From NCBI GenBank assembly GCA_963796285.1, contig CAWCKW010000001.1:72748-136747 (forward strand): a stretch of 64,000 nucleotides of DNA, read 5' to 3'. Origin of the DNA: Nitrospirota bacterium. GTDB taxonomy: Bacteria; Nitrospirota; UBA9217. Shown here piece by piece: positions 1-64,000 of the stretch. Position 1 is the first letter of the stretch. The number at the start of each line of letters is the position of its first letter. Made by a program: the position numbers and the translations under genes. Below the pieces are notes generated by a model. The model searched no databases. It was not told the origin of the DNA and was given only the letters and a program-made list of their open reading frames with translations.

Positions 1-202
1 GAATCAGGGGCGATGGCGTTTATCCTGCTCTGATCGACAAAATAAAACCATCATGAAGATCATTGTGAATGTCTGAATAAGAAGTCTCGTCAATGCTCAT
101 TTGATCTCGAACACGTATCATCTCATTTTATTTATAACGATATCATGCCCGCGAGTGAAGACTAAACGCAACATTTTCATGACCATTTATGATCCCATCA
201 AT

Positions 203-319
203 TTATCTATATGTTCTGCGGTCTTTGCCAGACCTTCTGTCCTTTTCACTTCTCCGTTCAGGCCCCTTGTAATGTGGATCATTGAATTTTCTTCTATCGT
301 GACCAGATCTTCGATTCAT
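203..319 (-). CDS. 38-aa arginine-rich repeat microprotein (MNRRSGHDRRKFNDPHYKGPERRSEKDRRSGKDRRTYR), putative c-di-GMP binder
   Basis: Hand translation. ATG preceded by GTGAGG SD; repeated RRSxxDRR units and a YxGPERR motif. Below the ORF-track length cutoff. Confidence 0.6.
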   Translation of the reverse strand: MNRRSGHDRRKFNDPHYKGPERRSEKDRRSGKDRRTYR

Positions 320-678
320 AGCGGACCTCACTTTAGCTTGCTACGTTCACGATGAAAGCCGTATATCAGCAAAACGCCTATTTACGGTAGATTACTTGAG
401 GAAACATGAATTAAAAATTATTTTCACTGACTGCTCAGCGTTTGGGGTGTAATCCGGATATATACCAACATGCCGCTATTGTGGAACAATTCACCACTTG
501 ACTGAAGTATATCATAACACAAATATATCATACAGCATTTTTTTAAGGCTATCTGTAACGTAAGCAATAGCTGAAGTGTTTTGCCGGCTAGGGTTAAAAC
601 TTCGGCGGCGCATACGGCGACTTCGCGTAAAACGGCATTTTCTATTGACTGCAACCTTTTTCACGGTATAATCATGCC

Positions 679-2094
679 ATGCGCGAACTCACCAGAGGTG
701 AAGAATTCTACGATGGTACTGCCCTGCTCGGCGATCCGGTCCATGGGTACATCTCGTTCACCACGCCCCGCGCGACCGGCGAGAAGACCGAGAAGGACCT
801 GATCGACACCCTCTGGATGCAGCGACTGCGCCAGATCTACCAGCTCCAGAGCGCCCGGTGGGTCTATCCATCGGCGGAGCACAGCAGGTTCCAGCATTCG
901 CTCGGTGCTATGCATCTGGCGGGCCGGTTCGCCCGTCACCTTTACCCGTCTCTCAAGGCCGCTGCGCCGGATTGTCCTTCGGCAAACTTTATCGAAGAAC
1001 TGCTTCGCGTGACCGCGCTCCTTCATGACGTAGGGCATGGCCCCTTCGGCCATTTTTTCGACGATAACTATCTCGAACAGTTCGACTTGACCCATGAAAA
1101 ACTGGGGCAGCACATTATCAAGACCGAGCTGGCGGAGATCATCAGAGACATCCGGAGAAGTCCGAACGGTGAATTCGCAAAGAAGGAGAAGCTGGACCCC
1201 GAGCAGATCGCGTTCCTGATCGGCAAGGGAGTTCAACCGGCATCGACGTCAAAAAAACAGCAGTGGCTCGTATTCCTTCAGCCCCTTCTCTCGGGTATTT
1301 ACACCGTCGACAACCTCGACTATGTCATGCGCGACGCCTACATGTGCGGGGTGGCCATCGGAGCGGTGGACATCGACCGGCTGATGTATTACACGTTCTT
1401 CACGGACAAGGGCCTCACACTCCACAAGTCCGGACTTACCGCATTGAACATGTTTCTGAATGCCCGGTTGTATATGTACACGAACGTCTACTACCATCGC
1501 ACCACGCGGGCGATCGACGAGCACCTCAAGGAGCTTTTCAAGGACACCATGGGGGTGTTGTTTCCATTCAATCCGGTTGAGAACCTCAAGGCATACCTGG
1601 AACTGACCGACTGGTCCCTGCTCGAGGCCGTGCGGAAATGGGACGGCAACGGGGAAGGGTCCACAGCCGCGCTCGGACGGGAATGGGCGGCCATCCTGTC
1701 GCGTGAAGTAAAATGGAAAATGGCCTATGACGTTACGCTTTCGATGAAAACCTTCGAAAAAGGGAAGACCATCATCGACGCCAGGGAACTGGTGAGCCGC
1801 ATCAAGAGGCACCTCTCGCCGAAGCTTAAAGACCTGCAGTTCAGGGTGGATATGGCGAGCCAGGACCCGAGGCCGGTCAACCCGCTTATGATGGGCGAGC
1901 GGCAGATCCACGTGTTCAATCCCTCGACGCGTAAAGTGGAGAAAGAGCCGCTCAAGGATTTCTTTGACTATATCCCTGCCCGCGTTGTACAGTGCCGGGT
2001 CTTTACCCTGAACCACGACCACGATGAAGAGCTTGCCGAGATCGTTGAGAAGGTCCTCGGCATCCAGGAAGAGAGCATCAAAACCAACGTCTGA
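679..2094 (+). CDS. HD-domain phosphohydrolase (SAMHD1/dNTP triphosphohydrolase-like)
   Basis: DPVHGYI, QRLRQIYQL, HSRFQHSLG, LLHDVGHGPFGH, DNLDYVMRD and VYYHRTTR motifs. Confidence 0.9.
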   Translation: MRELTRGEEFYDGTALLGDPVHGYISFTTPRATGEKTEKDLIDTLWMQRLRQIYQLQSARWVYPSAEHSRFQHSLGAMHLAGRFARHLYPSLKAAAPDCPSANFIEELLRVTALLHDVGHGPFGHFFDDNYLEQFDLTHEKLGQHIIKTELAEIIRDIRRSPNGEFAKKEKLDPEQIAFLIGKGVQPASTSKKQQWLVFLQPLLSGIYTVDNLDYVMRDAYMCGVAIGAVDIDRLMYYTFFTDKGLTLHKSGLTALNMFLNARLYMYTNVYYHRTTRAIDEHLKELFKDTMGVLFPFNPVENLKAYLELTDWSLLEAVRKWDGNGEGSTAALGREWAAILSREVKWKMAYDVTLSMKTFEKGKTIIDARELVSRIKRHLSPKLKDLQFRVDMASQDPRPVNPLMMGERQIHVFNPSTRKVEKEPLKDFFDYIPARVVQCRVFTLNHDHDEELAEIVEKVLGIQEESIKTNV

Positions 2095-2337
2095 TCCATC
2101 CTCGATCGTGCATACGAAGTATCCTGTTTATAGCAGGATGCTGTGTATTCACCGCCATGATCAAGAGGCGGCGGTGAGAAGAGATATTATGCAAATGCTG
2201 CTGGCATGAGGCAAGGATGTCTGACAGACAAATGGGTGAGGTTGCCCGTTAAAAGAGGACCATATTCTTCCGGAAAAGGTAGCACGGTTAAACCTTCGGC
2301 TTAACTTCTCCCGGATCTTACTTATCAGGAGGGATGT

Positions 2338-3165
2338 ATGTTGGGAAATATAAGATTGTTGGTACTGGTTCTCGTGCTGGCGGTCACGGTTGTTGGTTGC
2401 AGCGGCGGGAATTCGAGCACCTATACGATATCGGGAACCGTTAGCTCATCAGGCGCAGGGTTACAAGGCGTTATCGTCATTGTAGCCTTAAGCGAGGTCA
2501 GTTCGGCAACGGCCACGACTGATGCTAGTGGAAATTACGCCATCCAGAACCTTGCGAAAGGTAGCTACACTATTACGCCAACGAGAACAGGCTATACGTT
2601 CAGTCCATCCGCGTTGACCGCAGTGGTAAACGATGCAAATGTGGGCGGTCAGGATTTTATTGTCACAGCGAATTCTTCCCTCAACTGTACCGCCGGCAAC
2701 GGCAGCGGCACGAATGGAATACAGTTTTATAATTACGGCATTATAGTTGCCCAGGATAGCTCATCTACTGCGAACGCAGCAGCAACCTCTGCGTTGACGT
2801 GGCAGGTTAAGTATCAAAACATTTATAATTTATCAGCCGATGCTTATTGCGGCTCGCTTCGTGCGCGTCTGTGGGCAGTACCTTATTCTGTCTCCAGCGG
2901 TGTGTTTGATAATGCTTATATTATCGGGAGCTTTTATCCGAGGTTCACAGGAACCGGGGCGGCCAGCTCAGATCAATTATACGTTGGTTCCACGAGCGCA
3001 ATCCAGGTTACCAGTTCGACGGCACAACAAAATCCGCCTGCTGGGGAATATTGCATAGTGGCCATACTTGAAGAGTACAACGACAACGGTGCTTATTGTT
3101 CCAGTCCGGATCACTATTGCGTGAGTGACTGGTGGCAGTCCGGGAACTCGTGGAGATTCTACTAA
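2338..3165 (+). CDS. Lipoprotein with carboxypeptidase-regulatory-like beta-sandwich and unknown Cys-containing C-terminal domain
   Basis: Lipobox VVGC; ISGTV...TTDASGNY...YTITPTRTGYTFSP pattern; GGAGG SD. Confidence 0.75.
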   Translation: MLGNIRLLVLVLVLAVTVVGCSGGNSSTYTISGTVSSSGAGLQGVIVIVALSEVSSATATTDASGNYAIQNLAKGSYTITPTRTGYTFSPSALTAVVNDANVGGQDFIVTANSSLNCTAGNGSGTNGIQFYNYGIIVAQDSSSTANAAATSALTWQVKYQNIYNLSADAYCGSLRARLWAVPYSVSSGVFDNAYIIGSFYPRFTGTGAASSDQLYVGSTSAIQVTSSTAQQNPPAGEYCIVAILEEYNDNGAYCSSPDHYCVSDWWQSGNSWRFY

Positions 3166-3367
3166 ACAAATTCTACCATCTGCGCTGACGCTTGATGAAC
3201 GCTGCGGGCGTTTGCAGCTTATTGCATCTCAGTGCAGGTACAAAGGGTATAGGGAACCATAGCTCACGCACTCATAATCGCCGGGTGCATGCAGAGGACT
3301 CAGAGGGCAGTGTTGTCTCCTTTCGGCTGGTCGGTGTCTTTCGGGATGAATCATTATTTCGTCCGAA

Positions 3368-3858
3368 TTATTTCCCCGCAAGTTTATGTTTTTGTCTTGA
3401 TTGGTATATGATAATCGAGAGATATCCAACGACTCCAACATTCACGATCAAAAGAACGGCTTTTGGCCATGTTACCCCGCGGGCAATCTCGAATAGTTCG
3501 AGAGGAATGTAGATGCTGCCCATAAGAAGACCGAACCATTCGGCCCATTGCCGCTCATGCCAGAGGCCATATGCTTCGACGAAGCGAACCACAGCGTAGA
3601 GCAGGGCAGAGAGCGCCATGAGCCACAGTTGCCCGTTAGTCACGTGATCGGCCAGATCGAGAAATATCGGGGATAATGGCTGGCGGGATTCAAGTGGAAG
3701 TGCCGGACCAGCCGCTCGGCAGCCAAGTGAATGTCCTTATGAATGTACGCCAACAACCCGCACCCGGTCAGCAAGACAAGCAGTCCTTTAGCCGCTTCAA
3801 AGACGGATACGACACGGAGACCCTCTTTTACCTGTCCACGTTTATTGCCCATTCCCAT
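3368..3858 (-). CDS. DUF2127-family membrane protein (frameshift near 3650)
   Basis: ORFs 3640-3891 (FEAAKGLLVLL, HFHLNPASHYP) and 3368-3643 (VEAYGLW..RQWAEWF, YIPLELFE) are two halves of one family member. Confidence 0.75.
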
Positions 3859-4049
3859 CACACACACCGCCCGTTTTAAAACACAAGTCAAATAATAGTA
3901 TCTTTGATCTCCTCATGAAGAGTGTAACGTCATTGCCGGATAGTGCAGATTTGGGAGAAATACAACCAGACATCCCGAAGACATAAATTTATCGGAGAGT
4001 CAGGTATGAATGCTTCATTAATCATCATCCCCTCCATCTTGTAATCATT

Positions 4050-5477
4050 TCAAAAATGCATTGCATTCTGTATGATCGCGATCATCGGCCCCGGATACAC
4101 CCCGAGCCAGATGAGCAGGATGACGAGCGCTGCGAGGACCATGCTGCCGGAAGGCGAAAGCACGGCTATAGTCTTGTCTTCTTGCTCCGAGTGAGAGAAC
4201 ATTGCGACGATGATCCGGAGATAGTAAAAGAGCCCGATAACGCTGTTCCCAATCATCACAATAACAACCAGCCAGAGGGCGGATCCCACGCCTGCCGCGA
4301 TGACGTAAAATTTCCCCACGAATCCGGCTGTCAGGGGAATGCCTGCGAGCGAGAACAGCATGAAGGTAAAGACACCCGCAAGCCATGGTCTTCTCCAGGC
4401 AAGGCCCTGATAATCGTCCATGCGATCGGCATCGCGGTCTTGTTCAGAGATCACGGTGACCACACCAAATGCGCCGAGGGTGGTGATGAAATACGCCGTC
4501 AGATAAAAGGCGGCTGCGGTCATTGCCAGGGGGCCGCTTGCCAGAACGGTCACGAGCAGATATCCCAGATGAGAGATCGACGAGTACGCGAGGATGCGCT
4601 TCACGTTTGTCTGGAACAGGGCGAGGAGATTGCCGGCGAACATCGACGCGATGGCGATGATGGTGAATATCGCGAATAGCGGCGTGTGGGAATGGATATC
4701 GATCAGGGTGAAGTAACGAAGCACGAGTGCGAACACCGCGCCTTTGGACACCGTGGCTATGAAGGCCGTCACGGGAGCCGGCGCTCCTTCGTACACATCG
4801 GGCGTCCACATGTGGAAGGGAACCACGGCGAGCTTGAACCCAAGTCCGACGAGGATCATCACGATACCGGCAAGGAACATCAGACGATGAGCTCCCGGAC
4901 CTGCTGCGAAAGCAGCGATACCGCTGAACGCCATGCTGCCGCTTTCGGCATACACCAGCGCCATGCCGAAGAGGATGAATGCAGATGAGACCGCGGCCAG
5001 GATGAGGTACTTGATGCCGGCCTCGACACCACGGTCGCTGTGCCGGAGATAGGCTGCGAGGGCATAGAGCGAGACGCTTAAGAGTTCAATGCCGAGGAAG
5101 AACGAGGCAAAGTGAGCTGCTGCAGCGAGCACGGAGCAGCCGAGCGTGGCGATGATCAGCAGCAGATAGAATTCCTCTCTATGTCCTTGTTGCATCTCAA
5201 GATAGGAATAAGAAAGGCCGGCCACGGCAAAGCTTGCTGCCACGATAAGACCGATATAAAAAAGGGCGGAGTGGTCGACCACGAGAAGAGGAGTGACCAA
5301 GCGCGGGAGCGTGCAGGAAACGAGGGGAAGGCTTGCTGCCGACAGGAAAAGTCCCGAGAGTGTCAGGATGACAGTGAGCTTGTGGCTGCGGTTAAATGCG
5401 ATGGTCAGCATGACCACAACTGCGGTGGCTGCAAGGATGATGAAGGGTGAAAGAGTCTGCAGGTAAGCGATGCTCAT
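4050..5477 (-). CDS. nuoN: NADH-quinone oxidoreductase subunit N
   Basis: EAGIKY, FKLAVVPFHMWTPDVYEGAP, KRILAYSSISH motifs; operon position. Confidence 0.97.
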   Translation of the reverse strand: MSIAYLQTLSPFIILAATAVVVMLTIAFNRSHKLTVILTLSGLFLSAASLPLVSCTLPRLVTPLLVVDHSALFYIGLIVAASFAVAGLSYSYLEMQQGHREEFYLLLIIATLGCSVLAAAAHFASFFLGIELLSVSLYALAAYLRHSDRGVEAGIKYLILAAVSSAFILFGMALVYAESGSMAFSGIAAFAAGPGAHRLMFLAGIVMILVGLGFKLAVVPFHMWTPDVYEGAPAPVTAFIATVSKGAVFALVLRYFTLIDIHSHTPLFAIFTIIAIASMFAGNLLALFQTNVKRILAYSSISHLGYLLVTVLASGPLAMTAAAFYLTAYFITTLGAFGVVTVISEQDRDADRMDDYQGLAWRRPWLAGVFTFMLFSLAGIPLTAGFVGKFYVIAAGVGSALWLVVIVMIGNSVIGLFYYLRIIVAMFSHSEQEDKTIAVLSPSGSMVLAALVILLIWLGVYPGPMIAIIQNAMHF

Positions 5478-7115
5478 TTTCCGCCTCCCTGATTGGAGGC
5501 AGGAAACGTCAAAATATTCACCACAGAGTTCACAGAGGTTTTTGAATATCTAATAGATTTTATCTCGGCGTTCTCTGTAGTTATTTTATGAAGATTCATT
5601 GCGTTGTTATGATCTGGAATCTGAATCTCTCCGTGTTCTCTGTGGTTAACGAATTGAATGGCATTTAGGAGCGGTTCGACTGTTTTCAGAACAGGCCGCG
5701 GGTAAAGGCCAAGCCAGAGTATCACGAGGACCATTACCGCCATCGAGCCTGTTTCGCGTGAAGAAAGGTCAATAAGCTTCAGACCATCTTGCCTCTTGCC
5801 ATGGAACACGCGCTGGACGATCCAGAGCGAGTAGATCGCGGCCAGAACAAGCCCGCTGGCGGCGAACATGGTGATCACGGGGTGGGTCCGGTATGAACCG
5901 ATCAGCACCATGAACTCGGCAACGAAATTGCCGAAACCCGGCAGGCCGAGTGAGGCAAGGGCAAAGACAAGACCGAAGCCGCCGAGTCGCGGCGCCGCTG
6001 ACCAGAACCCGCCCATGCCTCCCAGCTCGCGGGTATGGACGCGCTCCTGGATCATCCCGACGATGATGAACAGCGCGCCCGTGCTGATGCCGTGGGCCAC
6101 CATCTGCATGGTCGCGCCTGAGAGGGCGATCTGATTCCCGGCGAAGATGCCGATGAGCACAAAGCCCATGTGGCTCACGCTGGTATACGCCACGAGACGC
6201 TTCAAATCGGTTTGGCCAAACGCGAGCAGAGCGCCGTAGATGATACCGATGACGCCCAGCACCAGCATTATCGGTCCAATGGTCGCAACAGCATCGGGGA
6301 AGAGCGGCAGCACGAAGCGCAGAAGTCCATAGGCCCCGGTCTTGAGCAGGAGCCCGGCAAGGACAACGCTTCCTGCTGTCGGTGCCTCGGTGTGGGCATC
6401 AGGCAGCCAGGGATGGAACGGGACGACCGGCAGCTTTACAATGAAACGCAATGACAAACCCGAGCATGATCCAGAACGCTGCCTGGGAAGACAAGGCGAT
6501 ATGGCGCAGCAGCGAGTAATCGAAGGTATAAACGCCCGTGTCCTGGCCATGTATGAAATAGAGTGCAAGGATCGAAAGGAGCATCAGCAGGCCGCCTGCC
6601 TGGGTGAAGATGAAGAACTTGAGCGATGCATAGACGCGGTTCTCGTGCCCCCAGATGTTGATCAGGAAGTACATCGGGATGAGCATCAACTCCCAGAAGA
6701 AGTAGAACAGGAACAGGTCCACGGCCAGAAACACGCCGAGGATCCCCGCGAGGATCCAGAGCAGGTTCATGTGGAAGAACCCAACGCGCTCTCGGATCTC
6801 GGTCCAGGAGCAGATGACGGAGATGATACCGAGAAACAGGGTAAGCGCCACGAGTACGAGGCTCAGGCCGTCCATTGCGAGGTGCAGGCTGATGCCGAGC
6901 TGAGGGATCCACGGTTTGTTTATTTCGGTCAGCCAGGCGCTTTGAGTGAGATCGAGTCGGATGGCGGCGCTCGACCAGAATGATAACAGCAGGACGGCGT
7001 CGAGTGCGAGCGCGGCGAGGGACAGCCACCGGGACAGGGTGTTGTTCCTGTTCCCGAAGAACCATGCCAGCAGTCCGCCGATCAGCGGTATGATGATGAG
7101 CCAGATTAGGATCAT
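5474..7115 (-). CDS. nuoM: NADH-quinone oxidoreductase subunit M (frameshift near 6440)
   Basis: ORF 6399-7115 (DGLS, FWELMLIPMY) plus ORF 5474-6568 (PFHPWLPDAHTEAPTAGS, KRLVAYTSVSH). Confidence 0.95.
5517..5649. repeat. 9-nt-period inverted-repeat element embedded in the nuoM 3' end
   Basis: CACCACAGAGTTCACAGAG versus CTCGGCGTTCTCTGTAG and CTCCGTGTTCTCTGTGGTT. Confidence 0.7.
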
Positions 7116-7489
7116 GTAGTAGCCCCTCCCTTGATGGGAGGGGTTGGGGAGGGTGATTTCTGAGAGCAGGTTCTTAGAATCATTTCCAAAACCCCTTCGA
7201 TTTTTGTAAGTACTTCATGATTCCAGAATCTTAAAACAGAGAACCCTTGTGACATTAGCCAGATATCCCGATGTGAATCAACTGCTTCAGAATGCTGACC
7301 ACCATCAACTTCAACGACTACAGCTTTTTCATAACATACAAAATCCACAATGTAGTTGCCGATTGGTTCTTGTCTCCTGAACTTCAATCCTTCAACTTGC
7401 TTAAAACGCAGGTGCTTCCATAAGAATCTTTCTGCGTCAGTAGCGTTTTTCCGTAGGTTTTTGGCCTTCTTGGTTAGATCAAGCGTCAA
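7112..7489 (-). CDS. DUF559 (Vsr-like PD-(D/E)XK) endonuclease-domain protein
   Basis: LRKNATDAERFLW, KFRRQEPIGNYIVDF, VVEVDGGQH, VLRFWNHEV; probable TTG start at 7489. Confidence 0.92.
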   Translation of the reverse strand: MTLDLTKKAKNLRKNATDAERFLWKHLRFKQVEGLKFRRQEPIGNYIVDFVCYEKAVVVEVDGGQHSEAVDSHRDIWLMSQGFSVLRFWNHEVLTKIEGVLEMILRTCSQKSPSPTPPIKGGATT

Positions 7490-7532
7490 AATGCCTTCCC
7501 TCCCCAACCCCTCCCACTAGGGGAGGGGCTAC
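7119..7532. mobile_element. DUF559 cassette bounded by ~36-bp terminal inverted repeats
   Basis: GTAGCCCCTCCCTTGATGGGAGGGGTTGGGGAGGG (from 7119) is the near-perfect reverse complement of CCCTCCCCAACCCCTCCCACTAGGGGAGGGGCTAC (to 7532). Confidence 0.7.
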
Positions 7533-7536
7533 AGCT

Positions 7537-9428
7537 CTATTGAAGAAGCATCACGATCCCCAAAAACACTACCGCGCCTACGACCATCGCCATCGCGTAC
7601 CACCTGATGTTGCCGGTCTGGGTCTTACTCAGTGTTGTGCTCAGCACACGATTCAATGACGCGATGCCGGCATACCCGGAATCGATGAGATCATGCCTGC
7701 TGATGCGCGTGAGCCACATAAATGGCCGTATAAAAAGACGGTCATACATCGCGTCGAAGTCCCATCCAGCGAGCCAGAATTTTCTGATCGACTCGAACGT
7801 GCGTACACGGGCGATCCGATCAGCGTATTGAGGACCATCGGACAAAGAACAGGTAGGCGATGAAGATGCCTGAAAGGGAAACGATCGACGCGATGATCTG
7901 GAGCATGCCTTCACCGACGACGGGTTCAATGGCCTTTTCGCTGAACACCGTCCGCAGGAAGTTCGAGAACAGGGGCTGGTTCCCGAGCGTCTCCGGCAGC
8001 TCCACAAACCCTCCGATGATCGAGAGTACGGCAAGGATGATGAGCGGTGCGAGCATCTTTGCCCCCGGCTTATGGCTTACCGGTGTTTTTAATTCTCCAA
8101 AGAAGGTGAGGAAAACCATGCGGAAGGTGTAGATCGACGTAATGAACGCACCGAAGAGTCCGGCAGCCCACAAGGCCATGCTACCTGAACCGGATGACCA
8201 GGCTTTCCACAGGATCAGGTCCTTGCTGTAGAATCCCGCTGTCACGAGCGGAAGGGCGGACAAGGAAGCTGAACCGATCAGAAATGTCCAGAATACGGCC
8301 GGAAGTTTGTTCTTCAAACCTCCCATCTTGAACATGTCCTGCTCGTGGTGCTGGGCAAGGATCACTGCGCCAGCGCCGAGGAACAGGAGCGCCTTGAAGA
8401 ACGCGTGTGTCATGAGGTGGAAGATGGCTGCGGACCAGGCGCCCACGCCAAGGGCCAGGAACATGTATCCGAGCTGGCTGATGGTGGAGTAGGCGAGGAC
8501 GCGCTTGATGTCTTTTTGCGCCATCGCGCTGAGGCCCGCGACCAGAAGCGTGGCTGCTCCGAGGACAGCGATCACCGATTGCACAACAGGCGCGAGCTCG
8601 AACAGGACATGGGTCCGTGCAATAAGGTACACGCCGGCGGTGACCATGGTTGCTGCGTGGATCAGGGCACTGACAGGCGTGGGACCTGCCATGGCGTCGG
8701 GCAGCCATACCTGGAAGGGTAGCTGGGCTGATTTTCCGAGAGCCCCGCCAAGCAGAAGGGCGGCGGCAAGAACCGCGGTTTCAGAACCAACAGACCATTG
8801 TTTCGGGGCGAGGGTCATCAGCTCCTGAATATTCAGGGTGCCGAGGTTCGTGAACAGGAGGAAAAGACCCAATGCCATGGCAGTGTCGCCGACGCGTGTC
8901 ACGATGAAGGCCTTTCTCGCGGCACGGCCGTTTGTTGGGTCCGAATACCAGAAGCCGATCAGGAGATAGCTGCAAAGCCCGACACCTTCCCACCCGAGGT
9001 ACAGGAGCAGCAGGTTGTCGGCGAGCACGAGGAGAAGCATCGAGCCCACGAAGAGGTTCATATACGCGAAGAAGCGGCTATAGCCCTCGTCTTCGATCAT
9101 GTATTCCGTAGAATAAAGGTGGATAACCAATCCCACAATGGTGACGATCAGTATCATGACCAGCGAAAGGGCATCGAGAGAGAAGGAGATCGGTTGCGAA
9201 TATCCCTCGAACTCCATCCACGTCCAGAGCGTCTGGGTGATGGCGTGACCCTGCGGTGGATTGCCGATGAACTCGAATCGCCATGAGAACGGCAAGGAGC
9301 GCGGACATTCCCACCGAGCCTGCGCCTACGAAGGCGATAGTCGTCCTCGAAAGACGGCGGCCTATCAGCGCCAGGACAAGGAATCCGGCAAAAGGCAGAG
9401 CGGGTATGAGGAAGAGAAATTCGTTCAT
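7537..9428 (-). CDS. nuoL: NADH-quinone oxidoreductase subunit L (frameshifts near 9278 and 7830)
   Basis: WEGVGLCSYLLIGFW, GKSAQLPFQVWLPDAMAGPTPVSALIHAATMV and HAFFKALLFL, spread over three ORF fragments. Confidence 0.95.
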
Positions 9429-9437
9429 AGTCAGGTT

Positions 9438-9528
9438 GTAGCCTCCCCCTTTAATGGGGGAGGTTGGTGGGGGTAAGTTCCGACTTTTCACCCTCCCCTC
9501 AGTCCCCTCCCATCAAGGGAGGGGATGC
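9438..9528. repeat. Empty copy of the DUF559-cassette inverted repeats
   Basis: GTAGCCTCCCCCTTTAATGGGGGAGGTTGGTGGGGGT, ~12-nt spacer, TCACCCTCCCCTCAGTCCCCTCCCATCAAGGGAGGGG. Confidence 0.75.
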
Positions 9529-9530
9529 TT

Positions 9531-9842
9531 CTACCCTTTCATCCTGCTTACAACATCGGTGTCCAGAGTCTTAAAATTATGGTATAGCTGGAGCACGAGC
9601 GCGAGCCCTACGGAAACTTCTGCTGCAGCCATGGTCAGAATGAAAATGAACATGACTTGTCCATCCACCTGTCCCCATCGCGCGCCGGCGACCACGAAGG
9701 CCAGGCCCACCGCGTTCAGCATGATCTCGACGCTCATGAGCATGAACACGATGTTCCTGCGCACGAGTACCCCGATGAGCCCGAGCACGAAGAGTATCGC
9801 AGCGAGGATGAGGCCGTGTTCCATGGGGATGTTTTGAATCAT
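9531..9842 (-). CDS. nuoK: NADH-quinone oxidoreductase subunit K
   Basis: [26 protein letters not shown]. Confidence 0.97.
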
Positions 9843-9851
9843 GATGCTCCT

Positions 9852-10346
9852 TTAATGCTTGTGCGGCCTGCCGAGATGGTAGGCGCCGACCAGTCCTGCC
9901 AGAAGCAGCATGGACGCCAGTTCCACACCCAGTACGTACGGACCAAGCAATGCAATGCCTACCTGTTTGGGTGTGATTTCAGTAATAGCAGAGATTCTCG
10001 CGTGTTCCATGGTGAACAGATAGATCAATTCCGATGCAAGGAACAGGCAGAGAATCGCCGGTCCTTTCCATATTCCCGGAGTAAGCAGCAGCGCTTCCTC
10101 TTTCGCGTGCGCTCCGCCGAGGTTCAGCATCATGATCACGAAGATGAAGAGCACCATGATGGCCCCGGCATAGATGATGACCTCGAGGGCGGCGACAAAA
10201 GGAGCGCCGAGGATAAAGAAAATCATCGCCACGGCCAGAAGCGAAACGATAAGGTACAGGAGCGCGTGCACCGTGTTCGTCCTGGTGATGACCAGGAGGG
10301 TCGACAGGACCGCAACGAGAGCTGCAATATAAAATAATATTGTCAT
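9852..10346 (-). CDS. nuoJ: NADH-quinone oxidoreductase subunit J
   Basis: HALLYL, IIYAGAIMVLFIFVIMML, ELASMLLL. Confidence 0.96.
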   Translation of the reverse strand: MTILFYIAALVAVLSTLLVITRTNTVHALLYLIVSLLAVAMIFFILGAPFVAALEVIIYAGAIMVLFIFVIMMLNLGGAHAKEEALLLTPGIWKGPAILCLFLASELIYLFTMEHARISAITEITPKQVGIALLGPYVLGVELASMLLLAGLVGAYHLGRPHKH

Positions 10347-10393
10347 AGTGAAGTCATTCTTTACGACCTTCGCGCTTGGCGAGAAACGATTGC

Positions 10394-10909
10394 TCAGGGC
10401 ATCAGGCTTTTCGTGTCCACAGGCATATCTTCATTCTCCGCCTCACCTTTGTCCTTCCCCTTGATGGCCAACCCTGCGACCCGGTAGAAGTTATAATCAG
10501 GATACTTACCCGGTCCGCTGATGAGCAGGTCTTCCTTTTCATACACAAGGTTCTGCCGCACGTACTCACCCATCTCGAAATCCGTCGTGAGCTGGATCGC
10601 GTAGGTCGGGCATGCCTCCTCGCAGTATCCGCAGAAGATACAGCGCGAGAAATTGATCCTGAAGAATTCGGGGTACCGTCTTCCGTACGCATCCTCGGTG
10701 GCCTGAAGCGCGATACAGCCTACCGGGCATGCGACCGCGCAGAGGTTGCATGCCACGCATCGTTCCTCACCATCGGGGTCGCGGGAGAGGATGATCCGTC
10801 CGCGCCACCGGGGAGGGATGGTGGGCCTCTCCTCGGGGTATTGGATCGTCGCCCGCTTCCGGAACATGGTCATGAAGACCGTGTAGATCGATTTAAGAAT
10901 ACTGAACAT
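10394..10909 (-). CDS. nuoI: NADH-quinone oxidoreductase subunit I
   Basis: Two 4Fe-4S motifs, [12 protein letters not shown] and [12 protein letters not shown]; TIQYPEE. Confidence 0.97.
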
Positions 10910-10917
10910 AAATCCTT

Positions 10918-11375
10918 TTTGACAGGAGAACAGGATAAAATCTGATAATGCTACTTCAATCGCCTGAGCTTGCGCTTGATTTCGACTTTATCTTCACCAA
11001 AGTTAATGAGAAGTCCGATAGGTTTCCCTGTCGCAACGAGATAATTCACTAATTGAACTTCGTGTACCTTGACAAGCTGCTTTATGGCCTTCAGTTCGAG
11101 AATAACCGTATCGTTTACAATAAGGTCTGCAATAAAATCGCCGACGAGTTCGCCGTCATAATATACTTGTATGGTTTTTGAGTCTCGACCTTTAACGCTG
11201 CTTTTCGTAATTCAATAACCAAGCATTTCTCATAAACGCTTTCAAGAAATCCTGCACCCATTTTATTATAAACGCGATATGCACAGGCAATGATTTTTTC
11301 AGTCAGTTCTTTGTATTCCAATTGGCCTCCGACAGATTCTCGCTCTTATCCTGTCAATCCTGTTATCCTGTCAAA
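10918..11375. mobile_element. GxxExxY cassette bounded by 9-nt-period inverted repeats
   Basis: TTTGACAGGAGAACAGGATAA (10918-10938) versus TTATCCTGTCAATCCTGTTATCCTGTCAAA (11346-11375). Confidence 0.65.
10951..11321 (-). CDS. GxxExxY protein (PD-(D/E)XK nuclease superfamily), frameshift near 11172
   Basis: N-half [10 protein letters not shown]; C-half translated by hand as [29 protein letters not shown]...QLVNYL..GLLINFG...KRKLRRLK*. Confidence 0.9.
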
Positions 11376-11379
11376 GAAC

Positions 11380-12336
11380 TTAACCAGTTTTAATTAGAAT
11401 AATCCATCCCGTCACCACGAGATTCACCAGCGACAGCGGCAGCATCACCTTCCACCCGAAGGACATCAATTGATCATACCTCGGCCGGGGGAGCGATGCC
11501 CGGAGCAGGATGAAGAAACAGATGAACACGAATGTCTTTAAGGAAAACCAGATCACGGGCGGCAGCAGCGGTCCCAGCCATCCGCCAAAGAACAGCGTTA
11601 CCGTGAGCGCCGAGATGAGCGTGATCGCCAGATACTCGCCGATAAAGAACATGCCGAACTTCATTCCCGAATATTCGGAATGGAACCCGGCGACAAGCTC
11701 GCTCTCGGCCTCGGGAAGGTCAAAGGGCAGGCGGTGCGTCTCCGCAATACCGGCGATGAAGAAAACGACGAACCCGATGAACTGCGGTAGGATGAACCAT
11801 CCGCCTTGCTGCGCCTCAACGATCTCGCGCAGGTTGAAGGACCCCGCGAGCATTACCACGCCCATGAGCGACAGGCCCATGAAGACCTCGTAGCTCAGCA
11901 TCTGCGCGACCGAGCGCAGGCCGCCGAGGAGCGAATACTTGCTGTTCGATGCCCAGCCCGCCAGGGCCACGCTGTAAACGCCCATGGACGACATGGCGAG
12001 GAAGAACAGCAGCCCGATGTTCAGGTCAACGACCTCGATGCCCGGCGCAAAGGGGATGACGGTAAAGGACATGAGCACGACTACCATGATCACCGCCGGT
12101 GCGATAATGAACACGGCCTTGTCCGCAAAAGGCGGGACCCAGTCTTCCTTCGCGAATATCTTGATCGAGTCCGCCAGCACCTGCAAGAGGCCGAACGGCC
12201 CCACCCGGTTCGGGCCATACCGGTCCTGCCACAGCGCCAGGAGCCTGCGCTCGAGCCAGATCAGCATACTGCCGATGGTAAGCACCACGAAGAGGATGCT
12301 GAAGAGAATGATGAGATGTAATATCGTTTCAGTCAT
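11380..12336 (-). CDS. nuoH: NADH-quinone oxidoreductase subunit H
   Basis: [44 protein letters not shown]. Confidence 0.97.
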
Positions 12337-12348
12337 GGCTTATCTGAT

Positions 12349-14862
12349 CTATTCTGAGTGGATCAATTTTGCACGTTCAACGATAGCCGGTGATTGTGCG
12401 CTCAATTCTTCTGATCCGAAGATGTTATAAACAGGTATCTCCGCCTGTTTACCCTTCGTATGATTTAGAGCTTCCGTCGTGAGATTGAAATACACAGGCT
12501 GAACTGTTGTTCCCGCCCCAATCAGGCTTTCCCCTATATCACCGCCTTTGAGGGGCCCGCCCACGTCCTGCTGGAACTTGTTCAAGGCCTGGACGGAATT
12601 CCAGCCCGGCGACCAGTAGCGGGTGATCAGCGACGGGGGAGGCTGGTCCTGATATCCCTCCATGGAAAAAGCAAGGGGAGAATCAGCGTCATTCGGCGGC
12701 TTTGGTTCATGCAAGCGGATGTTGGCGATCATGGCTGTGCGCCCGCTGTAGCGGTGCGGCTGGCGAGGGATCTTCTGCCCTTGTATCCTCCAATCAGCGG
12801 ATGGCGCACTACTCACGGCAGGTCCGAATACCGGCATTGCAGCTGACATATCTTTCGCGATGTCATCGAAAGATTGCCATGTTGTCGATTTTCCGATCGT
12901 GGCCAGTATATCACGGATCCACTTCCAGCTTTCCTGAATGTCATGGTTCGGTTTGAATACCTGATAGAACCGCTGTGCCCGGCCTTCATTGTTCATCAAA
13001 GTTCCCTGGGCTTCCGCAAAAGTAGCAGCGGGCAGGGCGACATCCGCTTTTGATGATGTCGGATTGACCAGGGAGTCAAGCACGATGATGTTCTTTGCAT
13101 GATCCAATACTTCATCGACGATCTTTGCATCAGCCCTGCGAAAAAGGTCATTTTCAAGGATGATCATCGTATCGGCCTGACCGTCCCGGATGGATTTGAA
13201 TGCCTCATCCAGGTTCTTACCCTTCATGAGAGCGAGTCCCATGGTATTACATTCCAGGACCGTGTAACAGAGGCCGGCCTGCTTCCCAATCGAGCAAAGG
13301 GCCCATGCAATATTGGCGGCTGCCTCAATGATCGCCTGGCTCATGCATCCGGTGCCGCTCACGATAACTGGACGCTTTGCATTCTTGAGCGCCGCTGCTA
13401 TTTCCTTTGCTAGCGCTCTGACATCGGGTGATTGGTCTGGAACCGCGGGAACATGCTGATCCAATTCATTTGCCACCGCAATACCGAGCCCTGCGATGTC
13501 GGCGGCCGAAGCCTGGTAGGTTTTTGTTGCAACATCATCCAACTTCGACTTTGAACCGGACGCTATGTAGATCGGTGTTTCTGAATTCTGTCCCGCGTTC
13601 CTGACCGCATTATCGTCCCAGCCGGGTATCTTCATAGCTGCCGCTGTCTCGCGTTGCTTGTTCTGAGCTGACTGACGGATCGAGAGCGCGAGCATCGGGG
13701 CTGTGTTGGTCACATCTTCACCGAGAACAAAAACCGCATCCGCAGACTCGATCTCATGCAGGGAAGGCGTGCGCGCAGGACCTTTTTGAAGAATGTCTAC
13801 GATAGACCCCATGAGCGTGTGTTCCTGGCCGGACAGGCCTGAGCAGAAGTTGTCAGGACCGACAAGGGTGCGAAGGGCAAAGTTCGATTCAAGCGACGCA
13901 CGGGGCGATCCGATGCCGATCATGACTTTGTTTTGGGACAGCATCTTCTTGATCCTGCTGATCGCTGCGGTCTTGTCCGCAGGTGCCTGGCCTTCCTGTG
14001 CAGTTGCTTTAAGCAGCGCTTTTCTGATTCTGCGCCCGCTGTTCACGAATTCATATCCAAACCTGCCGCGGTCGCAGAGGAAATAACCGTTGATCTCATA
14101 ATTGTAGCGGTTCAATATTCTGCGGAGGGTGCCGTACCGTTCACCGGGAATCGTGTTGCAGCCGATGCCGCAATGAACGCAGATCGACGGCGCGGTCTGA
14201 AGGTCCCATTTTCGAGTAAAGTGCTGTTTGAGCGTTTTATCCGTAAAAACCCCGGTGGGGCAGACTTCGACCAGGTTCCCGCTGAACACGTTTTCGAGCG
14301 CGCCCTCTTCATGCCTGCCGAAATAGACGTTATCATGGGACGCGAATACAGAAAAGTCGCGGCCACCCGCATAATTACGATAGAACCTGACACAGCGATA
14401 GCATTGGATGCACCGGTTCATTTCATGATTGATGAAAGGGCCGAGGTCCTGGTTCCGTTGAGTGCGTTTTTTGAACCGCGTCCGCCGGTAAGTATGGCCG
14501 GTCATGACCGTCATGTCCTGAAGGTGACATTCGCCGCCCTCGTCGCAGACCGGACAATCATGGGGATGGTTCAACATGAGCCATTCGATCACGCTCGACC
14601 TGAAGGCCCGAGCATCGGCATCGTCAATAGATAATCGCATTCCCTCGGCAACCGGTGTCATGCAGGACATGGTGATCCTGCCGCGCGTATCCTTGTCATC
14701 CTTGAACAGTTTGACAGCGCATTGACGGCATGCGCCCACAGAGTGCAGGGCAGGGTGCCAGCAGAAGTAGGGGAGATCGAACCCCAGCGAGAGGCAGGCC
14801 TGGAGGAGGTTCTGGCCTTCTTTGACTTGATGGGGTTTATTGTCTATATAGATCGTAAACAT
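12349..14862 (-). CDS. nuoG: NADH-quinone oxidoreductase subunit G
   Basis: PYFCWH..GACRQC, HPHDCPVCDEGGEC, RCIQCYRC, CVHCGIGC motifs. Confidence 0.97.
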   Translation of the reverse strand: MFTIYIDNKPHQVKEGQNLLQACLSLGFDLPYFCWHPALHSVGACRQCAVKLFKDDKDTRGRITMSCMTPVAEGMRLSIDDADARAFRSSVIEWLMLNHPHDCPVCDEGGECHLQDMTVMTGHTYRRTRFKKRTQRNQDLGPFINHEMNRCIQCYRCVRFYRNYAGGRDFSVFASHDNVYFGRHEEGALENVFSGNLVEVCPTGVFTDKTLKQHFTRKWDLQTAPSICVHCGIGCNTIPGERYGTLRRILNRYNYEINGYFLCDRGRFGYEFVNSGRRIRKALLKATAQEGQAPADKTAAISRIKKMLSQNKVMIGIGSPRASLESNFALRTLVGPDNFCSGLSGQEHTLMGSIVDILQKGPARTPSLHEIESADAVFVLGEDVTNTAPMLALSIRQSAQNKQRETAAAMKIPGWDDNAVRNAGQNSETPIYIASGSKSKLDDVATKTYQASAADIAGLGIAVANELDQHVPAVPDQSPDVRALAKEIAAALKNAKRPVIVSGTGCMSQAIIEAAANIAWALCSIGKQAGLCYTVLECNTMGLALMKGKNLDEAFKSIRDGQADTMIILENDLFRRADAKIVDEVLDHAKNIIVLDSLVNPTSSKADVALPAATFAEAQGTLMNNEGRAQRFYQVFKPNHDIQESWKWIRDILATIGKSTTWQSFDDIAKDMSAAMPVFGPAVSSAPSADWRIQGQKIPRQPHRYSGRTAMIANIRLHEPKPPNDADSPLAFSMEGYQDQPPPSLITRYWSPGWNSVQALNKFQQDVGGPLKGGDIGESLIGAGTTVQPVYFNLTTEALNHTKGKQAEIPVYNIFGSEELSAQSPAIVERAKLIHSE

Positions 14863-14884
14863 ATTTTCTCTGATTGCTGATCAT

Positions 14885-16156
14885 CTAGTGCCATGGGCAT
14901 TTCTTATCCTGTATGTGTTTCGCAAAGTCTTCGCGGAAGTACTTGAGCGCGCTTTGGAGCGGCTCAACGGCGCCCGGCGCAAGAGCGCAGTAGGTATTGC
15001 CGGGACCGAGCAGCCTGCATTGCTGCGCCAGCAGATCGATGTCGCCTGGCTCTCCCCCTCCGGTCTCGATCGCATGGAGAATCTTCTCTATCCACGGGAG
15101 GCCTTCGCGGCAGGGCGTGCACCAGCCGCAGGATTCCCGTCTGAAAAAGACTTCAAGGTTGTGGACAAACCCGACAGGGCAGGTCTTGTCGTCGAGCACG
15201 ATCATGGTGCCGGTGCCCATGCGGCTGCCGGCTTTCATGACCGAGTCGAAGTCCATCTTGATATCCAGATGTTCTGCAACCAGAAAGTCGGTTGAAGCAC
15301 CTCCGGGGATCAAGCCGCGGAACTGATAGCCGTCCAGCATGCCGCCCGCGTGCTCCTCAAGCAGCTCCCGGATGGTCATGCCCATGGGCAGTTCCCATGC
15401 CCCGGGCTTCCTTACCCTGCCGCTGACACCGTACAACTTGGTCCCGCCGTCAGGGCTTGAGCTCAAACCCTTGAACCAATCAGGTCCGTTGTTCACGATA
15501 TGAGGTATGTTCGCGATAGTTTCCGCATTGTTCACGATCGTGGGTCTGCCGAAGAGGCCGCAGACCTGGGGGAAGGGCGGCTTCGCTCTCGGCGTGGCAC
15601 GTTTCCCTTCAAGGGCGTTCAAAAGCGCGGTCTCCTCGCCGCAGATATAGCGGCCCGCACTCGCATGGATGCGGAGGTCGAGATTGAAGCCAGAGCCGAG
15701 GATATTCGTGCCGAGATAGTTGTGCTCATAAGCTTCGGCAATGGCCGCTTCAAGCCGATGCGCCGCCAGTTTGTATGCCCAGCGGATGAAGATGAATGCC
15801 TGCTGCGCTTCAATGGCATAGGCGCTGGTGATCACACCCTCGATGATCTGGTGGGGGTCGCCTTCAAGCAACATCCGGTCCTTGAATGTTCCCGGCTCCA
15901 TCTCGTCGGCATTCACGACCAGATATTTAGGGCGCGGCGCGTCTTTTCCCATGGGAACGAAGCTCCACTTTGCGCCCGTAGGAAAACCAGCTCCTCCGCG
16001 GCCGCGCAGGTTCGATGCCTTGACGATGTTCTGGACATCCTGCGGAGACATCGCAAGCGCTTTGCGCACAGACTGGTAGCCGCCGGTTTTCTCGTAGTCT
16101 TTCAGAGAAAGCGGCTCCTGGCCAGCGCGTATGTTTTTTGTGAGTGGTCGTTCCAT
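14885..16156 (-). CDS. nuoF: NADH-quinone oxidoreductase subunit F
   Basis: LRGRGGAGFPTG, NADEMEPGTFKDR, YICGEETAL, ESCGWCTPCREG. Confidence 0.97.
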   Translation of the reverse strand: MERPLTKNIRAGQEPLSLKDYEKTGGYQSVRKALAMSPQDVQNIVKASNLRGRGGAGFPTGAKWSFVPMGKDAPRPKYLVVNADEMEPGTFKDRMLLEGDPHQIIEGVITSAYAIEAQQAFIFIRWAYKLAAHRLEAAIAEAYEHNYLGTNILGSGFNLDLRIHASAGRYICGEETALLNALEGKRATPRAKPPFPQVCGLFGRPTIVNNAETIANIPHIVNNGPDWFKGLSSSPDGGTKLYGVSGRVRKPGAWELPMGMTIRELLEEHAGGMLDGYQFRGLIPGGASTDFLVAEHLDIKMDFDSVMKAGSRMGTGTMIVLDDKTCPVGFVHNLEVFFRRESCGWCTPCREGLPWIEKILHAIETGGGEPGDIDLLAQQCRLLGPGNTYCALAPGAVEPLQSALKYFREDFAKHIQDKKCPWH

Positions 16157-16170
16157 GGTACTTTATTTGA

Positions 16171-16635
16171 CTATGGGTAATTCTCCAGGATCTTTTCCAT
16201 CATCTCCGGGGTCACGGGCCCGTACAAGTCCTCACCAACCATCATGGCCGGGGCGCGGTCGCAGGCGCCGAGGCAGGAGATGGGGAGGAGTGTGAAACGC
16301 TCGTCCTCTGTCGTTTCTCCGAATCGAATGCCGTGGGTCGTCTTCAGAAGTTGCAACAGCGGATTGTAGCCCATGACCCAGCAACTGATGCTGTCACATA
16401 TCAGGATCACGTGCCTGCCCACTGGCTTCCGAAAAATAAAACTGTAAAATGTCGCAACTGCATCCAACTCATCGGGCGTCATCTCGAGCATTCGCGCAAC
16501 TTCCTTGAGGCTCTCATCCGATACCCAGCCTTGGTGGCGCTGTACGATGTTCAGCGCTTCAATTGAAGCTGACTGCTTCGTCACGCAGTGTGCCAGTTCA
16601 ACGTTGATTTTCTGTATTTCGATTTCGCTCAGCAT
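16171..16635 (-). CDS. nuoE: NADH-quinone oxidoreductase subunit E
   Basis: VATFY, CDSISC, CLGACDRAP (2Fe-2S ligands). Confidence 0.96.
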   Translation of the reverse strand: MLSEIEIQKINVELAHCVTKQSASIEALNIVQRHQGWVSDESLKEVARMLEMTPDELDAVATFYSFIFRKPVGRHVILICDSISCWVMGYNPLLQLLKTTHGIRFGETTEDERFTLLPISCLGACDRAPAMMVGEDLYGPVTPEMMEKILENYP

Positions 16636-16641
16636 TTCAAT

Positions 16642-17034
16642 TTACCTCCTCTCCCCGAGGGGAGAGGATAGAGGTGAGGGGGTGTGTTGTCTTTGTTCTA
16701 TTGCTCTCAAAATTGCTTCGTATATTCCTTCTTTGTTTAGCAATATATCCCTATTGTTGAATCTGATAATATGTATGCCCCGCGCTGACAGCGCCTTTTC
16801 TCTCTCTGCGTCATGCGTCGCGCCCTTATTTTCATAATGCTGGCCGCCGTCTGCTTCAATGGCAATTTGCAATTCAGGTGCATAGAAGTCCAGGATGTAT
16901 TTGTCGATAGAAAACTGTCGTCTGAATTTAATACGAGCCAATCGTCGATCGCGTAAGAGCGACCAAAGATTTCTTTCCGCGTCAGTTTGATTTCTGCGAA
17001 GTTCTCTGCTTCTCGGTATATTGGGTCGTTTCAA
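16642..17034 (-). CDS. DUF559 endonuclease-domain protein (second copy)
   Basis: LRRNQTDAERNLW, KFRRQ..YILDF, IEADGGQH, IRFNN. Confidence 0.92.
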   Translation of the reverse strand: MKRPNIPRSRELRRNQTDAERNLWSLLRDRRLARIKFRRQFSIDKYILDFYAPELQIAIEADGGQHYENKGATHDAEREKALSARGIHIIRFNNRDILLNKEGIYEAILRAIEQRQHTPSPLSSPLGERR

Positions 17035-17076
17035 CTTCCCCCCTCACCCCAGCCCTCTCCCCACAGGGAGAGGGAG
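16645..17076. mobile_element. Second DUF559 cassette bounded by ~38-bp inverted repeats
   Basis: CCTCCTCTCCCCGAGGGGAGAGGATAGAGGTGAGGGGG versus CCCCCTCACCCCAGCCCTCTCCCCACAGGGAGAGGGAG. Confidence 0.7.
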
Positions 17077-17084
17077 AATTCTAA

Positions 17085-18834
17085 TCATCTATCCAAATCC
17101 GCCAGAATAAAATCAATGCTCCCGATGATCGCCACAAGGTCGGCGATCATCAGCCCCTTGCTGATCTTCGGCACCATCTGCATATGGGCGAACGAAGGGG
17201 TCCTGATGCGGGTACGGTAGGACATGGTATTGCCGTCGCTGATGAGATAGTATCCGTTGTTCCCCTTGGTCGCCTCGATGCCCATGAACGCCTCGCCGGC
17301 AGGTATCACCGGTCCCCAACTGACGCCGAGGAAGTGGTTGATGAGCGTCTCGATGTCATGCATGGTGCGTTCCTTGCGGGGCGGCGTCGTGAGCGGATGG
17401 TCTGATTTGTATCCGCCTTCAGGCATGTTGTTCACGCACTGTTCGATAATGCGCAGGCTCTGTCGTATTTCCTCGACGCGCACGACCCCGCGGTCGTAGC
17501 AGTCGCCATGGGTTGCCGTGGGGATATCGAACTCGAAGTTCTCATAGCCGGAATACGGCCGCTTCTTTCTAAAGTCCCAATCGAATCCGCAGGCGCGGAG
17601 ACCGGGACCGGTCACTCCCCAGTCGATGGCCTCGTCCTTGGTATAGATGCCGACACCCTTGGTGCGGGCCTTGAATATCCTGTTCCGCATCACGATCGTG
17701 TCGTATTCCTTGAGCCGGGGAGGCAGGTATTTGAGAAAGTCGCGCACGAGCCTGTCCCATCCCTTCGGCAGGTCCATGGCCACGCCGCCGATCCGGAACC
17801 ACGCAGGATGCATGCGTCCGCCGCAGATCGCCTCGACGATATCGAAGATACGCTCGCGGTCCGTGAACATATAGAACACCGGCGACAGCGCGCCCACGTC
17901 CTGGGCAAAGGTGCCGTACCAGACAAGATGGCTCGCGATGCGGAAGAGCTCGGCCATCATCACGCGGATGGTCTTTGCCCGGTCAGGCACCTCGATGCCC
18001 GCGAGCTTTTCGACCGCAAGGCAGTAAGCCATATTGTTCATAACGCCGCCAAGGTAGTCGACGCGGTCGGTGTAGGGGATATAGGTGTGCCAGGACTGGC
18101 GTTCGGCCATCTTTTCAGCGCCGCGGTGGTGATAGCCGATGTCGAGCACGGCGTCGGCGATCTCCTCGCCATCGAGCTGTAGGACGATGCGTAACAGTCC
18201 ATGGGTGCCGGGGTGCTGTGGCCCGAGGTTCAGGAACATGAAGTCCGAGTCTTCAGAAACGCGTTTCAATCCCCAATCTTCGGGTCTGAACTTGAGCGCG
18301 GCCTGCTCTTTTTCTTCTTTTTCATCAGACAGCTCGAACGGGCCCATCTCGGTGGCCCGCGCAGGGTGGTCCTTGCGAAGGGGATGGCCGTTCCAGGTCG
18401 GAGGCATCAGGATCCTTTTCAAGTGCGGGTGGCCGTCGAACGTTATCCCGAAGAGGTCCCAAACCTCGCGCTCGTACCAATTGGCTGACTGCCAGAGGTT
18501 GGTGATCGTGGGGAATGACGGCGGATTATTCCGTGAGCGGCACCTTGATGCGGATGTCCTCATTCCGGTCAAAGGAAAGGAGATGATATACGACCGTGAA
18601 TTCACTCGCCGGCTGGTCCTGGCGATGATTGCGAACGCGCTCATCGATGGCCGTAAGGTCGTAGAGCATCTTATAGGGACGGTCGACACCTGTCTTAAGA
18701 TGTCTCAAAACATCGTTGACCTTGTCGTGTGACACCCAGAGTGTGGGGATCTCATCGCGCGTGGTCTGTTCGGCGAGAATGGAGTCGCCGAAGGTTGTTT
18801 TGAGGTCAGTGATGATGGGGTTGTTTGAGGGCAT
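17085..18834 (-). CDS. nuoC: Fused NADH-quinone oxidoreductase subunit C/D (frameshift near 18526)
   Basis: ORF 18526-18834 ([10 protein letters not shown]) joins [42 protein letters not shown]. Confidence 0.95.
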
Positions 18835-18840
18835 AGGGTG

Positions 18841-19090
18841 AATGCAAATGTCAAATTACAAAGCTCAGAGTTTAAAGGAATGTCAAAACGTCAATGTTTA
18901 ATTTGATTATTTTGAGTCTGTATTTAATATCCTTTTTCGTCATGCCGGACTTGATCCGGCATCCAGCGGTTTTATGAAAAGACTGGATTCCTGCCGCCGC
19001 AGGAATGACGAGCTTGAGAGAAACAGCAATGAAAATGCAAACTATATTTTGTAGTTTGATTTGTACTTTAGATTTTGAAATCTGAGCTTA
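18841..19090. repeat. 7-nt-period inverted-repeat element with a nested REP-like doublet (18938-19010)
   Basis: AATGCAA-ATGTCAA-ATTACAA arm and TTTGATT-TGTACTT-TAGATTT-TGAAAT arm; inside, CGTCATGCCGGACTTGATCCGGCATCCAG...CTGGATTCCTGCCGCCGCAGGAATGACG. Confidence 0.7.
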
Positions 19091-19095
19091 TTCCG

Positions 19096-19710
19096 CTACA
19101 CTTCATCGGGCGATCTCAGGACCGTGGCCTTTTGCCGCTCTTCCCGTTTCAGGTCCCGCATGCACGGTTTCTCCGGCCGCACGATGCCCTGCGGCCCGGC
19201 GATCCAGCTCAAGGGCCTGCGTTCTTTGCCGACCTGCTCACGCAGCATCAGCAGACCTTCCATAAAGGCCTCGGGCCGGGGAGGACAACCGGGCACGTAC
19301 ACGTCAACGGGCATGAACTTGTCCACGCCCTGGACCACGCTGTAGATGTCGTACATGCCGCCGGAGTTGGCGCAGGAACCCATGGAGATGACCCATCGCG
19401 GCGCCATCATCTGTTCATAGAGCCGCTTGATGATCGGCGCCACCTTGATGAACACCGTACCGGCAACGATCATCATGTCCGCCTCTCGCGGCGTTCCGCG
19501 GATCACCTCCGCGCCGAAGCGCGCAATATCGTACTTGCTCGTCAGACTCGTGGCCATTTCAACATAGCAGCAGGAGAGGCCGAAGTTGAACGGCCAGATG
19601 GAGTTCTTCCTCCCCCAGGCGAGCATGTCCTGCATCGTCGTGAGGATCACGCTTTGGCGCATCGCGTCTTCCGCGGAACCGTGGTCAGGTCTGGTTAAAG
19701 AATAGTTCAT
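19096..19710 (-). CDS. nuoB: NADH-quinone oxidoreductase subunit B
   Basis: [30 protein letters not shown]. Confidence 0.97.
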
Positions 19711-19722
19711 GAAGCCTTTCGG

Positions 19723-19840
19723 AAAGTTCAAATGTCAAAATTCAAAGTTTAAATCAATCCTTAACCAAAAAAATTCAAATTTCACGCTTGTTGTTTTTTT
19801 TATTTCGAACGTTGATCTTTGAACTTTGAAATTGATTTTG
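19723..19840. repeat. 7-nt-period inverted-repeat element overlapping the nuoA 3' end
   Basis: AAGTTCA-AATGTCA-AAATTCA-AAGTTTA arm versus TTGATCT-TTGAACT-TTGAAAT-TGATTT arm. Confidence 0.7.
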
Positions 19841-20219
19841 CAAATGTTCCCCACTCCAGTGCGCCGATCCGCCAGAGATAGACGAGCGTGGCAGTCAGGA
19901 CACCGATGAAGACCAGCATCTCCCCATAGCCCAACCATCCATTCTCCCTGATGGACACTGCCCAGGCAAAGATGAACACGGCCTCGAGATCGAAGATGAC
20001 GAAGAACATGGCGATGAGGTAGAATTTGATGTCAAAGCGCACCCGTGCCGTGCCGGTGGACACGATCCCCGACTCATAGGGCTCATCGGTCTGTTTTTCC
20101 CGGTGCCGTTCGCCGAGGAGCGAGGAGAGGACGATGATGATCGATACGAGGACGATGACTGCGAGGAAATACACGCCGAGCGGCCAGAGCGCGGTTGTGT
20201 CTGCTGTTGGTTGCGTCAT
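19800..20219 (-). CDS. nuoA: NADH-quinone oxidoreductase subunit A
   Basis: PYESG, KFYLIAMFFVIFDLEA, GALEW. Confidence 0.96.
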   Translation of the reverse strand: MTQPTADTTALWPLGVYFLAVIVLVSIIIVLSSLLGERHREKQTDEPYESGIVSTGTARVRFDIKFYLIAMFFVIFDLEAVFIFAWAVSIRENGWLGYGEMLVFIGVLTATLVYLWRIGALEWGTFAKSISKFKDQRSK

Positions 20220-20355
20220 GTGCAAAGAATAGCACAGAGGGGGATAAAGTCAAGCAGGAGATGACTGCAAACAGGTGACACTGCTCGACGCTGGAATATA
20301 GGATGCGCATGCGGGGCAAGTCATACGTGGTGCTTCATTTGTTATCAGCGGGGAA

Positions 20356-20383
20356 CAAAAAAAGCGGGGCATCTCTGCCCCGC
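20356..20383 (-). terminator. Rho-independent terminator after the cytochrome gene
   Basis: GCGGGGC-AGAGAT-GCCCCGC followed by a T run on the minus strand. Confidence 0.75.
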
Positions 20384-20393
20384 CACAGTGTTT

Positions 20394-21740
20394 CTATTTT
20401 GCGGTTGTACCGCCATACCGCTCATTGTAGAACTTCTGGATCTTGTCAAGCTGCTCTTTGGTCATGCCCTTGGTATACCACTCGTGCCTGACATCGGTCT
20501 CGAGGTATTGTTTCACGATCTCGTTATAGAGCTCCGGACCGGCAACGTTCTTTACCTCGGGCAGGAACTCGGTATAGAAGTTCTTGGCCACATCATAGAT
20601 ACCATGCCACCACGCATAATCGGGGCCGGACATGGCCGCGCCGTGCCTTGCTCTTCTGCCTTCATGGTGCCACAGCTCCCAGTATATCCAGTCCAGCTTG
20701 TCGTCGAAATTCGCCTTTGTAAGCTTGCCCTTGTCCATCAGTTCCTGCCTGATCGCGGTCGCGGGTTTTGCGAATTTGTCGTCATACAGATTGACAAGAT
20801 TATCGAACTGTTTATAGAACCCTTCCACGAAGGGCGTTGAATGGCAGCTGTTACAGACGTTCTGCATGGCAGCGCGCTTTTTATCCGCGTTCTCCATCTT
20901 CTTCGAAATGGGCGGCCGAAGCGTCCAGCTGATCCGGGCGCCTACGTCATGGGTCACTGCCTGGGTCGGCGTGGCGCTCATATGGCAGGTGGCGCAGGTG
21001 GGGGCGGCGGAATAATCCTGTCCAACGACCCACTTGTCCTTGTGCATGTTCATCCGTTCCTTGTTGGCCTCGTAAAGGATCCCGTGCTTTGATTCCTGAT
21101 ATACTTCCATCTGCGGATGGTCAGGGCCGAGATGGCATTTACCGCAGGTCTGGGGTTCTCGTGCCTGCGCTTTTGAGAAACTGTGGCGCGCATGGCAGGC
21201 CGAGCAGGACCCCTTGGAGCCGTCGGGGTTTATTCTGCCGATGCCCGTGTTCGGCCAGCTATTGGTGTCGAGCTTACCATTTGCCAGGACCTTGACAATA
21301 CCTCCATGGCACTGCAGACAGCCGACCGCAACGGCCTCCTGTCCACCCACGACCTCGCCGAGATAGTTGTCCGCGGAATTGAGGATGTCCCCGGCTTTGG
21401 CATGGTGGCTCTCGGTCATCTCCTTTTCTTCCTTAGCGTGGCATTTGCCGCAGTCCTTGGGAGTGACGAGGATCGCGATCGTATATCCATTGTGCTCCAT
21501 GGCATCAGGATCGGACTTCTCCGCCTTGTGGCAGGTGTAGCAGTCTACGCCTTTTGCCGCGTGGGTGCTCAGCTTCCATTCCGTGACAAAGGCTGGTGAC
21601 TGTGCCTCGTGACAACCTATGCAGGCCTGACCTTCTTTTGATACTTTTAGCTTTGCCGCTTCGCCCGACCCGGCATGGAACGTCATGACCATGCTGAGCA
21701 CCACTGATAGAACAATGATCGATACCTGGTTCCTTTTCAT
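20394..21740 (-). CDS. Octaheme c-type cytochrome, hydroxylamine oxidoreductase (HAO)-like family
   Basis: Signal peptide; 8 CxxCH motifs (CIGCH, CYTCH, CGKCH, CLQCH, CSACH, CGKCH, CATCH, CNSCH); GPDHPQ and HHEGRRARHGAAM..PDY.WWHG. Confidence 0.88.
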   Translation of the reverse strand: MKRNQVSIIVLSVVLSMVMTFHAGSGEAAKLKVSKEGQACIGCHEAQSPAFVTEWKLSTHAAKGVDCYTCHKAEKSDPDAMEHNGYTIAILVTPKDCGKCHAKEEKEMTESHHAKAGDILNSADNYLGEVVGGQEAVAVGCLQCHGGIVKVLANGKLDTNSWPNTGIGRINPDGSKGSCSACHARHSFSKAQAREPQTCGKCHLGPDHPQMEVYQESKHGILYEANKERMNMHKDKWVVGQDYSAAPTCATCHMSATPTQAVTHDVGARISWTLRPPISKKMENADKKRAAMQNVCNSCHSTPFVEGFYKQFDNLVNLYDDKFAKPATAIRQELMDKGKLTKANFDDKLDWIYWELWHHEGRRARHGAAMSGPDYAWWHGIYDVAKNFYTEFLPEVKNVAGPELYNEIVKQYLETDVRHEWYTKGMTKEQLDKIQKFYNERYGGTTAK

Positions 21741-22262
21741 ACATTGACCCTCCTTTTCCTTGGTTTATCTATTTTGATCAGCCCGGTGGCTTGCTCACTG
21801 TTCTCTAAATGACAATACGCTGTAGTGAGGAACCATGTTATAATGTGGTTATTATTGTTTCTTTTGCCCGGAGGCTGAATTGGTACGTACCCTATATGAA
21901 GGCCCCTCGTTATAGGGTGGCTTGGCTGAAAAATGAATAACAATCGCAATGGGAACGCACCTTATTGCACAAACGAACAGAAAAGTCATCATACCTCACG
22001 CCTCAGTATGTGCAGTGTGTTCCGGTATGCGAAGAATCGTAACAAATCAAGTGTAGCATAAATTTTTTTATGTTATTTGAAATCACCAGTCAAGCCCTTC
22101 TCGAAATGAAGACCTATTTTCTTAGCATAAAACGCATGCCGATGGCTATGATATGCATCATAGGTCCTGACCCTGGGCGCCTGATGTGGTTGGACAAGCG
22201 TGGATTTTGCCTTGACTTTGAAGTGCTTATGCACTATATTATGCTCCGTAGAGGAGGTCTGT

Positions 22263-22559
22263 ATGACCAAAGCAGATATCATCTCAGAAGTTTTTGACAA
22301 GGTTGGCTTGCCGAAGCAGGAAGCGGAAGAATTGGTGGAGATGATTCTGGATATGATCAAGCTGGTCCTGAAAGAGGGCGAGACGGTGAAACTTTCGGGA
22401 TTCGGCAACTTCGTGGTCCGGAAGAAGAACTCGAGAAAAGGCCGTAATCCGAAGACAGGCCAAGAGATCGAGATCACGCCACGGAGCGTCGTTAGCTTCA
22501 GACCCAGCATGATTTTCAAAGAGCATGTCATCGAATCCCCAACAACAACAGTCGAGTAA
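22263..22559 (+). CDS. ihfA: Integration host factor alpha subunit
   Basis: MTKADI, VKLSGFGNF, GRNPKTG; upstream of merR-tRNA-Pro as is typical. Confidence 0.92.
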   Translation: MTKADIISEVFDKVGLPKQEAEELVEMILDMIKLVLKEGETVKLSGFGNFVVRKKNSRKGRNPKTGQEIEITPRSVVSFRPSMIFKEHVIESPTTTVE

Positions 22560-22857
22560 GCTCTTTTACCGGATCGGTGAGGTCAGCCGCTTGTCCGGGC
22601 TGGAACAGTACGTACTGCGCTACTGGGAAAGCGAGTTCCCTCAACTCAAACCGAACAAGGGTAAATCGGGACAACGCCTCTATAGTAAAAAAGATTTAGA
22701 CACTGTTCTCCAGATAAAGCAATTACTCTATAAAGACGGGTACACGATCTCCGGCGCACGGAAAAAAATGAACGGCAAAGGGGACCGGGAGGTCCTTGAG
22801 TCGGTTATTGAGACGGCCAAGACGGAGCTGAAGGAGATACTGGAAATTTTAAAATAG
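22525..22857 (+). CDS. MerR-family HTH regulator
   Basis: YRIGEVS, VLRYWESEF, GQRLY, GYTISGA. Confidence 0.9.
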   Translation: MSSNPQQQQSSKLFYRIGEVSRLSGLEQYVLRYWESEFPQLKPNKGKSGQRLYSKKDLDTVLQIKQLLYKDGYTISGARKKMNGKGDREVLESVIETAKTELKEILEILK

Positions 22858-22864
22858 ATTTTTC

Positions 22865-22922
22865 AAGTCAAGGCTCAAAGTGCAAATGAGATAGTTGGAT
22901 TTTGTCATTTAGATTTTGATTC
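22865..22922. repeat. 7-nt-period inverted-repeat element
   Basis: AAGTCAA-GGCTCAA-AGTGCAA versus TTGGATT-TTGTCAT-TTAGATT-TTGATT. Confidence 0.6.
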
Positions 22923-22928
22923 ATATAT

Positions 22929-23005
22929 CGGGGCGTGGCGCAGCCTGGTAGCGTACTCGCTTGGGGTGCGAGTGGTCGGCCGTTCAAATCGGCTCGCCCC
23001 GACCA
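22929..23005 (+). tRNA. tRNA-Pro(GGG)
   Basis: CGGGGCG/CGCCCCG acceptor stem; CTCGC-TTGGGGT-GCGAG anticodon arm; TTCAAAT T-loop; CCA end. Confidence 0.97.
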
Positions 23006-23013
23006 ATTGTTGA

Positions 23014-23044
23014 AAGGCCCGGAAAACCTCCGGGCCTTTTTTTT
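23014..23044 (+). terminator. Rho-independent terminator
   Basis: AAGGCCCGGA-AAACC-TCCGGGCCTT followed by a T run. Confidence 0.85.
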
Positions 23045-23151
23045 ACTCAACCAGGGAAGCGGGAAGTTCTGTTTGGCAATATTTGCCGGATCCAGTCGGA
23101 TGTCAACACCGGACCGTCCTGTCAATCCTATATCTGTCAGAGGTGTGATCC

Positions 23152-23928
23152 ATGATCCTCGTAACGAACGACGACGGCGTATACTCCCCCGGAATCCAGG
23201 TCCTCGCCAAGCATTTGCGGGAACTCGACACCGTGGTGATCGTTGCCCCTGACCGGGAACGGAGCGCGGCGGGCCATTCGATGACGCTCCACCGGCCGCT
23301 CCTGATCGAAGAGATCAAGGAGTCGATGTACAGCGTCAATGGTACAACAACGGACTGCGTGAACATGGCGGTCAAGGGTTTGCTCAAAGAAACGCCGCGG
23401 CTCGTGGTCTCCGGCATCAACAAGGGGCCGAACCTTGGGGACGATGTGACCTATTCGGGGACTGTTGCGGGGGCCATCGAAGGCATCCTGCTGGGGATCC
23501 CTTCCCTGGCCATTTCACTCAACGGGCGCGAGAATTTCCGTTTTGCCGAGGCAGCGGAGGTGGCCCTCTGTACTGCCCGGCGGATGCTTGAACAGGGGAT
23601 GCCCGCAGGCACGCTCCTCAATATCAATGTTCCGAACCTTCCGCTCTCCGAGGTGGTGGGGACGCGCATTACCCGGCTCGGCAAACGCATTTATCACCAG
23701 ATGACCGTGGAACGCATTGACCCGAGAGGAAAGAAATACTATTGGATCGGGGGCGGCGAGCCGGATTGGGAGCGGGAGGAGGGCACGGATTTCGACGCTG
23801 TTGACCGCAAGATGGTCTCGATCACGCCGATTCACCTCGACATGACGGACTACGCTTCGTTCGACAGGATGAAATCCATGGAAACAATGTCCTATGCACA
23901 GCCGTTGAATCGCAGGAGCACCGAGTGA
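23152..23928 (+). CDS. surE: 5'/3'-nucleotidase SurE
   Basis: ILVTNDDG, VVSGINKGPNLG, YSGTVAGA. Confidence 0.96.
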   Translation: MILVTNDDGVYSPGIQVLAKHLRELDTVVIVAPDRERSAAGHSMTLHRPLLIEEIKESMYSVNGTTTDCVNMAVKGLLKETPRLVVSGINKGPNLGDDVTYSGTVAGAIEGILLGIPSLAISLNGRENFRFAEAAEVALCTARRMLEQGMPAGTLLNINVPNLPLSEVVGTRITRLGKRIYHQMTVERIDPRGKKYYWIGGGEPDWEREEGTDFDAVDRKMVSITPIHLDMTDYASFDRMKSMETMSYAQPLNRRSTE

Positions 23929-24567
23929 TCAACTTTGAAAAGGAACGCAGCGGATGGTAGACGAACAGATCGTCTACCGGGGGGTAAAGGACGAGCGTGT
24001 TCTCACGGCCATGCGCAAAATACCCCGCCATGAGTTCCTGCCCGAGGCCATCCGCGGCATGGCATATACTGACAATGCCCTCCCGCTGGGCGAAAGCCAG
24101 ACAATGTCCCAGCCCTATATGGTTGCGCTCATGACCGAGTTACTTGGCCTCAAGGGCCCGGAACGGGTACTCGAGATCGGGACGGATCAGGCTACCAGGC
24201 TGCGGTACTTGCCGAGTTGTGCGAAAAGGTCTACACGGTGGAGCGCATAAAGTCCCTGGCTGACAAGGCCCGGGCAACACTCGACCGACTGGGATATAAA
24301 AGTGTTGCGATAAAAATTTACGACGGCACCTACGGCTGGAAGGAGATGGCGCCCTTTGACGCGATCATGGTGACCGCGGGCTCACCCGATATACCGGCGC
24401 CTCTTGTGGAACAGCTCAAAGAGGGCGGCAGGATGGTGATCCCGGTGGGGGAGCGGTATGGACAAGAACTTTTCACGGTAGTCAAGACCGCGGAAGGCAT
24501 GGTCACCTCACGGAGCATCCCGTGCGTATTCGTTCCACTGATCGGCAACCACGGGTGGAAAGAGTAG
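23925..24567 (+). CDS. pcm: Protein-L-isoaspartate O-methyltransferase (frameshifts near 23950 and 24185)
   Basis: IPRHEF, QTMSQPYMVA, VLEIGT, APFDAIMVTAG, FVPLIG; follows surE. Confidence 0.9.
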
Positions 24568-24573
24568 GTCCCG

Positions 24574-25169
24574 TCACGGCACTGCGGCCTTCTTCGTCCG
24601 GTTTTTCCCAAGAAACTCATACCCCAAGGACAATGCCAGTGCAATAAACGTCCCCAGAAACGCGCCCACCAGAACATCCGTCGGATAATTGACCCCCAGA
24701 TACATCCTGGAGAACGCGATCAGCAATGCAAGAACAAGCGGATACGTCCTCCACGCATTTGCAATAAACTCCCGGGTCAGGTAAAAGAGAGGTATTGCAA
24801 AGGCAAATGAGCTTATCGCATGACCGGACGGCATGGAGTATGATTTCGGGCATGCGATAATGAGCCGGATCCCCTCAATCGCCCTGCACGGCCTTTCACG
24901 GGCAACAGCGTTCTTCAACACATCCTCCGCCCATTCCGCGAGAAAGACAGCGCAGCAGGATATCGCGATGGTCCAGAGCGCCGCTGTCAGATATCCTTTC
25001 CCCTCGAATTTACCTGCGTACGACCTCTTACGAACATATAGAGCAGAAAGGGGAGGATCAGGAGATAGCCCTGATAGGAGAGTGCCGGCATCAAAATATC
25101 GAACAGAGTATTTTCAGTGCCGTGATTGATCAGGAGAAGCAGCTGTGTGTCCAGGGATTGGATAGTCAT
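24574..25169 (-). CDS. PAP2-family phosphatase (frameshift near 24990)
   Basis: K..ARERP, SMPSGHA, SRMYLGVNYPTDV. Confidence 0.82.
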
Positions 25170-25181
25170 GGGTAGGCATCG

Positions 25182-25535
25182 CTACGAACTTTTCGCGCAG
25201 CACTTGATGATATTCGTATCGCTCACCTCAATGAGCCCGCGTTCGACGACGGAACCGATCTCTGCCAGGATGATATTGATCATTTCCTCTGAATCCACAA
25301 TTTCGATTTTGACCGGGAGCGTGGTGGAGAGCTCCAGGATCTTGGCGGTATGGAGTTTGCCATGGCTCCCGTAACCTGCAACACCACGGAACACGCTGGC
25401 CCCGGCTATTTTCCTTTGCGCCAGAATGTCCAAAATCGCTTCATACACGGGCTTGCCGTGGAGCTTGTCGGTTTCATCGATGTAGATCGTCAGCTTTTTT
25501 GCCGGGCCGGTATTGAGCATGGGATACTCCTTCAT
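25182..25535 (-). CDS. DUF190 (PII-like) protein
   Basis: IYIDETD, IAGASVFRGVAGYG, LSTTLPVKIEIVD; typical crcB neighbour. Confidence 0.9.
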   Translation of the reverse strand: MKEYPMLNTGPAKKLTIYIDETDKLHGKPVYEAILDILAQRKIAGASVFRGVAGYGSHGKLHTAKILELSTTLPVKIEIVDSEEMINIILAEIGSVVERGLIEVSDTNIIKCCAKSS

Positions 25536-25569
25536 TAAATCATGATGAACTCATAAATGTCATAATCCA

Positions 25570-25652
25570 CTCGCAGAGGCGCTGAGACACTGAGAAATTC
25601 ATAGTTAACAATAAGAAAGATTTTCTCTGCGTCTCTCGCGTCTCGGCGGTTA
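25570..25652. repeat. 9-nt-period inverted-repeat element (empty)
   Basis: CTCGCAGAGGCGCTGAGACACTGAGAA versus TTCTCTGCGTCTCTCGCGTCTCGGCGGTT. Confidence 0.7.
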
Positions 25653-25677
25653 AATCTCGAATTGTCACGTTCATCAA

Positions 25678-26052
25678 TTATATGCTCTTCGCGATCACCT
25701 CACCGAGCTTCAATGCGATAAACCCGGCGGAGACGCTCAACACGACATTTAATCCCGCGATCAGCCATTCGCTGTCTTTCAGGAGCGCGCCGGTTTCGTA
25801 CTCGAAGGTGGAGAAGGTGGTATACGCGCCGAGAAATCCCACGACGAGCAGCAATCGCCATTGCGGGTTCACCATGAACCGTTCGGTGAAGAGTGACATG
25901 AGCAGGCCGATGAGGAAGCTGCCGCTCACGTTGATCACGAATGTGCCGAGGGGAAAGCTGCGGCCCCACCGCTGGCCGATCCAGAGGGCGACACCGTACC
26001 GCGTGATCGCGCCGAGGAAGCCACCTATGCCTATGATGAAGATATTTGCCAT
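25678..26052 (-). CDS. crcB: Fluoride channel CrcB/FluC
   Basis: GGFLGAITRY, FPLGTFVINVSGSF, GFLGAYTTFSTF. Confidence 0.96.
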   Translation of the reverse strand: MANIFIIGIGGFLGAITRYGVALWIGQRWGRSFPLGTFVINVSGSFLIGLLMSLFTERFMVNPQWRLLLVVGFLGAYTTFSTFEYETGALLKDSEWLIAGLNVVLSVSAGFIALKLGEVIAKSI

Positions 26053-26528
26053 CGTTATCCCTGTCCCTGATTGTTCCATTCATAGCAGAAGGCACGCCTC
26101 AAGTCAATGAAAATGGTCATCCATTTCACGATCGGAAACTTATGCTAAGAGGATATCAACCATAGGCCTCAGGCAGGATCCGTGCAGAATAAATACCTTG
26201 AATCCGGAATATCCGGTTCTTTCGCGCATACAGTGAATGTCGAAACCTGTCACAAAAACTCAAATCCCGCGCGAGCCTGCCCTCGAATGTAATAATAGGT
26301 ATGACGAAACAACCAACAATGAGGAACTCTGTCGGCAAGCAGTGTGCCCACGAGAAGGAACGCCGCGGCAGTGAGGATGGTGGCAGGCCGTGTGGAGATA
26401 TCATCTACGATAGCACTGCTTGGAGCCGTCAGTCTTGCCGATTTTCGGCCAACGGGCGCTTGACTTTGGTGCGTATTGAATGCTATTATCCAGCCTGTTT
26501 TGCATCAATTCAAGAGGGGTAGGGCCAC

Positions 26529-28412
<1,884 letters not shown>

Positions 28413-28430
28413 TTTTTTTTTGAGGTTCTC

Positions 28431-28598
28431 ATGAAATGCAAGACCTGCGGCAAGGAAGTCGAGCTCCGGATCGGTTGACGCACGATCACCTTTCGCTGCA
28501 CGGTGTGCGGCAAGGATTTTTCGATCAAGGAGTATGCGGACCAGATCGATGAAGAGATGTGGGAAAAGATCTCCCGCCGTCCCTGCAACCGCGCGTGA
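28431..28598 (+). CDS. Small dual-CxxC selenoprotein, 55 aa (Sec at TGA 28476-28478)
   Basis: MKCKTCGKEVELRIG-U-RTITFRCTVCGKDF...RRPCNRA; GAGG SD; GCTGCAC-GGT-GTGCGGC SECIS-like hairpin; lies next to selD. Confidence 0.8.
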
Positions 28599-28684
28599 AG
28601 CCCTGTACCTGTTGTATTACTAGCCCTTCAGGCAATTCTTTGCCTCTTTCCTTAGCGATGCATACTGCCTATGCCAAAATTAAG

Positions 28685-28713
28685 TTGACATTCTCATAAA
28701 AACATATTAATCT
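28685..28713 (+). promoter_or_regulatory. Putative sigma70 promoter of arsR-selD-tauE
   Basis: TTGACA-17 nt-TAATCT. Confidence 0.5.
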
Positions 28714-28762
28714 TTGCATGTAATTTGTTATTTGCTTTTTTCAAGCAGTGTGAGGTTACCCC

Positions 28763-29104
28763 GTGATCCCGATCGATAAACGGATTGATCTGCTAAGAAT
28801 GATCGCTCATCCTGTTCGCATCCAGATCCTCGAAGACCTGATGCAGGGCGTGAAGTGCGTGAGCGACTTCGAGGAATCGCTCGACATCAGCCAGCCGAAC
28901 GTATCTCAGCACCTGAGTCTCCTGCGCACGAACGGGGTCATCGATTTTTTCATAGATGGCAGGCTCAAATGCTACTTCCTCAAAGAACCTCTGGTTCCCG
29001 ACCTGCTTGCACTTCTCAAAAAAGAATATGACGAGGACATCCCCGCCCCGGCTTGCTGCCCGGTAACCAGGAAGGGCACCTATCCCGGCGGGAGAAGACG
29101 ATAG
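28763..29104 (+). CDS. ArsR/SmtB-family metalloregulator
   Basis: AHPVRIQIL, KCVSD, SQPNVSQHLSLLR; C-terminal ACCP. Confidence 0.9.
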   Translation: MIPIDKRIDLLRMIAHPVRIQILEDLMQGVKCVSDFEESLDISQPNVSQHLSLLRTNGVIDFFIDGRLKCYFLKEPLVPDLLALLKKEYDEDIPAPACCPVTRKGTYPGGRRR

Positions 29105-29145
29105 AGTATCGTAGATTCACCATACAGAAGGGAGGACAGACAAAA

Positions 29146-30192
29146 ATGGAAATCAAACTCACACAACTTTCCAGCTGCGCTGGTTGAGCGGCAAAGTTCA
29201 GCCCTGCTGAACTGTCCCAGGTACTGGGACAATTGCCGAAGATCATGGACCCGAATGTGCTTGTGGGCTATTCGAATGCAGACGATGCGGGTGTTTACCG
29301 CGTATCGGACGACCTTGCGATGGTCTTTACCGCTGATTTTTTCACTCCCATCGTCGATGACCCGTACTGGTTCGGTGCGATCGCGGCCGCAAACTCGCTG
29401 TCCGATGTCTACGCGATGGGCGGGAAGCCGCTCGTCTCCCTGAACATCGCATCGCTTCCCCCGGGCCCGGAGTTCGTCGAGATCAACAAACGGATCATGC
29501 AGGGCGGCATCGACAAGATGACCGAGGCCGGGGTCGCCATCATCGGCGGTCATACGGTCAAGGACAAGGAGCCGAAATTCGGATATGCCGTGCTGGGTTC
29601 CATCCATCCCGATAAAATACTCGATAACGCAAAAGCGAGGCCGGGTGATGCCCTGATCCTGACCAAGATGATCGGCACCGGCGTGATCTCAACAGGGATC
29701 AAGTCCGGGAAATGCAGCGCAGCGACCGCGGACGCGTTCACCAAATCGATGGCAATGCTGAATAAACGTGCGGGCGAGATCATGCTCGAAGTGGGCGTCA
29801 GTACGGCCACGGACATCACGGGCTTCGGTCTGATCGGCCATTTGAACGAGGTGCTCACTGCGAGCAAATGCTCGGCCAGACTCCACGCGCGCCGCGTCCC
29901 TGTTTTCGAGGAGGCGGTAACGTTGGCAGAGAAGGGCGTGGTGCCGGGCGGCACGAAGGGCAATTTGCAGAACTATGATCCTTTTGTAGAGTGGAGCAGC
30001 GATGTTTCCATGACCGATCGTCTCCTGATGAACGACGCACAAACGTCAGGCGGTCTATTGATATTCGTGCCTCAGGTCAGAAAGAACAAGCTCATTATGG
30101 CCCTGCAGAAAGAGCATATCCTGGCGGCCCATATCGGCGATGTGCTCGAAGAAGATGAAAAAGGACCAAAGCGGATCTTCGTGGTGAAATAA
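29146..30192 (+). CDS. selD: Selenide, water dikinase (selenophosphate synthetase), itself a selenoprotein (TGA 29185-29187)
   Basis: MEIKLTQLSSCAG-U-AAKFSP is in frame with DDAGVY, DFFTPIVDDP, AANSLSDVYAMGG, TDITGFGL, DAQTSGGLL; GGAGG SD. Confidence 0.95.
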
Positions 30193-30972
30193 ATGGACGC
30201 CACCTTTACGGTCTTTCTGGCACTGGTCGGCGCATCCGTCGGTTTTCTCTCGGGCCTGCTCGGGATAGGCGGAGGCATCGTCATGTTTCCGCTCTTGCTC
30301 TACGTGCCGCCGCTTCTGGGTTTCAGCGGAATAGATGTTAAAAGCATCACCGGGCTCACGATGATCCAGGGCTTTTTCTCCGCGCTCACGGCGATGTTCT
30401 ACTACAAAAAGAACGCCCTGGTGAATAAATCACTGGTCCTTACGCTCGGCTTTTCCCTGTTTCTGTCATCGCTGATCGGCGCGCTGGTGTCGAAGAAGAT
30501 ACCGGACGGACCTCTGCTTATGGTCTTCGCGACGCTGGCATTGATCGCGGCGGCGATGATGCTCATTCCCCGAAGTTACCATCAGGACGAACTGACCGAG
30601 GAACACGTTGTTTTCCACAGGACCACCGCGATCGTGATCGGCATTGTCCTCGGCTTTTCCATCGGCCTGGTAGGGCAGGGCGGCGCGTTCATACTGATAC
30701 CTACCATGTTGTATGTGCTGAAGATCCCGCTCCGGGTGGCCCTCGGCAGCACGCTCGCGATCGGGCTTTTCTCGTCCTCGGCAGGATTGGTCGGGAAGAT
30801 CGCTACCAGCCAGGTGCCGTTTCTCATGGCGCTGCCGCTTCTTGCCGGCGCGATCCCCGCCGCACGGTTTGGCAGTATTGTCGGCAAGAAGACGAACACT
30901 CAGTTTCTCCGGTGGCTGCTCGCGGCCATCATCTTTGCCACTGCAGTGAAAGTCTGGAGCGCTATTATTTAA
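30193..30972 (+). CDS. TauE/SafE sulfite-exporter-family membrane protein
   Basis: GFLSGLLGIGGG and GLVGQGGAFILIP repeats; about 8 TM segments. Confidence 0.9.
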   Translation: MDATFTVFLALVGASVGFLSGLLGIGGGIVMFPLLLYVPPLLGFSGIDVKSITGLTMIQGFFSALTAMFYYKKNALVNKSLVLTLGFSLFLSSLIGALVSKKIPDGPLLMVFATLALIAAAMMLIPRSYHQDELTEEHVVFHRTTAIVIGIVLGFSIGLVGQGGAFILIPTMLYVLKIPLRVALGSTLAIGLFSSSAGLVGKIATSQVPFLMALPLLAGAIPAARFGSIVGKKTNTQFLRWLLAAIIFATAVKVWSAII

Positions 30973-31358
30973 GTTCATTCAAAACAACGAATGCAACAGG
31001 TTTTACGAGAACGCTTGCATCATTCCCCTTTTAAACCTACTTTAACCGCAATAAGATGGGATTTTTCTTTTGCGTTGAATTCCATTCATCGGGAGCTCGT
31101 CATTCCAGTATATATTCATCCGCTTTTATCATTTGTTCGTCCGATGCTTTCCGTGTCCAAATTCTTTTTTCAGGTTGATCCGCTTGTTCACTCATCTCTT
31201 TTTTTCCGGCGGAAAAATGATTGTCCGCGCCATTCGGCTGCGATGCACGTGAGACTGTACAATATCCCTTGATGATGATACAATTAGCAGGATGAACAAA
31301 AAAGCAACAGACTGTTATTATTCGATTTCCGCTAGCGATATAACGACGGAGGAATACG

Positions 31359-33746
31359 ATGAAACAGATCAATAAAGTGGCCGTCCTGGGGGCCGGGGTC
31401 ATGGGCGCGACCATTGCCGCCCACCTCGCGAATGCCGGCATCCAGGTGCTCCTGCTCGATATTGTTCCCAAGGAGCCGAACGAGGCTGAAAAAAAGGCTG
31501 GTCTCACCCTGAACGATCATGCGGTGCGGAACCGTATCGCGGTAACGGGACTGGCAGGGCTCAGGAAGATGAAGCCCGCGGCATTCTTTATTCCAGCCTA
31601 TGCTTCCTATATCGAAGCAGGTAACTTCGACGACGATGTCAAGAGACTCCGGGAGTGCGACTGGGTCATTGAGGTCGTTGTTGAAAAGATGGAGATCAAG
31701 AAGCGGCTGTTTAGCGAAAAGGTCGCGCCGAACTTGAAAGAGGGGGCCATCCTCTCGACCAACACGAGCGGACTTTCCGTCAACGAAATGGCCGAAAGCC
31801 TTCCGGAGGCGGTACGGAAAAATTTCCTGGTCACCCACTTCTTCAACCCGCCGCGCTATATGCGCCTTCTGGAGGTTGTCCCGAACAAATACTCCGATCC
31901 CGAAGTGGTCCGGTTCATGGCCGGATTCATTGAGAAGCGCCTCGGGAAGGGGATCGTCTACGCCAAGGACACCCCGAATTTCATCGCCAACCGGGTCGGC
32001 GTCTATTCCATTTGCAACAGCATGCGTCACATGATAGAGATGGACATGACGGTGGAGGACGTGGATGCCGTTTCCGGGCCTGCCACTGCCCGCCCGAAAA
32101 GCGCCATCTTCCGTACCGCTGATCTGGTGGGACTCGACACCTTGCAGCATGTGGCGGACAACGCCCATGAAACCCTGCTGAAGGACGGGCAGCGGGAGGC
32201 ATTCCGATTACCCGGCTTCATCACCGAGATGGTAAAGAAGGGTCTCCTCGGAAACAAGAGCAAACAGGGGTTCTTCAAGAAGGAGAAGGACGAGAAAGGC
32301 ACCGCATATTTCTACTACGACTATAAGACCGGAGAGTATGCGCCGTCCCTGCGGCCCAAGTTCGCTTCCGTGGAAACGGCCAAGTCGATCGATGATCCGG
32401 GGAAACGACTGCAGGCGGTCTTGTCCGGCGCTGACAAGGGGGCACTGTTCGCCTGGAAGAACCTGCGCGATACCCTGATCTATACCTTCGGCCGGATCCC
32501 CGAGATCGCCGACGACATCGTCAATATCGACAATGCCATGAAGTGGGGATTCAACTGGGACCTTGGTCCCTTCGAGATGCTCGACGCCATCGGCGTCAAG
32601 AACTTCGTCAAGCGGGCGGAGCAGGACGGGGTGGCGGTGCCTGACGGCCTAAAATCGATCGAGCGATTTTACAAGTTCGAGAACAACAAGGACTACTACT
32701 ATGATATCCTTGCCGGGGAATACCGGGAAGTGTCAAGGCCCGCTGCGAACATCAGCCTCTCTCTCCTGACAAAAAGCAACAGGGTGGTAGAGAAGAACAG
32801 CGGCGCTTCCGTGCTCGACCTGGGGGACGGGGTCTTCTGTCTCGAGTTCCACTCCAAGATGAACGCCATCGGCAACGATATCCTCTCCATGGTCCACCAG
32901 GGCATCAAGCGGGCGGAGCAGGACGGCGTAGGTCTCGTCATTGCAAACGAGGGGAAGGTCTTTTGCGCAGGCGCCAACCTGATGCTGATTGCCATGGCCA
33001 TCGCCGAGGGGGCTTATGATGAGCTCTCCCTGACCATCAATAATTTCCAGAAGGCGATGATGGCGATCAAGTACTCGAAGATACCCGTGGTTGCCGCCCC
33101 GCACAACCTCGTCTTGGGAGGCGGGTGCGAGGTCTGTCTCCATGCGGATGCGATGAACCCCCACGCCGAGACCTACATGGGGATGGTGGAGGTCGGGGTC
33201 GGGCTTCTTCCCGCGGGTGGCGGGACCAAGGAGATGGCGATACGCGCTATACAACTTGCCGAGGAATACGAGACCGACGTCGGCCCGTTCATCGTCAAAA
33301 ACTTCTCGAACATTGCCCTGGCCAGGGTGAGCACATCCGCAGCCGAGCTCTGGGGAATGGGTTTCATGCGCCACGGCGACGCCGTCACCATGGATATGGA
33401 CAAACGGATCTTCGATGCCAAGCAGAAAGCGATCGCCCTAGCAGCCAACTACCGTCCTGCAAAGCCGCTCATCGACCTGAAGGCACCGGGGAGGAGCGTT
33501 GCCGCCACCATCAAGTCACAGGTCTGGAATATGAAGATGGGCGGACAGGCGACTGAATTTGAAGAGCTTCTCGCCGGCACGATCGCCGACGTCATCACCG
33601 GCGGGGATGTTCCCGCCGGCACACTGATCACCGAGGAGTATTTGCTTGAACTGGAGCATGAGGCGTTCCTCAAACTGTGCGGCCAGAAAAAAACGCTGGA
33701 GCGGATCCAGCACATGCTGAAGAAGGGGAAAGCGCTGCGGAATTAA
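31359..33746 (+). CDS. 3-hydroxyacyl-CoA dehydrogenase / enoyl-CoA hydratase fusion (FadN-like)
   Basis: VLGAGVMG, STNTSGL, HFFNPPRYMRLLE; crotonase GGGCE and PAGGG. Confidence 0.93.
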   Translation: MKQINKVAVLGAGVMGATIAAHLANAGIQVLLLDIVPKEPNEAEKKAGLTLNDHAVRNRIAVTGLAGLRKMKPAAFFIPAYASYIEAGNFDDDVKRLRECDWVIEVVVEKMEIKKRLFSEKVAPNLKEGAILSTNTSGLSVNEMAESLPEAVRKNFLVTHFFNPPRYMRLLEVVPNKYSDPEVVRFMAGFIEKRLGKGIVYAKDTPNFIANRVGVYSICNSMRHMIEMDMTVEDVDAVSGPATARPKSAIFRTADLVGLDTLQHVADNAHETLLKDGQREAFRLPGFITEMVKKGLLGNKSKQGFFKKEKDEKGTAYFYYDYKTGEYAPSLRPKFASVETAKSIDDPGKRLQAVLSGADKGALFAWKNLRDTLIYTFGRIPEIADDIVNIDNAMKWGFNWDLGPFEMLDAIGVKNFVKRAEQDGVAVPDGLKSIERFYKFENNKDYYYDILAGEYREVSRPAANISLSLLTKSNRVVEKNSGASVLDLGDGVFCLEFHSKMNAIGNDILSMVHQGIKRAEQDGVGLVIANEGKVFCAGANLMLIAMAIAEGAYDELSLTINNFQKAMMAIKYSKIPVVAAPHNLVLGGGCEVCLHADAMNPHAETYMGMVEVGVGLLPAGGGTKEMAIRAIQLAEEYETDVGPFIVKNFSNIALARVSTSAAELWGMGFMRHGDAVTMDMDKRIFDAKQKAIALAANYRPAKPLIDLKAPGRSVAATIKSQVWNMKMGGQATEFEELLAGTIADVITGGDVPAGTLITEEYLLELEHEAFLKLCGQKKTLERIQHMLKKGKALRN

Positions 33747-33780
33747 CTTGAACCGGACAATCCTGAACCAAAAGGCGTCG

Positions 33781-33888
33781 CTCGCAGAGCACGCAGAGCA
33801 CGCGGAGTAGAATCAAAACAATTAAGCCTGGGTTTTTATCCAGAATTTTTTTTAATCTTTTCTCTGCGATCACTGCGCCTCTGCGAGA
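33781..33888. repeat. 9-nt-period inverted-repeat element (empty)
   Basis: CTCGCAGAGCACGCAGAGCACGCGGAG versus CTCTGCGATCACTGCGCCTCTGCGAG. Confidence 0.8.
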
Positions 33889-33923
33889 GATCAACTGACG
33901 TAAATATCCAACGGAGGATACCG

Positions 33924-35096
33924 ATGAGAAACGCATATATCCTTGCCGCTTACCGTACTCCCGGGTGCAAGGCGAAAAAAGGGAAATTAAAGGATGTGCG
34001 GCCCGACGATCTGGCCGCAACTGCGCTGAAGTGGCTGCTGGAGAGAACGGCCATCGACCCTCTGCTGGTTGAGGACATCATCATCGGGTGCGCCTTCCCC
34101 GAGGGAGAGCAGGGGATGAACATGGCGCGGATCGCGGCAATGAGGGCCGGGATCCCGTACCAGGTACCGGCGCAGACTGTCAACCGTTTCTGCTCATCAG
34201 GACTGCAGACGATAGCCTCGGCCGCGGAGCGGATCATGGCGGGTTTTGCCGACTGCATCATCGCAGGCGGCGCGGAGAGCATGAGCATGATCCCGATGGG
34301 TGGAAACAAGTACAGTGTCAACCCTTTTCTGGCTTCTTCCTGGCCGGAATCGTTCACGACCATGGGGATCACCGCCGAGCTGGTGTCGGACAAGTACAAC
34401 GTTTCCCGCGAGGACCAGGATGCCTTTGCCGCGGCAAGTCATAGGAAGGCCGCGGCCGCTATTGAACAGGGTAAGTTCAAGGAGCAGATCATCCCCGTCG
34501 AGGTGGAGCACTGTACTCTGGTCCACGGCAAGATGAAAAGAGAGAAAAAGCTCGTTACCATCGATGATGGTGTGCGGGGGGACACGACTCCGGCTATCCT
34601 GGGAAAACTGAAGCCCGCCTTTAAGACGCACGGTACGGTCACGGCCGGCAATGCATCGCAGATGACCGATGGGGCCGCGGCGGTGCTGGTCGTGTCCGAG
34701 GAGTTCCTGAAAAAGAGCGGCAAGAAACCCATGGCCCGGTTCGTTTCGTTTGCCGTAAAAGGGGTGCCTCCGGAGATAATGGGGATCGGCCCCATCGAGG
34801 CGGTCCCGGCAGCCCTGAAACTCGCCGGGTTGAAGCAGGAGGAGATCGGTCTCATCGAGCTCAACGAGGCTTTCGCCGCACAGTCTCTCGCCTGCATCCG
34901 GACCCTGGGGCTCGATCCGACTCGCGTCAATGTGAGCGGCGGTGCAATAGCCCTGGGACACCCCCTGGGATGCACCGGCGCCAAGCTTACCACGACCCTT
35001 CTCCACGAGATGCAGCGGAGCAACATCCGCTACGGCATGGTCACCATGTGCATCGGCGGCGGCATGGGGGCGGCGGGGATCTTCGAGAAGATGTGA
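33924..35096 (+). CDS. fadA: Acetyl-CoA C-acyltransferase (thiolase)
   Basis: NRFCSSGLQ, NEAFAAQ, GAIALGHPLG, CIGGGMG. Confidence 0.93.
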   Translation: MRNAYILAAYRTPGCKAKKGKLKDVRPDDLAATALKWLLERTAIDPLLVEDIIIGCAFPEGEQGMNMARIAAMRAGIPYQVPAQTVNRFCSSGLQTIASAAERIMAGFADCIIAGGAESMSMIPMGGNKYSVNPFLASSWPESFTTMGITAELVSDKYNVSREDQDAFAAASHRKAAAAIEQGKFKEQIIPVEVEHCTLVHGKMKREKKLVTIDDGVRGDTTPAILGKLKPAFKTHGTVTAGNASQMTDGAAAVLVVSEEFLKKSGKKPMARFVSFAVKGVPPEIMGIGPIEAVPAALKLAGLKQEEIGLIELNEAFAAQSLACIRTLGLDPTRVNVSGGAIALGHPLGCTGAKLTTTLLHEMQRSNIRYGMVTMCIGGGMGAAGIFEKM

Positions 35097-35100
35097 GTTT

Positions 35101-35187
35101 CCCCCCTCACCTCGGTCCTCTCCCCAAGGGGGAGAGGAAGAAAATAATTCCCTCGCCCCAACGGGGAGAGGGCTAGGGTGAGGGGGA
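35101..35187. repeat. Gene-less doublet of DUF559-type hairpin repeats (reversed arm order)
   Basis: CCCCCTCACCTCGGTCCTCTCCCCAAGGGGGAGAGG ... CCCTCGCCCCAACGGGGAGAGGGCTAGGGTGAGGGGG. Confidence 0.8.
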
Positions 35188-35224
35188 TCTGCAGGGGTTA
35201 TTAAAAACGAGCGAGGTGAACACC

Positions 35225-37003
35225 ATGGCTGCGAAACTGTTCAAAGGGGCCGAGTACCTGATCACCGAGGTTACGAAGGACGATGTCTTTACACCGGAGG
35301 AGTTCACCGACGAGCAGAAGCAGATCGGCGAGACCACGGCCCAGTTCGTATTGAACGAGGTCGTACCTCATATGGAGGAGATCGAGAACCACAATTTCGA
35401 TGTGACGGTCCAGCTGATGAAACGGTGCGGCGAACTGGGTCTCCTCATGATCGATGCCCCCGAGGAATACGGCGGCCTTGAGCTCGATAAAGCGACCAGC
35501 ATGCTGGTGGCGGAGAAGATCTCGACGGTCGGTTCTTTTTCCGTGACCTACTCTGCCCATACCGGCATCGGTACGCTGCCGCTCGTCTACTATGGGACCA
35601 AAGAGCAAAAGGAAAAATACCTGAAGAAGATCATCAGCGGCGAGTGGATCGCGGCCTACTGTCTGACCGAGCCTGACTCGGGAAGCGACGCCCTCGGGGC
35701 CAAGGCCACCGCCACCCTCTCGGCTGACGGGAAATACTATCTCCTGAACGGTACGAAGCAGTTCATCACCAACGGGAGCTTCGCCAACCTCTACACGATC
35801 TTTGCCAAGATAGACAAGGAGCACTTCACCGCGTTCCTCGTGGAAAGGAACACCGAAGGTCTGTCGGTAGGGGCTGAAGAAAAAAAGCTCGGGATCAGGG
35901 GCACCTCCACAACGCAGATCGTTCTCGAGAATGCGAAGGTGCCGAAGGAAAATCTGCTCGGCACGATCGGCAAGGGGCATAAGATCGCCTTCAACGTCCT
36001 GAACGTCGGCCGTTTCAAGCTCGGCGCGGGAGTGACCGGGGCGGCCAAGCACGCCCTCGGTGAAGGGATCAAATACGCTGTTATCAGGAAGCAGTTCGGC
36101 GTCCCCATCGCGAGCTTCGGCGCCATCAAAGAGAAGATCGCCGATCAAACGGCCGCGATCTTTGCATCGGAATCGCTGGTCTATCGCCTTGCGGGGATGA
36201 TCGATAACAAGCTGGCCACTATTGCCAAGGACACTCCGGACTACTATGCCGTTTACCAGAAGGGGATCGAGGAGTATGCAATCGAGTGCGCTATCGCCAA
36301 GGTGTTCTGCAGCGAAGTCCTCGCCGCAGTAGTGGACGAGGTGGTGCAGATCTTCGGGGGCTACGGCTTCATCCAGGAATATCCTGCCGAACGCTTCTAC
36401 CGCGATGAACGCATCAACAGGCTCTTCGAGGGAACGAACGAGATCAACCGCCTCCTGATCCCCGGCATGATCCTGACGCGGTCCATGAAAGGGGAGATTC
36501 CGCTGCAGCGCGAGGCGATGAAGGCGATCGAAGCGCTTACGACCCCCTCCTACGACGAGTCAGGTGACAGCGGCCTCTTTACCGCGGAAAAGACGCTCCT
36601 CGCTAATTTGAAAAAGGTCTTCCTGGTGATCGCGGGGAGCGGCGTGCAAAAATTCATGACTACCATCAAGGACGAGCAGGAGGTCCTTCTGGCGGTCGCT
36701 GACATTGCCATCAACATCTTCGCTATCGAGAGTTCTGTCCTGCGCGCTGAAAAGATCATGCCGACGCTGAGCGAAGCCAAAAAGGCGGCTGTCACGGCCG
36801 CGGTGAAGGTCTTTACCTTCAATGCCTCGGAGCAGGCAGCCACCGCGGCGCGCAAGGCGGCCTACTTCATCGAAGAGGGCGACACCCTGACCATGCTTCT
36901 CGGCGGCATCAGGCGATTCACTAAATACGACGCCACCGGTCTCCTCCGGGAGAAGCGTCTGCTTGCGAACGCTGCCATTGAGGCGGAGAAGTATATTTTT
37001 TAG
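35225..37003 (+). CDS. Acyl-CoA dehydrogenase (FadE-like, with C-terminal domain)
   Basis: YCLTEPDSGSD, NGTKQFITN, RKQFG, QIFGGYGF, RLFEGTNEINR. Confidence 0.95.
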   Translation: MAAKLFKGAEYLITEVTKDDVFTPEEFTDEQKQIGETTAQFVLNEVVPHMEEIENHNFDVTVQLMKRCGELGLLMIDAPEEYGGLELDKATSMLVAEKISTVGSFSVTYSAHTGIGTLPLVYYGTKEQKEKYLKKIISGEWIAAYCLTEPDSGSDALGAKATATLSADGKYYLLNGTKQFITNGSFANLYTIFAKIDKEHFTAFLVERNTEGLSVGAEEKKLGIRGTSTTQIVLENAKVPKENLLGTIGKGHKIAFNVLNVGRFKLGAGVTGAAKHALGEGIKYAVIRKQFGVPIASFGAIKEKIADQTAAIFASESLVYRLAGMIDNKLATIAKDTPDYYAVYQKGIEEYAIECAIAKVFCSEVLAAVVDEVVQIFGGYGFIQEYPAERFYRDERINRLFEGTNEINRLLIPGMILTRSMKGEIPLQREAMKAIEALTTPSYDESGDSGLFTAEKTLLANLKKVFLVIAGSGVQKFMTTIKDEQEVLLAVADIAINIFAIESSVLRAEKIMPTLSEAKKAAVTAAVKVFTFNASEQAATAARKAAYFIEEGDTLTMLLGGIRRFTKYDATGLLREKRLLANAAIEAEKYIF

Positions 37004-37035
37004 GTCCATGCGGTTTATGTCTGAAAAGAGCGTTA

Positions 37036-37232
37036 GGCCGCGGATTTACCCCGTTAGAAATAGAAATTTCTACCGGGGTGAGCACGGATAGACACGGATA
37101 AAGACCAACGGCAATATTGCAACGCAGAACAGTTGATAGGTTGGGTAAAACGGGTCACATTGCACAACATCTTTCGACACGATAAGTTGGGCTCCATGAA
37201 GTATCTATTCACCCCAACCTACAGTTTCATTC
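37036..37232. repeat. Composite repeat region: 9-mer arm interrupted by a palindrome, plus a GTAG-type REP remnant
   Basis: GCCGCGGATTT[ACCCCGTTAGAAA-TAGAAA-TTTCTACCGGGGT]GAGCACGGATAGACACGGAT; TAGGTTGGG...CCCAACCTAC. Confidence 0.65.
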
Positions 37233-37259
37233 GCCTCATTAGACAAAAGGAAAATTCGT

Positions 37260-37664
37260 ATGACAGAATCCCGAACCATAAGCATATCCATCAACCGTCG
37301 CCCTGCGGAGGTATATGAGTATCTCGCAGACCCCGCCAACTTCCCGAAATGGAGCGTCTTCATCAAAGAGATTAGAAAGGAAGGAAGCGAATGGATTGCG
37401 ACGACTCCAGAAAGCACAGTCCGGATTCGGTTCACGCCAAGGAATGAGTTCAGGATTCTCGACCACTATGTCACAGTAAGTCCTCAGATTCAAGTGTACG
37501 TGCCTATGCGCGTGTTGGCGAATCCGGAAAATGATAGTGAAGTGATTTTTACTGTATTCCGTTTGCCCGGCATGAGCGAGGAGCAATACAAAGATGATAT
37601 TGAGATGGTGCTCGCTGACCTGACCGGGTTAAAGCGTGTCCTTGAAAACAAAGAGAAGGCCTGA
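37260..37664 (+). CDS. SRPBCC/polyketide-cyclase-family protein
   Basis: VYEYLADPANFPKW, ILDHYV, VPMRV, DLTGLKRVLE. Confidence 0.85.
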   Translation: MTESRTISISINRRPAEVYEYLADPANFPKWSVFIKEIRKEGSEWIATTPESTVRIRFTPRNEFRILDHYVTVSPQIQVYVPMRVLANPENDSEVIFTVFRLPGMSEEQYKDDIEMVLADLTGLKRVLENKEKA

Positions 37665-37805
37665 CAAATCAGTGCAGCGAAAGAGTGCTAGTATCGCCAG
37701 TGTCGATGACTTCCCCACCTCGTCCCCTGATTTTCGCTTGATAATGTGCGGCACATTGGTTATAATCAAAAGTAAGGAGTAACATCCATTGTAAGGAGAG
37801 GCGAC

Positions 37806-38066
37806 ATGACCGTTACCGCGAAGATAACGTCGAAAGGCCAGATCACGCTTCCCAAAAAAGTGCGGGATATCCTGCATCTTCGGGAGGGCGGCGTGGTCGT
37901 TTTCGAGCAGGAGAATGATACGTTTGTGATCAAACCCGCAGAGTCCCTTCTGGACTATAAGGGGTATCTCAGGGGACGGGCCAAACATGCCGATGTCGAC
38001 ATTGTCCGGGAGGCAGCCAGAGCGTATGTCGGGAGAAAGGCGGACAAGCGTGGTGGACGACCGTAA
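37806..38066 (+). CDS. AbrB/MazE-type antitoxin
   Basis: AKITSKGQITLPKKVRDIL; overlaps the PIN gene. Confidence 0.9.
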   Translation: MTVTAKITSKGQITLPKKVRDILHLREGGVVVFEQENDTFVIKPAESLLDYKGYLRGRAKHADVDIVREAARAYVGRKADKRGGRP

Positions 38067-38472
38067 GCGTGCCGTCATCGATACCAATCTGCTCGTCCGC
38101 TTTCTGACCGAGGACGATCCATCCAAGGCAAACGACGTCAAACGCCTTCTGCTGAAAGCGGCGCAGGGAGAGATCAGGTTGCTGATACCCTCTGTCGTGA
38201 TCGCGGAACTCGTCTGGGTCCTCCAAAGCTTTTATAAACTCGAACGCAGTGAGATCGTACCGCTCCTGAACGCAATTCTGCATACGCATGGCGTCGAGGT
38301 CAGTGACAAGACTGTTGTCTCTGATGCCATCGCGATGTATCGCAATGAGGCAATCGATTTCATTGACGCATGGATCGTCGCCTTCGCCAAAGCGGCAGAG
38401 GTTCGGGCCATCTATACCTTTGACAGGAAGCATTTCAAGGGCATTGATGGCATCGAAATGATGCATCCATAA
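38050..38472 (+). CDS. PIN-domain VapC-family toxin
   Basis: VIDTNLLVRFL, VIAELVWVL, DFIDAWI, YTFDRKHF. Confidence 0.9.
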   Translation: MVDDRKRAVIDTNLLVRFLTEDDPSKANDVKRLLLKAAQGEIRLLIPSVVIAELVWVLQSFYKLERSEIVPLLNAILHTHGVEVSDKTVVSDAIAMYRNEAIDFIDAWIVAFAKAAEVRAIYTFDRKHFKGIDGIEMMHP

Positions 38473-38473
38473 T

Positions 38474-38609
38474 CCTAACCCCGATAAGCAGGAACCTAGA
38501 GGTCAAAACCGAAAAGCGTCTCACGTAAGGACGCCATGAAAATATTCAAGTCTGGTTTTAAAAAACAAATAATTTACCCTTTCTTTGCGAGCTTAGCGAC
38601 TTTGCCCGA
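38474..38609. repeat. CCTAACCC..GGAACC repeat plus degenerate 9-mer inverted-repeat element
   Basis: CCTAACCCCGATAAGCAGGAACC; TCACGTAAGGACGCCATG ... CTTTGCGAGCTTAGCGACTTTGC. Confidence 0.55.
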
Positions 38610-38666
38610 CATATTCTTGTCGTTTTGAGTAGAATTTGATTCCTTAGTTACTATTAGGAGCGCTCC

Positions 38667-40658
38667 ATGGAAGCAACGCGGGAAATATACTGGAACGTCG
38701 GGCACGGGGTCGTAGTGCCGATGTACTTCTTCGCCTCTATTGCCATCGCAGTGCTTGTGTACGGCTTCTACCGGCGCTTCGCAACATACCGGCAGGGAAA
38801 GGCGCTGAACAGGCTCGATCGCCTTCCGGAACGGATCTTCGTGCTGCTGAAAAACATGTTTGCCCAGGTGCAGGTGCTTCGGGTGCTTGGCCCCGGCTCT
38901 CTGCATGCCTTCTTTTTCTGGGGCTTCGGCCTTCTCTTCATCGGCACTCTTCTGATCATGGCCCAGGTGGATTTCACGCAGCCGATCTTTGGGTGGATAT
39001 TCCTCAAAGGGACCTTCTATAAGATATTCTCGCTGACTCTCGATGTGGCCGGCTTAGTCGCGCTGATCATGCTCGGGGGGCTTCTCGTGCGCCGCTTCCT
39101 GGTAGAGCCGGAAGGGTTGGAGACCACCCGCGACGATTATGTGGTGCATGCGCTGCTGTTTGTCATCCTGGTGACCGGCTTTGTCGTCGAAGGCGTGCGG
39201 ATAGCGGCTACGGAGCTCAGGACCGATCCCAGTCTGGCGCGATTCTCTCCCGTCGGTATGTTCATCGGGAACCTGTTCATTGATATGACGCCTGATGCCC
39301 TGTCGCTCTTGCACAAGACACTCTGGTGGGGTCACTTTTTCCTGAGCATGGGCTTCATCGTCATCATACCCTTCACCAAGCTGCGCCACATCTTCACCAC
39401 ATCTGCGAACTACCTGTTTACCGATTTGTCAGCCAGGGGTAGCATCGCCACCATCAACATGGAGGACGAAGGCGCCAAACAGTTTGGCGCAGCAAAAGTA
39501 TCTGACCTCACGTGGAAGGACATTTTCGATGCCGACGCCTGCACCACCTGCAAGCGCTGTCAGGACCGCTGCCCGGCTTATGCAACGCACAAGCCCCTGT
39601 CCCCTATGAAGGTCGTGAAGCAGATCGGCGAAGTGGCCTTCACCAAACCCCAAGCAGGCCTGGTCGAAACGGTCAGCGAGGACGTGCTTTGGGCATGCAC
39701 CACCTGCTATGCCTGCCAGCATATCTGCCCGGCAGCGATCGAGCACGTGAATAAGATCATCGAGATGCGCAGGAATCTCTCCCTCATGGAAGGCGTCTTT
39801 CCCGGTGACGAGGTGCGGACAGCGGTCAACGATATCGAGGTGAACGGCAACCCCTTCGGCCTTGCCTTTGCGGCACGGGGGGAATGGGCTGATGGGCTCG
39901 ACGTGAAGATCATGGAGCAGGACAGCAAGGTGGACATCCTCTACTTCGTTGGTTGTTACGCCTCATTTGACAAGCGAAACCGGGACATTGCCCGAAGCTT
40001 CATCAAGATCTGCAACGCCGCGGGCATCCGCGTCGGCATCCTCGGCAAAGAGGAGAAATGCTGCGGCGAACCGCCAAGGAAGCTGGGGAACGAGTACCTC
40101 TACCAGATGATGGCTACCCAGAACATCGAGCGGATCAAGGCCTACGGCGTCAAGAAGATCGTCGCTACCTGTCCCCACTGTTTCAATACCTTGGGGAGAG
40201 ATTACAAGGACCTGGGGCTGGATATCGATGTCGAGCATTACAGCACCTTTATCAACGGGCTGATCATCAACAACAGACTCAACATGAAACCGTCAGCCTT
40301 CGATTTCACCTATCACGACTCCTGCTACCTGGGCCGCTACAAGGATATCCTTGACGAGCCGCGCGCTGTGCTCAAGGCGGCCGGCGGCCGGATCACGGAG
40401 ATGGAGCAGTCCGGGTACGCGAGCTTCTGCTGCGGCGGCGGTGGAGGCAGGATCCTGGCCGAGGAAAAGCTCGGGACGAGGATTAACGCGACGCGGGTGA
40501 CCATGGCCCAGGCAACGAGGGCCCCGCTCCTTGTTTCCAATTGCCCCTTCTGCCTCACGATGCTCGAAGACGGGATAAAGACAAATAACTGCGAGGAAAA
40601 ATTGAAGGCCCTTGACCTGGCCGAGATCATCGCTGCAAGAATTATAACGAAAGAGTAA
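38667..40658 (+). CDS. Membrane-bound Fe-S oxidoreductase (FadF/DUF224, HdrD-like CCG domains), probable ETF:menaquinone oxidoreductase
   Basis: N-terminal TM domain; CTTCKRCQDRCP and CTTCYACQHICP; two CCG motifs; adjacent to etfBA. Confidence 0.88.
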   Translation: MEATREIYWNVGHGVVVPMYFFASIAIAVLVYGFYRRFATYRQGKALNRLDRLPERIFVLLKNMFAQVQVLRVLGPGSLHAFFFWGFGLLFIGTLLIMAQVDFTQPIFGWIFLKGTFYKIFSLTLDVAGLVALIMLGGLLVRRFLVEPEGLETTRDDYVVHALLFVILVTGFVVEGVRIAATELRTDPSLARFSPVGMFIGNLFIDMTPDALSLLHKTLWWGHFFLSMGFIVIIPFTKLRHIFTTSANYLFTDLSARGSIATINMEDEGAKQFGAAKVSDLTWKDIFDADACTTCKRCQDRCPAYATHKPLSPMKVVKQIGEVAFTKPQAGLVETVSEDVLWACTTCYACQHICPAAIEHVNKIIEMRRNLSLMEGVFPGDEVRTAVNDIEVNGNPFGLAFAARGEWADGLDVKIMEQDSKVDILYFVGCYASFDKRNRDIARSFIKICNAAGIRVGILGKEEKCCGEPPRKLGNEYLYQMMATQNIERIKAYGVKKIVATCPHCFNTLGRDYKDLGLDIDVEHYSTFINGLIINNRLNMKPSAFDFTYHDSCYLGRYKDILDEPRAVLKAAGGRITEMEQSGYASFCCGGGGGRILAEEKLGTRINATRVTMAQATRAPLLVSNCPFCLTMLEDGIKTNNCEEKLKALDLAEIIAARIITKE

Positions 40659-40674
40659 CGGCTCAAACAAAAAG

Positions 40675-40813
40675 AATTTTACCGCGAAGGCGCCAAGAGT
40701 GCGAAGGAAGGCAAAAGATCCTTGCTGGTTTAAGACAGTGTATTAACGATTTTCTTCGCGTCCTTTGCGCCTTCGCGGTAAAATTATTTTGGTTCCGGCC
40801 TGACCCGGTTAGG
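40675..40813. repeat. 9-mer inverted-repeat element followed by a GGTTCCGG..GGTTAGG repeat
   Basis: AATTTTACCGCGAAGGCGCCAAGAGTGCGAAG versus CTTCGCGTCCTTTGCGCCTTCGCGGTAAAATT; then TTGGTTCCGGCCTGACCCGGTTAGG. Confidence 0.8.
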
Positions 40814-40821
40814 AGGATGCG

Positions 40822-41598
40822 ATGAAAATACTGGTTTGCATCAAACAGGTGCCCGACATGGCATCCCGGTTCAAGGTCAACGGTGAAGGGGTCTGGTATG
40901 ACGAGACCGATCTGGCCTTCAGGATGAACGAGTATGACGAGTATGCCGTCGAGCAGGCGGTGCAGCTCAAGGAGCAGCTTGGCAATACGCCGGACATCAC
41001 CGTCCTTTCCATCGGCCCTGACCGGGTCGTTGAAATGATCAAGAAGGCCCTGGCCATGGGGTGCGACCGCGGGGTGCACATCCAGGACAATGCCTCCTTT
41101 CGGAAAGATCCCTGGCAGATCGCCTCGGTCATCGCAGGGTTCAGCCGCGACAAGAACTTTGACCTGATCTTCACGGGGATGCAGTCCCAGGACCGGGGCT
41201 CCGGACAGGTCGGGGCCATAGCAGCCGAGGCCCTGGGCATCCCTTGCGTCACTACCGTGGTCGGTTTTGCCTTTGCCGACGGCAGTATCATCGCAAAGCG
41301 GGAACTGGAAGGGGGAGTGAAGGCGGTGGTGAAGCTCAAATTGCCGGCACTGTTCACCTGTCAGCTGGGGCTCAATATCCCCCGCTATCCGACGCTTCCG
41401 AATATCATGAAGGCCAAGAAGAAGGAGATCCTCTCCTTCGCGATCGCCGGCCTCCTTCAAGAGAAGGAACTGACCGCCACCACCAGCGCCTATCCGCCGG
41501 CAAAGAAGGGGAGCGGCGTTGTCCTGGAAGGGGATGTGAACGATATGGTCGGCAAGCTTATCGGCATTCTGAAAGAAAAGACGAAGGTTGTGAAATAG
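40822..41598 (+). CDS. etfB: Electron transfer flavoprotein beta subunit
   Basis: CIKQVPD, NEYDEYAVEQA, ALAMG, PRYPTL. Confidence 0.95.
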   Translation: MKILVCIKQVPDMASRFKVNGEGVWYDETDLAFRMNEYDEYAVEQAVQLKEQLGNTPDITVLSIGPDRVVEMIKKALAMGCDRGVHIQDNASFRKDPWQIASVIAGFSRDKNFDLIFTGMQSQDRGSGQVGAIAAEALGIPCVTTVVGFAFADGSIIAKRELEGGVKAVVKLKLPALFTCQLGLNIPRYPTLPNIMKAKKKEILSFAIAGLLQEKELTATTSAYPPAKKGSGVVLEGDVNDMVGKLIGILKEKTKVVK

Positions 41599-41636
41599 AA
41601 TCGAGAATCCTGTCCTTTTTGAAAGGGCCACAACGA

Positions 41637-41772
41637 TTTTACCGCGAAGGCGCGAAGAAATCGAATGCAGGTAGAAGATTTTCGGGATTGAAATTAGACA
41701 TTGAAAGATTTTCTTCGCGACCGTTGCGCCTTCGCGGTTAAAAGATGTTTGCTCCGGTTCATCCGGATCAGG
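41637..41772. repeat. 9-mer inverted-repeat element followed by a GCTCCGG..GGATCAGG repeat
   Basis: TTTTACCGCGAAGGCGCGAAG versus CTTCGCGACCGTTGCGCCTTCGCGGTTAAAA; then TTGCTCCGGTTCATCCGGATCAGG. Confidence 0.8.
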
Positions 41773-41782
41773 AGGATTTAAT

Positions 41783-42700
41783 ATGAAAGCGTTGCTCATT
41801 TGCGAATACCGGGAAGGGAAACTCATCGATTCAAGCTATGAACTGACGGCTTTTGCCGACAAACTGGGCGCTGACAAAGCACTGGTTCTGATCGGGAAAG
41901 AAGCGGAAGTCCCCCGGGTCAACGCCAAAGTGTATCTGGCAGATGCAGCGAAATACGGCGAATACAACCCGGAGCTGCACAAAAGGATCGTGCTCGAAGC
42001 GGTCAAGAGGGAAAACCCGGACTGCGTCGTATTTCTTCACTCCTCCTATGGCTGGGACCTGGCCCCTCGGGTGGCCGCGGCCCTCAAGGTCGGTCAGGTT
42101 TCCGAGATCATGGGTATCAACGAAGGGAAATTCGAAGTCGGCCTTTGCAATGCCAAGCTGCGGCGGATCGTCCAGGTGCAGACGGGGAAGATGGTCCTCA
42201 CCATTCAAGCGGGGGTCTTCAACGTGACCGGAGAGCCTCAGGGGAAGGCGCAGGTGGAAAAGATCGACCTTGCCGAGGCGGTGTCTCCCCTGGAGTTCGT
42301 CGGTTATGAGCCGGCGCAGAAGAGGGAAGTGGACCTGGCCCGATCAGAGGTGATCGTCAGCGCCGGGAGGGGGGTCGGCAAAAAAGAGAATGTGGCGATC
42401 ATCGCGGCGCTGGCCAAGGCGCTTGGGGGCGAATTGGGGGCGAGCCGTCCGGTGGTCGATGCGGGATGGGTCGAGCACAGTCGTCAGGTCGGGACCACGG
42501 GCCAGATCGTGGCGCCGAAGCTCTACGTGGCATGCGGCATTTCCGGGGCCATTCAGCATGTGGCAGGGATGAAGAAGTCGGAGTTCGTGGTCGCCATCAA
42601 CAAGGACAAGGACGCTCCCATCGGCGAGGTGGCGGATGTGCTGGTGGTTGCGGATGTGATGCAGTTCGTTCCCGCCCTAACGGCAAAGCTCCAGAAATAA
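41783..42700 (+). CDS. etfA: Electron transfer flavoprotein alpha subunit
   Basis: GASRPVVDAGW, QVGTTG, GISGAIQH, AINKD. Confidence 0.95.
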   Translation: MKALLICEYREGKLIDSSYELTAFADKLGADKALVLIGKEAEVPRVNAKVYLADAAKYGEYNPELHKRIVLEAVKRENPDCVVFLHSSYGWDLAPRVAAALKVGQVSEIMGINEGKFEVGLCNAKLRRIVQVQTGKMVLTIQAGVFNVTGEPQGKAQVEKIDLAEAVSPLEFVGYEPAQKREVDLARSEVIVSAGRGVGKKENVAIIAALAKALGGELGASRPVVDAGWVEHSRQVGTTGQIVAPKLYVACGISGAIQHVAGMKKSEFVVAINKDKDAPIGEVADVLVVADVMQFVPALTAKLQK

Positions 42701-42803
42701 TGCGGCGTGAACAGATACGGTTGTTCAGAATACCCGTTGGGTGTTCGAGAAATCCTCGAGAGAGATGTCAGTAAAACAGGACCTGAAAAGGAGAACATGA
42801 CCA

Positions 42804-43409
42804 ATGGGTGAAAAACTGGTGTTTCAGCCCCTTACGAGGGAAGACAAGATCACGGTCGTGCTCTACCGTGCAGGTATTGTGATATCCACCGCAGTCATCG
42901 CCGGTCTGTCGTATCTTCTGATGACCTTGTCCGAAAATTCCGATACCGCGTCGATCAGCTCGACAGGGGATATCCTCGCGTATGTCCTCTATGCCTCCGT
43001 AGGTGTGAGCGTATTCTTCATTCATCTGTATATCGGCAAGATCAAGCGATACCTGAAAAACCTGTTTTTCATCAGCCTCGGCTGTCTTGCCGTGCTTCTT
43101 TACCTCGGGAAAGGGTCCGTGTCCGGCGCGCTCGTTCATATGCCTTACAGCCCGTTGCTTCTGCTGCCGATCTCCGGATGCCTGGGATTCGTGACCGCGA
43201 AGGAGGCCTTCTGCTTCAAGCTTTTCGAGGGTTATCTCCTCGCCATGATCATGCCGCTCTACCTTCTGCTGGTCGCGAATCACAGCCTCACCGGCCGTGG
43301 TGTTTCCTACGGACTGGTCCTGATCGCCGTCATGCTTGTCATCTTCACGCTGCGAAAGGTATTCATGCCCGTGGCCTACGATATCGGCGATAAATCCGCG
43401 TATCAGTGA
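42804..43409 (+). CDS. DUF2301-like integral membrane protein
   Basis: VVLYRAG, IHLY, AKEAFCF, DIGDKSAYQ. Confidence 0.8.
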   Translation: MGEKLVFQPLTREDKITVVLYRAGIVISTAVIAGLSYLLMTLSENSDTASISSTGDILAYVLYASVGVSVFFIHLYIGKIKRYLKNLFFISLGCLAVLLYLGKGSVSGALVHMPYSPLLLLPISGCLGFVTAKEAFCFKLFEGYLLAMIMPLYLLLVANHSLTGRGVSYGLVLIAVMLVIFTLRKVFMPVAYDIGDKSAYQ

Positions 43410-43618
43410 ACAAGACTCCGGGTAATACGGATCGCCTCTTCACCTTTGAATGCGCCGATTTGAAAGCGGTCTTTGATCGGGACATAAAACCGGTTACCGC
43501 GGGTTAATTCAAGACCAACTATCGGCATGTAAGTTACAATACGATTCAGGTAGAATCAAGGCGTACTTGAAGTCGGCAGGGCGCAGACCGCCGACTCCCA
43601 TCTGCTGAACGGAATTCA

Positions 43619-44803
43619 GTGAGCGATTCTCCAACAATAAAAAAAGACGTCATTATTATCGGTGCCGGCGCCGCCGGCCTCATGTGCGCGATCGAATGCG
43701 GCAAACGCGGCCGGTCCGTCCTGGTGATCGACCATGCTGAAAGGACGGGCTCCAAGATCCGCGTCTCCGGCGGCGGACGATGCAATTTTACGAACCTGCT
43801 GGTGACCGCCGACCACTATCTTTCCCGCAACGCCCACTTTTGCAGGTCAGCACTTGCACGATTCACGCCCCGCGACATCCTCTCTTTTGTCGAGAACTAC
43901 CATATCGCCTATTACGAAAAAGAGGCAGGCCAGATGTTCTGCGTCAAGAGCTCCCGGGAGATCATCACCGCGCTCGAACAGGAGTGCGGCCGGGCAGGCG
44001 TGGAGATCCGGCTCACGTGCCGCGTATCGGATATCAGCCGTGCAGGGGTGTTCATGGTCACAACGAGCGAAGGGGTGTTCTCATCGGACTCGCTGGTCAT
44101 TGCCACGGGAGGGCTTTCCTATTCCAAGCTGGGAGCGAGCGGATTCGGGCATGATGTGGCAAGGAAGTTCAAACTCAAGGTAACGCAGGTCAGGCCGGCG
44201 CTCGTTCCCTTCGTGTTCCAGGGCCTGGACCAAAAGGTCTTCAAGGGACTGGCAGGCATTGCCTTTGACACCGCTGTTTCCATCGGCAGAAAAAAATATC
44301 GCGGGAACATTCTCTTCACCCACCGGGGACTGAGCGGACCCGCCGCGCTCCAGGCGTCTCTTTATTGGGAGCCCGGTGAGCCTTTGCTGATCGATCTCCT
44401 GCCCGCGATAGATATCCATGGAGCTTTTCTGTCCGCGCGGCAGAGCAAGATGGAGATGCATACCCTGCTCGCAGGACATCTCCCCAAGCGGTTCGTCCAG
44501 ACCTGGTGCGATCACATGATCATTTCAAAACCGATCAATCAATGTTCTGATAAAGAGCTGAAGGAGATAGCGGATGGACTTCATGCCTGGGAGATCGTTC
44601 CCAAGGGGACCGAGGGGTATGATGTTGCGGAGGTGACTGCGGGCGGCGTGAACACGGACGAGCTGTCTTCTAAGACCATGGAGGCAAAGAAGGTGCCCGG
44701 CCTCTATTTCATAGGCGAAGTGGTTGACGTGACCGGATTGCTCGGCGGCTATAACCTCCACTGGGCCTGGGCCTCAGGGCATGCTGCGGGACAGATTGCT
44801 TAA
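43619..44803 (+). CDS. HI0933/YhiN-family flavoprotein
   Basis: IIGAGAAG, SGGGRCNFTN, LFTHRGLSGPA, GGYNLHWAWASG. Confidence 0.93.
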   Translation: MSDSPTIKKDVIIIGAGAAGLMCAIECGKRGRSVLVIDHAERTGSKIRVSGGGRCNFTNLLVTADHYLSRNAHFCRSALARFTPRDILSFVENYHIAYYEKEAGQMFCVKSSREIITALEQECGRAGVEIRLTCRVSDISRAGVFMVTTSEGVFSSDSLVIATGGLSYSKLGASGFGHDVARKFKLKVTQVRPALVPFVFQGLDQKVFKGLAGIAFDTAVSIGRKKYRGNILFTHRGLSGPAALQASLYWEPGEPLLIDLLPAIDIHGAFLSARQSKMEMHTLLAGHLPKRFVQTWCDHMIISKPINQCSDKELKEIADGLHAWEIVPKGTEGYDVAEVTAGGVNTDELSSKTMEAKKVPGLYFIGEVVDVTGLLGGYNLHWAWASGHAAGQIA

Positions 44804-45098
44804 AGGGCAACGTTACTCCAGGTCCATCCTATTTATTCTGCGGAGAATTCGATTCTCTTTCTCGCAGCCCGCAGAAAGGTGCACGCGAGCTTCTGAAAAA
44901 AACATTGTTGTTCCCGCCTCAAATTATAAGATCAGTTCATCTGCCAATCTGAATTTCTCATCTCCGAAGCCACTTGTTTCGATTTTCTTTGACAAGAAGA
45001 ACGGTAAACTTTAATATTATGAGAACGAGTTTTGGATGCACACTGTGCTCTGTGCAGGAGCTGAAGTTGTTTCCAACTCTCTACTTGGGAGGTATCCG

Positions 45099-45677
45099 AT
45101 GGAAGGTTATCGGTTGCAACAGCTTGCATATCTGGTCATACCTTTGACCGCGGGCGTGGAATTTTTTCTGACCGCAAAAACGGAGCGCAAGAAAGAGGGA
45201 AAAGAGTCTGCCAAGGCAGTTGCCATGGATGCATTCGGATATGTGTTTATCGCCCTGATACCGGCGCTGTTCCTGTTCACGATCTTCAGTCTTGAGTACA
45301 AGCAATTCCCGCAGTTGGTACAGGTCCTTCACCGGCTCGACCGGTACGGTGTCATGTTCTTTTTTCTCGGCGCATGGTGGCAGATATTTATGATCACGGC
45401 GCTCAGGGCCAGGAGGGTTGCCAGTCAGGGAGGTAAATGCTTTCTTCAGGTATGGTGTCCCTACCTTCTGTTCGGCGCATTCATATCAGCCCTGGTCCTC
45501 TGGGTGGCCCCCTGGAACCTCATGTGGGTCTCCTTTTTCTGGTTCGTCGCGAGCTGCGGCGTGTGCGGTCTTGTCAATGTGTCTCCCTCGAAGGTGGCAA
45601 AGATATTTATGATATTGACTGTTCTTGTCCTCATCGGCGAAAATATTCTTTTTATTATTCTCGACGCGATCGTCTAG
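45099..45677 (+). CDS. Hypothetical membrane protein
   Basis: GGGAGG SD; about 6 hydrophobic segments. Confidence 0.65.
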   Translation: MEGYRLQQLAYLVIPLTAGVEFFLTAKTERKKEGKESAKAVAMDAFGYVFIALIPALFLFTIFSLEYKQFPQLVQVLHRLDRYGVMFFFLGAWWQIFMITALRARRVASQGGKCFLQVWCPYLLFGAFISALVLWVAPWNLMWVSFFWFVASCGVCGLVNVSPSKVAKIFMILTVLVLIGENILFIILDAIV

Positions 45678-46164
45678 CTGGTGTGCCGGAACCCAAGCGC
45701 CAGATGGCATGAGAGCGTATCCGCGAGTGCTTCCGATTTGTGAGCAGTAATTTCCTGAACAACAATCCTGAAAAAATAATCAGTCATCAAGGTTCAGAAC
45801 AAACAACGTGAACAGTAAATTAGTTGTGCTGTGTTACCTGGGCCCGGACAAACGAGAACAAATTTTTTTTTGCTGCCCAACGCGACAGCCTGAACAACGA
45901 ATCAATTGCTTGGGAAATCATGACCAGCTTTTCGGTGACGGTATTTCAACCTCATATTTTTCATTAAACCAGACCAATCAACTCTTCAAAAACACCGTTA
46001 CGTATATTCGTATTGCAAAAATATGTGCCACTGGCAGGCAGTTTTGATGCTTTGTTTCATTTCGTCCTTGACTGGCGCTTTTCAAGCAGCGCAGGCATGA
46101 AAAAAGCCGCATGGAATGAGATTAATTCGTGTATTTTATTTCGGTATATTATTTTCGATTTAAT

Positions 46165-46219
46165 TTGACAAACACAACATGTTGTGGCTATAATTACCTC
46201 GTTCCACTAAATAGTGTAG
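46165..46219 (+). promoter_or_regulatory. nrdJ sigma70 promoter with tandem NrdR boxes
   Basis: TTGACA-18 nt-TATAAT; ACACAACATGTTGTGG (46172) and CCACTAAATAGTGTAG (46204), 32 bp apart. Confidence 0.85.
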
Positions 46220-46332
46220 CATCACGGTTTTAAAAACATCAACTATAAAGTTCATTTTTTTAAGAGCAGCCTCACGGGTGCTCTTTCAGCGTTTGGGATC
46301 AATTCTGATTCAGTTATTAGAGGAGGGGTTTA

Positions 46333-48690
46333 ATGAAGAGTGCGGCTACTGGCTCCAAGACAGCATCCGGTAAGGGTCTCAATCTTTCCGAGAACTGCCT
46401 CAAGGTCCTTGAAAAAAGGTATCTGAAGCGGGACGAGGACGGGACGGTGGTCGAAACAGCGGTTGATATGTTCACGCGCGTGGCGCGGACCATTGCCGAT
46501 GGCGACAAGGCCTACGGAAAGTCCGACGCCGATGTGGAGCGGACCGCGACCGAGTTCTACCGCCTCATGACCTCCCTTGAGTTCCTGCCGAACAGCCCCA
46601 CGCTTATGAACGCCGGGCGCGAGCTCGGCCAGCTCTCGGCCTGTTTCGTGCTGCCCGTGGGCGACTCCATGGAGGAGATCTTCGATTCTGTGAAGAACGC
46701 GGCGCTCATCCACAAGTCCGGCGGCGGCACGGGCTTCTCTTTCTCCCGCATCCGGCCGAAGAACGACGTGGTGAAGTCCACGAAGGGTGTTTCCTCTGGT
46801 CCCATCTCATTCATGACCGTGTTCGACGCGGCCACCGAGACGGTGAAACAGGGCGGCACGCGGCGCGGCGCGAACATGGGCATCCTCTCGGTGGACCACC
46901 CCGACATCCTCGATTTCGTCACCTGCAAGCAGCAGAATGACCGGCTCAACAACTTTAACATCTCCGTTGCCATCACCGACCCCTTCATGGAGGCCGTGGA
47001 CAGGGATGGCGAGTACGACCTGGTCTCGCCGCGCAGCAGGGCAGTGGTCAAGACCCTTTCCGCCCGCCGGGTTTTCGAGACCATCGTGAACATGGCCTGG
47101 AAGAACGGCGATCCGGGCATCATCTTCCTCGACCGCATCAACCAGTATAATCCCACGCCGCACGTGGGTATGGTGGAGTCTACCAACCCCTGCGGTGAGC
47201 AGCCGCTGCTGCCCTACGAGTCCTGCAACCTGGGCTCGATCAACCTGGCGAAGATGCTTGCGCCCAGTGAGAAGGCAGTGGATTACGACAAGCTCCGCCA
47301 CACGGTGCAGCAGGCGGTCCACTTTCTCGATAACGTGATCGATGTCAACAAGTATCCCCTTGAAAAGATCGGTCAACAGACCCGCGCGAACCGCAAGATC
47401 GGCCTAGGGGTCATGGGTTTCGCCGACATGCTGCTTGAGCTGGGTATCCCTTACAACTCCGATCAGGCTGTGAAGCTCGGCGAGAGGGTGATGCAGTTCA
47501 TCACCGACGAGGGCCGGAAGATGAGCGAGGAACTCGCACAAGAGCGAGGGGCCTTCCCGAACTTCAAGGGCAGTATCTACGACAAGCCCGGGCAGGCTCC
47601 TGTCAGGAACGCGACGGTTACGACGATCGCGCCGACCGGGACCCTGTCCATCATCGCCGGGTGCTCCAGCGGCATCGAGCCGCTCTTCGGACTCACCTTT
47701 GTCCGGAGGGTCATGGACGGCGCGGAACTCCTCGAAGTGAACCCCGTGTTCGAACGCGTCGCCAAGGAGGAGGGATTCTATTCCGAAGATCTTATGAAGG
47801 AGATTGCCGAGCACGGCGGGTGTACGGGCGTCCGGACGGTCCCCGAGGACGTGCAGCGCGTGTTCGTGACCGCCCACGACATCACTCCCGAGTGGCACAT
47901 CCGCATGCAGGCCGCGTTCCAGAAATATACCGATAATGCGGTCTCCAAGACCGTGAACTTCCCGCACAGCGCCACCCAGGAAGACGTGAAGAAGGTGTAC
48001 ATGATGGCATACAAGCTCGGCTGCAAGGGCGTGACCATCTACCGCGACGGGTCGCGTGACGAACAGGTGCTCAGCACCGGCGCCACGGAGAAGGCGCGCA
48101 AGGCAATTGCCGCGGGCCAGCACGTTACCGTTGCCTCGGCCTCGCCCGAATTGGCCGAAGAAAAAAAGCCACGGAACCGTCCGGCGCTCACCCATGGGGT
48201 CACCCAGAAGCTTCCCACGGGCTGCGGAAACCTCTATATCACCATCAACGAGGACGAGGAGGGCATCTGCGAGGTCTTCTCGACCATGGGCAAGTCCGGC
48301 GGGTGCGCCGCCAGCCAGTCCGAGGCCGTCTCCCGCATGGTCTCTCTCGCGCTCCGTTCGGGGATCTCCATTGATTCCATCATCAAGCAGGTGAAGGGCA
48401 TCCGGTGTCCCTCACCGGCCTGGGGCGAGGGCGGATCGATCCTGTCCTGCCCCGATGCCATTGCCAGAGCGCTCGAGCGCTATACCAAGGACGCCGCGGG
48501 CCACCAGCACTCAACACCCAGGGCTGTCTCAGTGCAACCAACGGTTGCCTATACCTCCACCGATTGCTCGAAAGGCGGAAACAAGAACCACCTGGGCCTC
48601 TGCCCGGAATGCCCGGACTGTGGCGGCCTGCTTGAATTTGGAGAAGGCTGCGCCTTCTGCCGGGGGTGCGGGTTCTCCAAGTGCGGATAG
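46333..48690 (+). CDS. nrdJ: Class II (B12-dependent) ribonucleotide reductase with TSCPD domain
   Basis: PNSPTLMNAG, SACFV, TNPCGEQPL, IAPTGT, SCPDAI; C-terminal CPDC..CRGC. Confidence 0.96.
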   Translation: MKSAATGSKTASGKGLNLSENCLKVLEKRYLKRDEDGTVVETAVDMFTRVARTIADGDKAYGKSDADVERTATEFYRLMTSLEFLPNSPTLMNAGRELGQLSACFVLPVGDSMEEIFDSVKNAALIHKSGGGTGFSFSRIRPKNDVVKSTKGVSSGPISFMTVFDAATETVKQGGTRRGANMGILSVDHPDILDFVTCKQQNDRLNNFNISVAITDPFMEAVDRDGEYDLVSPRSRAVVKTLSARRVFETIVNMAWKNGDPGIIFLDRINQYNPTPHVGMVESTNPCGEQPLLPYESCNLGSINLAKMLAPSEKAVDYDKLRHTVQQAVHFLDNVIDVNKYPLEKIGQQTRANRKIGLGVMGFADMLLELGIPYNSDQAVKLGERVMQFITDEGRKMSEELAQERGAFPNFKGSIYDKPGQAPVRNATVTTIAPTGTLSIIAGCSSGIEPLFGLTFVRRVMDGAELLEVNPVFERVAKEEGFYSEDLMKEIAEHGGCTGVRTVPEDVQRVFVTAHDITPEWHIRMQAAFQKYTDNAVSKTVNFPHSATQEDVKKVYMMAYKLGCKGVTIYRDGSRDEQVLSTGATEKARKAIAAGQHVTVASASPELAEEKKPRNRPALTHGVTQKLPTGCGNLYITINEDEEGICEVFSTMGKSGGCAASQSEAVSRMVSLALRSGISIDSIIKQVKGIRCPSPAWGEGGSILSCPDAIARALERYTKDAAGHQHSTPRAVSVQPTVAYTSTDCSKGGNKNHLGLCPECPDCGGLLEFGEGCAFCRGCGFSKCG

Positions 48691-48830
48691 TAACCCCGTG
48701 CGGAATGCGGATTTTGGAATGCAGAACATAACATCAACCCCCCTGGTCGTACAACCGGAGGTAGCGTGAGACAAACGATTTCCTTCCGCATTTTATCCGA
48801 TAAAGGGCAGTGCGAGGTACGTTAACAACT

Positions 48831-48858
48831 GACGGGAGAATTTTCTCCCGTTTTTTTT
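48831..48858 (+). terminator. Rho-independent terminator
   Basis: GACGGGAGAA-TT-TTCTCCCGTT followed by a T run. Confidence 0.8.
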
Positions 48859-48935
48859 AATGGAGATGATTGTTGTTTTCATGTTCTGATGACCATCCAA
48901 ATGTGCCATAACATTATGAATTTAAAGGAGATTAT

Positions 48936-49127
48936 ATGACTCTTGATGAGGTGATACTGGAACTTTACCGACTGGCCGAGTCAAAGAACTGGGACCACAA
49001 ACTTACTGATGAGGCATTGTCAGCGGCGATCGAGGGCATGGAGCATATCTGGGAGCTCAATCAGGCGGACATGAGAAAGAACGCGATGATCAACGCGAAC
49101 AAAAAAGAGCCTCGGGTTTGGTGTTAG
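48936..49127 (+). CDS. Small hypothetical protein
   Basis: AAGGAG SD; 63-aa ORF. Confidence 0.6.
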   Translation: MTLDEVILELYRLAESKNWDHKLTDEALSAAIEGMEHIWELNQADMRKNAMINANKKEPRVWC

Positions 49128-49315
49128 CCCTGTTTTTTGCACAAAAAACTTGACATTTGATGAAGATGATTCTACATTAAGAAAAACAATATTCTGCCGT
49201 GGAACACGAGTTGTCTGCTCCCAACGTATTTCATCGAGAAAAGATTCCACATAGCCAGTACCGCCATTCAGCCCGTGCAAGCACGGGTTATCAGCTTAAA
49301 AGGAGGGGAACGCGT

Positions 49316-49669
49316 ATGGGTATCGAGAGGATCGTACAGTATGAGTGCAAGGTGTGCGGCAGAAAGATAGATGTGACGAGGACTGGTGATATGTATGAGG
49401 AACCGGTATTTTGCTGTGGTCTGGAAACGTCTGAGGTCAGCGTAGCGTCCGCTCCGCCGGCAGCGCCCGCAGTCAGGAAAAAACCGGCAAAGAAGAAACC
49501 AGCGAAGAAAAAAGCCGTAAAAAAGGCGGCGAAGAAGCCGGTGAAAAAGAAAGCCGCAAAAAAGGCGGCCAAAAAGGCTGTGAAGAAAAAAGCAACGAAG
49601 AAAAAGGCGACAAAGAAGAAAGCGACAAAAAAGAAGGCGGCAAAAAAGAAAGCCAAGAAAAGAAGATAA
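49316..49669 (+). CDS. Desulforedoxin-like metal-binding domain fused to a histone H1-like Lys/Ala tail
   Basis: YECKVCG..(18)..CCG followed by KKPAK/KKAAK/KKATK repeats; AGGAGG SD; TTGACA promoter near 49150. Confidence 0.8.
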   Translation: MGIERIVQYECKVCGRKIDVTRTGDMYEEPVFCCGLETSEVSVASAPPAAPAVRKKPAKKKPAKKKAVKKAAKKPVKKKAAKKAAKKAVKKKATKKKATKKKATKKKAAKKKAKKRR

Positions 49670-49694
49670 CCGATTACTTTAATATTTATCATGG

Positions 49695-49729
49695 GGCCCC
49701 CGGAAGCAGAGTTTCCGGGGGCCTTTTTT
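49695..49729 (+). terminator. Rho-independent terminator
   Basis: GGCCCCCGGAAGC-AGA-GTTTCCGGGGGCC followed by a T run. Confidence 0.85.
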
Positions 49730-49802
49730 GTTTTCAGCCGATCGGGAGAACGCTCTCATAAAACTGTTGACTTATCCGTCAGCAGGCTTTAGGATTTAGT
49801 CC

Positions 49803-50579
49803 ATGCACGACAGAGAACATATGGAGCATCATATCCGGAAGCTGAGCGGCCGCGCCATCGGCGATTTCGGCCTGATAGAGGACCATGACCGGATCCTGGT
49901 TGCCCTGTCAGGCGGCAAGGACAGCTGGACGCTGCTTCATGTACTGGAAAGCCTGCGGCGGCGGGCGCCGGTCAGTTTTTCTCTTATCGCCGTCACCGTG
50001 CATCCGGGTTTCCCGGGGTTTCAGACCGGACTCATGGAAGAGTATCTTCGTGCCCATGACGTCGAGTATCGGATCATCTCTGCGCCCATTCACGAACTCA
50101 TGCTCGAAAAACTCACGCCGGACGATACCCCCTGTGCGCTCTGCGCCCGAATCAGGCGCGGGGTTTTGTACACCCAGGCGCGTGAACTCGGATGCACCAA
50201 GATCGCCCTTGGACACCATCGCGAGGACTTCATCGAGACGCTGCTTCTGAACCAGTTTTATAACGGCAAGATCAAGGCCATGGCCCCACGCCTGATTGCC
50301 GATAACGGGCTGGACGTCGTCATTCGGCCGCTCGTCTACGTGCCCGAAGATGATATCATTCGCTATGCCGCGAGTGCGGGTTTCCCCATAGCCTGCTGCG
50401 CCTGTCCTGCCTGCGGGGACACGGATATGAAGCGCGGGAAGATAAAAACGCTGCTGGCCGGCCTTGAGCAGGGGCATCCGGGGATCAAGGCCAGTCTGCT
50501 TGCTGCGCTCGCGGACGTGGAACACCGGCATCTGTTGGTGAAGTCGAGCGACGCGCTGCGGGTGACGACAGACACGTGA
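49803..50579 (+). CDS. ttcA: tRNA 2-thiocytidine(32) synthetase TtcA family
   Basis: PP-loop SGGKDS, CALCARIRRG, ALGHHRED, IRPL, CACPAC. Confidence 0.88.
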   Translation: MHDREHMEHHIRKLSGRAIGDFGLIEDHDRILVALSGGKDSWTLLHVLESLRRRAPVSFSLIAVTVHPGFPGFQTGLMEEYLRAHDVEYRIISAPIHELMLEKLTPDDTPCALCARIRRGVLYTQARELGCTKIALGHHREDFIETLLLNQFYNGKIKAMAPRLIADNGLDVVIRPLVYVPEDDIIRYAASAGFPIACCACPACGDTDMKRGKIKTLLAGLEQGHPGIKASLLAALADVEHRHLLVKSSDALRVTTDT

Positions 50580-50789
50580 CGATTTCGTGAACGACCGTAC
50601 ACCCTTTGCTGCCGGACGTAAGTTCACTTCTCCTCTGCGGGGGACCTGGGATGGTATGCCTCGGCTCTGAAAGTACTACACGCGGGCAATGCGATAACGC
50701 CTCAAAAATCATTGACATTCTCTGCGCCTGAGGCATATAATTCTCCACAGGTCTGTGTTTCTTAGTACGTCTCATCCCCGGGGGTTCGC

Positions 50790-51501
50790 ATGGTCGAGGT
50801 CAAGAAAAAGCTTGGTGATATGCTTAAGGACGCCGGTATCGTCGACGATTTCCAGCTCCAGACAGCGCTTTCCCACCAGCGTAGCTGGGGGGGGAAACTG
50901 GGCGCGATCCTTATCGAATTGGATTTCGTCGAAGGAAGAGCAACTGGCCAGGGTGATCTCGGATAAATTACGGATCCCCTATGTCAATCTCTTCGAGCCC
51001 GAGGTCCCCCAAGCTGTAATCAAGCTGATCAAGCCCGAGATTGCAAAAAAATATCATGTGATGCCTGCGAAGAAAGAAGGGGGGGCGCTGGTCCTGGCGA
51101 TGCTGGACCCCCTCGATATCGAGGCGATGGACGAGATCCGTTTTATCACCGGGCTTAGTATCAAACCGTCGCTGGCACTGGAGTCCGAGATCAAGGACGC
51201 CATCAGGAAATACTATGACGGTGAAGACGTGGCCCGCAAACAGGCGACAACGCCTTTTTACCACCGGGAACACGACTCAGGCGGGAAGATGGAGGTCATC
51301 CACGGAAGCGATCTTAACATGCCGAAGGCGTTCACGTCTGATGCGTCGTCTCCAATCCTCTCCCGGGAGGACACCGCGCAACAGTCTCTGGACGACAACA
51401 GGCTGCGGCTCGATGCCCTCATCGCCCTGCTGATCGAGAAAGAGCTGATCACGCGCGAAGAGCTCATGAGCATGATCTATCATAAGAAAATGGGTGTTTA
51501 A
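50790..51501 (+). CDS. Stand-alone MshEN/GspE N-terminal domain protein (frameshift near 50935)
   Basis: KKKLGDMLKDAGIVDDFQLQTALSHQRSWGGKLGAILIELDFV joins LARVIS...AMLDPLD; no ATPase domain. Confidence 0.82.
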
Positions 51502-51585
51502 GGTGATGGTTGGTGAATGCGGACCCCGGGTTTGCCAAATGACGGGTCGGATTGCAGCTAATAGCGAACAGGGCGGGGGTGAAGT

Positions 51586-51981
51586 ATGAAGCGGATAGTT
51601 CTGATGGGCATGGTAATGGTTGGCGTGCTGTGCGCTGGACCACTGGCGGCCCTTGACTACAACGGGCCGAGGATCGAGATCAAGGAATTGCGCTACGATT
51701 TAGGCAAGGTTGCCCAGGATACGCAGGTCTCGCAAATATTCGAGGTCAAGAACGTTGGCAGCGAGCAATTAATCATAGAAAAAGTCCAGACTTCCTGAGG
51801 CTGTACCGCAGCGGTGATCAGTTCCGATCACCTGGAGCCGGGGGCAGTAGGACGCGTGCAGGCGACAGTGAACACGGGCAGCAACAATGGGCGTATTTCG
51901 AAACACATAAGCATTTATTCCAATGACCGCACCCAGCCGGTACTTTCGGTGGAAGTGACCATGGATGTGGTGAAAAAGTAG
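51586..51981 (+). CDS. Exported DUF1573-like protein, probable selenoprotein (TGA 51796-51798, S-U-G-C-T)
   Basis: Signal peptide; YDLGKV, FEVKNVG..LIIEKVQTS-U-GCT; frame stays open through KHISIYSND to TAG 51981; GGTGATC-AGTTCC-GATCACC hairpin. Confidence 0.8.
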
Positions 51982-52291
51982 CACAATTTCAACCCTAAGC
52001 CTTCACCACTCTGTGAGGGGAGCAGGCCTCACTATTTTCTTGACAATTTTCCGCTGCCTATGCTACTGTCAGGTGGTTTTTGGCCGGAATTATCATAAAG
52101 AGAGGCACGTATTACCTTGAAACAGCACAGACATCCGCACTATCCCAGCGACACGCCAACCCCTGGCATAGGTCCCGTCACGGCGAGACACTAATATTCG
52201 TCGTTCATAATCATTGCTAACGATACCGCGCTTACATTAAACGAGAGAAAACTGACGGACGTATTGTCTAAAAAATTTGGAGGGTATACCT

Positions 52292-53428
52292 ATGCAGAAA
52301 AAATATCTTTTAGCCCCCGGCCCGACCCCGGTTCCCCCTGAGGCGCTGCTGGCCATGGCTATGCCGATCATTCACCACCGTGCGCCGGATTTTCTGCCGG
52401 TCCTCGATTCCGCGAAGAAAGGCCTGCAGTGGCTCTATCAGACAAAGAACGATGTGCTGATCCTGTGCGCCACCGGCACCGGCGGGATGGAAGGCTCGGT
52501 CACGAACTTTCTCTGCCCCGGCGACGACGTGCTCGTGATCAATGGCGGTAAGTTCGGCGAACGCTGGACCAAGATCTGCCAGGCCTACGGCATGAAGGTC
52601 GAGGAACTCATCGTGGAGTGGGGCTATGCCGTAAAGGCCGAGCAGGTCGAGGCCGCGCTCAAGAAGAACCCGAAGATCAAGGCCGTGTTCGTCCAGGCCA
52701 ATGAGACATCAACGGGGGTCTACCACGATGTCAAGTCCCTTGCAACCGTCGTCAAAAAGACCGATGCGCTCTTTGTCGTTGACGCGATCTCGGCGCTTGT
52801 GGCGCATGATATCAAGGCCGACGAGTGGGGCATCGACGTGATGATCGGCGGTTCCCAGAAAGGCGTGATGCTTCCTCCGGGACTCGCGTTCGTGTCCGTG
52901 AGCGACAAGGCCTGGAAGATGGCCGATACGGCCAAGACGCCGAAGTTCTATTTCAACTTCAAGAAAGAGCGCGAGAACCTTGCCAAGAACCAGACGAACT
53001 TCACCTCGGCGGTGACGCTCATCATCGGTTTGAACGCCAGCATCAAGATGCTCCAGGACGAGGGGCTGCAGAACGTGTTTGCGCGCCATGAGAAACTCGC
53101 GAGGGCAACGCGCGCAGGTGCAGCGGCCCTTGGGCTCAAGCTCTTCCCCAAGGAAAGCCCGAGCAATGCGCTCACGGCCATCGAGGCGCCGGCAGGTGTT
53201 GACGGGCAGGCGATCTATAAGGATTTGCGCGTAAAGTACGGCATCACCGGCGCAGGCGGCCAGGACAAGCTGAAGGGCAAGATTTTCCGCATCGCACACC
53301 TGGGCTATGCCGACACGTTCGACGTGATCACGGCCGTGGCCGGCATCGAGATGGTACTGAAGGGTCTGGGCCACCCGGTGAAGCTCGGTACAGGCGTCGG
53401 CGCGGCGCAGGAAATATTGATGAAGTAA
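52292..53428 (+). CDS. Class V PLP aminotransferase (alanine-glyoxylate/phosphoserine aminotransferase-like)
   Basis: PGPTPVP, HHR, NETSTG, VDAIS, GSQKG, FRIAHLG; upstream of serA. Confidence 0.92.
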   Translation: MQKKYLLAPGPTPVPPEALLAMAMPIIHHRAPDFLPVLDSAKKGLQWLYQTKNDVLILCATGTGGMEGSVTNFLCPGDDVLVINGGKFGERWTKICQAYGMKVEELIVEWGYAVKAEQVEAALKKNPKIKAVFVQANETSTGVYHDVKSLATVVKKTDALFVVDAISALVAHDIKADEWGIDVMIGGSQKGVMLPPGLAFVSVSDKAWKMADTAKTPKFYFNFKKERENLAKNQTNFTSAVTLIIGLNASIKMLQDEGLQNVFARHEKLARATRAGAAALGLKLFPKESPSNALTAIEAPAGVDGQAIYKDLRVKYGITGAGGQDKLKGKIFRIAHLGYADTFDVITAVAGIEMVLKGLGHPVKLGTGVGAAQEILMK

Positions 53429-53437
53429 AGATACATT

Positions 53438-53535
53438 TTTACCACGGAGGCACGGAGACACGGAGAAGAGCAGTTACGCGATCTGTGTCTATTGTCTAAC
53501 GCCTTTCTCTGTGACTCCGTGTCTCTGTGGTGAAA
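53438..53535. repeat. 9-nt-period inverted-repeat element (empty)
   Basis: TTTACCACGGAGGCACGGAGACACGGAGAA versus TTCTCTGTGACTCCGTGTCTCTGTGGTGAAA. Confidence 0.85.
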
Positions 53536-53557
53536 TTTCAGGTTTTTGGAGGAATTC

Positions 53558-55135
53558 ATGAAGGTTCTGATCAGCGACAACCTCTCCCCGATCGGGGTGG
53601 AAATATTGAAAAAGGCCGGGCTTGAGGTGGACGCCCGGAGTAAAACATCGGCCGAGGAGATCGAGAAGATCATCGGTGACTACGACGCGCTCATCATCCG
53701 TTCGGCCACCAAGGTCACGGCGGCGCTGCTCGAGAAGGCGACGAAGCTCAAGGTGGTCGGTCGTGCGGGCAGCGGTCTGGACAACGTGGAGATCCCGGCA
53801 GCCACCAAGAAGGGTGTGGTCGTCATGAACACGCCGGGCGGCAACACGATCACCACGGCGGAACACACCATCGGCATGATCTTCGCCTGTGCCCGAATGA
53901 TCCCCCAGGCCTATTCCTCGCTCAAGGCGGGGAAGTGGGAAAAGAAAAAGTTCGAAGGCGTCGAGCTGTATGCCAAGACCCTGGGCATCATCGGCATGGG
54001 CGCGATCGGCGGTGTGGTCGCGAACCGTGCGATTGGGCTCGGCATGAAGGTGCTGGCCTTCGATCCTTTTATCTCTCCGGAAAAGGCGAAAAGTCTGGGG
54101 ATCGAGCTGGCGGACCTGCCGACGATCTATAAAAATTCTGATTTTATAACCCTTCACACGCCGAAGACCAGGGAAACAGCGAACCTGATCAATAAGGACA
54201 CGATCCGCCAAATGAAGGATGGCGTTCGCATCATCAACTGCGCCAGGGGCGGGATCGTGAACGAACAGGACCTCTACGAGGCGCTCAAGAGCGGCAAGGT
54301 CGCCGGTGCGGCGTTTGACGTGTTCGAAAAAGAGCCGCCGGAGAACCATCCGCTCCTCACACTCGACAATTTTATCGCCACGCCTCACCTCGGCGCATCG
54401 ACACGTGAGGCCCAGGAGAACGTGGCCGTCGCCGTTGCGGAGCAGATCGTGGACTACCTCATCGCCGGCACGGTGCGGAACGCCGTGAACGTACCGTCGG
54501 TGCCCGCAGACCAGCTCCCGATGCTCTCCCCCTACATCAATCTTGCGGAGCGCATGGGACTCTTCCAAGCGCAGCTTTGTGAGGGAGGCCTCACGCAGGT
54601 GACGGTGGAGTATAGCGGAGAGGTGTCCAATCTCAAGCAGGAGCCGATCACGCTTGCAGCGCTCAAAGGCCTGCTGACGCCGATCCTCAATGAGAACGTC
54701 AACTATGTGAATGCACCGCTCATCGCAAAGGACCGCGGCATCGAGATCAAGGTGTCCAAATCGGTCGATACCACCGAGTACACGAGTCTTATCACGATCC
54801 GGGTCAAGGCCGGCGGCAAGGACCTTTCCGTTGCCGGGACGTTGAACAGCAAAAAAGAACCGCGCATCATTCAGGTGGACAACTTCCCCATGGAGACCGT
54901 GCCCGAGGGCGACATGCTCGTGCTCATGAACAACGACAAACCGGGTGTGATCGGCGGCATAGGCATGCTGCTCGGCCAGAACGGGATCAATATCGCGCGC
55001 ATGCAGTTCGGCCGCGAGAAGCAGGGCGGGATGGCGATGTCGGTCGTAAGCATCGACAGTGCCGTGTCCGACGACCTCATGGCAAAGATCAAACAGATGC
55101 CGAACGTGCTGTCGGTGAAGCAGGTTAAAATATAG
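53558..55135 (+). CDS. serA: D-3-phosphoglycerate dehydrogenase
   Basis: GRAGSGLDNV, NCARGG, TPHLGAST; C-terminal ACT domain. Confidence 0.96.
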   Translation: MKVLISDNLSPIGVEILKKAGLEVDARSKTSAEEIEKIIGDYDALIIRSATKVTAALLEKATKLKVVGRAGSGLDNVEIPAATKKGVVVMNTPGGNTITTAEHTIGMIFACARMIPQAYSSLKAGKWEKKKFEGVELYAKTLGIIGMGAIGGVVANRAIGLGMKVLAFDPFISPEKAKSLGIELADLPTIYKNSDFITLHTPKTRETANLINKDTIRQMKDGVRIINCARGGIVNEQDLYEALKSGKVAGAAFDVFEKEPPENHPLLTLDNFIATPHLGASTREAQENVAVAVAEQIVDYLIAGTVRNAVNVPSVPADQLPMLSPYINLAERMGLFQAQLCEGGLTQVTVEYSGEVSNLKQEPITLAALKGLLTPILNENVNYVNAPLIAKDRGIEIKVSKSVDTTEYTSLITIRVKAGGKDLSVAGTLNSKKEPRIIQVDNFPMETVPEGDMLVLMNNDKPGVIGGIGMLLGQNGINIARMQFGREKQGGMAMSVVSIDSAVSDDLMAKIKQMPNVLSVKQVKI

Positions 55136-55155
55136 CATTCCGCTTTGATGGAATG

Positions 55156-56574
<1,419 letters not shown>

Positions 56575-56584
56575 GTCTTTTGTG

Positions 56585-56614
56585 TTGACAAAGACAACGG
56601 TTCTTTGTTATGAT
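56585..56614 (+). promoter_or_regulatory. Putative sigma70 promoter of the tRNA pair
   Basis: TTGACA-18 nt-TATGAT. Confidence 0.6.
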
Positions 56615-56642
56615 ACGCAGCTTTAAAGAATACCGCGAGAGC

Positions 56643-56718
56643 GGGCCGGTAGCTCAGTTGGTAGAGCACCGCCCTTTTAAGGCGGGTGTCCTGGGTTCGA
56701 GTCCCAGCCGGCTCACCA
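56643..56718 (+). tRNA. tRNA-Lys(TTT)
   Basis: Cloverleaf; CCGCC-CTTTTAA-GGCGG anticodon arm; CCA end. Confidence 0.97.
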
Positions 56719-56730
56719 GTTACCTTTAGT

Positions 56731-56806
56731 AGTGGAAATTGCAAAGTGAAAGGTACTTTCTGTCTGAAAATTTGCAATTTTAAATTTCCAATTTCCAATT
56801 TTCAAT
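56731..56806. repeat. 7-nt-period inverted-repeat element between the tRNAs
   Basis: AGTGGAA-ATTGCAA-AGTGAAA versus AATTTGC-AATTTTA-AATTTCC-AATTTCC-AATTTTC. Confidence 0.8.
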
Positions 56807-56821
56807 AACGCTTCAATGTAC

Positions 56822-56899
56822 GTCCCCATCGTCTAGCCCGGCCCAGGACACCGCCCTTTCACGGCGATAACAGGGGTTCGAATCCCCTTGGGGACGCCA
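56822..56899 (+). tRNA. tRNA-Glu(TTC)
   Basis: GTCCCCA/TGGGGAC acceptor stem; CTTTCAC anticodon loop; CCA end. Confidence 0.96.
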
Positions 56900-56907
56900 A
56901 TCAAATC

Positions 56908-56944
56908 AAAGAGTTAGCTATTCAGCTAGCTCTTTTTTCTTTTT
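56908..56944 (+). terminator. Rho-independent (possibly bidirectional) terminator
   Basis: AAAGAGTTAGCT-ATTC-AGCTAGCTCTTT followed by a T run. Confidence 0.8.
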
Positions 56945-57159
56945 CAAACGAAGCGGAACCGTAGCGCTTCTCCCGGTAATCCAATACATTCAAACTTTCT
57001 GGCACTGCCAATATAATGATGTTCAGTGCAGCTCTCAACGAGGAGTCCACAACCCAACCTGTTCACAACCTCACAGGAGCAGTAATGCAGAAATAGAGCG
57101 CATTTATTTGCACGCCAGTGGATATCGATTCTATATTTAGAGTGGTCATCAGTATTCAA
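56944..57159 (-). CDS. Small Cys/His-rich hypothetical protein
   Basis: 71-aa ORF; GAGGAG upstream of a TTG start; ends at the terminator. Confidence 0.35.
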   Translation of the reverse strand: MNTDDHSKYRIDIHWRANKCALFLHYCSCEVVNRLGCGLLVESCTEHHYIGSARKFECIGLPGEALRFRFV

Positions 57160-57303
57160 ACGCTCCTCGTACGTTAGTAGTAATCATTGTAGCAAACCTT
57201 CTGCTTTGTTTCATTTTTCGTGCTATACTTTGCGTATTCTGTCTTTCCTGTCTTCAGTTGTTCGGAATGATTGTTTTAGACGACCAGCGCTTCAGGAGGG
57301 AAT

Positions 57304-60300
57304 ATGATACACAAATGGCGGCATCCGGTTCAATTAACTGTCATCCCTACCACAAAAATTCTGTTATTGTTCAGCCTGTTCTTCCTATCCTTTTTGGCTG
57401 TCTCGCCGGGAGTTGCTCACGCCGTCGCTCCATCGATCACCAAGTCCTTTGGAGCTGCGACGATCCCGTTAAACGGCACCACATCACTAACCTTCTCCAT
57501 CAATAACACAGACGTCTCAACAGCTCTGGGCCTGGCCTTCACGGATAACCTGCCTGCAGGCCTGGTTGTTGCCACGCCGAACGGCCTGACCGATACCTGC
57601 GGGGGAACTGCCACCGCGGTTGCGGGATCGGGCAGCGTAAGCCTCTCCGGCGGGAGCGTTGCGGCAAGCGGCAGCTGCACCGTCAGCGTGAACGTGCAAG
57701 GGACCACGCAAGGAGTGAAGAACAACAGCGTCCAGGTGAGTTCCACGAACCTCGGGACCGGTAACACCTCGAACGCCAGCATCACGGTGGTCGCGCCGCC
57801 GGTGATCATCAAGGCCTTCGGCGCAGCCAGCGTGCCGCTGAACGGAACCACAACGCTTTTCTTCCAGATCCAGAACAACAACGCAACAGCGAACTTGAGC
57901 GGCATTGCCTTCAGCGACACCCTCCCCGCAGGACTGATCATCGCCACCCCGAACGGCCTTGCCGGCGGCTGCGGCGTGACGATCACGGCAACAGCGGGAA
58001 CGAGCGTCGTGAGCCTGTCGGGAGCATCGATCGTGGCGACCGGCACCTGCGGCTTCAACATAAACGTGACCGGCACTTCAGCCGGAACGAAGAACAACAC
58101 CACGGGTAACGTCACCTCGACGGAAGGCGGCACGGGCGGGACAGCCTCGGCCAGCCTCAACGTCGTCGCGCCGCCGGTGATCAGCAAGGCCTTCGGCGGA
58201 GCAAGCGTGCCGCTGAACGGAACCACGTCACTGACCTTTACCATCACCAATCCCGGTGCGAACGCTGTCGCGCTCACGGGCGTGGCCTTCACCGACACCT
58301 TCCCCGCAGGACTGGTCGTCGCCACCCCGAACGGCCTGACCGATAGTTGCGGCGGGGGCACTGCCACCGCGGTTGCGGGATCGGGCAGCGTAAGCCTCTC
58401 CGGCGGGAGCGATTGCGGCAAGCAGCAGCTGCACGCGTCAGCGTGAACGTGACCGGCACTTCAGCCGGGAGCATGACCAACACCACGGGCAACGTCACCT
58501 CCACGAACGGCGGGACCGGGAATACGGCCTCGGCCGGGATCACGGTGGTCTCTCCTCCGACCATCACCAAGGCCTTTGGAGCCGCGGCCATTCCGGTGAA
58601 CGGGAGCACGACGTCGCTCACGTTCACCATCCTGAACCCGAACACCGGCTCGTCCCTGACCGGCTTGGCCTTCACGGACAACCTTCCTGCAGGCCTGGTC
58701 GTAGCCACGCCGAACGGCCTGACCGATACCTGCGGGGGAACTGCCACCGCGGTTGCGGGATCGGGCAGCGTAAGCCTCTCCGGCGGGGTCGTTGCGGCAA
58801 GCGGCAGCTGCATTGTCAGCGTGAACGTGCAAGGGACCACGCAAGGAGTGAAGAACAACAGCGTCCAGATCACCTCCACGAACGGCGGGACCGGTAACAC
58901 CTCGAACGCCAGCATCACGGTGGTCGCGCCGCCGTCCATCGTCAAGTTCTTCGGCGCAGCAAGCGTGCCACTGAACGGAAGCACAACGCTTTTCTTCCTG
59001 ATCCAGAACAACAACACCACAGCGAACTTGAGCGGCATTGCCTTCAGCGACACCCTCCCCGCAGGACTGATCATCGCCACCCCGAACGGCCTTGCCGGCG
59101 GCTGCGGCGTGACGATCACGGCAACAGCGGGAACGAGCGTCGTGAGCCTGTCGGGAGCATCGATCGTGGCGACCGGCACCTGCGGCTTCAACATAAACGT
59201 GACCGGCACTTCAGCCGGAACGAAGAACAACACCACGGGCAGCGTCACCTCGACGGAAGGCGGCACGGGCGGGACAGCCTCGGCCAGCCTCAACGTCGTC
59301 GCGCCGCCGGTGATCAGCAAGGCCTTCGGCGGAGTAAGCGTGCCGCTGAACGGAACCACGTCACTGACCTTTACCATCACCAATCCCGGTGCGAACGCTG
59401 TCGCGCTCACGGGCGTGGCCTTCACGGACACCTTCCCTGCAGGACTGGTCGTCGCCACGCCGAACGGCCTGACCGATACCTGCGGGGGAACTGCCACCGC
59501 GGTTGCGGGATCGGGCAGCGTAAGCCTCTCCGGCGGAAGCGTTGCGGCAAGCGGCAGCTGCACCGTCAGCGTGAACGTGACCGGCACTTCAACCGGGAGC
59601 ATGACCAACACCACGGGCAACGTCACCTCCACGAACGGCGGGACCGGGAATACGGCCTCGGCCGGGATCACGGTGGTCTCTCCTCCGACCATCACCAAGG
59701 CCTTTGGAGCCGCGGCCATTCCGGTGAACGGGAGCACGACGTCGCTCACGTTCACCATCCTGAACCCGAACACCGGCTCGTCCCTGACCGGCGTGGCCTT
59801 CACGGACAACCTTCCTGCAGGCCTGGTCGTAGCCACGCCGAACGGCCTGACCGATACCTGCGGGGGAACTGCCACCGCGGTTGCGGGATCGGGCAGCGTA
59901 AGCCTCTCCGGCGGGGTCGTTGCGGCAAGCGGCAGCTGCATTGTCAGCGTGAACGTGCAAGGGACCACGCAAGGAGTGAAGAACAACAGCGTCCAGATGA
60001 CCTCCACGAACGGCGGGACCGGTAACACGTCGAACGCCAGCATCACGGTGGTCGCGCCATCGGTGATCATTAAGTCCTTCGGCGCAGCAAGCGTGCCGCT
60101 GAACGGAAGCACCTCGCTGTCCTTCCAGATCCAGAACAACAACACCACAACGAGCTTGAGCGGCGTTGCCTTCAGCGACACCTTCCCTGCAGGACTGACC
60201 ATCGCCACCCCGAACGGCCTGACCGGCAGCTGCGGCGGGGGCACGATCACGGCAACAGCGGGCACGAGCGTCGTGAGCCTGTCGGCAGCAACGATCGCGG

Positions 60301-61820
60301 CAAGCGGCTCCTGCACCTTCAGCATGAACGTGACAGGCACTTCAGCAGGAACAAAGAACAACACCACGGGCAGCGTCACCTCGACGGAAGGCGGCACGGG
60401 CGGGACAGCCTCGGCCAGCCTCAACGTCGGCGCGCCGCCGTCCATCAGCAAGGCGTTCACTCCGACAACGATAGCACCGAATGTAGCGACTTCACTGACC
60501 TTTACCATCACCAATCCCGGTGCGAACGCTGTCGCGCTCACGGGTGTGGCCTTCACCGACACCTTCCCCGCAGGACTGGTCGTCGCCACCCCGAACGGCC
60601 TGACCGGCAGCTGCGGCGGGGGCACGATCACCGCGGTTGCGGGAGCGGGCAGCGTGAGCCTGTCGGGAGCGACGATCGCGGTAAGCGGCTCCTGCAACTT
60701 CAGCGTGAACGTGACCGGCACGACAACCGGGAGCAAGACCAACACCACGGGCAACGTCACCTCCACGAACGGCGGGACCGGGAATACGGCCTCAGCCGGG
60801 CTAACGGTGGATGCTACACTGCCTGTTATCACCTTATCAACCCTCCCGAACGAGGCTGTCACGAACAATTTCGACCTGAATGTGGCAGGTACGGTGACTG
60901 ACAACACTGGCGTCCAGAATCTGACCATCAATGGGACGACGGTACCAGTGAACGCGGACGGCACGTTCAGCTACCTGGTGTCGCTCGTAGTCGGCTCGAA
61001 CGTCATCACCACCGTTGCAACCGATCTTGCTGATCTTATCACAATGGATACACGGACCATCGTACTGGATCTGACAGCGCCTGGCATCACGATCACCGCT
61101 CCTGCGGACAACAGTGTCACGAACCTGGTTCTGTCCTCGGTAACCGGCACCCTGAGCGATCCGGCTGCTGTCAATGTGGTGCTGAACGGCGGCGCCCCGC
61201 AGGCTGCGGTCATGAACGGCCTGACCTTCACGGCAGCGCTGAACCTTGCGGTGGGTATGAATGCTCTCGACATTACTGCAACGGACCTCGGTGGGCACTC
61301 CTCTACGCATCACCGAACGGTCACCTCCACAGCGCTCGTGCCGGACATTTCGATAATGGATCCTGGTCAGGACACAACGATTTCCCAGGAAACGCTCACG
61401 ATCAGCGGCATGGTGACTGCCTTGAGCCCCGCAACAGCGATCATGACGGTTGACGGAACGCCGTCTGCCCTGACGCTCACCGGCGATGTATTCACTCAGG
61501 CCGTTGCGTTCAACACCGCGGGTCTTCATGTTATCACGGTGACTGCCACGGACCAGTCGGCGAACACGGCAACGGTCCAGCGGAACATCTTGTACTCACG
61601 GTTGGGTGACACGAACAACGATGGGAACGTGACTCTCGCGGACGCGATCCTGGCCTTTAGGCATGCCCTCGGTATTCAGCTGATCACCGATACGGCGGAA
61701 TTGAAGCGATGCGATGTCGCGCCTCTGGGTGCGGACGGAAGGCCTCAGCCGGACGGCGTCGTGGACATCGGGGATGTGATCATCATCATGCGCAAGATCG
61801 TCGGACTGGTAAACTGGTAG
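57304..61820 (+). CDS. Large secreted protein: nine ~125-aa Ig-like (DUF11-like) modules, three further Ig-like domains and a C-terminal dockerin (frameshift near 58410-58436)
   Basis: Signal peptide; repeated PPxIxKxFG...FTDxLPAGL..ATPNGL..C...C modules; GDTNNDGNVTLADA...DVAP...DGVVDIGDVIIIMRKIVG. Confidence 0.85.
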
Positions 61821-61862
61821 TTGGAGCATTTGAGACCCGACAGATTATAAGGAGATCTTTCG

Positions 61863-62756
61863 ATGAAAAAGAGCATATATCTGGTTCTTCTCTTGCTGGC
61901 AGCGACTGTCTTCTCCGCATGCGGAGGAGGGGGTGGTGGTAATGGCGGGGGCACGGTAGTTGCGCCTCCGGTGATCCTCAAGTCCTTCGGCGCAGCGAGC
62001 GTGCCGATGAATGGGAGCACCTCGCTCACGTTCACCATCACGAACCCGAACACTGGCTCGTCCCTGACCGGCTTGGCCTTCACGGACAACCTGCCTGCCG
62101 GCCTGGTCGTTGCCACCCCGAACGGCCTGAGCGGCGCCTGCGGCGGCACGGTCACCGCGACTGCGGGAGCGAGCAGCGTAAGCCTCTCCGGCGGAAGCAT
62201 CGCGGCCAGCGGAAGCTGCACCATCAGCGTGAACGTGCAGGGAACCACGCCAGGAGTGAAGAACAACAGCGTCCAGATCACATCCATTGAAGGCGGGACC
62301 GGGAACACCTCGAGCGCCGATATCACGGTCGATGCCGGACCCACGGTAGCAGTACTCACGGTGATCACGCAGGGGACGAGCACGGACATCGGAGGGGTCG
62401 GGTTTACCGTAAACCTTCCCGCGGGCGTTATTGTCAAGACAGACTCCGGGGGAAATGTTGATGCGAGTGTCGTCACACCATCGGGTGTTGCAGCAGGACA
62501 GGCCACAGCGATAAGCGTATACACGGCAGCCACGTCGACGGCGGCGGCAAAGCTCGATACCCTCGTGGTCAACACCACTCCGACCGGCTTCTCCGCGGGG
62601 CAGTTCGCAACCGTCCAATGTGATATCACGTCCGGATCGCCGAAAAGAGCGGACTTTAGCCTGACAAATTTTGATCCGCGCGATACCAATGCGATCGCTG
62701 ATCAGCAGCCTTACTGTAACGTATACGATCACGATCCATTAAGAACATTGGTATGA
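61863..62756 (+). CDS. Lipoprotein with one copy of the same Ig-like module and a cohesin-like C-terminal domain (3' end possibly frameshifted)
   Basis: Lipobox FSAC-GGGGGG; module PPVILKSFG; IGGVGFTVNLPAGV...GQFATVQCDI. Confidence 0.75.
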   Translation: MKKSIYLVLLLLAATVFSACGGGGGGNGGGTVVAPPVILKSFGAASVPMNGSTSLTFTITNPNTGSSLTGLAFTDNLPAGLVVATPNGLSGACGGTVTATAGASSVSLSGGSIAASGSCTISVNVQGTTPGVKNNSVQITSIEGGTGNTSSADITVDAGPTVAVLTVITQGTSTDIGGVGFTVNLPAGVIVKTDSGGNVDASVVTPSGVAAGQATAISVYTAATSTAAAKLDTLVVNTTPTGFSAGQFATVQCDITSGSPKRADFSLTNFDPRDTNAIADQQPYCNVYDHDPLRTLV

Positions 62757-64000
62757 AAAAGATTTTCAATACGATCGGTATCACCTTTGCCCTCATCTGG
62801 ACAACGACGAGTTTTGCAGCCGCTTCCACGGTTAACCTCACACCCGCAGGAAGCGGCGTTTTTTTTCTGGAAGGCTCGTCGTTCCAGAACATCGCCGCAC
62901 TCGACATAACCATAACCTATAGTACCGGCTCTCTGTCGAACCCAAACCCTGTCCAGGGAAATCTTATCTCCGGCGCTCTCATGATCGCGAATACGAACAC
63001 CCCCGGAACTATCCGCATGGCGGTCGTTCATCATGATGCCATGACCGGTTCCGGCAACATCGCGACCATCACGTTCACCGGTTCAGGCAGCGGAGATGCG
63101 ATATCCTTGTCGGCTACAGCACTCGATCCGGCGGGGAAAACAGTGTCCCTTGTCGCAGCAGGGAATGCAGCGAATTCCGGACAATCTCAACACCGCCTCC
63201 GAACCAGCAGGAAACTCAACCGGCCGCCCCCCCAGCCACAGCACAACAAATGCCGGGACAGATCATTGCTAAAACGAACTTAAATTCGTTCAGTGCCTTG
63301 ATGACCGAGGACACGACCAGCCAGCAGCCAAAGGAAAGAACTCTAAACTGAACCGGAGCCGGAAAAAGCGGATGTCCCTCTAGCTCTCACAGGGCCGGAG
63401 GTGACCAGACCTCCTGATTCGGACCGACAACCTGCCAAGTCCATGGACAGGGTTTTTACGCAGCAAAGCGCGCTCTATCGCTTCAGCACGTACAAGGGGG
63501 CGCGGACGCCGGAGTCGCTGACTGGCCTTATGACCGGGGAGTCCCCGCCGGGCTACAGGCAGGACCCGATTGCTGCAATCTCCAACGGCGCATCGACCAT
63601 ACGGGTAACCATAATTTCTTCGGCAGAAAATAATGCCCCGCAATTTACGGCCCGAAATGGCAGGATCGTTTCCGTAGAAAAGGACCGGGATCGCAGCCAT
63701 ACATGGATCGTCACCATACGGCCGGATAAAGATACGTATGATAGCAGTGTCGCTGTGCGGGAAAGCGGGGTAGTGCGGGAACTTTCGCTGACAGTTTCGC
63801 CAAAAGCGGATGTGGACCTTGACGGATCGGGCACTGTGACGATTCGGGATTTTCAGATATATCTCGATCCAAAGAATAACAGGAAAACATTCCACTATCC
63901 CGTTGCCGGCGGCAAACGCACAAGCTATCTTGATGACTTCGTTTTCACAGCGAATTATGCGGCCGCAAATAAAAAAATACGAAAAGGTGACGCAAAAGGA
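62753..64000 (+). CDS. Cohesin-domain secreted protein with a dockerin-like/EF-hand segment; frameshifted and truncated by the window end
   Basis: IAALDITITYST..LSNP..QG..GTIRMAVV..GSGNIATITF; a later frame reads YRQDP...TVSPKADVDLDGSGTVTIRDF...YLDDFVFTANY. Confidence 0.7.

Follow-up and report, generated by a model that had tools for sequence, protein, structure and literature searches.

Each of four designs of inverted arms pairs with one small-protein family: GC hairpins with a G-run accompany the Vsr-like nuclease DUF559, 8-9-nt words the PD-(D/E)XK nuclease GxxExxY, 7-8-nt words the IVS/Avd-like four-helix-bundle family and GTCATTCC...GGAATCCAG arms the small GIY-YIG nucleases. We lean towards the view that the window, i.e. 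the whole 64-kb stretch of DNA analysed here, shows part of a population of small selfish cassettes that extends over the whole genome, in which arms surround one gene or a short spacer. Inverted-arm cassettes occur across many bacteria and look like a widespread, largely undescribed form of selfish DNA.

Inverted-arm elements at gene junctions of the window

The inverted-arm elements at the junctions of the window are confirmed to be real. Family-type arms occur at 16 gene junctions and form 17 elements; the 'about 20 junctions' of the sequence-only reading was a fair but slightly generous figure, since the remainder are about four simple hairpins (23013-23039, 29210-29234, 37048-37079 and 49695-49723) that resemble ordinary terminator-type stems and are counted apart from the 17 elements. 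A strict gapped score of 24 was reached in 7 of the 38 window gaps of at least 40 nt, six of them with z of at least 3, while weaker periodic pairs (for instance 18861-19089, 19723-19827 and 55155-55241) are included on family resemblance and not on their own statistics.

The proposed existence of at least four arm families is borne out. They consist of GC hairpins with a G-run, 8-9-nt words, 7-nt words and the GTCATTCC...GGAATCCAG doublet, and their genome-wide counts are far above those of a shuffled genome (31 hairpin-plus-G-run arms, 189 triple CRCNRAG arrays and 19 GTCATTCC...GGAATCCAG hairpins, versus 0 of each after shuffling). Moreover, contig C13 holds 60 inverted pairs with arms of at least 16 nt, versus 16 after shuffling, and tandem arrays number 541 for period 7, 275 for period 8, 138 for period 10 and 82 for period 11.

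Three of the 17 elements enclose a whole small nuclease gene co-oriented with the nuo operon (4050-20225, minus strand), two of them DUF559 and one GxxExxY, as had been read from the letters and as Pfam and NCBIfam scans show:

7119..7532, minus strand: loaded DUF559 cassette (gene 7112-7507), nuoL-nuoM junction
10918..11375, minus strand: loaded GxxExxY cassette (gene 10969-11321), between nuoH and nuoI
16648..17073, minus strand: loaded DUF559 cassette (gene 16642-17034), between nuoCD and nuoE

The arms of the first cassette (7119-7153 and 7498-7532) are 35 nt long, 91% complementary and each composed of a GC hairpin and a G-run, and the stop codon of its gene overlaps the nuoM start (ATGA). 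The other DUF559 cassette has arms of 42 nt (16648-16689 and 17032-17073). The GxxExxY cassette is bounded by ACAGGAT-type word arms (10918-10936 and 11357-11375; 95% complementary), and its gene is split by an apparent frameshift. None of the 67 window ORFs scanned against Pfam and NCBIfam matches a transposase or integrase family, in agreement with the earlier statement that such genes are absent, and no target-site duplication was found. The two Y1_Tnp genes of the genome have hairpins of their own, unrelated to the cassette arms.

The gene-less elements, listed without strand, are as follows:

5517..5649: 8-9-nt-word element with CACAGAG-type words, nuoM-nuoN junction (z 4.8)
9442..9524: hairpin-plus-G-run doublet (arms 9442-9473 and 9491-9524), between nuoK and nuoL
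18861..19089: composite element (outer 16-nt arms 18861-18876 and 19074-19089), between nuoB and nuoCD
19723..19827: 7-nt-word arms of GAACTTT type, between nuoA and nuoB (weak pair, 74% complementary)
25572..25648: 8-9-nt-word arms, CGCAGAG/CACTGAG, between DUF190 and crcB genes (z 3.9)
28305..28419: 7-nt-word arms, CAGGAGN, at the aspS 3' end
33778..33890: 8-9-nt-word arms, CGCAGAG, between fadB-like and thiolase genes (z 4.7)
35102..35186: hairpin-plus-G-run doublet with arms 13 nt apart, between thiolase and acyl-CoA dehydrogenase genes (z 19)
40666..40794: 8-9-nt-word arms with CGCGAAGG words (44 nt, 84% complementary; z 29.6)
41637..41742: 8-9-nt-word arms, between ETF genes (z 7.1)
53437..53535: 8-nt-word arms, CACGGAG, between an aminotransferase gene and serA (z 23.6)
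55155..55241: opposed 7-nt-word arrays, between serA and purA (weak by alignment score)
56733..56806: 7-nt-word arms, AATTTCC, between two tRNA genes

The nuoM frame reads through the first of these elements, whose arms are at 5517-5537 and 5629-5649. Nested in the composite element is a GTCATGCC/GGAATGAC-type hairpin doublet (18938-19010, made up of 18938-18966 and 18983-19010), a near match to the 3' end of the GIY-YIG cassette on contig C10. The elements at 40666..40794 and 41637..41742 represent one arm subfamily at consecutive junctions. On contig C1, the arms of the nuoK-nuoL doublet are positions 82189-82220 and 82238-82271.

Pairing of arm designs with passenger families

The association between arm type and passenger family is specific, as the sequence-only reading had proposed, in the window's own genome, in a sample of its phylum, in metagenome contigs and across many phyla. 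In the own genome, hairpin-plus-G-run arms are found at all four DUF559 matches (three distinct genes), 9-nt-word arms at all three GxxExxY genes, 7-8-nt-word arrays on at least one side of at least five of the six four-helix-bundle (PF05635) matches, and GTCATTCC-type arms at the GIY-YIG gene on contig C10. For the phylum we took 30 loci per family and compared their inverted-repeat scores with the 95th percentile of 164 shifted-window controls, which was exceeded at 110 of 118 loci (30/30 GxxExxY, 27/29 four-helix-bundle, 28/29 DUF559 and 25/30 GIY-YIG). Words are spaced by 8 or 9 nt in 45 of 58 intervals at the GxxExxY loci of this sample and by 7 or 8 nt in 54 of 65 intervals at its four-helix-bundle loci, while hairpins with at least 8 matched pairs in both arms occur at 24 of 28 DUF559 loci versus 0/30 for GxxExxY and 1/27 for the four-helix-bundle family.

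The same designs are seen outside the phylum sample. GxxExxY loci of metagenomes have arms in 65 of 75 cases, with 8-9-nt spacing in 100 of 134 intervals, and DUF559 loci from many phyla (Nitrospirota, Thermodesulfobacteriota, Alpha-, Beta- and Gammaproteobacteria, Chloroflexota, Patescibacteria, Planctomycetota and others) are armed in 64 of 77 cases, 60 of which have hairpins in both arms. A clear inverted repeat is absent from 8 of the 118 phylum loci and from 10-13 loci in each outside set.

Arm abundance and gene presence across genomes

Among 151 genomes, arms tend to be abundant where the matching gene is present, in line with the coupling expected from the earlier reading. DUF559 is present in 33 of 42 genomes with at least 10 G-run arm matches versus 23 of 109 others, and GxxExxY in 22 of 28 genomes with at least 20 CRCRRAG-N-CRCRRAG matches versus 7 of 123 others, although a Fisher p of 1e-10 overstates this co-occurrence because related genomes do not count as independent. 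In the family to which the window belongs, each of the six GxxExxY-negative genomes has fewer than 10 array matches, and the 21 positive genomes have 18-281. The co-occurrence is not strict, and for DUF559 there are exceptions both ways: nine genomes with at least 10 G-run arm matches, four of them at least 95% complete, have no DUF559 at E <= 1e-8, and 12 DUF559-positive genomes have at most two such matches. GxxExxY is absent from six genomes rich in CRCRRAG arrays, among them G038, where similar 8-nt words surround four-helix-bundle genes.

Some complete genomes have many arms and no gene, as would be expected if the arms were autonomous host repeats (triplex, quadruplex or REP-like) that spread without the small genes, the nucleases being homing-type genes that landed in palindromes as safe targets and not proteins with the palindromes as their cis elements. 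Arms also exceed genes 10-100 fold (31 G-run arms to three DUF559 genes and 189 triple word arrays to three GxxExxY genes in the own genome), and word arrays also lie beside ordinary genes, rpe and hisH for example, at consecutive junctions. Published accounts point the same way, with a triplex motif of E. coli described as unlinked to mobile elements (Holder et al., PMC4666352) and heptamer arrays treated as structural repeats (Rehm et al., PMC4692102). However, the same arm design accompanies the same gene family across distant phyla, array abundance falls to background within two genera where GxxExxY was not found, and two DUF559 lineages of one genome differ in arm subtype, which follows the gene in relatives. 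We regard autonomous repeats as an unlikely explanation.

Loaded, gene-less and absent alleles

A comparison of nuo operons among relatives reveals that one and the same junction can hold a loaded allele, a gene-less one or no element, as the sequence-only reading had anticipated. At the nuoL-nuoM junction, four genomes of the genus carry the DUF559 cassette; in L001 and L003 the stop and start codons touch directly, L004, L008 and L011 each show a single hairpin, and L009 and L015 have arms of other types. GxxExxY lies at the nuoF-nuoG junction of four relatives, with none there in the window. In public metagenome contigs, where some 'alleles' may be old differences because a contig alike at 90% or above may belong to another species, the nuoH-nuoI arms are kept around 22 nt (X1) or 8 nt (X7) in place of 404 nt with the gene, and the whole cassette is skipped in contigs of X5 and X20. 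Contigs of three runs skip 9432-9528/9530 at nuoK-nuoL and have 13-15 other letters instead; in run X1, a contig has 32 other letters in place of 5492-5652 at nuoM-nuoN, and a contig skips 18840-19095 at nuoB-nuoCD. Specific pairing and junction content that is not fixed among close relatives are the two points on which the sequence-only reading hinged, and together with the co-occurrence they support it in part.

If these are selfish cassettes, each encoded protein would recognise its own arm type as DNA, and the interior may be gained, lost and exchanged in the DNA itself, with the arms serving as handles for break-and-repair or recombination, in what would be a homing-like conversion among copies with and without the gene. 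Copies that lack a gene may also multiply as whole units, like miniature inverted-repeat elements. The four families cannot all share one catalytic mechanism, because the four-helix-bundle family has no nuclease fold. That the cassettes persist in operon junctions would be due to the little harm they cause: they are placed exactly between stop and start codon and are mostly co-oriented with their neighbours (132 of 158 scored sides). The DUF559 type would also provide a G-run that resembles a ribosome-binding site, and its frame continues across the 3' arm and stops on the ATG of the next gene; such an extension past this arm is seen in 18 of 28 loci, 12 of which end in ATGA.

Constraint and RNA folding

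Arms of the nuoL-nuoM cassette are very strongly conserved and its gene is under purifying selection. Among four orthologous copies the arms are identical at 33-35 of 36 and 37-40 of 40 positions (92-100%), while the interior is 63-73% identical, with saturated dS and a dN/dS of 0.09-0.10. Having stayed at one locus until dS was saturated, the cassette behaves there like a stably inherited gene and not like an active mobile element. This retention at one nuo junction, the dN/dS near 0.1 and the invariance of catalytic-type residues in 25 DUF559 sequences would suit small proteins that benefit the host, for example in repair or defence, with arms as regulatory sites or transcript stabilisers and gene-less copies as decay products. 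Yet gene-less copies group into subfamilies of multiple members whose spacers are conserved, a pattern that in-place decay cannot produce; presence at each junction is patchy among close relatives, and within a genome multiple paralogues occupy unrelated housekeeping junctions. A host benefit seems improbable as the main explanation.

The earlier suggestion that the arms pair on mRNA and loop out the passenger fared less well than the pairing of arms and genes. Predicted folds have an arm-arm stem closing both cassettes that were folded (z -4.9 and -3.0; none of 100 shuffles as good), suggesting that such looping may occur, but mismatches within the arms show no bias towards G:U in the sense RNA (G:U versus A:C 20/27, 26/23 and 52/52). 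A main role at the RNA level, in which transcript arms pair and RNase III cuts the stem so that the passenger is released or silenced and the cistrons are separated, would draw on these stems, on the prevailing co-orientation with neighbours and on Coxiella's intervening sequence (IVS), which shares the layout and is cut by RNase III (PMC4990558). Such a role is very doubtful, as G:U mismatches are no commoner than A:C and as it leaves DNA-level gain and loss and the family-specific arm designs unexplained.

Comparison with known systems

The sequence-only reading had called the system the best candidate here for an undescribed one, which, as far as our literature search goes, holds for the pairing of arms and genes but not for the parts, since triplex-type arms, inverted heptamer pairs and ORF-bearing IVS are already in print. 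Our literature search found no paper linking arm types to small-gene families or describing a loaded and gene-less series in operon junctions, and no biochemical link between these proteins and their own arms.

REP/REPIN sequences with their RAYT transposase, as well as MITEs, are short palindromic intergenic repeats arranged as inverted doublets, of which a small number of copies bracket a gene of the cognate family and many hold none. The cassettes differ in that the genes inside them do not encode Y1/HUH transposases and that a parent element with a transposase was not seen.

The 23S rRNA IVS of Coxiella and Leptospira likewise have a small ORF (S23p/PF05635, a four-helix bundle) inside terminal inverted repeats that form a long stem. 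In Coxiella, RNase III cuts the IVS, which comprises a terminal 28-bp stem, tandem heptamers and the S23p ORF (Warrier et al. 2016, PMC4990558); heptamers adjoining the ORF, a sporadic, transfer-like distribution and the lack of a transposase are further likenesses (PMC4990558). In contrast, the present cassettes lie between protein-coding genes and not in rRNA, have many gene-less copies, and in the window carry the nucleases DUF559 and GxxExxY instead of S23p.

The DUF559 arms have the design of the published intrastrand triplex motif (TM/PIT), reported from E. coli and over 260 further bacterial genomes with the consensus CCCTCNCCC-N3-6-GGGNGAGGG-N3-GGGNGAGGG, as intergenic repeats that frequently form inverted tandem pairs and are associated with local rearrangement (Holder et al. 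2015, PMC4666352). The main text of that paper mentions neither DUF559, ycjD nor any endonuclease and reports no link to mobile elements, whereas here the motif brackets DUF559 in 64 of 77 loci. Similarly, the 7-nt tandem words in inverted pairs recall the heptamer repeats of Xanthomonas and Nostoc, which are over-represented between co-oriented ORFs, transcribed, frequently set in convergent inverted pairs, with 70 and 75 such pairs in the two Xanthomonas genomes, and read as quadruplex-forming DNA (Rehm et al. 2015, PMC4692102); S23 or four-helix-bundle genes do not occur in the text of that paper.

Known homing enzymes are found among the GIY-YIG and Vsr-like/PD-(D/E)XK folds of the passengers, and Steczkiewicz et al. 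2012 (PMC3424549) assign a homing endonuclease of a group I intron to the Vsr/DUF559 group; free-standing homing endonuclease genes also share with the cassettes presence/absence alleles at a fixed site. Unlike them, the cassettes involve no intron or intein, one of their four passenger families is not a nuclease, and their candidate target is a dispersed repeat instead of one conserved gene site.

Passenger genes within the nuo operon

The minus strand of the window carries a complete nuo operon, running from nuoA (19800-20225) to nuoN (4050-5477) according to Pfam and NCBIfam matches, and three additional small genes lie within it, all co-oriented with nuo. As the sequence-only reading had held, these are two DUF559 genes and one GxxExxY gene, each filling a junction as a whole passenger between inverted arms (a loaded cassette, as opposed to the gene-less form with a short spacer).

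Passenger genes and arms in the nuo operon
7112-7507, minus strand: DUF559 gene between nuoL and nuoM
7119-7153 / 7498-7532: arms of the nuoL-nuoM DUF559 cassette, 35 nt, 91% complementary
10969-11321, minus strand: GxxExxY gene between nuoH and nuoI, split by one apparent frameshift
10918-10936 / 11357-11375: arms of the nuoH-nuoI GxxExxY cassette, 19 nt, 95% complementary
16642-17034, minus strand: DUF559 gene between nuoCD and nuoE
16648-16689 / 17032-17073: arms of the nuoCD-nuoE DUF559 cassette, 42 nt, 79% complementary

Both DUF559 products match PF04480, a family with a Vsr-like endonuclease fold (139.4 and 114.5 bits, cut-off 20.6). Eighteen invariant columns are common to 25 related DUF559 sequences, and the 'endonuclease-like protein' of PDB entry 3HRL is a solved relative (E 1.3e-29). 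The GxxExxY product matches TIGR04256 in two pieces (88.2 and 55 bits, cut-off 35; profile positions 1-50 and 28-115) and its motif reads GFLESVY in translation, while a sequence search gave no related solved structure. The window ORFs scanned with Pfam and NCBIfam profiles (67 and 21) matched no transposase or integrase family, in agreement with the absence noticed from the sequence.

Apparent frameshifts interrupt nuoC, nuoL, nuoM, pcm (23954-24567), aspS (26529-28368) and the GxxExxY gene in this assembly of 3.58 Mb, 13 contigs and 5% contamination. Contigs of other public runs have one base fewer at 6443 and 9279, exactly at the nuoM and nuoL frameshifts, so that at minimum these two are probably assembly errors or private changes rather than biology; the same is likely for the remaining split genes (nuoC, pcm, aspS and GxxExxY). 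Single-base indel differences from such contigs also occur at 16161, 7534 and 18925.

Elsewhere in the window, three adjoining genes (57304-62756) are built of a 378-nt tandem repeat in 8.6 copies with DUF7933 domains, and are followed by a cohesin-like gene where the GC content climbs to 0.61-0.66. A short ORF (51586-51798) weakly matches the OS_HP2 (seleno)protein family, and a selD-like gene lies at 29233-30192.

Arm designs and their abundance

The claim that about 20 junctions contain inverted arms holds as an observation, with the count revised to 17 family-type elements at 16 junctions plus a few simple terminator-like hairpins. A GC hairpin with a G-run characterises four elements (two loaded; two gene-less, at 9442-9524 and 35102-35186). 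Arrays of 8-9-nt words make up seven more, of which one is loaded, and arrays of about 7-nt words another five; the last is a hairpin doublet of the GTCATGCC/GGAATGAC type that is nested between nuoB and nuoCD. Some individual arm pairs are weak, and only 7 of 38 gaps reach the strict score of 24. An Rfam scan of the window returned only three tRNAs; the last heptamer element sits between two tRNA genes (56643-56715 and 56822-56896), showing that tRNA spacers are occupied too.

Genome-wide, the arm families are far beyond chance. The genome holds 31 hairpin-plus-G-run arms, 189 triple CRCNRAG arrays and 19 GTCATTCC...GGAATCCAG hairpins, against none of each in the shuffled genome. Tandem arrays number 541 at period 7 and 275 at period 8, compared with 138 at period 10 and 82 at period 11, TRF-based pairing giving too low a count for the 8-9-nt family. 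On the contig C13, inverted pairs with arms of at least 16 nt number 60, versus 16 after shuffling. Shuffled genomes and shifted-window controls led us to reject a chance origin of the arms, and an assembly artefact was rejected on the rediscovery of the cassettes in relatives and independent runs.

The 32 gene-less CGCAAAG-type elements that we found appear to multiply as units, because they form subfamilies with conserved spacers and common outer ends. At least seven gene-less elements have a second element of about 60 nt, starting with GTAGCCTGCTGTTGCC, inserted inside their CGCAAAG word arms in either orientation, a repeat nested in a repeat (for instance C12:539962-540138, C12:1816060-1816222 and C13:431076-431239). 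On contig C3, an rpe-like gene (67113-67871) and a hisH-like gene (178332-179012) are flanked by one word-array type in both adjacent junctions; they resemble loaded cassettes but are none.

Each passenger family has its own arm type

The association between arm type and passenger family is well supported, and the specific pairing foreseen by the sequence-only reading is seen in the window's own genome, in a phylum sample, in metagenome GxxExxY loci and in multi-phylum DUF559 loci. In the window's genome, hairpin-plus-G-run arms surround all four DUF559 hits, representing three distinct genes, and the 31 arms that fit a relaxed triplex consensus take in all eight arms around these hits. The segment C9:3741-4355 is an exact repeat of the window's nuoCD-DUF559-nuoE junction and C8:4023-4637 a diverged one whose DUF559 is interrupted by a stop; redundant or second-strain contigs seem to be present in the assembly. 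Arms of 9-nt words enclose all three GxxExxY genes, and arrays of 7-8-nt words lie on at least one side of at least five of the six PF05635 four-helix-bundle hits. On contig C10, GTCATTCC-type hairpins lie on both sides of a small GIY-YIG gene, and the 3' end of its cassette approximately repeats the doublet of the window's nuoB-nuoCD junction; a second one, on C6, is without such arms.

For the phylum sample, 150 other genomes were searched and the upstream flank was aligned to the reverse complement of the downstream flank at the best 30 loci per family, two loci being left out for short flanks. Among 164 control windows shifted by 1 kb the median score was 18 and the 95th percentile 25, and the sole high control value (54) came from a second cassette.

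Phylum loci with flank scores above 25
GxxExxY: 30 of 30
Four-helix-bundle: 27 of 29
DUF559: 28 of 29
GIY-YIG: 25 of 30

The arm designs of this sample also differ by family. Words in GxxExxY arms are spaced by 8 nt in 28 and by 9 nt in 17 of 58 intervals, while those in four-helix-bundle arms are spaced by 7 nt in 37 and by 8 nt in 17 of 65. This core-word spacing replaced an autocorrelation period call, which is unsuited to GxxExxY arms and labelled 16 of 30 'aperiodic' because their word length switches between 8 and 9 nt. Both arms have their own hairpin (at least eight matched pairs) at 24/28 DUF559 loci, 0/30 GxxExxY loci and 1/27 four-helix-bundle loci. Separation of the families is incomplete, since three four-helix-bundle loci have GxxExxY-like 8-nt words of the GGCACAGA type.

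Outside the phylum, arms surround 65 of the 75 metagenome GxxExxY loci for which both flanks were available, and 100 of their 134 word intervals measure 8-9 nt. About ten such loci (L121, L110 and about eight others) have the CTTTGCG strand upstream and CGCAAAG downstream, or a complete gene-less element in each flank; here elements are nested or abut one another, and do not form a single simple cassette. Beyond the phylum sample, DUF559 loci collected with an alignment of nine closer sequences (one further locus was masked) have arms in 64 of 77 cases, 60 of the 64 with hairpins in both arms. Their hosts include Nitrospirota, Thermodesulfobacteriota, Alpha-, Beta- and Gammaproteobacteria, Chloroflexota, Patescibacteria, Planctomycetota and Acidobacteriota, among others.

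Co-occurrence across genomes

The proposed link between repeat family and cognate gene also emerges from counts over 151 genomes, in which kinship inflates any co-occurrence p-value. GGGAGRGG-N2-6-GGKGRGGG occurs at least 10 times in 42 genomes, and DUF559 is present in 33 of these versus 23 of the other 109. CRCRRAG-N-CRCRRAG occurs at least 20 times in 28 genomes, with GxxExxY in 22 of them versus 7 of the remaining 123. Within the window's family, the six genomes lacking GxxExxY have 2-9 hits of the latter motif and the 21 bearing it have 18-281, a contrast visible inside two genera. The tie between arm abundance and gene is therefore strong; it is not obligatory, because exceptions occur in both directions and include complete genomes.

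Allele series at operon junctions

Alignment of the nuo operon across 16 relatives, as the sequence-only reading had suggested, revealed loaded, gene-less and absent alleles at nuoL-nuoM. Junction lengths range from -4 (stop-start contact) through 40-270 nt to 330-460 nt. The nuoL-nuoM DUF559 cassette is shared by the window and three other genomes of its genus (one copy degraded); two genomes, one of them in the window's genus, have direct stop-start contact, three have a lone hairpin, which in one matches the 3' arm, and two have arms of another type. No target-site duplication was seen between filled and empty forms of this junction. The nuoCD-nuoE DUF559 gene recurs in one relative. In four relatives GxxExxY occupies nuoF-nuoG, a junction that measures 22 nt in the window; at nuoH-nuoI it is present only in the window.

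Contigs from public metagenome runs, compared at 90% likeness to the window or above, added further forms. At nuoH-nuoI the arms are kept and the gene is replaced by 22 nt in run X1, which also holds the loaded form, or by 8 nt in run X7. The 22-nt filler extends the palindrome of the arms, and interior exchange between family members would hence fit better than simple deletion. The whole cassette is skipped in run X5 and in the RNA library X20, which yielded only contigs of relatives; because a DNA run has the same joint, the skip is a DNA allele. Three runs from three studies have 13-15 nt in place of the nuoK-nuoL doublet. At nuoM-nuoN, 32 nt take the place of the element, and the nuoB-nuoCD elements are skipped. 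The joints 7528>19221 and 17061>7109/7116 were discounted, as they have short sides, join two repeat arms and look like graph chimeras; depth figures were likewise given no weight.

Constraint and fit to the operon

Four orthologous nuoL-nuoM cassettes have arms identical at 33-35 of 36 and 37-40 of 40 positions, and interiors that are 63-73% identical, with 65-78% in the adjoining nuoL and nuoM ends. Synonymous divergence of the gene is saturated (dS 1.9-2.5 or undefined) and dN/dS is 0.09-0.10. These values indicate that selection maintains the passenger, that constraint on the arms extends to their sequence and not just to their pairing, and that this copy is old at its site.

The cassettes are also fitted to the genes around them. 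Neighbours are co-oriented on 48 of 55, 42 of 50 and 42 of 53 scored sides in three sets. The DUF559 frame passes through the whole 3' arm at 18 of 28 loci, 12 of the 18 stopping in ATGA at the start of the next gene, as at the window's nuoM; the passenger stops before the arm in 24 of 30 GxxExxY and 16 of 27 four-helix-bundle loci. Because frames read through arms, gene calls are lengthened or broken up by the cassettes, which also give rise to assembly chimeras and to differences between strains within core operons such as nuo.

The sequence-only reading also proposed that the passenger is looped out on mRNA, which is possible: in predicted folds an arm-arm stem closes both folded cassettes (z -4.9 and -3.0). 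At mismatched arm positions, G:U pairs in the sense RNA number 20, 26 and 52, versus 27, 23 and 52 A:C pairs in three sets of loci. There is no excess of G:U, and hence no sign of selection preserving sense-RNA pairing.

Interpretation and comparison with known systems

We rate the cassettes as selfish elements of an IVS-like and MITE-like kind. The explanation that we favour, to which we give slightly better than even chances, has three parts: the small protein would act on its own arm type, cassette interiors would be exchanged in a homing-like manner, and the cassettes would spread as MITEs do. A bolder and more doubtful generalisation concerns four families of tiny proteins that are unrelated to one another: each would recognise its own hairpin or word-array DNA and use it as address and vehicle at once, the gene homing into dispersed inverted repeats and helping to multiply them without a transposase, as a single new class of 'hairpin-homing' elements. 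If true, such a class would explain triplex/PIT repeats, heptamer and 8-9-mer word arrays, GTCATTCC-type hairpins and ORF-bearing rRNA IVSs, as well as what the very large DUF559, GxxExxY and four-helix-bundle families are for. These families and small GIY-YIG proteins are very common (the four-helix bundle being known from '23S IVS'), triplex/PIT repeats and short-word arrays are abundant, and one-to-one pairing of protein and repeat merges several questions into one testable idea, namely whether the protein binds or cuts its own arms.

Searches of literature outside subscription journals turned up no publication connecting these arms to these genes or reporting the series at operon junctions. 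The DUF559 arms follow the TM/PIT order (C-tract, 3-6-nt loop, complementary G-tract, 3-nt loop, second G-tract), a match in sequence. The accessible portion of Holder et al. 2015 (PMC4666352) describes this triplex motif in inverted pairs with local instability, reports finding no link to mobile elements, and makes no mention of DUF559 or ycjD. E. coli K-12 has 23 published triplex motifs, and its one DUF559 gene is ycjD, between sapF and fabI; its 3' end has a degenerate hairpin motif followed by a duplicated 3'-end fragment and, about 170 nt downstream, a full triplex motif (L267, 8030-8840). This region looks like a decayed cassette. A DNA search with the DUF559 cassette gave no match in E. 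coli genomes. Heptamer arrays are placed between co-oriented ORFs, often as convergent pairs, in the available part of Rehm et al. 2015 (PMC4692102), which links them to no gene family. In Milman et al. 2023, DUF559 proteins are enriched among predicted inversion targets (odds ratio 14.3), as would suit genes with inverted repeats on either side. The Avd protein of diversity-generating retroelements is a relative of PF05635.

In REPIN/RAYT systems the repeats also flank a Y1 (HUH) transposase gene; RAYT-driven REPINs were rejected, as the two PF01797 hits of the window's genome (C13 and C12) have none of the four arm types alongside. A MITE would combine terminal inverted repeats with a target-site duplication and a transposase-bearing parent: the elements do have inverted ends and occur in many copies, in subfamilies whose spacers are conserved, while no duplication was seen at the filled and empty nuoL-nuoM junctions and no such parent was seen. 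The allele series at fixed junctions recalls homing endonucleases. ORF-bearing IVSs of 23S rRNA lie inside a 23S helix, whereas each window element is found between two protein-coding or tRNA genes or at the end of one. The IVS of Coxiella, in the accessible text of Warrier et al. 2016 (PMC4990558), has a 28-bp terminal stem, is cut by RNase III and carries tandem heptamers ahead of the S23p ORF. The window cassettes share with the 23S rRNA IVSs the terminal inverted repeats around a small ORF, with arms of 19-42 nt that are 79-95% complementary and, in the two cassettes folded, are predicted to form closing stems.
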